Source: Candidatus Thorarchaeota archaeon (GTDB taxonomy: Archaea; Asgardarchaeota; Thorarchaeia; Thorarchaeales; Thorarchaeaceae). From it: a stretch of DNA of 24,685 bases. The translations under genes and the position numbers were made by a program. Positions within the stretch are counted from its first letter, which is position 1. Every line of letters begins with the position of its first letter. The notes under the pieces are model-generated. The model did no database searches. It worked only from the letters and a program-made list of their open reading frames with translations, and was not told where the DNA came from. Location of the stretch: the NCBI GenBank assembly GCA_048884785.1, contig JBHLQM010000056.1, positions 1-24,685 on the forward strand. The letters are read 5' to 3'. This document shows, one piece after another, positions 1 to 24,685 of the stretch.

Positions 1-531
1 GATCCATCAAATGAGTATTATGTAATGCATGAGAAAGCATGGAAATTTGGCGGTGGAGAGATTTACAATCCACAGGGCGAAAAAATAGGTCTGATGAAGA
101 GAAAGTTGATTTCTATGCGTGCAGAGATTCGACTTGAAGAACTAGATGAAACTCCAATTTGTCTTATTCATAAGAAACTTGTGAGTGCCAGACCTATATA
201 TGATGTGAAGACACCTGATGGGGAACTGATTGGCCGAGGAAAGCGGCCTATGGTCGCCATTCGAGGGTCAATTGATATGTATGATACCGACGAGAATATG
301 ATTTACAAGGCGCAAGGCGGCGTAATGAAGTGGAACTTCACAATAACTGATTCAAAAGATAAAAGCAGAGTCTATGCAGAAATTAAGAAGGCAGACAGGT
401 GGCGTGATATTTTTGCACCTGCTTTCAATTTTAAAGACAGATATGTGATTCACATTGTTGACCGAAATGCTCCAAGATTGATGCTCTTGGCGTATGCGAT
501 TATTATTGACAATGTATATCATGACAAGTAG
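1..531 (+). CDS. LURP-one/Tubby-C/scramblase-like protein, probably 5'-truncated by the window edge
   Basis: Frame is open from base 1 (DPSNEYYVMHEKAW...). Repeated 'Y/F-x-I-x-D-xx-G-xx-IG' units and C-terminal 'DRYVIHI...LLLAYAIIID' resemble this family. Confidence 0.7.
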   Translation, partial: DPSNEYYVMHEKAWKFGGGEIYNPQGEKIGLMKRKLISMRAEIRLEELDETPICLIHKKLVSARPIYDVKTPDGELIGRGKRPMVAIRGSIDMYDTDENMIYKAQGGVMKWNFTITDSKDKSRVYAEIKKADRWRDIFAPAFNFKDRYVIHIVDRNAPRLMLLAYAIIIDNVYHDK

Positions 532-544
532 CCTGCGACTACTA

Positions 545-558
545 CGAAAACTCTATAA
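545..558 (+). promoter_or_regulatory. Putative BRE/TATA promoter of tRNA-Thr
   Basis: CGAAAA followed by CTCTATAA, ending about 27 nt upstream of the tRNA 5' end at 585. Confidence 0.5.
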
Positions 559-584
559 TGCAAACTAGATGTTCCACCGCCCAA

Positions 585-692
585 GCCTCGGTAGCTAAGT
601 GGTCTAAGGCGCCTGACTTGTATGTCAGGAGACCCTTGTCCTCTGATCAAGATATCAGGAGACCGCGAGTTCAAATCTCGCCCGGGGCTCCA
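585..692 (+). tRNA. tRNA-Thr(UGU) with 31-nt intron at 37/38 (623-653)
   Basis: Acceptor GCCTCGG/CCGGGGC, U73, encoded CCA. Anticodon stem CCTGA/TCAGG with TGT at 619-621. T arm GCGAG-TTCAAAT-CTCGC. Strict BHB: CTTG(617-620)/CAAG(648-651), bulges TAT and ATA. Confidence 0.93.
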
Positions 693-784
693 TTCATTTT
701 CTATTATTTTCACTGTGCAAAATTAGAGTTGTTCCCTTGGAGAATTACACCTGTTGCTCTATAATAGAAGCCCAAGGAAACATC

Positions 785-2707
785 TCATTGGTTTTCTAAC
801 ATCTTTTTGACTTCTAAAGTAATCAAATCCTTGACGGTCTTTCCGTCTGCTTTGCCTCGCAGTTCTTTCATTGCAACTCCCATAATACCTCCAATGGCCC
901 TCTCGCCTTGTTCATGAACGAATTCAATACGTTCTGCAACTATCTTCTTGATGATTTCTTTCACTTCGTTCTCTGCGACCATCGAGAGTCCCGTTGCATT
1001 CAATGCATTCTCAATACTTGAGGTAGGATTCTGTGCTAAGTATGAGAGAACAGCAGGAATGGCATCGCTTGATAGTTGCTCACTACCAACTGCACGAAAC
1101 AACAATTCAAAATGCTGGTCAGTCAGCCTGTCCGTTTGGATACCATCTCTGCTAAGGCTCACAACAGTATTTTCAATGGTAGCAGCAACGAGAGTTGGTG
1201 AAATCTTGGGCACTTCATGTATAATATACTCATACAAATCCAGTCTCACAGATTTGACAACTTGAGATGCAAGTTCTGGTGAGAGCGAGTGTTCTTTGAT
1301 GAACCGTTTCTCCTTGTGTTCGAGAGTTTCAGGCATCTCTCTCTCAATCCGCTCAAGCCATTCATCAGTAATCTTCACAGAGCGCACATCAGTTTCCGGA
1401 TACATACGACTTGATCCCGGCCGTGGTCTGGCGTAACTTGTGGTCCCGTCCTGCAATGGAGTTCTTGTTTCTGCAGGCACTCCAATTACAGCTTCTCGAG
1501 CTCTAGCCACGACAGATTCAAGGGCACTCCGACAATTATCCTCAGGAGCTGCAACAATGACAAACGCATCTTGGTCTGCAAGTTTCAAAGTTATTCTCAG
1601 TCTGTTCACATCTTCGTCTGTGATACCATACTTAGGCAGCTCATCAGAGTGAAAGATTCCGCCAACACCACCCCAGAACTTTGCATAATCTGACAGCTCG
1701 GTGCCAAGCCTTCGATTTGGCTGAATTTCACGACCCACCAGACCTGAGAATCCTGTTAGCTTTACACTATAGACAAACCCCCCGGAACGAATAGCTCCTT
1801 TAATCACCTTTGACTCACTATTAGCAAAAATACTACTGACATCAATGATATCTCCAGCCATGTTTTCTGGAGTTATACCACGGTCAACAAGCTCATTGCG
1901 AATCTCAAGCAGGCGTTCCTGACGGAGTGCTTCATACTCTACAACAGTGGAAAGCAAATCAAGCTGCTGAAGCCCTTTGATTTCTGTTATTGCACCGTCC
2001 TTTATCGAAACATTGACATCTTGACGAATTGTCCCTTGTCCGCGCTTTACTTTTCCAGTCGCTCTTAGCAACATACCAATTGCTAGTGCCACATTTTGTG
2101 CTTCAATAGGACTTTGTATGTCTGGTGCTGTTGCTATCTCAATAAGAGGTATACCTAACCTATCCAGTCGATAGATTCGCACGTTGTTCTTATCATCATC
2201 AGCAATTTTGCGTGCAGCATCTTCCTCAATGGCAATTGTCTGAATTCCAATATTCCTGCCTTCGACAACTATGTTTCCACCTAGAGCAACAATAACTGTT
2301 CTCTGGAATCCTGTTGTATTACTTCCATCAATCACAGTTTTACGCATCGGATGTAGTTCATTGATCGGATTTGAACCAAGGAAGTTTGCCATGATAAGAC
2401 AGGTATCGATTGCTTCTTCGCAGAGGTCATGAGGCGGTTCTTCATCTATTTCAACAAGACATGTAGAATCATTATAATATTCGTAACAGAATCTCTTCCC
2501 TCTCTGGAATTCGAATAGAGCTGCAGGATCAACCTCTCCGAGCTCACCCTTGGTTGGTCGGAGACGCCGAATGAATGTACCATCGGGTTCCCTCTCTCGT
2601 ATCAGGGTTGGACAATGACAAAACAATTTTCTCTCGGTATCTAGCTGTTGATGAAGTTCAAGACCAACCATCAAACCCAACTCTTCATAGTGGGAGTTTC
2701 TCTTCAG
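785..2707 (-). CDS. gatE: Glutamyl-tRNA(Gln) amidotransferase subunit E
   Basis: GLELHQQL...KLFC, RKTVIDGSNTTGFQRT, LDRLGIPLIEIATAPD, GTIRQDVNVSI, RPRPG..RMYPETD, AspRS-like insertion and C-terminal GKADGK. Start uncertain: CTG 2707 after GGAGGTG, or TTG/ATG at 2680-2671. Confidence 0.96.
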   Translation of the reverse strand: MKRNSHYEELGLMVGLELHQQLDTERKLFCHCPTLIREREPDGTFIRRLRPTKGELGEVDPAALFEFQRGKRFCYEYYNDSTCLVEIDEEPPHDLCEEAIDTCLIMANFLGSNPINELHPMRKTVIDGSNTTGFQRTVIVALGGNIVVEGRNIGIQTIAIEEDAARKIADDDKNNVRIYRLDRLGIPLIEIATAPDIQSPIEAQNVALAIGMLLRATGKVKRGQGTIRQDVNVSIKDGAITEIKGLQQLDLLSTVVEYEALRQERLLEIRNELVDRGITPENMAGDIIDVSSIFANSESKVIKGAIRSGGFVYSVKLTGFSGLVGREIQPNRRLGTELSDYAKFWGGVGGIFHSDELPKYGITDEDVNRLRITLKLADQDAFVIVAAPEDNCRSALESVVARAREAVIGVPAETRTPLQDGTTSYARPRPGSSRMYPETDVRSVKITDEWLERIEREMPETLEHKEKRFIKEHSLSPELASQVVKSVRLDLYEYIIHEVPKISPTLVAATIENTVVSLSRDGIQTDRLTDQHFELLFRAVGSEQLSSDAIPAVLSYLAQNPTSSIENALNATGLSMVAENEVKEIIKKIVAERIEFVHEQGERAIGGIMGVAMKELRGKADGKTVKDLITLEVKKMLENQ

Positions 2708-2708
2708 T

Positions 2709-4067
2709 CTAATACACCTCCGGCTCCCTAGAATACTCAGAGTACTCACTCCGCATCGCAATCTCTCCGACCAAAGGTGTAGACATCAGCGCTCTGGCTT
2801 GTTCTGGGCTTTTCGTATTAGCAAGAAGCCACATGAGTTTCACAAGAGCTGTTTCAGCAAGCATATCTTGGCATGGCACCACACCTATCTCCAAGAGTTC
2901 TACTCCTGTCCGATAGACATTCATATTGACTCGACCTTGAATGCACTGACTAGTCATCGCAATGACCAATCCTGAATCAATCGCCTTCCTGAGTGATGGC
3001 TGAAAGACTTCAGGTGCATGACCAAGTCCGGTGCCCTCAAGGACTATCCCCTTATAGCCATCAGCAACAAGATGATCTATGCTATCCTGACTCTGTCCTG
3101 GATATGTCTTTACAAGGGCAACTCTCTCTTCGAATTTGGGCTTTAGTTTCAAAACTCTATCAGGGCTTCTTCTCAATAATGGAGTTGAAATCTCTTCAAT
3201 TTCATCTCCTTCGATTCTGAACACAGGATAACTGTTAATCGATTGAAATGCATCTCGTCTACTCGTGTGGAATTTTCTGACACGAGTTCCTCTGTGGGCA
3301 TAGAGGAAACTATCATCGCTCTGGCCGTGCATAACCAGCATGACTTCTGCTGCATCGGCATGACCAACTAGGTTAATTGCGCCTACAAGATTAAGAGCTG
3401 CATCCGAGGACGGTCTGTCTGATGATCTTTGAGACCCTACCAATGCAACGGGAACAGGAAGGGATTGAAGTGCGAAAGACAGTGCTGCTGCAGTATAGCC
3501 CATTGTGTCTGTTCCATGTGCAATGACTACGCCATTAACACCACTCTTGATTTCCAATGCTACTGCCTTAGCAATCTTTGTCCAATCTGATACACGAATA
3601 TTCTCTGAAAGAATACTCATAGCCACCTTTGCATGTATATTGGCATGTTCTCTAAGTTCAGGAATGGCATCATATAGGTCCTTTGCAGTCAATGCAGGGT
3701 TAACAGCTCCAGTCAAGTAGTCAACTCTACTTGCTATTGTACCCCCAGTACTCAAGATAGCAATAGTTGGCACAGATGGATTATGGCTTTCAGGAATTTC
3801 TATTGTTGGGGGTTTTTCCTGAGAAGGTCTCTTCCCTTTAGTTATTTGAGTTCCTTTGGAAACCCTAATGCCCATATTGTATCCATTGTCTAGCTTTAGT
3901 ACAATATGATATGGATCAGTGCCCACCTGACTTCTTGGCATGAGCACCCCTTCAAAGACCTGTTTGTCCTGAGTAATCTTCACTCGATCGCCAATTCTTA
4001 TGCTTGCAGAAGACAATTTCTCAAATACTAATCCGCTATAGCCTGAACCTTCCAGACCCACAATCAA
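2709..4067 (-). CDS. gatD: Glutamyl-tRNA(Gln) amidotransferase subunit D
   Basis: N-terminal 'IVLKLDNGYNMG' domain plus asparaginase motifs TGGTIASRVDY, HGTDTM, GSQRSSDRPSSDA, RKFHTSRRDAF. Directly upstream of gatE. Confidence 0.97.
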   Translation of the reverse strand: MIVGLEGSGYSGLVFEKLSSASIRIGDRVKITQDKQVFEGVLMPRSQVGTDPYHIVLKLDNGYNMGIRVSKGTQITKGKRPSQEKPPTIEIPESHNPSVPTIAILSTGGTIASRVDYLTGAVNPALTAKDLYDAIPELREHANIHAKVAMSILSENIRVSDWTKIAKAVALEIKSGVNGVVIAHGTDTMGYTAAALSFALQSLPVPVALVGSQRSSDRPSSDAALNLVGAINLVGHADAAEVMLVMHGQSDDSFLYAHRGTRVRKFHTSRRDAFQSINSYPVFRIEGDEIEEISTPLLRRSPDRVLKLKPKFEERVALVKTYPGQSQDSIDHLVADGYKGIVLEGTGLGHAPEVFQPSLRKAIDSGLVIAMTSQCIQGRVNMNVYRTGVELLEIGVVPCQDMLAETALVKLMWLLANTKSPEQARALMSTPLVGEIAMRSEYSEYSREPEVY

Positions 4068-4126
4068 TCACACCTTCGCGTTGACAAATGAGTTCCTGCT
4101 GGCTCAGACATAAAGTCTTCGGGAAC

Positions 4127-4690
4127 CTAGATTATCTTGAAAATCACTAATAGTCCAAACAGAACAAAGACAATGCCTGCCACCAATCTAATAGTTTTCA
4201 GTGACACCTTATCAGAGATATAATCTCCAGCAAAAACACTCATGACATTCAAAAACAGAAATCCCATTACTGCCCCGATGAAGACCATTGCAGGGAATAA
4301 GGATTGAACGGCAAGGGCAAGAATCGCAATCTGACTCTTATCACCTAACTCAGAGAAGAGTATGAGGGAAACCATACTCAGGAAGGTTGCAGGGGTATCA
4401 CAGTCATCCAATTCTTGCTTGTTTCTCCTAGCAATGGTAAAAATGCCTAATCCTAGAAACAGAAACCCTGAGATGTAGATAATGAACTCCACAGGAAGTG
4501 CAGCAGAAAGAATAACACCAACAATCACTGCGATTAGCGTCGAAGTAGCTAGCGCTATAATTGTTGCCAAAAGGACTATCCAAGGTCTTCTATATTGTGC
4601 ACTGAGACACATTGCAGTTATCATAGTCTTATCCCCAAACTCAGTGAGGAAAATAAGACCAGCAGATGCTAGAAGAACTTGAAGTGGCAT
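4127..4690 (-). CDS. TMEM165/GDT1 (UPF0016) family Ca2+/Mn2+ transporter
   Basis: Two E-x-G-D-K-[TS] motifs (EFGDKT, ELGDKS) in a hydrophobic two-repeat membrane protein. Confidence 0.9.
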   Translation of the reverse strand: MPLQVLLASAGLIFLTEFGDKTMITAMCLSAQYRRPWIVLLATIIALATSTLIAVIVGVILSAALPVEFIIYISGFLFLGLGIFTIARRNKQELDDCDTPATFLSMVSLILFSELGDKSQIAILALAVQSLFPAMVFIGAVMGFLFLNVMSVFAGDYISDKVSLKTIRLVAGIVFVLFGLLVIFKII

Positions 4691-4742
4691 TTTGTTTTGC
4701 AGCCCTCTTGAAGCTACTTAAGGAACTATCTGTAATGGCCAA

Positions 4743-6053
4743 TTAGAAGAGATTTTTTTCCTGAATCTCTCGTGTTAGCCCATTGTTTCTAATTATTTCT
4801 TTAAACATGTAGGCACTCTCTCGAGGGACGCGATTCAGGGTTTTGGGCTCCATTCCAACTAGACCAAAGTCGCTTCCAAATCCCTCCGCCCATTCAAAGT
4901 TAGTGACCCATGTCCAAACAAGATATCCCCGAATGTCAATTCCTTCTTGAATCGCTCTATGCACCTGCTGAAGATGCTTTACAATATAAGATCGCTTCAG
5001 AGCATCATCCTTTGTACCGATACCATTCTCAGTCATGAAAAGGGGCTTTCTATACCTGTCCCAGTATGACCTGATAATTGGGTAGTATCCTTCTGGGTAG
5101 ACCTCCCAATCCAGGCCGTCACATCTTGGCAAGTCAGGATCCTTCTCTGGCAGTTCCCCTGCCAAGAAGTCCATCTCCGAAGAAACTACCATTCTGCTAT
5201 AATAGTTGACACCAATAAAATCAACAGAATTCTCTAGAGGTTTGTACCGCGGGGAATTTCCCTCTATGTCTGGAAGGGTTGCAGTCACAGCGCCTCGAAT
5301 CCAAATCTGGTTGTAAATCTCATCAAGATAATTAACAAGCTCAACATCACTCGGATTATTCGGGTCCTTTGGCTCGAAGTATGAAACACTAATTACTGGG
5401 GCAATCTGTGGCTGAGGTTTTCCTCTGTCTGAATGAACCTCTCGAATACAAGTGGCAGCTTGTCCATGAGCCATGAGCATGTGTCTAGTCACAATCTGTG
5501 ATTTTCCAAAGTCTTTTTCCTGAGGCGGGAACCCTCCATACAAATACCCCAATGCAGCAACCACCATTGGCTCATTGATAGTATTCCAGATTATACTCAA
5601 ATCAGAGAAAGACTCAGCCACTTTCCTTGCATAGTTTCCAAAAATCTCTGGGCTTTCTGGATTCAACCAAGCTTGCATATCACGAAACCATAGAGGATTA
5701 GTGAAATGATGAAGAGTCATCATTGGTTGTATGCCTCTTTTAATCAGCGCCTTGATTACACTTCGGTAATGTTCAATCTCCTTTTCATTCCATTTTCCCA
5801 TCTTTGGCTCAATTCTACTCCACTCTAGTGAAAAACGATGTACCTGATGCCCAAATTCTTTCGCTAGATCAAAATCCTCCTCATATCGATTGTAGTGGTC
5901 ACATGCTATTCTGGCATTGCTTCCATCTTTGATGTTTCCAGGGATTTTCTCCCATTCACTCCAATCATTATGATTTCCCCCTTCACTTTGGTGAGAAGAA
6001 GAGGCAGTCCCCCAAAGGAAACCATTCGGGAATCTAAGATCTTTGAACTTCAT
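4743..6053 (-). CDS. Glycoside hydrolase family 1 (beta-glucosidase/galactosidase)
   Basis: FPNGFLWGTASSSHQSEG, RFSLEWSRIEP, acid/base TINEP, nucleophile TENG, NFEWAEG. Start ATG 6053 preferred, 6083 possible. Confidence 0.93.
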   Translation of the reverse strand: MKFKDLRFPNGFLWGTASSSHQSEGGNHNDWSEWEKIPGNIKDGSNARIACDHYNRYEEDFDLAKEFGHQVHRFSLEWSRIEPKMGKWNEKEIEHYRSVIKALIKRGIQPMMTLHHFTNPLWFRDMQAWLNPESPEIFGNYARKVAESFSDLSIIWNTINEPMVVAALGYLYGGFPPQEKDFGKSQIVTRHMLMAHGQAATCIREVHSDRGKPQPQIAPVISVSYFEPKDPNNPSDVELVNYLDEIYNQIWIRGAVTATLPDIEGNSPRYKPLENSVDFIGVNYYSRMVVSSEMDFLAGELPEKDPDLPRCDGLDWEVYPEGYYPIIRSYWDRYRKPLFMTENGIGTKDDALKRSYIVKHLQQVHRAIQEGIDIRGYLVWTWVTNFEWAEGFGSDFGLVGMEPKTLNRVPRESAYMFKEIIRNNGLTREIQEKNLF

Positions 6054-6110
6054 TGGTATCAAGTGTCTGAAAACAAAACCCATGAATAAGGATATCCCAA
6101 ATAGAAAAAT

Positions 6111-6260
6111 TGGTGCGGGAGGTGGGATATTCCAGACAGATGATAATCATATGCCTATTCGAACCCACGGACCCCTACGGGAGCGGATTTCTTGTCGAAT
6201 GACCCCATACTTCATACGATCTTAAGTCCGCCGCTTTTGACCAGGCTTAGCAACTCCCGC
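6111..6260 (-). tRNA. tRNA-Leu(UAA) with two introns: 37/38 (6220-6189, 32 nt) and 59/60 (6157-6128, 30 nt)
   Basis: GCGGGAG/CTCCCGC, A73, CCA. GCGGA-CT-TAA-G[intron]A-TCCGC. Long variable arm. GTGGG-TTCGAA[intron]T-CCCAC. Both introns form relaxed BHBs with one mismatch in the central helix. Confidence 0.9.
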
Positions 6261-6388
6261 TGAATGCCTGAAAAAGAGCAGACGCTCCAGTTTGGGACTC
6301 ACCGCATAAGTCTGCAGGTACCAAGTGTCTATTCAACTCTTTGGTGCTTACATCTCATTATAATCAGATTTGTACTGCAAATATGACA

Positions 6389-6498
6389 TGGTGGGCCGCG
6401 CCGGATTTGAACCAGCGACCTTCGATGCAAACGAGCATGAATCTCATTTGAATTCTCGGTGTAAACGAGACATCATAGCCGGGCTAGACTAGCGGCCC
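6389..6498 (-). tRNA. tRNA-Val(UAC) with 32-nt variable-loop intron at ~44/45 (6452-6421)
   Basis: GGGCCGC/GCGGCCC, A73, CCA. Intact anticodon arm TCTCG-TT-TAC-AC-CGAGA. Removing the insert restores variable loop AGGTC before GCTGG-TTCAAAT-CCGGC. Confidence 0.9.
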
Positions 6499-6630
6499 AT
6501 TATAGTCGTTCAAGCAACCAGTCAATTAAAAACGTTATCTCAATGTGCCAAATTTAACCCAACAATTAGCTACAGAGATTGAACTTGAAAGCAAGAAAGA
6601 TAGAAACCTGTAATGTCACTGGGGATTAGT

Positions 6631-7296
6631 CTATCCTCTTTGCCCAATAAAATGAAATTCCTTAACGGAAGAATCAAGCTCAACAATCTGAGATTCAGAA
6701 TAATAGTCTGATAAGTTTGAAACGATATTAGTATCCAATTTACCCTTGAACGCCGCTATTAGTCTACCACCATGTTTCAAAACTGGTGTGAATCTTTCAA
6801 TCAGCAACAGCGTCCCATTGGGATCGGTTGTTACATCAATGAGTAATACATCGAGTTCTCCTGCATTACAGATTGCATATGGGTCTATCGAGAATGCATC
6901 TCCAGCAATCAATGTAAACAGGCCTGTAAAGCTTTTTTCCAATTCGCGAAGTGTAGGAATAAATGTTTCAGATATCTCGACTCCTACTACTTTTGCTCCT
7001 TTTTCCAATAAGTAATAGAGAAACCCTCCTGCAGAGCTTCCAACATCAAGCGCAAAAGTTCCCGGTTTCACAAGACGTCCTTGAACCCTATCATCGAGCT
7101 GCTTGAGCTTACCATACCCCCGAGGCAAATCTCGTGCCAGGCTCGAAACGAGTATCTTCTCCTTGCCGGTCACATGATAAGATGGTTTCATCGGTCTTCC
7201 ATCTACAGTAACAAGTCCCTCCTTTATTGCTCTCTTGGCTGCTTGTCTAGAAGTGAAAATATTCTCTTCAACAAGCCAGACATCAAGTCTTGGCAT
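6631..7296 (-). CDS. S4-domain/FtsJ-type (TlyA-like) RNA methyltransferase
   Basis: N-terminal S4 motif (RLDVWLV...SRQAAKRAIKEGLVTVDG), SAM motif LDVGSSAGGF, and 'IDV'. Start ATG 7296 overlaps the upstream gene. Confidence 0.85.
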   Translation of the reverse strand: MPRLDVWLVEENIFTSRQAAKRAIKEGLVTVDGRPMKPSYHVTGKEKILVSSLARDLPRGYGKLKQLDDRVQGRLVKPGTFALDVGSSAGGFLYYLLEKGAKVVGVEISETFIPTLRELEKSFTGLFTLIAGDAFSIDPYAICNAGELDVLLIDVTTDPNGTLLLIERFTPVLKHGGRLIAAFKGKLDTNIVSNLSDYYSESQIVELDSSVKEFHFIGQRG

Positions 7297-8053
7297 TTCG
7301 TTTTTCCTCAATTTCTTCTGGGATGAATAGATGCATAGGCACACCTCGCATCTTCGGTCCTATAGCTGCAAGTATTCCGGTTGCACGGGTACCTCTCTTA
7401 CACTGAAGTGAGAACTCAAACCGTCCCAGCTGTTCTATCAGATAGATATCTCCTTCATGTCCTGACTTTTGCAGTGTGCTCTCTATCATCTGCTGGTTGG
7501 CGCCAAATACAAGAAGTCGTTCGTGGTCATCCTTCAACCAGTTTTCAAATCTCTCCAAAAAGCTTGGTGCAAGCTCGGCTCCAATTTGCTCATCATCAAG
7601 ATTTACGCTTGTCACTCTTATTTCGAGAGGTAAATTGTCAACTAAGACATGAGTTTCGGCTATCTTTCTAAGAGATTTTCCTCTCATAACGAGCTGTTCT
7701 CGAAGTTGGTGCAATGGAATAAGAGCATCAATTCTTGGTTCCTGTAGACCAACATCCACATACAAACCATACCCAACTTTTCCTACATCCACAAGTTGCC
7801 CACGATAGATGCTTTCCGGGAGAATATCATACATCTCGGGCACTCTCCCATATTCTTGTGCAAGAAGATTGACAACAAACTCCTCATCGGATCCTGAAAC
7901 AGAAAGAAGAAGATGTCCTCTTTTGTCCGTGTCAAGAGCGACCTTCTCAAGGTCGAGCTCCTCTAGCATCCCCTCTATCTCAGACTGAATGATTCCTAGA
8001 AGCCTGTTTTGATATTGTCCATAAACTCGGGGAAGTAATGCTATACGCTGCAA
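7283..8053 (-). CDS. DUF2110 family protein
   Basis: 'G.LVDVGKVGYGLYVDVG', 'LVDNLPLEI' and 'CKRGTRATGILAAIG' motifs; located in the usual archaeal position downstream of tfe. Confidence 0.75.
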   Translation of the reverse strand: MQRIALLPRVYGQYQNRLLGIIQSEIEGMLEELDLEKVALDTDKRGHLLLSVSGSDEEFVVNLLAQEYGRVPEMYDILPESIYRGQLVDVGKVGYGLYVDVGLQEPRIDALIPLHQLREQLVMRGKSLRKIAETHVLVDNLPLEIRVTSVNLDDEQIGAELAPSFLERFENWLKDDHERLLVFGANQQMIESTLQKSGHEGDIYLIEQLGRFEFSLQCKRGTRATGILAAIGPKMRGVPMHLFIPEEIEEKRNAKT

Positions 8054-8121
8054 TTAAATTGACCCATTATGCAAACCTTTGAAATCTCCTAAGTAGTTTG
8101 CGAAGTAAACAGATAAACCCA

Positions 8122-8649
8122 TTATCCTATAGAAGTCGCTTCTAAATCGGCTTTCAGTTCTTCAACACGCTTTTTCAAGAAAGACACAGCTCTCTTATTA
8201 TCTACATATTCAAGTGGCTCATTACATGACGGGCATCTGAAAGAAAGATTCATCGCTTCTTCAAAAGGAACAGGAGACGAATCACCTTTAACGCATGCAT
8301 AGAGGTCGTTATTGCTCTCATGCTGAAGTCTCTGTTCAAGGAGATTCAAGACCATTCGTTTCTTGCGGTTAACTAGAGCCTGTGCTTTCTTTGGATCTAT
8401 ACGCCAATAGTAGAGAAACCAACCTGTATTCGTATCACGGATTCTACGATATGATGCCAGATGATTATCATGAAGCTTGTAGAGAATTCGTCGAACAATA
8501 TTTAGCTTCAAATCTGTCTTTGTAGCAATCTCCTCATCTGTAGTTTCATCAGCATTTACCAATACTGTTGCAACATCTACCCCTTCTTTCCCTGCTATTT
8601 CCTCAACAACTAAACGGAAGAGGTCGGTGTTGAAGCTAGTTTGTGCCAT
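8122..8649 (-). CDS. tfe: Transcription factor E (TFIIE-alpha homologue)
   Basis: Winged helix TDEEIA...LNIVRRILYKL...YRRIRD..TGW..YYW, and zinc ribbon C...FEEAM..FRCPSC..PL..VDN. Confidence 0.95.
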   Translation of the reverse strand: MAQTSFNTDLFRLVVEEIAGKEGVDVATVLVNADETTDEEIATKTDLKLNIVRRILYKLHDNHLASYRRIRDTNTGWFLYYWRIDPKKAQALVNRKKRMVLNLLEQRLQHESNNDLYACVKGDSSPVPFEEAMNLSFRCPSCNEPLEYVDNKRAVSFLKKRVEELKADLEATSIG

Positions 8650-8802
8650 TTACTGTTTTCACCTATATTGTTGGTAGATGGATAATCAACTGAACCCATT
8701 GAGCGTCATTAGACCTAAGACGAGAGATATATACCTGTAATAGTATTTAGTCATATACTATATAAGAGCTGTTCTTTGAGCTACAATTGCACAAGTTTCT
8801 CG

Positions 8803-9384
8803 CTAGCTGCTCTTTTGTGACTTTTTTCTCTTGACTTTCACTATATCTCCCAGAGTTGCACCGCTTTCTCCCTTCTCACGAGACAACTTTAGTGGTACCG
8901 TACCAATAGGTTCCAAGAGCGAAATATCAAGCTCTCTCTCCAATCCTCGTATTGTCTTTCGAATAGGCTTTAGTCGTCCTGATTCAATTGACTGAAGGGT
9001 GGAAATTCTTTCTCCAACTTTTTGAGCAAGTTCTTCCTGACTCAATCCTTTCTTCTGGCGAGCCTTTCGAATAATATCTGAATAGTTCTCGATGAGATCC
9101 AGGTCATCAAGGAGAGGCCCACCGCTGGACGGCCTCGGTTTTGGTTTCTGGGTCACTTGAGGGCGAGGTGTTGTGCGAGGTGGTACGTGTGAAGTTGTTG
9201 TTTCCGGGCCACCTATCCAAGATGGACGAGCCGATGGCATTTGTCTTCCTTTTCCTGAATATGACTCTGATTTACCACCAAATTTGTCTGCACACTGGGG
9301 ACATACGTTCATCAGAGCGCCTTCGATTGTGACATTACGTCCACGGCCTTTCATGTTTCTTCCACATAGTTCGCAACTTGGCAC
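8803..9384 (-). CDS. mbf1: Archaeal multiprotein bridging factor 1
   Basis: N-terminal CELCG...VCPQC zinc ribbon, Cro-type HTH (IRKARQKKGLSQEELA...IESG) and C-terminal TLGD. GTG 9384 follows GAGGGTG. Confidence 0.9.
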   Translation of the reverse strand: MPSCELCGRNMKGRGRNVTIEGALMNVCPQCADKFGGKSESYSGKGRQMPSARPSWIGGPETTTSHVPPRTTPRPQVTQKPKPRPSSGGPLLDDLDLIENYSDIIRKARQKKGLSQEELAQKVGERISTLQSIESGRLKPIRKTIRGLERELDISLLEPIGTVPLKLSREKGESGATLGDIVKVKRKKSQKSS

Positions 9385-9520
9385 AAAAAGCACCCTCTGA
9401 ATTCTACGTTCTTCGGATTCCTGATAAACATTGACCTTGTTTCACCAAAATATCTTACTTGCCATGCAAGTTTAAAACTTGAAGCCATTTCCACTCGGCG
9501 CGACCAAATCAAGAACTAGT

Positions 9521-10558
9521 CTATTTTTCACACAATTCTCTCATTTTCCTCTCATTGGGCTTTTTGATAATTCCCTTGTCTGTGACGATTGCCGTGATAA
9601 GCTCCGGTGGAGTCATGTCAAATGCAGGATTGTACACCTTTGCTGTGGGTACAGTCACAGGTAGTCCATTTATGATACGTACTTCATCAGGATCTCTTTC
9701 TTCAATCTCTACTTCTTCTGGATTTGTCTTCATATCAACGGTGGACATTGGGGCAACACTGTAGAATGGAATATCATGATAATGAGCTACAATCGCCATA
9801 GTATACGTGCCAATCTTGTTGATGACATGACCAGTACGAAGAATCCTGTCAGCTCCGACCACACAGCAATCAACTCTTCCCTCTCGAAACACAGTTCCTA
9901 TCATACCATCGGTAATCAGTGTAGTATCAATACCATCTTCCATAAACTCGAAGACAGTCAGTCTTGAGCCCTGCTGACGTGGTCTCGTTTCAGCAGAATA
10001 GACCTTGATGTTTCCGTTATAGTGTTCATGTGCCACTCGTACAACTGCTCCAACTGTGCCTAAGTGAACAGTAGCCAACGACCCTGCATTGCAAATTGTC
10101 TGTATCGTATATCCTGGTTTGATTAACTCAAGTGCATTTTCACCAATTCTTCTGCACATACGAACATCTTCCTCAGCAATCTCTTTTGCCTCATCAATTA
10201 GCTGCCGAATTATATCATTGATACTGCCATCTGCTGATTTTAGGGTCTCAAGCATACGATTTGTAGCCCACGTCAGGTTCACAGCAGTTGGTCTTGTATT
10301 TAATACCTCAGCCGCACGTTCCAAGTAGTCCAGAAGTTCGTTCTTGCTAGTAGCTCTGCTCTCAAGGGCAGCCAACGCCATACCCATCCCTGCTGCGGCG
10401 CCTATCGCAGGAGCTCCCCTAATCTCCATCACCTTGATAGCTTGGGCCATTCTCTCGTGACTATCAGTAATAATATGCTCTGTTTTCAGTGGCAGTTTTG
10501 TCTGGTCAACAAAACGCACTCTATTACTGTCATTCATCCATTCAATTGTGCGAAACAT
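9521..10558 (-). CDS. mtnA: S-methyl-5-thioribose-1-phosphate isomerase (eIF-2B alpha/beta/delta family)
   Basis: DQTKLP, IRGAPAIG, TRPTAVNL, CNAGSLAT..GT, ETRP..QGSRLT, VGADRI, NKIGTY, YNPAFDMTP. Confidence 0.9.
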   Translation of the reverse strand: MFRTIEWMNDSNRVRFVDQTKLPLKTEHIITDSHERMAQAIKVMEIRGAPAIGAAAGMGMALAALESRATSKNELLDYLERAAEVLNTRPTAVNLTWATNRMLETLKSADGSINDIIRQLIDEAKEIAEEDVRMCRRIGENALELIKPGYTIQTICNAGSLATVHLGTVGAVVRVAHEHYNGNIKVYSAETRPRQQGSRLTVFEFMEDGIDTTLITDGMIGTVFREGRVDCCVVGADRILRTGHVINKIGTYTMAIVAHYHDIPFYSVAPMSTVDMKTNPEEVEIEERDPDEVRIINGLPVTVPTAKVYNPAFDMTPPELITAIVTDKGIIKKPNERKMRELCEK

Positions 10559-10562
10559 TGTA

Positions 10563-11060
10563 CTATCCTCGTATGTGATTTTTCAGAAGTTCATCAATCG
10601 TGCTAATAAGGTTCTGAGAAACCTTTTCGATCTCTGGTGTGAGCCCCTCTCCAAATAGAATACTCTGAGGCTGAACCCCAAGAAGAATGGTCCTTCCACC
10701 AGTTTGTTCTTCCAGATACTGCATAAGGAATGATAGAGGCATACTATGTGTACTGATAGCAATTCCGCCTATTCTATCCTTGGTGACCAATTCAATGTGA
10801 CCCACTGGCTTTTTCATATCTGCTGCATCAACCATTATCACTCGTTCTGCACCAAACTCCGCCAAAGGACGGGCAAAAGCCTCTGGTACCGAGCCGACAC
10901 ATTCTATGAAAATGTCAGGGTGCCTCGTGCTCAACCCATTGACGATGTAAGGTCCAAGACCATCATCCGTTCTCAAGTCGTTCCCAAGTCCCAATATTGC
11001 AATCTTCTTTGAACCTGAGATGAAGTCTTTCAGTTGGTGCACAATTTTGGGGTCGGTCAC
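10563..11060 (-). CDS. hycI: HycI-type hydrogenase maturation endopeptidase
   Basis: ILGLGNDLRTDDGLG, G.VPE, VDAAD, STHSMPL, LGVQP....FGEGLT. Start ambiguous (GTG 11060 or ATG 11099). Confidence 0.85.
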   Translation of the reverse strand: MTDPKIVHQLKDFISGSKKIAILGLGNDLRTDDGLGPYIVNGLSTRHPDIFIECVGSVPEAFARPLAEFGAERVIMVDAADMKKPVGHIELVTKDRIGGIAISTHSMPLSFLMQYLEEQTGGRTILLGVQPQSILFGEGLTPEIEKVSQNLISTIDELLKNHIRG

Positions 11061-11158
11061 ATCAAACGACCTGTCGTATCCGACTATATCTCTTATCATT
11101 GGACACGTCGAAGAGTTTTTCACAATTGTACACCGCGCCTACATCTGTAGGCGAATGC

Positions 11159-11806
11159 ATGTTGTCTGATCAAGAGAGGAACTCCGAGTTTCCTTTGGAA
11201 TCATCTGATGAAGAACTCGATGAATTTGTTGATGAAGAACCCGAGGAAGAGGAGGAACCGTCAAGTGCAATTTTCAGAGATGAGAAGGGCTACGTTGGAA
11301 AAGACGATGCTGATAGAATATCCCAACAGGGATTCTATGGATCTCGACTTGATGATGGCACATTACAACTTGAGCCTGTGGAATTGCTACATTTACTAGA
11401 GCGAAAGAGAATTACATTGGCAAACGCAGCAGGTGAAACAATTGGTTCCGCACATATTATCAAGGAGCTACTTGCCAAAGACCCCGATCTCTGGATACGT
11501 TATCTTGTGTTTCGTGATTTACGAAGTAGGGGATATGCAGTACGCCAAGGATTTGGGAGTGGAATTGGATTTCGAGTATACAGTCGTGGAGAACGGCCTG
11601 GATCGTCAACTGCAAGCCAGCTAATCTATGTGCTAAAAGAAGGAGTCCCCATATCACTACAGGAACTTGATGCAGTAACAGAAACCGCCTTATCGGCACG
11701 CAAGTTTCTCTTGTTTGCATTGGTAGACCAAAATGGAGAAGTAAATTATTACCGAGTTGCCCAAGCAACACTTCGTGACCTTGGAGGGAATACTAATAAT
11801 GAATGA
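11159..11806 (+). CDS. endA: tRNA-intron (splicing) endonuclease subunit, probably non-catalytic beta type
   Basis: [23 protein letters not shown]...G..FRVY and [18 protein letters not shown]. The catalytic His position is Thr. Confidence 0.88.
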
Positions 11807-13064
11807 TGATTGGATGAATGAAGATGAGGAGCTAGTCAAGCTAGATGCCTTTTTCGATGAACATACAATGAGTGTACACCTAATAGAGAATAATCCTCCT
11901 CGTGCAAAACGCGGTGCACCTGGCGAGTGGGCATTAGTAGAACTGTCAGAAAGAATTCTTACACAAGAGGAACTTGAGATTCTGGCCGAAGCGATAATTG
12001 AAAGCGCTCGGAACGATCGACAATCATTCATTGAAATTGAGGAGGACGGAGCTGCTGTAGTGCAGCTAAGAAATCTCCGCATAGCAATAGCCATGCCTCC
12101 ATTTGCAGATAAATTTGAGATTTCAGCGATTAAACCCATCAAGAAGCTATCAATTGAAGAGTATCATTTGAGTCCAAAACTTACGAACCGACTTGAAACG
12201 AGGGCCGAAGGAATTCTAGTCACTGGCTCTCCTGGGTCTGGAAAATCGACATTTTCAGCTGCTCTTGCTGAGTTTTATAGCAAAAAGGGCAATATCGTAA
12301 AAACACTTGAGCAACCCAGAGACCTCCAAGTATCAGAAGACATCGTACAGTATTCACCTCTTGATGGCAGCATGGAAAAGGCTGCTGACATTCTGCTACT
12401 TGTTCGTCCTGACTATGTAATATATGATGAATTGAGAAAGAACAGTGATTTTGAGGCATATTCGGATTTGAGGGCTGCTGGAGTTGGTATGGTGGGAGTG
12501 GTCCATGCTGGGTCATCTATAGATGCCATTCAAAGACTGATACTGCGAGGAAGAGTCGAACTTGGTCAGCTACCAAGCACAGTAGACACGGTCATACATA
12601 TTGAGGCTGGCAAAGTTGCCAAGGTTTCCTCACTAACTCTTAAAGTAAAACTTCCAACAGGTATGAGTAGCTCCCAAAAGGACCTTGCCAGACCTGTAGT
12701 TGAAGTCCGTGATTTTGAGCTTGGTGTACTTGAGTATGAGATATTCACCTTTGGTGGAGAAAAAGTCGTTGTACCCGTTCGTGGAGGCCCGCGCGTAACG
12801 CCAGTTGGTAGGGAACCACGCAGAGGTCGTCCAGGAGAAACAGTTCCTGTAAAGGTCAGCTACTCCAAGAAGAAAGTGACAATCTATGCAGGACAAAAAT
12901 ACGCAAAACAAAGGATGGAGCTGTTCGCTGATGATGCCTACCTAACAACCACCGTCATTGGACGAAATGGCGAGAGTTCGATTCGTATTAAAACTCGTCA
13001 GGGTGCAATGATTGTAGATGCAATGGAAGAGGGTGCAGCTATAACAGCAAAGATTGCAGAATAG
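11799..13064 (+). CDS. PINA-like (PilT/VirB11-class) P-loop ATPase lacking the N-terminal PIN domain
   Basis: [11 protein letters not shown]...AKRGAPGEW, Walker [47 protein letters not shown]...[12 protein letters not shown] overlaps the endA stop by 8 nt. Confidence 0.85.
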
Positions 13065-13110
13065 AAACTGCAAAACCTTTAACAACGAACGGACGACTCC
13101 GCTGACTCGT

Positions 13111-13214
13111 GGGCCCGTTGCCTAGCCAGGATAGGGCACCAGCCTCCTATCAAAGCGTTCTTCCACTTGGGAGACAGTTGGTTTCCGTGAGTTCAAATCT
13201 CACCGGGCCCGCCA
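13111..13214 (+). tRNA. tRNA-Arg(CCU) with 26-nt intron at 37/38 (13150-13175)
   Basis: GGGCCCG/CGGGCCC, G73, CCA. CCAGC-CT-CCT-A[intron]A-GTTGG. Strict BHB CTCC/GGAG with bulges TAT and ACA. Confidence 0.93.
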
Positions 13215-13361
13215 TGACTTTTGTCTTCCACCGGCTTGATACTAGCCATACAACTTGTCACATTACGGAAGTCAAGTCTTAAACAGATACCCATCGTCTG
13301 ACTTAACCTCAAAGGCACAACTTGATCAAAAGAAGATCATTCCCTATTGAATCAGGATAAC

Positions 13362-13439
13362 TGGCGGGCACGGCAGGATTCGAACCTGCGACATCCAACT
13401 CCGAAGGCTGGCGCCCTATCCTGGCTAGACTACGTGCCC
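13362..13439 (-). tRNA. tRNA-Arg(UCG), intronless
   Basis: GGGCACG/CGTGCCC, G73, CCA. CCAGC-CT-TCG-GA-GTTGG. GCAGG-TTCGAAT-CCTGC. Confidence 0.96.
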
Positions 13440-13487
13440 AAGCCATTATGATTTTGATTGCCTCTTAAGCGCTTCTGTAAATAACAG

Positions 13488-13706
13488 CTAATTCTTGCCT
13501 AGCTTCTCATTCCAGACTTCTAGGAAATACTCCAAGGATCTATCATAAGTACGCTCAGCATCCTTCGGGAATAGGCAACCGGGCAGCTCCTTGTGTTTCC
13601 AATGGTATTGCAGACAATCACAACAATAGCCTTTACGAGAACAACCAGGATATGAGCATCCGCATTGCTCCAGATTCCTCTTGGTGTTACATCTTCTCTC
13701 TGACAT
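13488..13706 (-). CDS. DUF6485-like small Cys-rich protein
   Basis: C....N...C.CSY..CSRKG.CC.CL.YH....ELPGC.F....ERTYDRS.E.F pattern. Confidence 0.8.
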   Translation of the reverse strand: MSERRCNTKRNLEQCGCSYPGCSRKGYCCDCLQYHWKHKELPGCLFPKDAERTYDRSLEYFLEVWNEKLGKN

Positions 13707-13836
13707 TGCTAGACTCAAGTGAGGCTAGGTATGAATCGTTAAAACATGTGTGGTCTGTAGTCTAGAAACAAAGACCTTGATGCGATCGATGTTCTTGCAT
13801 CCAGTTCCAGAAGAATCAAGTTTCTCCTATTCTCAA

Positions 13837-14601
13837 TCATACCTTTCCAACTGCCGAGAGATAGACTGTCATCTCGTTCTCACCATCAACCTGAATTAGC
13901 TCATCCATCGTATCTTGTCCATATGCCGCAATAGCACATGTATCAGCACCTATGCCTTCACAGGCCAAGTATAAGTTCTGACAGACATGATCCGCTTCTA
14001 TCAGGATGTCTTTATAGCTTATGACACTGTACCGCCATTCTGTTTTGTAGGGTATAGCAGCCCAGACAAAAACGACCGGCGCCAATCCAATGAAATTCTG
14101 AGACCAGGCATAATTCAGCAGTTCATTCGCACTTGGAAGACGCTCCGAGATCAAAATCAGCTTGTGCTCGATTGGAAGATACCGATAGACACCCGGTATA
14201 AGACTCTCTACATTCCTGATAAGAAGATATGTTTCGAAGGGCTGACGTCCGCCTCCGGAGGGCACCATTCGTTTAGTCCATACCCTTTTCTTGTCTACTT
14301 GACGAACTCCTTGAGTTGCCCATAGAAGAAATGACAATTCCTCAAGGGATAACGGCTCGTCTTTGAAAATACGTCTGCTCTGGCGATTGCCAATTGCTTT
14401 AATCAGAGGAACTTGTCCCACTTTGAAGTCTTTTGGCTCTACCAAATCTATTAGCTCAGCATCCTTGTCATAGGGCTTCTCTAAAGGAGGAGGGCCTACT
14501 CCCTTTTGCTGATCGGTTTTCCACCATTCATCAGGGACATCCTCAGAAATGCTGGCTTTCAAGAGTCTTCTCCTTTCTCTGATTACCTCATCATAGTCCA
14601 T
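13837..14601 (-). CDS. SagB/ThcOx-family FMN-dependent nitroreductase/dehydrogenase
   Basis: AI.NRQSRR.F, LSLEELSFLLWATQGV, R.VPSGG.R.PFETYL, GVYRY.P..H.L, H..QNLYLA. Confidence 0.88.
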   Translation of the reverse strand: MDYDEVIRERRRLLKASISEDVPDEWWKTDQQKGVGPPPLEKPYDKDAELIDLVEPKDFKVGQVPLIKAIGNRQSRRIFKDEPLSLEELSFLLWATQGVRQVDKKRVWTKRMVPSGGGRQPFETYLLIRNVESLIPGVYRYLPIEHKLILISERLPSANELLNYAWSQNFIGLAPVVFVWAAIPYKTEWRYSVISYKDILIEADHVCQNLYLACEGIGADTCAIAAYGQDTMDELIQVDGENEMTVYLSAVGKV

Positions 14602-14805
14602 TTTCTATGCCTCGCCAGATGTTGCCAATGTACCTGTACCTTAATACAATCACAACCGAACCCAACCGCTGTATAAGACTTGATAAAAAAGCAATTTTCA
14701 TTTCAATTATGCCCTTTTAACAAGTTTACTTGTAGTCTTTCATCTATTGTAGGATTAACTACAGAGCAATCCTTTTATTCGATATACTTGGAGATGAGCC
14801 AGCCT

Positions 14806-14912
14806 CGGGACGTAGCTCAATAGTGCGCTGCATCAGTAGCCACTGAGAAATCTGGCAGAGCTATGGACTGTAGATCCATTGGTTGCCGGTTCAAATCCGG
14901 CCGTCCCGACCA
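14806..14912 (+). tRNA. tRNA-Tyr(GUA) with ~30-nt D-loop intron at ~15/16 (about 14821-14850)
   Basis: C1:G72 acceptor CGGGACG/CGTCCCG, A73, CCA. Intact ATGGA-CT-GTA-GA-TCCAT. D arm GCTC-AA[insert]TCTGGCA-GAGC. The insert pairs CTCA/TGAG and GTG/CAC around an ATA bulge. Confidence 0.92.
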
Positions 14913-15228
14913 CTATTTCTCTATCCTATCCATAAACAAGACTAGTCAAAGAAGCCCAGAAAGAAGACTCTTCCATGAATTGCACAATCTCGATAGTATC
15001 TAGAACAATCCATCGGTTGCTCATCCTTTGTGTTTTCACACATAAATGCCCAAGTTTATTAAGACTTAAGAGAATCGTGAAACGCAGAAAGTGAGAAAGA
15101 AAGTTACAGGTTGCCAAAAACCATACTAAAACCAGAACGTTTTCTCTGGTATTTGAAATATCTGTTTTTCAGAAATCACAAGTTTAGTCTGTGGAATAAA
15201 CCACGCTCATGAGAGCAGGATATAAGAA

Positions 15229-15384
15229 ATGGAAAAAATGAAAATCAATTCCGAGATTGAATACAATCGAAACCGAGTATTAAACGGACATGGCCCTCAC
15301 AAAATGCTGGAAATGATACAACAAGAAATGCTGGAAGGATTAATCAAAAAAGGAATCCAAGAGAAGGGTTTGAATTTAGACTAG
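15229..15384 (+). CDS. Hypothetical 51-aa protein (MEKMKINSEIEY...GLNLD)
   Basis: Open frame ATG to TAG, below the ORF-track cutoff, on the same strand as the next micro-ORF. No recognised motif. Confidence 0.35.
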   Translation: MEKMKINSEIEYNRNRVLNGHGPHKMLEMIQQEMLEGLIKKGIQEKGLNLD

Positions 15385-15433
15385 AACGCACAAGCAAAGA
15401 ATCAATCCATCAAAATCTTACAGAGGTGGAAAA

Positions 15434-15559
15434 ATGAGTACGAGTTCATACGATCATTGTACCTGTGGTCACAGTCGCGAAAATCATGATGATTTTGAAG
15501 GCGATTGCAAAATATGTAATTGCAATGTGTTTCACAGAGGTATGCAATTGATCACATAG
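15434..15559 (+). CDS. 41-aa Cys/His zinc-finger-like microprotein
   Basis: MSTSSYDHCTCGHSRENHDDFEGDCKICNCNVFHRGMQLIT, pattern CxCGHx4Hx6Cx2CxCx2F; SD-like GAGGTGG at 15423-15429. Confidence 0.7.
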   Translation: MSTSSYDHCTCGHSRENHDDFEGDCKICNCNVFHRGMQLIT

Positions 15560-15583
15560 ATAATTCTGGTATGGCTGATGATG

Positions 15584-16687
15584 TCATTTCTTCAAACCAT
15601 CCAACCAAGTAGCAGTTTTATCCAAATCTCGAGTGAAGATTCTACCTATGTTACTAGGAATCTTTGCCTGATGATATTTGAAGAGAAATCTTTTGTCCAA
15701 AATCCCAAGAATCTCAATCTTTCCAGTTTCATGCGACATTATGTAACGAAATCTCTTGCTGTGTCCATTGAGTAGTTCCTTTGCTTTCTCAGTAATTGTA
15801 TATCCTTCGTAGAGTGGGACTTGAAAAGTCTTCTTTACCCTTGCAACAGGTCGGCATTGAAATACATAGTACGGATTAACACCAATCTTTACAAGGTTGT
15901 TTTGAAGATTCGCCAAAACCGCTGGGCTATCATTTACTCCTTTGAGGAGTACTGTCTGATTGCTTACAGTTATACCCGACTTCAATAGTTTGTCAATAGC
16001 CTTTGTTGATTCTCTTGTTATTTCTCTCGGATGATTATATTGAGTTACTATGAATAATCGTTTTGATCTTTCAGAATACTCATTCAAAATCTCCAGCAAG
16101 CCGTTGTCATTCAATATTCGTGCCGGGAATGTAACAGGAATTCTAGTACCAAATCTAATGAAATCCAAATGAGGTATCGGCGATAGAGCCTCAAGCAAGT
16201 CAGCTATTTTGGAATTCTTAAGGGTGAGTGGATCCCCGCCGGTGATGAGTACATTGCTTATTTCCTTGTGACTTGCAATATACTCGGCAGCAGCATCAAT
16301 GTTCCTGAGAACTTCTTGACTTGGTAATCCAACTAATCTCTTCCTGAAACAGTGTCTACAGTACATTGCACACTCAGTCGTTGCAATAATCACTGCAGTT
16401 TGCTTGTACTTGTGCTGCAACCCAGGCATGATAGTGTTAGTTAGTTCTCCACTAGTATCATAGGATCCCTCAGTAACTAACTCGCTACTTGTTGGAATAG
16501 CCATTTTTCTTATAGGATCCTCCGGATCTTGTTCATCAATCAAAGATAGATAGTACTCTGAAACACGAAGTGGGTGGATTCTACTTAATCTGCATAGAAG
16601 GCGTTCTTCTGACTCTGTGAGATCTATGAACTCTGCTAAATCATCGATGCGAGTGATTACATTCTCCGAATACAGTGAATGAGTCAA
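15584..16687 (-). CDS. KamA-family (lysine 2,3-aminomutase-like) radical SAM protein
   Basis: YYLSLI...DPIRK, PGLQHKY, CAMYCRHCFRKR (CX3CX2C), VLITGGDPL, IRFGTRIPV.FP.R, NHPRE, NQTVLLKGVND, PYYVFQC, SHETGK. TTG start. Confidence 0.92.
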   Translation of the reverse strand: MTHSLYSENVITRIDDLAEFIDLTESEERLLCRLSRIHPLRVSEYYLSLIDEQDPEDPIRKMAIPTSSELVTEGSYDTSGELTNTIMPGLQHKYKQTAVIIATTECAMYCRHCFRKRLVGLPSQEVLRNIDAAAEYIASHKEISNVLITGGDPLTLKNSKIADLLEALSPIPHLDFIRFGTRIPVTFPARILNDNGLLEILNEYSERSKRLFIVTQYNHPREITRESTKAIDKLLKSGITVSNQTVLLKGVNDSPAVLANLQNNLVKIGVNPYYVFQCRPVARVKKTFQVPLYEGYTITEKAKELLNGHSKRFRYIMSHETGKIEILGILDKRFLFKYHQAKIPSNIGRIFTRDLDKTATWLDGLKK

Positions 16688-16732
16688 AAGGCCACAACCT
16701 TGGATAATAATTCTCTATAGCTGTATGAATGA

Positions 16733-16894
16733 TCAACTGTCATCTGGATCCACTCTAACAGTGTTCGGCTCAGTTGTCATTCTTGATATGATTGCCATTT
16801 TCCACTCAATATCATACCACTCCGTGATTGGTATATTTGCAGCTAATCTCTCTTTTTCGTCAACTGCAAGAGTCTCTCTCTCATCTTCTCTCAT
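16733..16894 (-). CDS. 53-aa hypothetical protein directly upstream of the KamA-like gene
   Basis: Perfect SD GAGGTGA 4 nt before ATG 16894; MREDERETLAVDEKERLAANIPITEWYDIEWKMAIISRMTTEPNTVRVDPDDS. Confidence 0.6.
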   Translation of the reverse strand: MREDERETLAVDEKERLAANIPITEWYDIEWKMAIISRMTTEPNTVRVDPDDS

Positions 16895-17068
16895 TGTTTC
16901 ACCTCTTATGCAACACTTCGACATCACATGGTCAAGTAGGTCTGTTTGTTCCGTCGATTACCCCAATTCAAAACACTCACAATCTACGAGAGTTTCATTC
17001 AGGCTTTGCTCTGCCTAAACCTGTCCAGCAGGTCGGTCCTACTTCTCATCAGTCTTACAGAAGATACT

Positions 17069-17103
17069 ACGGAATAACTAATAAGACTTCCGTCATTTAT
17101 AAA
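17069..17103 (-). promoter_or_regulatory. Putative TATA box (TTTATAAA, 17096-17103) with adjacent inverted repeat ACGGAA-N13-TTCCGT
   Basis: Both elements read directly from the sequence. Assignment to the small-ORF/kamA unit is inferred, because the TATA is palindromic. Confidence 0.4.
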
Positions 17104-17289
17104 GCCCTAAATTAGATTTTTGAATTTAATAAACCCGTTTATTGCTTTTAAAGGACTATCGAGCTACAAATGCTGAATGAATTACGAGCCGAGAGAAAGT
17201 TATTCCCAGACGTGATTGCCAAGTTTCCGATGATATGTCAGAAAAGAGTGACTTATCTGAGTTGGTGGTAACGAAAAGGTCGATGTATC

Positions 17290-18186
17290 ATGCGCATGAA
17301 ACTAGCTGCACGACAACCATTCTCCCTACACTCCACCGTCCGATCTCATGGTTGGTGGCAGATGGCTCCGTTCTCTTATGAGGAGGATAACAAACAGCTC
17401 AGATACATTACTCAACTCAGGTCCAATCGGGTTCTCGATCTTCGTATATGCGAAATACCAGAGGGAGTACAAGTTGATATCACTGGGAGTTTAAACCCTG
17501 ATGAAAAGAAAGAGATTAGGGCCCAAGTCACATGGATGCTTGGACTAGATTCTGACTTCTCCGAATTTTACGCTCTGGCAAAGAAAGAACCCAAACTTGC
17601 ACAGATGAAGAAGAAGGCACAAGGTAGAGCACTTCGATCTCCCACACTCTTTGAGGATGTTATCAAGACCATTCTAACAACGAATACCTTGTGGGGTGCC
17701 ACGAAACGAATGAACCAGAATCTCATCAAGCAATTTGGCAGCCCGTTAGAGGAAGACCCAGAGCAACGTGCATTTCCATCTCCCAAGCAAATTGCATCAA
17801 CATCAGAGAGCGTTCTGCGACAAGAAACACGTCTTGGATATAGAGCTCCATACGTCCTAGAACTTGCACAGTCCATTGCTTCAGGGAAGACTGACCTTGA
17901 ACTGTTGAAGGACCCGACAATACCGACAGAAAAGCTACGCAAGGCGTTGCTTGAAATCAAAGGGGTCGGAAACTATGCAACTGCGAATCTGTTGAATATC
18001 CTAGGTCGGTATGACTTTCTTCCCATTGACACCTGGGCACTGAAAGTTGTGTCCTATGAGTGGTATGATGGCCAAAGCATTGGCCCGAAAGAAGTTGAAG
18101 CAGCATTTGAAAAGTGGGGTAAATGGCGTGGCATGGCGTATTGGTTTTGGAACTGGGCATACTACCATAAAGACTCCGATTCCTAG
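17290..18186 (+). CDS. HhH-GPD DNA glycosylase (AlkA/Ogg-like)
   Basis: LRSPTLFEDVIKTILTTN, AFPSP, LGYRAPY, HhH 'LLEIKGVGNYATA', 'PIDTW' and 'WGKWRG.AYW'. Confidence 0.88.
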   Translation: MRMKLAARQPFSLHSTVRSHGWWQMAPFSYEEDNKQLRYITQLRSNRVLDLRICEIPEGVQVDITGSLNPDEKKEIRAQVTWMLGLDSDFSEFYALAKKEPKLAQMKKKAQGRALRSPTLFEDVIKTILTTNTLWGATKRMNQNLIKQFGSPLEEDPEQRAFPSPKQIASTSESVLRQETRLGYRAPYVLELAQSIASGKTDLELLKDPTIPTEKLRKALLEIKGVGNYATANLLNILGRYDFLPIDTWALKVVSYEWYDGQSIGPKEVEAAFEKWGKWRGMAYWFWNWAYYHKDSDS

Positions 18187-18190
18187 AGCC

Positions 18191-19195
18191 TCAAACTTGT
18201 TGGATCTTTTCAAGCACATCTTTCGGGATTGGAATCCTAAACGTGCACCTTTCATCTCCCTTGAGGGCTGATTCCAGCATTTCTATTTCCAATGGCTGAT
18301 CAAAAGCAAACTCCCAAGGACGTTTAGCATATCCCCCGCTGCAATAACAGAATGTTGGTGAAACCTCATCCTCTCCTGTCTTTATTGCCTCTCTGGCCCA
18401 TGCACAATGACATGCATAATACCGCTTCATTCTCTCATCAGTTTCAACCAGATATTCCTTAGTCAAATACGGGATTTTCGTATGAATGAGAAATGCATCT
18501 TCTCGTTTCTCACTGCCAATCCCGGGATTGCTCCTTATCCACTGAACTACATCATCAGTTATCTCTTGATTGAAGAATGGGGTTCCTTCATCTCTATGTT
18601 TCTCCAACTGAGCAATGAATGCATTCCTCTTTTGCTCAAGATACTCGTCTAAATCTCTGGCAGCCAGAAATTTCTCTCTCTGTCCAGCATTATAGTATTC
18701 TTTTGGAAGCCCATGAGCTACCTCGGTCAGTGTCTTTTCACAGGTCGTTCCATCGACTAAGGTCTCCATGCGATCCATTACTCTCTTTGCAATTCTGGGC
18801 TTTTCAGATGAGGGAGTACCCAATGGAGGGAAATCTATTCCCTTGAAGACTTCATCCCGTAATTCTTCTCCAACACTCTCTCCAAGTTTGTCATGCAAGA
18901 CGTTGAGTACCTCACTTCCATCTATGGGTTCTAAGAATGAAATATACAAATCATTGTTTCCTATGAAGTATCCATACCTCATCAGTGCAACAAAATTGCC
19001 ATAGCTATTCTTTTCATTCTCAACCATTGTATCTATGAAACTCAGCGCCTGTACCGAACTAGCAGATTCAGGTGTCATGCCGTGATCATTTTCCAGAAAA
19101 GACTCGAAGTCTTCCACAATTTTGATAGAATCATCTATCTTTTCGTCAGGCATCTTCCTTTCCTGTAGAAATTTACGAAATCCAGCTTTGTTCAT
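18191..19195 (-). CDS. DUF6144-like / V4R-related Cys-containing hypothetical protein
   Basis: C-terminal YYACHC.W.R...SPTFCYCSGGY...W...F.....EMLESALKGD..C.F.I pattern. Confidence 0.7.
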   Translation of the reverse strand: MNKAGFRKFLQERKMPDEKIDDSIKIVEDFESFLENDHGMTPESASSVQALSFIDTMVENEKNSYGNFVALMRYGYFIGNNDLYISFLEPIDGSEVLNVLHDKLGESVGEELRDEVFKGIDFPPLGTPSSEKPRIAKRVMDRMETLVDGTTCEKTLTEVAHGLPKEYYNAGQREKFLAARDLDEYLEQKRNAFIAQLEKHRDEGTPFFNQEITDDVVQWIRSNPGIGSEKREDAFLIHTKIPYLTKEYLVETDERMKRYYACHCAWAREAIKTGEDEVSPTFCYCSGGYAKRPWEFAFDQPLEIEMLESALKGDERCTFRIPIPKDVLEKIQQV

Positions 19196-19279
19196 CCCTA
19201 CCACCCAACAATAAACAATCTATTTGGGATATGAAATATGTATTTCAAGCACCGGAACAGAGCAAGATTTGTCCAAATC

Positions 19280-19813
19280 TCACGTAGGAGATGTGGAAGT
19301 TTGGGTCACATTAAGAGAGGCTAGAAATCCATCAATATCTGTTTGGGAGTTTAGAACATGAATCTCTTTTACTGATTGAAGCCCTTTCAAGAATCTGAGG
19401 ATTACTGGCTGTCTTGTTCTAGGGTAATTCCAGATATACTTCAGAAATTCCAAATCGATATGTTCAGGGCACCCCTCAGGAAGGTCAGGTCTATTTCGTC
19501 CATAATATCTGAATATTCTTCTGAAAGCTCTCAAATATGAAACTCTTCGAGAAGTCTTGATGAAGATTATAGTATCTGCCACGGTTGCTCTCATAGCCAA
19601 GGTGGTAGTATAGTTGCCGTCCATGACCCATGAATCCTGTGAAATGAGTCTCCTGACTTTCTCAACCCACTCAATTTCCGGAGTTTCTCTCCAACCCGGA
19701 TTCCAATAATGACGATCTAGATGCACAACCGGGATTTCCAATATACTCCCAATCCTTTCTGCCAGTGTTGTCTTTCCAGAACCACTTGGTCCAAGTATCA
19801 GAATCCTTCTCAT
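19280..19813 (-). CDS. FlaR/topology-modulation-type adenylate-kinase-like P-loop protein
   Basis: RILILGPSGSGKTTLA, HLD..YW.PGW, WVMDGNY, R...ADTIIF, RPDLPEGCPE. Confidence 0.88.
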   Translation of the reverse strand: MRRILILGPSGSGKTTLAERIGSILEIPVVHLDRHYWNPGWRETPEIEWVEKVRRLISQDSWVMDGNYTTTLAMRATVADTIIFIKTSRRVSYLRAFRRIFRYYGRNRPDLPEGCPEHIDLEFLKYIWNYPRTRQPVILRFLKGLQSVKEIHVLNSQTDIDGFLASLNVTQTSTSPT

Positions 19814-19934
19814 TTACAAATCGAAGACATTGTACATCGATTAAGCTTTTCTGATTGGCGCCTTACGTCAGTGTTACTTCGGTATTACAGGTGCTAAAGT
19901 ACCCAAATACGGAACAAGAAACCGGTGTAAAATA

Positions 19935-20222
19935 GTGAGAGCTATTGAAACAAAAATCAAGGAGAGCTTGAACTCGCACGGTATAAAATGTCACTCGGTC
20001 TACCACATGCCAGACCCAGATGAATACCGAGTACTAATCGCATTCAATTCACAGAAGAATCCACGACTAACAACTCGGAAAATTGAACGTGTATTGAACG
20101 ATATAGGTGCGGGAGAATTCTCTGTCCCAAACGAATTCCAGCGACTAAGTGCGACATTTCTCCACCTAGAGGTAAAACTTGGCGCTCGAACTGAGAAAAG
20201 AATCGAAGTGACTGCACAATAG
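19935..20222 (+). CDS. Hypothetical protein (95 aa)
   Basis: Clean ORF with GTG start that fills the gap ahead of the SDR gene; no recognised motif. Confidence 0.65.
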   Translation: MRAIETKIKESLNSHGIKCHSVYHMPDPDEYRVLIAFNSQKNPRLTTRKIERVLNDIGAGEFSVPNEFQRLSATFLHLEVKLGARTEKRIEVTAQ

Positions 20223-20276
20223 ACGCACTTCGCAGGAGTCAAATATCAGAACTACAGGATTCTATTGGGAATCATA

Positions 20277-21041
20277 ATGGATCTAAGGCTTGATAATAGA
20301 ACCATTCTTGTGACAGCCGCTTCTCGCGGTTTGGGGTTTGGTGTCGCCAAAGCACTTGTTGATGAAGGGGCTAGCGTAATTATCTGTGCCCGTACAGAAG
20401 AATCGCTAAAATCAGCTGCACGTTCACTAAATAATAGAGTAGAGTATGTTGTAGCTGACCTCTCAAAAGCGGATGATGTGGTCAAAGTTATTGATTTTGT
20501 AAAGACAAATACTGAAAGTCTTGATGGTCTCTTTGTGAATGCTGGTGGCCCACCTCCAGGAACCTTTGATAAAATAACTGAATACGACTGGAATGCAAGC
20601 TTTCAACTAACATTGATGAGTGCAGTGCGCCTAACAAGGGAAGCTCTTCCACTTATGAGAAAGTCAGATTCGCCATCCATCTTATACAGCACTTCAATTT
20701 CTGTTAAGCAGCCTATTGGCAATCTTTTACTCTCCAACTCTATGCGACCTGCAGTAATTGGGATGATGCGGACTTTGGCCGAGGAGCTTGGACCAGGTGG
20801 TATACGTGTGAACGCAATCTGTCCTGGCTACATCAACACAGAACGTGTGACAGAGCTCATGGAGGCATCTGGTGACACACAGAAATCAATTGAAAGAATA
20901 ACATCTGCTATTCCACTGGGTCGAATGGGTGAACCAAGCGAATTTGGTGCGGCTTGCGCATTCCTATTGAGTCCAGTTTCTAGCTATATTCATGGAGCTC
21001 TATTACTGATTGATGGTGGGTTATACAAAGGCATGATGTGA
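20277..21041 (+). CDS. Short-chain dehydrogenase/reductase (BphB/3-oxoacyl-reductase-like atypical SDR)
   Basis: MDL.L......VTAASRGLG, NAGGPPPG, LLLSNSMR, GIRVNAICPGYI.T.R, IPLGRMG.P.EFG, YI.G..L.IDGG. Confidence 0.92.
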   Translation: MDLRLDNRTILVTAASRGLGFGVAKALVDEGASVIICARTEESLKSAARSLNNRVEYVVADLSKADDVVKVIDFVKTNTESLDGLFVNAGGPPPGTFDKITEYDWNASFQLTLMSAVRLTREALPLMRKSDSPSILYSTSISVKQPIGNLLLSNSMRPAVIGMMRTLAEELGPGGIRVNAICPGYINTERVTELMEASGDTQKSIERITSAIPLGRMGEPSEFGAACAFLLSPVSSYIHGALLLIDGGLYKGMM

Positions 21042-21043
21042 CT

Positions 21044-22033
21044 CTACAACACTAAGCCAAAATCTGTAGAATCTATAAGTCCTAGCCTTGCAAGTGCCTT
21101 CTTTGCATACTCTCGAACTTCTGAGTCGTCATCCTTAATCAGTTTTTCAAGGGTTCCAGCAGCTGGCGGATAGGGTGAAACACCCATTGCCCATGCAGCT
21201 GACCGTCGGACAGATACATCATATGATTCCAAAAGCACAGCAATCGCTCTCATAATAATCTCAGATTTTTTCTCAGCGACGAGTCGTATGAACTGCACCT
21301 GTTCTTTCGGCTGTGCACGAACCATAGAATCTGCAAGGCCCTGCAAGGCTCGTGAACTATCAATATCTCTAAGACCCCGAATTGCCCATTCTCTCACGCT
21401 CTCATCATTATCTTCTAATGCGGCTAGAAGACAGCTTATCGAATCTTCTGAACCAATCTTACTTAGTGCCCAGGCACTCGATTGCCGAATCTCAGAGTTT
21501 CTATCTCCAAGCAAAATACAGAGAGTGCCCAACGTTTCTACAGATGCGTTGTTCGTCCGTGCAAAGATAGCTTCTTTTCTTAGATTCACATCTTCTTCTG
21601 GATTTCGCATTATCTGTCTTAAATGACGTCCAAATCCAACAGGGTCAGTCCCACCAAGAATGTGAACAGCCCATTTCCGAATCTCAAATGGCTCATCAAC
21701 ATTATTCAGAATCCTCAATATCATATCATTGAGGGAGTCGATTTGCCTTCTGTAAGTAGCTTGCAGACCTTTAATTCGAATTCTTACATCATTGTCTGCC
21801 AACGCCTTAACTACTGTTTCTATCACTAATTTAGTACTGAGAAGATCAACCAAATCAAGAATACAACGTTTATCTTCAGTGTATCCACTATCTGATGATC
21901 CAAAGACATCATTAAGCAGATCTCTGAATTCAGTGGGGTTGGAATTGAAATAATCAGATATCTCTCGTCTTTTTTCAGCATCGGTGATATCTGAGAGTAT
22001 CTTTCGCAATGTATTCACAACATCCAAACTCAA
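21044..22033 (-). CDS. HEAT/PBS-lyase repeat protein
   Basis: Repeated L.D....VR..AA.AL..IG units. Confidence 0.85.
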   Translation of the reverse strand: MSLDVVNTLRKILSDITDAEKRREISDYFNSNPTEFRDLLNDVFGSSDSGYTEDKRCILDLVDLLSTKLVIETVVKALADNDVRIRIKGLQATYRRQIDSLNDMILRILNNVDEPFEIRKWAVHILGGTDPVGFGRHLRQIMRNPEEDVNLRKEAIFARTNNASVETLGTLCILLGDRNSEIRQSSAWALSKIGSEDSISCLLAALEDNDESVREWAIRGLRDIDSSRALQGLADSMVRAQPKEQVQFIRLVAEKKSEIIMRAIAVLLESYDVSVRRSAAWAMGVSPYPPAAGTLEKLIKDDDSEVREYAKKALARLGLIDSTDFGLVL

Positions 22034-22069
22034 GAGCGCTACCTGTTACCTTTTTCTATGACGCAATTT

Positions 22070-23071
22070 CTAGTAGATTTTGAATGCTTCTGCATGCGGT
22101 AGTCTGAACATTCTCTTATTGGGATTATGGCGCAATGCAGAGTAATAGGCCGTCATCTGAAGAACTACTGTATTGGCAATTACTTGGCCCAAGGAGCTCT
22201 GAAGATCCAAGCTCTCAGAACAGTGGAGATGAAAGCCTCTCATCTTTAATGTATTAGTAATCACACTCATGTACATAGCATCCCTTTCATCTCTAGGAGA
22301 ATCTGTAATCAATATCGCTGGGTCTCCATCTCTGACAGAGAGATTGTAGAAATGACGAAACTCTTCTCTAAGAGCAGCCGTTGCTTTAATTATCGAATAC
22401 TCATTAAATTTCATCATCCCAATTTGTGCAGCGATATAATTTGGCCCCTCAGATATTAGATATACCATCTCTCCTGGCTTAGGCAACTGCGAAAGTTCCT
22501 TTGCAACAGTTTCTGCCCATGATAACATCTCAGCACCAACACTCTTGAATCTCAATAGATCACAATGTATTTTCGTATCCATCTCATTCTGATAGAAATC
22601 TGCAAGTTTCAGCAAGTATGCCATGGCACTTGTTGTGGGCGCAGACGGACTAGTGTTATAGGTCTTCACGCCGGACTTGGTTTCCCAAACATGGTCAGCA
22701 TATTCAGAAGCCTTTCCCTTCTTGTTATCTGTAAGGACTACAGTAGCAGCCCCACTTTTCTTTGCATACTGCAGAGCAGTGATGGTTTCTAAACTCCTTC
22801 CAGATGCAGTTATTCCCACAACAAGAGTATCTTCATCCAAAGAAATCCTGACTAGTTCTGGAGGTGACAGACAATTGATATTCAACATTAGGGGAAGAAA
22901 TGCCCATTTGCCATAATCTGCCACTGCATAGGAATCACCACATCCAATCAGAATGACTCGTTTGTCCTTCAGAATTTCCACGTCTCTATTATCCACATTA
23001 TCAATGGTTTCCGGGATGGCTCTTACTTGCATTTTGATTGAATCGTAGCATATATCATAGAATTCCGTCAC
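22070..23071 (-). CDS. SIS-domain sugar-phosphate isomerase/deaminase-like protein (GlmS/AgaS-like)
   Basis: LIGCGDSY, VGITASGRSLET..A...AK..GA.TV.LT, second SIS domain with 'KFNE...EEFRH'. Confidence 0.85.
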   Translation of the reverse strand: MTEFYDICYDSIKMQVRAIPETIDNVDNRDVEILKDKRVILIGCGDSYAVADYGKWAFLPLMLNINCLSPPELVRISLDEDTLVVGITASGRSLETITALQYAKKSGAATVVLTDNKKGKASEYADHVWETKSGVKTYNTSPSAPTTSAMAYLLKLADFYQNEMDTKIHCDLLRFKSVGAEMLSWAETVAKELSQLPKPGEMVYLISEGPNYIAAQIGMMKFNEYSIIKATAALREEFRHFYNLSVRDGDPAILITDSPRDERDAMYMSVITNTLKMRGFHLHCSESLDLQSSLGQVIANTVVLQMTAYYSALRHNPNKRMFRLPHAEAFKIY

Positions 23072-23549
23072 CGGTTGTCAACTCCTTTAGCATATTGACA
23101 TTTGGTGGATTGTAGCCCATTTGCCTGAGTAGTCCTACAATAAATCCACGATGATGTGCTTCGTGAGTGACCAAATGTAGAAGCCCTCGTGCAATCGTGA
23201 AACTGATGGTATCCCCCTTCACCTTGAGTCTTTTCACATATTGCAGAGTGACATCAGTTTGGCCGTCGATAATATCTCGCATCTCTTTTTCAATTAATTT
23301 CCACCTTTTGGCAACATCATCAACAGTTTTGAAATCCTGAAGCTCTAGCGGAGAAGTTTCTTCGTTACCAATTACATTGATCCAATAGATCTCAGAATTC
23401 ATTAGATGAACCAAGAGGGACCGAATCGAAACCTCTCCTACTCCCAGGTTCCTTGTGAAGTCATCGTGACTGAGTTTCCTTACAGACTCTAACAAAGATA
23501 CTCTGGCTGAATAATTATGTTCCAAGAGCATCTCGATGCAAGAAATCAT
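23055..23549 (-). CDS. DinB/YfiT family protein
   Basis: SIRSLLVHL..SE.YW and LLHLVTHEAHHRG....LRQMG..PP His triad. Confidence 0.9.
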   Translation of the reverse strand: MISCIEMLLEHNYSARVSLLESVRKLSHDDFTRNLGVGEVSIRSLLVHLMNSEIYWINVIGNEETSPLELQDFKTVDDVAKRWKLIEKEMRDIIDGQTDVTLQYVKRLKVKGDTISFTIARGLLHLVTHEAHHRGFIVGLLRQMGYNPPNVNMLKELTTGDGIL

Positions 23550-23711
23550 ACTACTGAGGATGATATGAACTCCTTAAGACAATCTCGATACAAACCCAAT
23601 TTCATTTGGACGGATTTCAAGAACGGTGTTTTCTTGCGCCTTTTGAAACTCTTATAAATTTCAGACCATTGTATTTCAGATACCATCTGATATTTTGTAG
23701 TGTGGTTTTCA

Positions 23712-24569
23712 ATGAGATTTGTTAGAACTGGAAAATCTAGACAAGATACTCAAGAACGTTTAGTTGAGATTAATTCCCTTGAAGAAGCACAAGGCCGATT
23801 CAAGCGCATGGACTATTTGCTCGGATTCGTCAAAGAAGAGCACCCCGAAGTCGTCACGGAATATGTAGGCAATCTCCTAGCCAGATATCAAGATCTATTG
23901 AATGGTGAAAGAAGGAATGCTAATCCATACGACCTAGAACAACTCGTATCCGATAATCCAAATATGAAAGAGCATCTTGAACTTGCAAGAGTTACTTTGA
24001 ACTACATTCTGCAGGTGCTTCAATTACCAGCTGAAACAAAAATGGGTACATCTAAAGTTGTTAACAAGAACTATTTCCAATCATTTTCGCATCCTAGCTA
24101 TCACAACTTACTAGTCCTGACTGAAACTATTGGAAGAGCAGAGGCCATTGCATTCTATAAGAAATTCGTTACAAGCTACTGGCACTATGTTCGGAATCCG
24201 AATAGGGAAACCTATGACAATCTAGAAACTCTGTTTGAAAAGGCAACAGAGCCGAAAGAAGTACCATCTGACTGGGTAATTGTTCGAGGAATGATCGGTG
24301 ACGGAAAATATGCCTATCGCAACGATAACTGTCTCTGGATTGAAGCAATAGACGACCTGCCTGACTCTGAGCTGAAATATTATGTCTGTTGTTACGGAGA
24401 TTACGAAAGGGCCAAGGACTACCACGATAGCATAGTATTGACAATGGAGCACACCATTGCTCAAGGCGATCCCTACTGTTCTCGTGTACTTCATGATACT
24501 CGGGTTGACTGGGACTTGCGACACCCTCCCAAGAGTTTCTGGGATAATATGAAACCTGAGAATGAGTAG
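23712..24569 (+). CDS. L-2-amino-thiazoline-4-carboxylic acid hydrolase-like (ATC hydrolase/V4R-like) protein
   Basis: C-terminal NCLW...ELKYYVCCYGDY...LTMEHTIAQGDPYCS. Upstream BRE/TATA GAAACTCTTATAAA near 23645-23658. Confidence 0.7.
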   Translation: MRFVRTGKSRQDTQERLVEINSLEEAQGRFKRMDYLLGFVKEEHPEVVTEYVGNLLARYQDLLNGERRNANPYDLEQLVSDNPNMKEHLELARVTLNYILQVLQLPAETKMGTSKVVNKNYFQSFSHPSYHNLLVLTETIGRAEAIAFYKKFVTSYWHYVRNPNRETYDNLETLFEKATEPKEVPSDWVIVRGMIGDGKYAYRNDNCLWIEAIDDLPDSELKYYVCCYGDYERAKDYHDSIVLTMEHTIAQGDPYCSRVLHDTRVDWDLRHPPKSFWDNMKPENE

Positions 24570-24590
24570 TAGAAGAAGTAGCAGAAGAAG

Positions 24591-24685
24591 TGGCGCCCCC
24601 GCCGGGAATATCAGAGCAGTCGGAATTCGAGTGCTTTTTTGAACCCGGGTCTCAAGAGATCAGCTTGTGCATCAAGACGATGTCA
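24591..24685 (-). tRNA. 3' part of a tRNA, probably Asp, with a 30-nt 59/60 intron (24637-24608) and part of a probable 37/38 intron; truncated by the window end
   Basis: ...C-TCTTG-AGAC-CCGGG-TTCAAA[intron]T-CCCGG-CGGGGGC-G-CCA. G73, C38 and the 4-nt variable loop fit Asp; the anticodon lies outside the window. Confidence 0.75.

Follow-up and report, generated by a model that had tools for sequence, protein, structure and literature searches.

Results

Six of the seven tRNA genes in the window are interrupted

The window, by which we mean the whole 24,685-nt stretch of DNA analysed here, belongs to a Thorarchaeota MAG with a completeness of 91% and an estimated contamination of 5.4%; its relatives are named Thorarchaeota or Promethearchaeota, in keeping with the Asgard affiliation that a first-pass annotation had proposed from the letters alone. 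Seven tRNA genes lie in the window and six of them carry introns, eight in all, which are 26-32 nt long and occupy four tRNA positions:

585..692 (+): tRNA-Thr(TGT) gene with an encoded CCA; Rfam 55.5 bits, ARAGORN -i
623..653 (+): Thr intron, 31 nt, at 37/38; strict hBHBh', central helix 4/4, outer helix 5 bp, inner helix 6 bp
6111..6260 (-): tRNA-Leu(TAA) gene with two introns; deletion scan, two gaps against intronless orthologues
6189..6220 (-): Leu intron, 32 nt, at 37/38; central helix 3/4, A35 facing C
6128..6157 (-): Leu intron, 30 nt, at 59/60 (T-loop); central helix 3/4, inner helix 5 bp
6389..6498 (-): tRNA-Val(TAC) gene; Rfam 45.8 bits, with a 33-nt variable-region insertion
6421..6452 (-): Val intron, 32 nt, at 44/45 (variable loop); relaxed BHB, central helix 3/4
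13111..13214 (+): tRNA-Arg(CCT) gene; Rfam 44.1 bits, ARAGORN -i
13150..13175 (+): Arg-CCT intron, 26 nt, at 37/38; strict BHB, CTCC/GGAG pairing
13362..13439 (-): tRNA-Arg(TCG), the sole intronless tRNA gene in the window; plain ARAGORN, Rfam
14806..14912 (+): tRNA-Tyr(GTA) gene with a C1-G72 pair; Rfam model positions 7-64 only, 29.8 bits
14821..14850 (+): Tyr intron, 30 nt, in the D-loop at 15/16, lacking an outer helix; gap against an intronless orthologue
24591..24685 (-): tRNA-Asp(GTC), 3' part (pre-tRNA nt 45-139), the remainder lying on contig C19
24608..24637 (-): Asp intron, 30 nt, at 59/60 (T-loop), with a GAATTCC apical loop
24659..24685 (-): final 27 nt of the Asp 37/38 intron, which is 31 nt when whole

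The inserts were detected by a motif-free deletion scan whose candidates were scored with ARAGORN. With their inserts deleted the genes score 117-123 (Thr 117.3; Val 118.5, called as Val; Tyr 122.2 without its D-loop insert), against 113-123 for the genome's intronless tRNAs, and removal regains a cloverleaf whose anticodon loop has the usual 7 nt. Gaps in alignments to intronless orthologues coincide with the predicted insert sites, and together these results bear out the positions and lengths that the first-pass annotation had assigned to six interrupted genes out of seven. The gene it had listed as a probable Asp proved to be tRNA-Asp(GTC), with introns at both 37/38 and 59/60: an identical 77-nt overlap joins the end of the window to the start of C19 and completes the gene, which scores 122.9 with ARAGORN after splicing. 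The Tyr intron can also be read one base further on, as 28 nt at 14822-14849. A T-loop-like match at 2368-2376(-) falls within a coding region and was rejected as a tRNA.

The inserts resemble protein-spliced BHB introns

Scored as BHB motifs, the true junctions reach 10-16 for seven of the eight introns and 8 for the Val intron, whereas shifted placements average about 4; for the seven, at most one shifted placement attains the observed score, the Val intron being the weak one, and placement is uncertain by 1-2 nt for several introns. A strict BHB, with four of four central pairs and both flanking helices, is formed by the Thr and Arg-CCT introns only. The other six (both Leu, both Asp, Val and Tyr) fall in a relaxed class with three of four central pairs, a single mismatch that agrees with the earlier claim that most non-canonical junctions would be relaxed BHBs, and the outer helix is scant or absent in the Tyr and Val introns. 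The outer helix of the Leu 59/60 intron is the 5-bp T stem, and T stem and loop there mimic the geometry of the anticodon arm; the BHB of the Val 44/45 intron recruits anticodon-stem nucleotides 39-42.

RNAalifold applied to 12 Thr orthologues from at least seven genera returned the full BHB unprompted, with three compensatory pairs in the inner helix. On the Val region the program gave the anticodon stem alone because intron interiors misalign, and Val pairing was instead assessed by explicit pair counting: 90.7% of cells are paired across orthologues, against 17-50% if the junction is slid, and the central helix is 4/4 in four of nine orthologues. Although intron interiors diverge, the central-helix strand that lies in the intron keeps its complementarity in Asp (GCAG/ACGG/GCGG), in Leu (TAAG/TGAG/TAGG) and likewise in Val, and the orthologous Leu 37/38 introns of other genera have a 4/4 central helix (TAAG, TGAG, TAGG). 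Judged from these alignments and folds, the six interrupted genes are very probably ordinary, functional tRNA genes carrying archaeal protein-spliced BHB introns.

Standard tools overlook or misname most of these genes

Plain ARAGORN found one of the seven tRNA genes in the window; ARAGORN -i found four and miscalled Val as Glu; the Rfam tRNA model found five, Tyr only in part, and missed Asp and also Leu, whose 15.8 bits lie below its threshold. The prediction that default annotation could miss or miscall several of these genes was thus realised. Since default finders miss or misname most of the tRNA genes on this contig, annotation that relies on them would falsely report the Leu-UAA, Tyr, Asp and Val-UAC isoacceptors as missing.

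Across the genome we counted 30 introns in 24 of 44 tRNA genes (55%), or 0.68 per gene. This census is a lower bound, because the BHB-filtered double-deletion scan, which addresses genes with two non-canonical introns, covered only 369 candidates, namely 348 of the 1,279 in the relaxed class and, from 93 strict-acceptor candidates not yet scanned, those with T at position 8; it gained one gene, a Val-CAC on contig C119. The MAG holds two Val-CAC genes with unlike intron patterns. The window is not significantly enriched relative to the genome (6/7 against 24/44; binomial tail about 0.1). In this 91%-complete genome the census did not find tRNAs for Asn, Cys, Trp, Glu-CTC, Gly-CCC or Pro-GGG, and an ARAGORN call of Ala-GGC with a 184-nt intron on contig C14 was treated as a false positive.

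The genome encodes a putative (alpha-beta)2 splicing endonuclease

Two EndA paralogues are present in the genome (PF01974 occurs twice), one on contig C35 and one in the window:

11159..11806 (+): gene for the EndA beta (structural) subunit; Pfam tRNA_int_endo and tRNA_int_endo_N; reading frame open from 11099, ATG at 11159

They are encoded as separate proteins, roughly 180 aa in size, and both combine an N-terminal with a C-terminal EndA domain. The alpha subunit, a 187-aa ORF on C35, can be aligned along its entire length with 3P1Z_B, the EndA alpha of A. pernix (E 3e-42), has the catalytic Tyr/His/Lys in aligned ...favY...dHap...vKKKf segments, and is ungapped over A. pernix residues 35-55, a crenarchaea-specific loop, with K42 facing K44. 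The beta subunit has Thr at the catalytic His position in an alignment with 1A79. On the basis of PMC5829648, Lys44 in the L1 loop of the A. pernix enzyme is taken to confer broad specificity. We infer from sequence that alpha and beta would form an (alpha-beta)2 EndA with a crenarchaeal-type L1 loop and broad specificity, an enzyme for which two paralogues are expected, in line with the link to broad-specificity endonucleases drawn in the first-pass annotation; in a structure prediction of the alpha and beta complex, a control scored nearly as high.

The pair resembles the A. pernix (alpha-beta)2 EndA (3P1Z, 3AJV) in combining an alpha subunit that carries the loop Lys with a non-catalytic paralogue. 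The Thorarchaeota beta is more remote from A. pernix than is the alpha, and among PDB entries it matches the M. kandleri fusion 5X89 best (E 2.5e-21). Its N-terminus also differs in carrying an additional acidic stretch of some 55 residues.

In the mechanism we propose, the exon-intron junctions of the precursor would pair to form two 3-nt bulges flanking a 4-bp helix, which is perfect in only two of the eight introns, and the EndA assembled from the C35 alpha and window beta subunits would cut past the second nucleotide of each bulge. At both 59/60 introns the T stem and loop would stand in structurally for the anticodon arm. At Val 44/45 the anticodon stem would have to give up its 3' strand to pairing with the intron. 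RtcB, for which PF01139 matches once in the genome at 589 bits, would then ligate the exons, and circularisation of the intron is probable.

A possible shared design, and the question of copying between genes

The introns of the source genome are strikingly uniform in length (26-34 nt in 22 of 24 measured), and the mode among relatives is 29-31 nt. Five of 25 introns, among them the Asp 59/60 intron in the window, carry GAWTTYC at a fixed offset, where it makes up the apical loop in a 1+8+7+8+4+2 layout. The expected number of occurrences was about 0.2-0.35 and none of 2,000 shuffles attained five, for a motif that was defined post hoc. Uniform length and a common motif at a common offset would both suit a model in which part of the set is a copy-and-paste family of roughly 30-nt hairpins moving between tRNA genes and positions, a mode of intron spread that has been proposed for Thermoproteales. 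No pair of the genome's introns exceeds shuffled identity (maximum global identity 0.69, against 0.63-0.73 in shuffles), however, no k-mer is enriched across the introns beyond shuffles, and 104 non-canonical introns of relatives, a sample that covers few genes, show no enrichment of GAWTTYC (2 observed, 0.85 expected). For other Asgard families, a 2026 preprint likewise found no copying mechanism that holds generally (bioRxiv 10.64898/2026.10.13.758758). We regard it as rather unlikely that part of the set spread by copying between genes.

A related possibility, that introns are copies of host exons, was rejected. The mean longest common substring is 5.3 with the host tRNA, 5.1 with other tRNAs and 5.1 in shuffles, and only the Thr intron stands out, sharing a 10-mer with its host; since orthologues keep only the GTCAGG stem part of this 10-mer, exon copying fails as a general route.

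No more than a tentative suggestion is the idea that Thorarchaeota introns favour a single layout some 30 nt long (1 nt, then a hairpin of 8-9 bp, a 4-nt central helix and 2 nt), with a GAWTTYC loop in a subset wherever they are sited, and that positions 37/38, 59/60, 15/16 and 44/45 are refilled and emptied among congeners. If this were true, a lineage-specific process would generate or select the introns, which would bear on how archaeal tRNA introns arrive.

The introns are shared across the family

All eight introns of the window have same-site counterparts in other genera of the family. Identity to other genera through the intron is 83-88% for Thr, 80-93% for Val and 81-85% for Leu 37/38; same-site introns occur for Leu 59/60 in two relatives (G005 and G010) and for Asp 37/38 in at least nine genera, where the central helix is 4/4 in most cases, and the Tyr D-loop intron has a homologue in a congener (G006). 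Presence and absence vary even among congeners, and Arg-CCT orthologues have zero to two introns. An Asp gene with both a 37/38 and a T-loop intron is also found in three relatives (G004, G018 and G031), and in another (G035) the Asp introns lie at 37/38 and 53/54 instead.

The first-pass annotation had read this density as an independent proliferation belonging to the source genome, an interpretation that these counterparts do not sustain. A recent burst private to this genome might be suspected from the interruption of six of seven window genes and from the combination of 37/38 and 59/60 introns in Leu-TAA, which is absent from all relatives examined. Yet the sharing of sites for all eight introns and of sequence for three, the double-intron Asp genes of relatives and the moderate density genome-wide all speak against it, and the data point toward internal branches for most of the eight introns; we consider such a burst very improbable. 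Because same-site introns occur in other genera and presence differs within a genus, we conclude from these comparisons that the introns are an inherited family trait that turns over, not a peculiarity of the source genome.

The first-pass annotation had also named intact intronless copies and assembly artefacts as points to look into: the genome, at 91% completeness, yielded no intronless copy of the six interrupted isoacceptors, and in other studies' assemblies there are contigs that run through the genes for Thr, Val, Arg-CCT and Tyr with the inserts present and without gaps. That the source is a MAG, that its contig ends within the tRNA-Asp gene and that a search for sequencing runs containing positions 5001-15000 of the window listed none of RNA might suggest that the inserts are artefacts or the genes dead, never-spliced pseudogenes, but with the same inserts in independent assemblies, orthologous inserts across dozens of genomes, conserved exons beside introns whose divergence includes compensatory changes, and no further copies found of these essential isoacceptors, this explanation can practically be set aside.

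Discussion

Interrupted Asgard tRNA genes and the enzyme that cuts them are already published, and the window is a good example rather than a new trait. Earlier studies mapped Asgard genomes, including Thorarchaeota SMTZ1-83, as having tRNA introns of diverse kinds alongside an (alpha-beta)2 EndA (Kaneta 2018, PMC5829648) and described heavy tRNA interruption with repeated gains (Valentin-Alvarado et al. 2024, PMC11291895; Goswami et al. 2026, bioRxiv 10.64898/2026.10.13.758758); the searchable text of these three sources holds no detailed description of Thorarchaeota. Our case is like the published ones in its multiple non-canonical BHB introns, with D- and T-arm sites missed by standard tools, in its two EndA paralogues consistent with an (alpha-beta)2 enzyme with an L1 loop, and in repeated gain and loss at the same positions. 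Atabeyarchaeia and Freyarchaeia are more heavily interrupted (2.2 introns per gene, 92-97% of genes) than the source genome, which lies nearer the 0.91 introns per gene of other Asgard families in the 2026 preprint, and the median intron there is 22-23 nt whereas ours cluster near 30 nt.

Thermoproteales, which belong to a different phylum, offer the other parallel. According to work cited in those sources (among it Fujishima et al. 2010), they share introns at 37/38 and also in the D, variable and T regions, genes with two introns, relaxed BHBs and a broad-specificity (alpha-beta)2 endonuclease, which is a prediction in our case. The transposition model for Thermoproteales, as presented there, is founded on intron families spanning different genes, whereas overall identity detects none here.

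The value of these findings is practical, and they leave current concepts unchanged. To what has been published on Asgard tRNA introns, the window contributes a well-resolved case from Thorarchaeota. As congeners differ in which introns a given gene carries, the family can be used for timing the gains and losses of tRNA introns.

Interrupted tRNA genes and their detection

The window is the complete contig C56 of a metagenome-assembled genome of 3.6 Mb in 158 contigs (completeness 91%, contamination 5.4%). The first-pass annotation had warned that default annotation could miss or miscall several of its intron-bearing tRNA genes, and this is borne out: plain ARAGORN returns one gene, ARAGORN -i returns four and wrongly names Val as Glu, and the Rfam tRNA model returns five at the gathering score, matching Tyr only at model positions 7-64; the 2 remaining genes were located by sequence reading and a T-loop pattern search. 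Since CCA is encoded in every tRNA gene of the genome, we built a motif-free scan around N-CCA, taking each 7-bp acceptor stem followed by N-CCA, deleting all possible segments and rescoring with ARAGORN. In the window this recovered Thr-TGT, Leu-TAA, Val-TAC, Arg-CCT, Arg-TCG and Tyr-GTA (scores 109-122) and no tRNA gene beyond those six. The seventh gene is truncated by the contig end, where the final 77 nt of the window (24609-24685) exactly match the opening 77 nt of another contig of the same genome (G000:C19:1-77), so that the two join within tRNA-Asp. Joining them gives an Asp-GTC gene that has a 31-nt intron at 37/38 and a 30-nt one at 59/60 and scores 122.9 in ARAGORN once spliced. 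These results thus uphold every tRNA gene, position and intron length (26-32 nt) listed from the sequence alone.

The inserts as BHB introns

We conclude, on four lines of evidence drawn from sequence, that the inserts are introns, and the original observation was real and correctly described. Aligned to intronless Thorarchaeota orthologues, a comparison independent of any splicing motif, the genes show single long gaps after nt 37 in Thr, Leu and Arg, after A15 in the Tyr D-loop, at 43-45 in Val and in the Leu T-loop. When bulge-helix-bulge (BHB) geometry was scored (outer helix, 4-bp central helix, 3-nt bulges, cut after the second bulge nucleotide), seven of the eight introns reached 10-16 at the true junctions, against an average near 4 for shifted placements, 0-1 of which got as high as the observed score; Val is the exception, with a score of 8 attained by 5/56 shifted placements. 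The motif is strict in Thr and Arg-CCT, the central helix carries one mismatch in both Leu introns, both Asp introns, Val and Tyr, and a good outer helix is absent in Tyr and Val. RNAalifold folded 12 Thr orthologues into the complete motif unaided, with both-sided changes in 3 inner-helix pairs, and across Val orthologues the helix that nt 39-42 make with the 3' terminus of the intron, together with two outer pairs, is present in 90.7% of cells versus 17-50% when slid. The intron strand of the central helix also shows none but pairing-neutral variation across orthologues (Asp GCAG/ACGG/GCGG, Leu TAAG/TGAG/TAGG), and at 59/60 the T stem with its 7-nt T-loop reproduces exactly the geometry of an anticodon arm interrupted at 37/38.

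The 3' part of the Val intron (6422-6435, CTCGTTTGCATCGA) resembles the gene's own anticodon arm (6456-6469, CTCGTTTACACCGA) at 12/14 positions, a resemblance absent from relatives with a CTCG central helix.

Assembly of the inserts was examined in other studies' runs, whose contigs span the Thr gene (580-1249), the Val gene plus a portion of Leu (6155-6880), the EndA-beta and Arg-CCT genes (10916-13215) and the Tyr gene (13506-14910), all free of gaps inside these genes. None of the genome's 20 intronless tRNA genes duplicates any of the six interrupted isoacceptors, and deletion scans of the genome found no second copy of them. One contig from a different marine-sediment study (run X10) has 19 other letters in place of the Val intron region (window 6420-6472), indicating that in a close relative this site carries another insert or a shorter one.

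Splicing machinery

The mechanism is, judging from the encoded proteins and motifs, the known BHB/EndA/RtcB pathway. The genome encodes the ligase RtcB and two paralogues of the splicing endonuclease EndA. A 187-aa protein on contig C35 can be aligned over its whole length with A. pernix EndA alpha (3P1Z_B, E 3e-42), with the crenarchaea-specific loop aligned ungapped, Lys opposite K44 and the Tyr/His/Lys residues kept; the second paralogue (beta), at 11159-11806 in the window, has both EndA domains and Thr at the His position. This set agrees with the (alpha-beta)2 EndA with L1 loop described in Asgard archaea by Kaneta et al. 2018 (PMC5829648).

The EndA-beta N-terminus (window 11099-11260) is an acidic extension with Glu and Asp runs, for which solved EndA structures offer no equivalent. 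Its gene runs into the beginning of a T2SSE/AAA-type ATPase gene (11757-13064), which tRNA-Arg(CCT) follows (span 11159-13214), an order conserved in most related loci.

Introns across the genome

A census, which is a lower bound and drew also on reading of contigs C26 and C14, counted 44 tRNA genes, 24 with introns, and 30 introns (0.68 per gene). Twelve lie at 37/38; the other 18 are in the D-loop or at 30/31, 43-45, 48/49, 51/52, 53/54, 58/59 and 59/60. Seven genes carry two. The density is close to the 0.91 per gene that Goswami et al. 2026 (bioRxiv 10.64898/2026.10.13.758758) state for 'other Asgard families'; their focal families, at 2.2, lie much higher. Because the window's 6/7 against the genome rate of 24/44 gives a binomial tail of ~0.1, the window is not special in intron density.

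Two Val-CAC genes have unlike intron patterns (G000:C9:36065-36173, one intron at 53/54; G000:C119:1432-1568, two at 37/38 and 58/59), which may mean that the bin includes another strain or contaminant sequence. In Gly-GCC (G000:C14:36433-36569), ~60 nt between variable loop and T-loop must be removed, consistent with two introns around a 5-nt micro-exon (CCGGG), each ending in GGTCGGGAA.

Intron lengths are tightly grouped near 30 nt, in this genome and in the relatives sampled. No pair of the genome's introns is more similar than shuffled introns. GAWTTYC recurs, always at one offset, as part of the apical loop in 5/25 introns (expected 0.2-0.35); the five are 29-30 nt long, occupy differing tRNA positions and share a 1+8+7+8+4+2 layout, a regularity of this genome that was not recovered in the relatives' sample, which covers few genes.

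Introns with a GAWTTYC loop
Window 24608-24637: Asp, 59/60
G000 C14: Phe
G000 C26: Ile
G000 C49: Lys-CTT
G000 C57: Met

Copying of host exons was rejected as a general route, the introns in general lacking such copies. In the Thr intron, the 10 nt at 625-634 (TCAGGAGACC) repeat the 3' exon start (655-664) exactly; no other intron of the 24 tested contains a significant exon copy, and orthologues keep just the stem part GTCAGG.

Distribution across the family

Relatives reached via the EndA-beta gene carry the record titles Thorarchaeota or Promethearchaeota and share a conserved gene order (Val-Leu ... EndA-beta-ATPase-Arg(CCT) ... Tyr ... Asp). The family was compared by BLAST and deletion scan in up to 55 genomes of 16 genera.

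Intron occurrence in related genomes (G numbers; G000 is this genome, g10 and g11 are genera)
Thr 37/38: sequence 83-88% alike in at least 6 genera; elsewhere intronless or with an additional D-arm intron
Val 44/45: 80-93% alike in at least 6 genera; G007, G009 and G014 intronless; G001 with a T-arm intron instead
Leu 37/38: in most genera; missing from congeners G004 and G005
Leu 59/60: seen in G000, G005 and G010 only, the sequences differing
Asp 37/38: at least 9 genera; Asp has no intron in G042 of g11 or in any of the three g10 genomes
Asp double-intron (37/38 + T-loop): G004, G018, G031; G035 has 37/38 + 53/54
Arg-CCT: relatives vary from 0 to two introns
Tyr: relatives intronless, with 37/38 alone, or with D-arm + 37/38

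The window's Tyr D-loop intron has a homologue in congener G006, whose gene carries in addition a 37/38 intron absent from the window's Tyr. From this intron-by-intron survey, every one of the eight introns is matched at its site by an intron in a different genus of the family, with content varying within the genus. A burst of intron gain private to this genome, the independent proliferation that the first-pass annotation proposed, does not fit, as other-genus counterparts for 8/8 introns and the differences among congeners count against it. As sampled here, the family pattern fits instead the picture of repeated gains and reused positions that Goswami et al. outline (bioRxiv 10.64898/2026.10.13.758758).

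The Asgard tRNA-intron trait is already published, a Thorarchaeota genome being within the 2018 survey (PMC5829648), and the window illustrates well a kind already known; its interrupted genes carry a practical warning for tRNA annotation.

Follow-up and report, generated by a model that had tools for sequence, protein, structure and literature searches.

A conserved 44/45 intron in a Thorarchaeota tRNA-Val(UAC) gene and its likeness to the host anticodon arm, best explained by splice-signal constraints and chance

The tRNA-Val(UAC) gene examined here carries a 32-nt intron in its variable loop, and this insert is probably an ordinary, protein-spliced archaeal tRNA intron with a relaxed BHB at the non-canonical site 44/45. 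Its resemblance to the anticodon arm of the same tRNA is best explained by the constraints of the splice signal together with chance, and not by construction of the intron from pieces of tRNA. An origin of introns from their own exons is not supported, either for this intron or as a general rule in the family. The gene lies in the window, the whole stretch of 24,685 nt that was analyzed, which makes up contig C56 in a metagenome-assembled genome of 3.6 Mb (G000).

A search with the Rfam tRNA model returned a match on the minus strand (6392 to 6498, 45.8 bits) with a single long insert past position 44, in a gene that ARAGORN did not call. Removal of the insert from the sequence yielded a full cloverleaf with a score of 49, identical to intronless orthologues. 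The precursor is approximately 110 nt long and has its CCA encoded. A 3' CCA is encoded in 30 of 30 well-scoring G000 tRNA genes. Intronless orthologues, in which the two exons abut, read ...CGAGAAGGTC... or ...CGAGAAGATC..., and a contig from a public run links 6420 straight to 6453, omitting exactly 32 nt. The intronless orthologues and this contig therefore delimit the intron as 6421 to 6452, between positions 44 and 45 (Table 1), and the variable-loop location given in the initial annotation was confirmed by both the Rfam insert and the intronless orthologues. Because its flanks differ from the window, the contig, which derives from a metatranscriptome, was assigned to an intronless relative and not to spliced RNA; it is uninformative on splicing here. 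At most 5% of the sampled words were present in the RNA libraries, and other RNA runs gave no cover of the locus.

Table 1. Positions in the window of the tRNA-Val(UAC) gene, the parts of its intron, and the EndA-family domain
Feature	Position	Strand	Basis
tRNA-Val(UAC) gene with encoded CCA	6389..6498	(-)	Rfam RF00005, 45.8 bits, model 1-71; cloverleaf parse
Anticodon TAC; encoded CCA	6463-6461; 6389-6391	(-)	
5' exon, tRNA positions 1-44, containing the anticodon-arm 14-mer (6469-6456)	6453..6498	(-)	Rfam and intronless orthologues/contig
32-nt intron, variable loop, between positions 44 and 45	6421..6452	(-)	Same site in 18 orthologues
3' exon, positions 45-73	6392..6420	(-)	Rfam alignment, intronless orthologues, cloverleaf parse
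BHB central helix, exon strand C39 G40 A41 G42 (anticodon stem 3' strand)	6455..6458	(-)	Pairs with 6423-6426
BHB central helix, intron strand ATCG (NUCG in orthologues)	6423..6426	(-)	Orthologue comparison
5' bulge A43 A44 U; predicted cut after A44 (6453/6452)	6452..6454	(-)	Cut rule gives the intronless sequence
3' bulge A A G45; predicted cut 6421/6420	6420..6422	(-)	Intronless orthologues and contig
Intron hairpin 5' strand CAAATGAG; the preceding TT plus this strand form the "T-loop copy"	6443..6450	(-)	8 bp with 6428-6435
Intron hairpin 3' strand CTCGTTTG, the first 8 letters of the "second anticodon arm"	6428..6435	(-)	8-bp pairing, covariation
Intron hairpin loop ATTCATG	6436..6442	(-)	Fold
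EndA-family domain, one of two genomic paralogues	11489..11749	(+)	PF01974, 71 bits, 260-aa open frame

The tRNA gene adjoins an S4 + FtsJ methyltransferase gene (window 6631 to 7344, minus strand). The G000 methyltransferase is approximately 55% identical to its same-genus copies, the glycosidase on the opposite side of the locus is 82% identical, and divergence across the locus is uneven. Approximately 130 nt downstream of the tRNA-Val lies tRNA-Leu(UAA) (window 6176 to 6260, minus strand), which scored just 15.8 bits with the Rfam tRNA model and apparently contains two introns, one of 32 nt at 37/38 and one of 30 nt at ~59/60 in the T loop.

Read in the tRNA sense, the intron consists of T, T, CAAATGAG, the loop ATTCATG, CTCGTTTG, C, ATCG, and AA. 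The segments CAAAUGAG and CUCGUUUG pair as an 8-bp intron hairpin, while ATCG pairs with exon residues C39-G40-A41 and adds a G-A mismatch. The bulges A43-A44-U and A-A-G45 flank this central helix, and cleavage of both bulges past their second base yields GAGAA/GGUC, which is the intronless sequence. Compared with the 4-bp helix of a strict BHB, the G000 central helix contains three Watson-Crick pairs plus the G-A, so the motif is a relaxed one. The inner helix of 8 bp covaries among orthologues, and the outer helix contains just two invariant pairs, C38-G46 and A37-U47. A single BHB topology was found in all 23 catalogued introns of G000, each composed of 1 nt, a hairpin of 7 to 10 bp, 4 nt, and 2 nt; the 4-nt element is complementary to exon positions -6 to -3, and the last-but-one base is nearly always A.

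The MFE fold of the precursor contains no BHB and retains the anticodon stem, and the BHB conformer is predicted to be 7.4 kcal/mol less stable. The initial annotation had proposed that the BHB needs the anticodon stem to open; conservation of the CGAG (39-42)/ATCG pairing among orthologues backs this proposal and suggests a conformational switch in the precursor. In such a switch, exon C39-G40-A41(-G42) would quit the anticodon stem and pair with intron (A)UCG, creating a central helix of 3 to 4 bp with the bulges AA/U and AA/G at its sides. The 8-bp hairpin of the intron would serve as the inner helix, and C38-G46 and A37-U47 as the outer helix. EndA is predicted to cut both bulges past their second base; ligation of the exons by RtcB would give ...GAGAA-GGUC.... 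Judging from domain matches, G000 encodes the putative splicing endonuclease and ligase: two EndA-family genes matching PF01974, one in the window and its paralogue on contig C35, and RtcB as one PF01139 match.

A DNA search of 60 relatives disclosed 17 full-length matches with 79-93% identity, as well as genes with abutting exons. The intron occupies the same site in 18 orthologues of the family, in syntenic loci beside the same methyltransferase gene. The central pairs C-G, G-C, and A-U are invariant in all 17 distinct orthologous sequences, and the fourth pair is G-C in 6, G-U in 4, and G-A in 7 of them. The two bulges are conserved as well, as is NUCG-A on the intron side. Across the nine gap-free orthologues, the proposed BHB fold left 82.5% of cells paired, versus 18-48% with slid partners, and five of the eight hairpin pairs have changed on both sides among orthologues. 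RNAalifold, run on a MAFFT alignment, recovered the anticodon stem alone and missed the BHB because the diverged hairpins were misaligned.

Synteny with the S4/FtsJ methyltransferase at this locus extends to 28 relatives. In a tree of the methyltransferase protein, the 44/45 intron appears on both sides of the midpoint root with intronless genes interspersed; one genome (G009) is intronless amid near-identical intron-bearing sisters, and three same-genus genomes have a T-loop intron in the Val gene instead of the 44/45 intron. The 44/45 intron is old and frequently lost. Among same-genus Val(UAC) genes, the intron is at 44/45 in G004 and in the T loop at 56/57 in G001, G002, and G005, and the loci L018, L022, L023, and L026 have near-identical exons with a differing intron site. 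The loss in G009 is seen relative to the near-identical G024 and G033. Turnover of the Val(UAC) intron has occurred over a very short timescale, and the locus documents it within one genus and family, where the same gene may have its intron at 44/45, have it in the T loop, or lack one altogether.

The initial annotation had described an intron 14-mer, CTCGTTTGCATCGA (6435-6422), as a degenerate second anticodon arm. Its likeness to exon CTCGTTTACACCGA (6469-6456) is real, with 12 of 14 letters identical in the tRNA sense, and the letters before the two copies were verified as GATGT for the exon and TCATG for the intron. As an arm, it does not hold up: the 14-mer lacks a hairpin of its own and comprises the 3' strand of the intron hairpin and the strand pairing with exon C39-G42, so that in the proposed BHB it would supply the hairpin 3' strand and one strand of the central helix, followed by the first A of the bulge. 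The segment CTCGTTTGCATC (window 6435-6424) also matches the anticodon arm of tRNA-Ala(UGC), located at G000 contig C1:138792-138866, at 11 of 12 letters, including the whole 7-nt loop.

A T-loop copy had been noted as well. The intron does start with the T-loop letters TTCAAAT (6452-6446), but the heptamer is generic, being the T loop in 25 of the 36 tRNAs of G000. Within the intron it spans one bulge base and one mismatch before running into the complementary strand of the hairpin. Pairing with GTTTG dictates CAAA, four of the seven letters, so the heptamer does not count as independent evidence. Among 72 introns, 2 contained a T-loop heptamer (0.24 expected, P 0.027), too few to interpret.

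Comparison of the orthologues revealed that the likeness decays away from G000. Identity in the 14-mer register is 12 of 14 in G000, followed by 10, 10, and 11, and then 5-9 in the farther orthologues. The best own-exon score is 10 in G000 and 6, 7, 8, 7, 6, 7, 6, 6, 4, 6, 8, 6, 5, 6, 4, and 7 in the orthologues, with a shuffle mean of ~5.7-5.9. The orthologous 14-mers have in common the CUC of the hairpin top, a single T, and the CGA of the BHB; TTTGCA and TTCAAAT are confined to G000 and one orthologue (G006). Columns 7 and 9 of the 14-mer hold non-exon letters in most orthologues, the distant ones included; read on the tree, these letters therefore indicate that the exon-like states of G000 are derived. 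On this sequence comparison, we infer that the likeness is derived and not ancestral.

The best ungapped own-exon score of the Val intron, 10, has P = 0.007 against dinucleotide shuffles, P = 0.0065-0.011 under a null preserving the hairpin and BHB letters, and P = 0.023 against ~90 real unrelated tRNA exons. The likeness is nominally unusual for one intron, and ~0.15-0.5 such matches are expected among the 23 introns of G000. These were obtained with a home-made cloverleaf + BHB parser, which found 36 tRNA genes, 19 of them interrupted, in a partial catalogue; the parser places boundaries to within ~2 nt and under-samples type II and multi-intron genes, and 16 + 14 of its calls were removed as doubtful. 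Of the 23, the only two that stand out are the Val(UAC) and Thr(UGU) introns, which both lie in the window. Genome-wide, the mean score was 5.78 for introns against their own exons, 5.62 against other exons, and 5.65 for shuffles. Antisense own-exon likeness served as a positive control in this set and was too weak a signal to pick up 4-bp helices.

We extended the comparison to a census of interrupted tRNA genes sampled from ten further genera in the family, which provided 104 clean independent introns. For own-exon likeness, 2 introns reached p<=0.01 (1.0 expected) and 3 reached p<=0.05 (5.2 expected), and the mean own-exon score was 5.87 versus 5.72 for shuffles; there was no excess. With the likeness derived among the orthologues and no excess in the census, the proposal that the intron was built from host-tRNA fragments found no support.

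The Thr(UGU) gene (window 585 to 689, plus strand) displays a pattern of likeness that differs from that of Val. The start of its intron, UGUCAGG(A), mimics the start of the 3' exon (A-UCAGGA); UGUCAGG(A) is conserved and not covarying in ~10 orthologues (L128-L139), and the two BHB strands have nearly the same sequence. A D-loop intron present in most Thr(UGU) orthologues is absent in G000.

Other G000 tRNA genes were recorded in the course of the survey. Two distinct tRNA-Val(CAC) genes are located on contigs C9 and C119, one with a 53/54 intron and the other with introns at 37/38 and 59/60, and two tRNA-His genes are located on contigs C3 and C83; these duplicates are compatible with a bin for which 5% contamination or a mixture of strains is reported. 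Isolated tRNA 3' fragments (T arm + acceptor + CCA) occur on contigs C14 (three copies), C9, and C25, with GTGTGTTCAAATCACAC...CACCA repeated three times within ~2 kb, and look like attachment-site remnants of integrated elements.

Direct copying of the exon could have generated the likeness in more than one way. A head-to-tail duplication of the anticodon-arm region (~32-34 nt) would have created the intron and left the 14-mer as a decayed copy, an origin that we consider very unlikely; we attach just as little weight to its corollary, in which the 5' half of the intron later evolved to pair with the 14-mer. The spacing of the copies (34 nt) is near the intron length (32 nt), each copy ends close to a cut site, and on a tandem-duplication signature, defined as diagonals offset by one intron length (+-3), the Val intron scores 10 (P ~0.0012) and the Thr(UGU) intron 10 (P ~0.0006) under constraint-aware nulls. 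Nevertheless, the intron is old, as its presence on both sides of the family tree indicates, and of the 5-9 letters that distant orthologues match in register, three are the BHB-constrained CGA. The ancestral 3' end of the intron was likely CUCGA, the complement of exon CGAG rather than a copy. No exon likeness is seen in the younger T-loop intron that Val genes of the same genus carry (p 0.55-1.0), and tandem diagonals in the 104 introns average 4.43 versus 4.33 (P 0.17), with one intron at >=8 (1.3 expected) and a maximum of 8. The end registers, comparing the intron end with the exon-1 end and the intron start with the exon-2 start, revealed nothing in the other G000 introns.

The occurrence of two score-10 cases in 23 introns is unexpected, being beyond chance expectation if their selection by the initial annotation is ignored; both the tandem statistic and the genome were picked after the Val and Thr cases had been seen. 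It could be a consequence of later copying into an old intron, with template switching or gene conversion drawing the 3' half toward the exon in the G000 lineage and affecting Thr(UGU) as well, although we judge this quite unlikely. By inspection, the differences between the G000 clade and its outgroups (columns 4, 7, and 9) are all toward exon letters. All three differences of the Thr(UGU) intron from the introns of its closest relatives are exon-like, and its exon and intron both read GACC where the exon of the relatives reads GATC. However, three chance-matching substitutions have P ~0.04, the genome that holds both score-10 cases was chosen because of them, and nothing comparable was seen in the remaining 21 G000 introns. 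That, in the G000 lineage, short copying of the adjoining exon at a spacing of one intron length initially seeded both the Val(UAC) and the Thr(UGU) intron, or rewrote parts of them, is in our estimate unlikely; if true, local duplication or templated copying would be a rare but real DNA-level route for the birth or renewal of Asgard tRNA introns. A function of the exon-like segment as a decoy or folding switch for the anticodon stem, or as a second anticodon cassette (UUUGCAU, UGC) used through alternative splicing, appears extremely improbable: the GAG/CUC hairpin top is conserved in most orthologues and the loop is identical to that of tRNA-Ala(UGC), but UUUGCAU is found only in G000 and G006, with unrelated letters in the other orthologues, a normal tRNA-Ala(UGC) gene is already present, and an alternative BHB was not found. 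The cassette was rejected as a candidate since it is not conserved and its product would be defective, having, by reading of the sequence, a C-A stem mismatch, a 3-nt variable loop, and no G3-U70. Under the preferred reading of splice-signal constraint plus chance, the anticodon-arm likeness would consist of conserved structural letters (CUC at the hairpin top and UCGA at the BHB) together with two or three lineage-specific substitutions that happened to match the exon.

To the unsolved question of how archaeal tRNA genes acquire enzyme-spliced introns, an own-exon origin would be a new answer. Tested within one Asgard family, on 23 + 104 introns and on the 18 orthologues of the Val intron, the idea failed, and this limits introns derived from their own exon to no more than a few per cent of those now present. 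Heavily interrupted tRNA genes have been described in Asgard archaea, where the arrival of the introns was called the central open problem, no general arrival route was found, and own-exon origin was not among the tests (bioRxiv 10.64898/2026.10.13.758758). Our data resemble that description in the Asgard host, the many intron positions, the boundary BHB, repeated gain and loss among close relatives, and the lack of any sign of copying between tRNA genes. They differ in that the Thorarchaeota family analyzed here is not named in its main text, an own-exon test was run here and was negative, and the burden is lower, with 19 of 36 genes interrupted by 23 introns in our partial catalogue.

In Caldiarchaeum, a tRNA-Thr gained an intron via recombination with a mobile element whose attP carried the intron (PMC3293823). 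Like that route, the copying scenarios considered here operate on DNA and leave tRNA sequence behind as direct repeats. Unlike that case, the Val repeat spans 14 nt within a single gene, synteny of the locus is retained throughout the family, and the ORFs covered by a general scan within ~2 kb of the Val gene are ordinary genes. A further comparison is with the non-canonical BHB introns of Thermoproteales and their transposition (Sugahara 2008 and Fujishima 2010, summarised in PMC4090602 and PMC3293823). Transposed intron families are the hallmark of that order (PMC4090602, PMC3293823), whereas G000 has no intron families across tRNA types: 0 of 245 pairs between types reach 70% identity, and the best match of the Val intron among introns anywhere is 64%. 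In agreement with the Crenarchaeota/Thermoproteales introns, the Val intron is short, lies outside 37/38 in the V-arm region, and has a relaxed BHB in a genome with two EndA paralogues.

Follow-up and report, generated by a model that had tools for sequence, protein, structure and literature searches.

PINA is near-universal in archaea, its cellular role is unsettled, and the biochemistry available for this ATPase family concerns DNA junctions only. The protein has been reported to be essential in Sulfolobus islandicus. Cold sensitivity is a common consequence of losing RNA and ribosome-biogenesis factors. The S. islandicus protein, SisPINA (PDB 5f4h and 5yww), combines a PIN domain, an N-domain, a PilT/VirB11-class core and a KH domain; R147, I199 and R206 lie at its hexamer interface, and the KH domain of Sulfolobus PINA binds Hjm and Hjc (PMC6061704). 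S. acidocaldarius without pina is viable and cold-sensitive (PMC8775617). Euryarchaeal and Asgard archaea carry a full-length form of ~600–640 aa (PRK13764/COG1855), which has a conserved C-terminal domain. The archaeal tRNA-splicing endonuclease EndA occurs in Crenarchaeota and Nanoarchaeota as an (alpha-beta)2 enzyme built from two paralogues (PDB 2zyz, 3p1z and 3iey), one bearing the Tyr-His-Lys triad and the other lacking the His, and this architecture is associated with broad (non-canonical) intron specificity. In eukaryotes, the P-loop NTPase CLP1 accompanies TSEN, a heterotetrameric splicing endonuclease of catalytic and structural subunits. In the library that we searched, no paper linked EndA with PINA/COG1855 or described a PIN-less PINA in Asgard archaea.

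Here we analysed a stretch of 24,685 nucleotides from a Candidatus Thorarchaeota archaeon (contig JBHLQM010000056.1), hereafter the window, in which an endA gene runs directly into a gene for a PINA-family ATPase. The features of the locus are as follows.

10563–11123, minus strand: HycI-like protease gene, divergent from endA-beta (Pfam HycI, 3.1e-14)
11159–11806, plus strand: endA-beta, non-catalytic (structural) tRNA-splicing endonuclease subunit, 215 aa (Pfam, alignment to 1a79)
11783–11806, plus strand: coupling junction, with GGAGGG at 11783–11788, the ATPase ATG at 11799–11801 and the endA stop codon TGA at 11804–11806 (read from the sequence)
11799–12782, plus strand: PINA-family ATPase residues 1–328, N-terminal domain and PilT/VirB11-class core (PRK13764, 5f4h, model)
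12783–12833, plus strand: Arg/Pro/Gly linker, residues 329–345, at the site of the KH domain in full-length PINA (alignment, model)
12834–13064, plus strand: C-terminal beta-rich domain, residues 346–421, with the stop codon; not a KH domain (PRK13764, AF2)
13111–13214, plus strand: tRNA-Arg(CCU) with encoded CCA and an intron at 13150–13175 (Rfam, ARAGORN)

The first gene of the pair, which starts with an ATG at 11159 (an alternative TTG start lies at 11099), encodes a protein with both domains of the EndA fold (tRNA_int_endo_N PF02778, 1.4e-11; tRNA_int_endo PF01974, 3.8e-19) and scores 71.5 bits against TIGR00324, above the cut-off of 59.6; its best PDB match is the M. kandleri EndA, 5x89. 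When aligned to M. jannaschii EndA (1a79), the protein keeps the Tyr (RVY) and Lys (SARK) of the catalytic triad and has Ala in place of the catalytic His (EHS versus TAS), and Ala occupies this column in all 33 of 33 Asgard EndA-beta orthologues. A second, higher-scoring EndA paralogue (111.7 bits) lies elsewhere in the genome (contig C35, 21307–21561) in a 187-aa ORF in which Tyr, His and Lys are all present (AVY...DHAP...SVKKK), indicating an alpha-type subunit. These data support the assignment of the window copy as a non-catalytic beta-type subunit, which would be the catalytically dead structural component of an (alpha-beta)2 splicing endonuclease, and the predicted heterotetramer would match the crenarchaeal and nanoarchaeal enzymes in having one triad-bearing and one His-less paralogue. 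Unlike in those enzymes, the window's beta subunit is full length, with N and C domains, and carries an acidic N-terminal tail (approximately residues 1–35), a feature that recurs among Asgard EndA-beta proteins. A further difference is that endA-beta shares an operon with PINA, an arrangement unseen outside Asgard among the sampled loci.

The two reading frames overlap by 8 nt (ATGAATGA), exactly as the earlier note had read the ATPase start codon across the endA stop, and the Shine-Dalgarno-like GGAGGG precedes the ATPase ATG. The start Met coincides with the start of orthologues from other genera in the alignment.

The ATPase as a whole comprises 421 aa (11799–13064). Its first stretch matched positions 135–451 of the NCBIfam profile PRK13764, with 537 bits for the protein against a cut-off of 340, and SisPINA (5f4h) aligned over chain residues 125–439 with an E value of 4e-95 and ~47% identity over 313–315 residues. 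The score against the PINA equivalog NF053733 was 379.7 bits, below the cut-off of 800, and spanned profile positions 114–432 of 502. The AF2 model had a pLDDT of 81, and its best Foldseek match was again 5f4h (E 1e-39; TM 0.63), indicating that the N-domain and the PilT/VirB11-class core are orthologous to those of SisPINA. Walker A (residues 143–151), the Walker B/Asp box DYVIYDELR (205–213) and the His box (H236), which the note had described as intact, are shared with SisPINA and were invariant in an alignment of 33 sequences. The interface residues R147, I199 and R206 of SisPINA correspond to R35, V87 and R94, of which R94 never varies in the same alignment and V87 hardly does. Identity across the genera of Thorarchaeaceae (at least 15) is 74–89% for the ATPase, compared with 51–71% for EndA-beta, and the ATPase frame is unbroken in nearly all genomes. 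The gene is under strong purifying selection. A search for a separate, full-length PINA, which the note had called for, returned nothing further: the window copy is the sole PRK13764 match in this genome, which is 91% complete.

What sets this protein apart from SisPINA is the lack of both the PIN and the KH domain. The note had placed the start of the protein at the conserved post-PIN segment; we found that the start lies 17 residues ahead of that segment, that the match to PRK13764 begins at profile position 134/135 and the alignment to 5f4h at chain residue 125, and hence that a PIN domain of ~130 residues is missing. A Pfam scan, in which a PIN or KH domain would have counted against the note, detected neither in the ATPase, and the overlapping endA leaves no space upstream for a PIN domain. 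A profile search for a detached PINA-type PIN domain found none in four PIN-less members of the family, this genome included, and in a PIN-bearing genus used as a positive control the profile recovered the domain at 1e-54; a single-sequence search, run without a control, likewise found nothing. For KH, there was no match at E ≤1 in the C-terminal 94 aa and none at E ≤0.01 in the whole ATPase. The protein skips PRK13764 positions 451–539, a stretch that has a Pfam KH_1/KH_2 match in full-length Asgard PINA, and leaves a gap of ~70–90 alignment columns opposite the KH domain of KH-bearing Asgard PINAs. Relative to the PRK13764/COG1855 full-length form, it thus shares the ATPase core and the C-terminal domain and is without positions 1–134 (PIN) and 451–539 (KH). 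These results support its assignment as a PINA-family member without PIN and without KH, the only PINA that this genome encodes.

At the KH site, the short Arg/Pro/Gly linker that the note had described is present, and residues 330–341 were modelled as disordered (AF2 pLDDT <50); the ~76 residues that follow are not linker and form a conserved beta-rich domain. This domain corresponds to PRK13764 positions 539–612 (second stretch, E 4e-6, same frame), is conserved in the PINAs of Asgard archaea, methanogens, halophiles, DPANN and TACK, is typical of PRK13764-type proteins and, unlike the core, has no counterpart in SisPINA. AF2 modelled it with a pLDDT of 94 as seven strands and one helix. No convincing match to its fold was found in the PDB: the best Foldseek hit (8b0u_C, a CalpT-like chain) had an E value of 1.7e-3, and a wide VIA-align search gave Z ≤5.0 with mixed small beta-barrel and beta-sandwich matches, including the SETX/Upf1 barrel.

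The genes on either side are syntenic neighbours. Downstream, tRNA-Arg(CCU) begins 46 nt past the ATPase stop codon (Rfam tRNA, 44.1 bits; ARAGORN with introns, Arg(cct) i(40,26)) and carries a 26-nt intron at the canonical position 37/38, where the fold shows the central helix CUCC/GGAG and the 3' bulge ACA. The note had counted an intron-bearing tRNA as part of the system; the gene and its intron are there, but the intron is canonical. The tRNA is syntenic across Thorarchaeaceae; its intron occurs in some genera and is missing from the orthologous loci of several, so no such system has an intron-bearing tRNA as a conserved component. The window contains several intron-bearing tRNA genes. Upstream, many Asgard families, those without PINA included, share the divergent hycI/endA-beta adjacency, and the HycI-like protease is not functionally implicated.

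Loss of the endA-ATPase adjacency outside this genome would have told against the note; instead, endA-beta and PINA were immediately adjacent in nine of the 22 Asgard families sampled (Thor, Loki, Heimdall and others), on the same strand, with ORFs that overlap or abut in most loci. The adjacency was unseen in ~60 non-Asgard archaeal loci, indicating an Asgard-specific trait, and a PINA gene without adjacent endA-beta was found in 8 of the 22 families. Across the lineages of the phylum closest to eukaryotes, the PINA gene is linked to that for the structural EndA subunit, a linkage not observed elsewhere. The pair occurs with any PINA architecture, mostly with PIN-bearing or full-length PINA, so the note's 'stripped motor' is not what endA is linked to, and the linkage is older than the domain losses. 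PINA proved modular in Asgard archaea: there are four architectures, including intermediates in which only PIN or only KH is lost, and KH is absent from the PINA of many other families. PIN-bearing Asgard PINAs keep the acidic active-site residues D11, E43/E45, D97 and D115, suggesting that a seemingly active nuclease was lost in Thorarchaeaceae. Two families (f12 and f21) lack the gene altogether, contrary to the claim that PINA occurs in every archaeon.

These two families retain both alpha and beta EndA, the latter with its acidic tail, and the hycI/endA-beta locus. In a comparison of intron-length tRNA genes that covered five genomes, the Rfam tRNA matches that exceeded 90 nt made up 18 of 24 and 10 of 23 in the two PINA-less genomes and 9 of 30 in the genome of the window. 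With both EndAs and at least as many intron-length tRNA genes kept where PINA is gone, splicing does not depend on PINA, even at a high intron load. The note had suggested testing the pair against non-canonical intron load; this look at five genomes speaks against a link between PINA and intron burden.

For the locus itself, we give about half of our confidence to its being a reduced PINA orthologue within an ancestral Asgard operon, in which a PINA gene comes after endA-beta and is translationally coupled to it. The operon would have been inherited from early Asgard archaea, the window representing its Thorarchaeaceae version, and a lineage-specific deletion would have taken the PIN nuclease domain and placed the ATPase core flush against endA. 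The product most likely remains an ATP-driven motor, a hexameric ring acting on nucleic acid that is branched or structured; both the hexamer and the motor activity are predicted from the retained catalytic motifs, hexamer-interface residues and C-terminal beta domain, together with the purifying selection. Because Asgard lineages without PINA still splice, we favour the view that two housekeeping genes for nucleic-acid processing are linked because they are co-expressed, and not because their products form a dedicated splicing machine. The sequencing runs listed in a search for RNA data were all DNA, from sediment, soil and estuary. That the ATPase is a decaying, functionless remnant might be suggested by the loss of two of its four domains, but its conservation across the family, with every catalytic motif invariant, an intact frame, a confident model and no other PINA copy, effectively refutes this. 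It is also improbable that EndA-beta moonlights outside tRNA splicing, acting in trans to replace the lost PIN module or to serve as an adaptor in its stead, with its dead-nuclease fold and acidic tail docking on the PIN-less motor to regulate it or target it on DNA or RNA junctions. EndA-beta is translationally coupled and does lie exactly where the PIN-coding segment was deleted, the lost PIN was seemingly an active nuclease, and the acidic tail recurs in Asgard EndA-beta; however, the pair already exists where PIN is present, so EndA-beta did not arrive as its replacement, and PINA-less families keep EndA-beta with its tail.

Several observations sit uneasily with the co-expression reading, and the same observations favour an alternative in which PINA serves the Asgard splicing endonuclease as an accessory motor, binding (alpha-beta)2, perhaps through EndA-beta, and helpful without being essential. 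An overlapping or abutting, same-strand pair kept across Thor, Loki and Heimdall, when EndA-beta outside Thorarchaeaceae is just 28–40% identical to the window copy, is more than inertia usually preserves, and the pair survives where the hycI adjacency has been lost. The pairing, unseen in the ~60 non-Asgard loci, also coincides with the heavy interruption of Asgard tRNA genes (bioRxiv 10.64898/2026.10.13.758758), and deletion of pina makes S. acidocaldarius cold-sensitive (PMC8775617). There is little at this locus of the known DNA-repair context, since the KH domain that contacts repair partners is gone (PMC6061704) and Hjc was not detected, there being no Pfam match in this genome or in 40 of 43 Thorarchaeaceae genomes. 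The motor would spend ATP on remodelling structured precursors, either pre-tRNAs whose introns are multiple or non-canonical or the pre-rRNA stems that carry BHBs, and thereby let BHBs form; the Thorarchaeaceae form would be a version trimmed to this task. Against this stand the equal or higher shares of intron-length tRNAs in PINA-less families that keep both EndAs, the eight families with PINA and no adjacency, and biochemistry confined to DNA junctions. The divergent hycI-endA-beta adjacency is equally long-lived without a functional rationale, so long-lived synteny in this block is no proof of function. No EndA-PINA fusion was found among 55 long PINA homologues (738–2105 aa), a weak negative because only word-sharing candidates were scored, and a complex prediction for EndA-beta and the ATPase (33-row alignment each) gave 0.01–0.02 against a mark of 0.32, which carries no weight for or against binding. 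We regard the accessory motor as a tentative and rather unlikely reading, a role of the ATPase as a partner of EndA as similarly doubtful, and the fuller proposal, a non-essential ATP-driven RNA remodeller attached via EndA-beta that helps BHB formation in pre-tRNA or pre-rRNA, as less likely still.

The note's comparison with CLP1 survives as a conceptual likeness, a P-loop NTPase alongside a heterotetrameric splicing endonuclease, and fails as homology: CLP1 is a P-loop protein of the polynucleotide kinase type, whereas the window protein is a secretion-ATPase-class ring motor with a PilT/VirB11-like fold, whose Pfam matches are T2SSE and generic P-loop families with no CLP1 family among them. 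Moreover, unlike that of TSEN with CLP1, the association of EndA and ATPase here is genomic only. If PINA did act on RNA with EndA, its assignment would move, for Asgard archaea at least, from recombination to RNA processing, and tRNA splicing assisted by an NTPase would have a prokaryotic precedent; without its PIN and KH domains, the Thorarchaeaceae enzyme would then be a minimal endonuclease-motor machine and a functional analogue of NTPase-assisted TSEN. Otherwise, the locus illustrates how domains are lost by reductive evolution while the operon around them stays frozen. Thorarchaeaceae PINA has lost the domain through which the known contacts with DNA-repair proteins are made.

A possible tracking of KH loss with Hjc loss was dropped, as two KH-bearing families (f16 and f22) gave no Hjc matches and two KH-less families (f3 and f20) did. 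The long PINA homologues included intein-bearing forms, HAD-hydrolase fusions and one protein with CDC48_N-type domains (PF02359/PF02933).

The ATG of the ATPase gene lies at 11799, 8 nt inside endA (ATGAATGA), confirming the overlap with the endA stop described in the earlier note, with a GGAGGG motif 10 nt upstream, and the start methionine aligns with the starts of the orthologues. The 421-aa product scored above the curated cut-off of NCBIfam PRK13764, and its alignment to Sulfolobus islandicus PINA (SisPINA, PDB 5f4h) spans chain residues 125 to 439; the AlphaFold2 model (pLDDT 81) had 5f4h as its best PDB match (E 1e-39, TM 0.63). The reading of the protein as a PINA lacking both the PIN and KH domains held: the PRK13764 match is restricted to profile positions 135-451 and 539-612 (of 613), skipping both segments, and Pfam detected PIN and KH in full-length relatives but not in this protein. 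In full-length Asgard PINAs, PIN is N-terminal and KH_1/KH_2 match precisely the segment absent from the window ATPase (Pfam and alignment), which has in its place an Arg/Pro/Gly linker modelled with low confidence. The domain calls of the note were therefore right about these absences and about the ATPase motifs, Walker A, Walker B and the His box being invariant among orthologues, but overlooked a conserved C-terminal domain of 76 residues. This domain is beta-rich (pLDDT 94), is not a KH fold and is shared by the PINAs of TACK and DPANN archaea, methanogens and halophiles; Foldseek against the PDB and VIA-align returned no assignable fold match for it. SisPINA becomes monomeric upon mutation of R147, I199 and R206 (PMC6061704), which align with R35, V87 and R94 of the window ATPase; R94 is invariant and V87 nearly invariant among the aligned orthologues. 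At one family locus, L026 (G016:C47), a single in-frame TGA separates the core of the ATPase from its C-terminal domain; a sequencing error, pseudogenization or gene splitting may account for it.

The search for a separate full-length PINA proposed in the earlier note yielded only one PRK13764 match in the window's own genome. Searched with a profile built from ten Asgard PINA-type PIN domains, neither this genome nor those of three further PIN-less members of the family gave a match (E up to 1), but a same-family genome still carrying PIN scored 1e-54; the PIN domain was therefore lost rather than split off. In Asgard PINAs that carry PIN, the acidic residues of its active site are retained, so what the Thorarchaeaceae lineage gave up was a seemingly functional nuclease. 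PRK13764 matches occur in 173 of the 201 Asgard genomes and fall into four architectures, of which the window form is, by domain content, one extreme of a mosaic of domain losses.

Architectures of Asgard PINAs
PIN-ATPase-KH-CTD, about 605-640 aa: for example, the family holding Heimdallarchaeum
PIN-ATPase-CTD, about 540-570 aa: many Asgard families and one genus within the window's family
ATPase-KH-CTD, about 475-500 aa: three Asgard families
ATPase-CTD, about 421-427 aa: the remainder of the window's family

Two families, f12 (G035, G065, G080) and f21 (G066, G074; loci of the two, L160 and L162), apparently lack PINA, with one weak PRK13764 match in 19 genomes of one family and 0/3 in the other, against the published claim of a homologue in every sequenced archaeon.

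The partner gene was characterized as follows.
11159-11806, plus strand: endA-beta, with both Pfam EndA domains and passing TIGR00324

In the alignment to Methanocaldococcus jannaschii EndA (1a79), the catalytic Tyr (RVY) and Lys (SARK) are retained, and Ala replaces the general-acid His, as in all 33 aligned Asgard EndA-beta orthologues. A second EndA match in the genome, on contig C35 (111.7 bits versus 71 for the window copy), is a 187-aa ORF with Tyr, His and Lys all present. Given the lost His and this paralogue, the window gene encodes, judged by these residues, the beta (structural) subunit of an endonuclease of the (alpha-beta)2 type, in agreement with a preprint inferring this type for most Asgard genomes (bioRxiv 10.64898/2026.10.13.758758). 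The catalytic alpha gene (L003:1474-2037, minus strand) lies apart from the window locus, with a 226-aa ORF upstream and 106-aa and 290-aa ORFs downstream, the latter Cys-rich and rich in charged residues.

The contig belongs to an archaeal MAG (3.6 Mb, 91% complete); its nearest protein relatives are annotated as Candidatus Thorarchaeota, and named relatives of the locus include Thorarchaeota SMTZ1-45 and OWC3. The conserved adjacency on which the note depended was borne out: the order hycI-like (divergent), endA-beta, ATPase was found in 24/24 same-family genomes examined, with ATPase identities to the window copy of 74-89%. The arrangement is a lineage trait and not peculiar to the window. 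When 6-kb flanks were surveyed in 40 genomes from 22 Asgard families, endA-beta was directly upstream of PINA on the same strand in nine families (overlap or gap ≤107 nt) and ~0.7-2 kb away in five, and was not found within the available flanks in eight; the pair also occurs in named Loki-type, Harpocratesius and Heimdall MAGs. Because full-length and PIN-bearing PINAs are paired too, the linkage is older than the domain stripping. Among ~60 informative non-Asgard archaeal PINA loci, an EndA HMM found no endA immediately upstream; the same HMM detected the Methanobacterium and Nitrosopolaris EndA (E ~1e-42 to 1e-44), encoded ≤4 kb downstream of PINA. The locus is rated as a known family in a new architecture, within an apparently unreported Asgard-wide operon. 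A block of a HycI-like protease gene (10563-11123, minus strand) and an MtnA/eIF-2B-family gene (9521-10558, minus strand) divergently adjoins endA-beta in many Asgard families, PINA-less ones included. The functional reason for the hycI adjacency is not evident, making it a control on inferring function from synteny; the endA-beta/PINA pair is kept in Heimdall-type families that have lost hycI.

The tRNA-Arg(CCU) gene lies ~50 nt downstream of the ATPase throughout the family. The intron of this gene, 22-27 nt long at 37/38, is canonical, with a CUCC/GGAG helix and an ACA bulge, and is absent from several genera at the orthologous locus, so the proposed membership of the tRNA in the system failed: comparative tests show that the intron-bearing tRNA, judging from these loci, is no part of any conserved system. 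Three other tRNA genes in the window are consistent with non-canonical introns.
585-689, plus strand: tRNA gene, 105 nt, intron-length (Rfam model)
6392-6498, minus strand: tRNA gene, 107 nt, intron-length (Rfam model)
14836-14902, plus strand: tRNA gene, partial Rfam match (model positions 7-64)

PINA may act as a splicing partner of EndA and remodel pre-tRNA, an idea that the results neither demonstrate nor refute. In its favour, the pair is old, tightly spaced and specific to Asgard archaea, and Thorarchaeaceae shed the seemingly functional PIN nuclease. The window ATPase also lacks KH, which mediates Hjm and Hjc binding in Sulfolobus PINA (PMC6061704), and a Sulfolobus acidocaldarius pina deletion mutant is viable but cold-sensitive (PMC8775617). 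Pfam Hjc (PF01870) had no match in the window's own genome or in 40 of 43 same-family genomes, the other three matches being partial; none was found in 40 genomes of f9 or in f12, f16 and f22, and scores in other Asgard families were 1e-20 to 1e-28. However, PINA-less f12 and f21 both retain alpha-like and beta-like EndA in addition to many tRNA matches >90 nt, and their hycI/endA-beta locus is intact, with just PINA absent from it.

Rfam tRNA matches >90 nt, a rough proxy for intron load (five genomes; tiny sample, uncorrected)
First PINA-less genome, no PINA: 18/24
Second PINA-less genome, no PINA: 10/23
Own genome, stripped PINA (without PIN and KH) paired with endA-beta: 9/30
Heimdallarchaeum-type genome, full-length PINA paired with endA-beta: 14/40
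Genome with unpaired PINA, away from endA-beta: 6/11

This does show that a heavily interrupted tRNA set is handled without PINA. No EndA-PINA fusion was found among 55 long PINA homologues, and the intron of the downstream tRNA varies between genera; the comparative tests speak against a requirement for PINA in splicing.

Among the long PINA forms were HAD-hydrolase-PIN-ATPase(-KH) fusions in Candidatus Caldarchaeum (P0127-P0148) and one protein (P0149) combining CDC48_N-type domains (PF02359/PF02933) with T2SSE; intein/LAGLIDADG-bearing PINAs were numerous in Thermococcales (Thermococcus P0121-P0126), Nanoarchaeota and others. The tRNA-Arg(CCU) intron is present at L006, L011-L015, L026 and L076 and absent at L005, L009, L010, L019, L020, L022, L035, L036 and L079, a polymorphism at a fixed locus that could help to date intron gain or loss.
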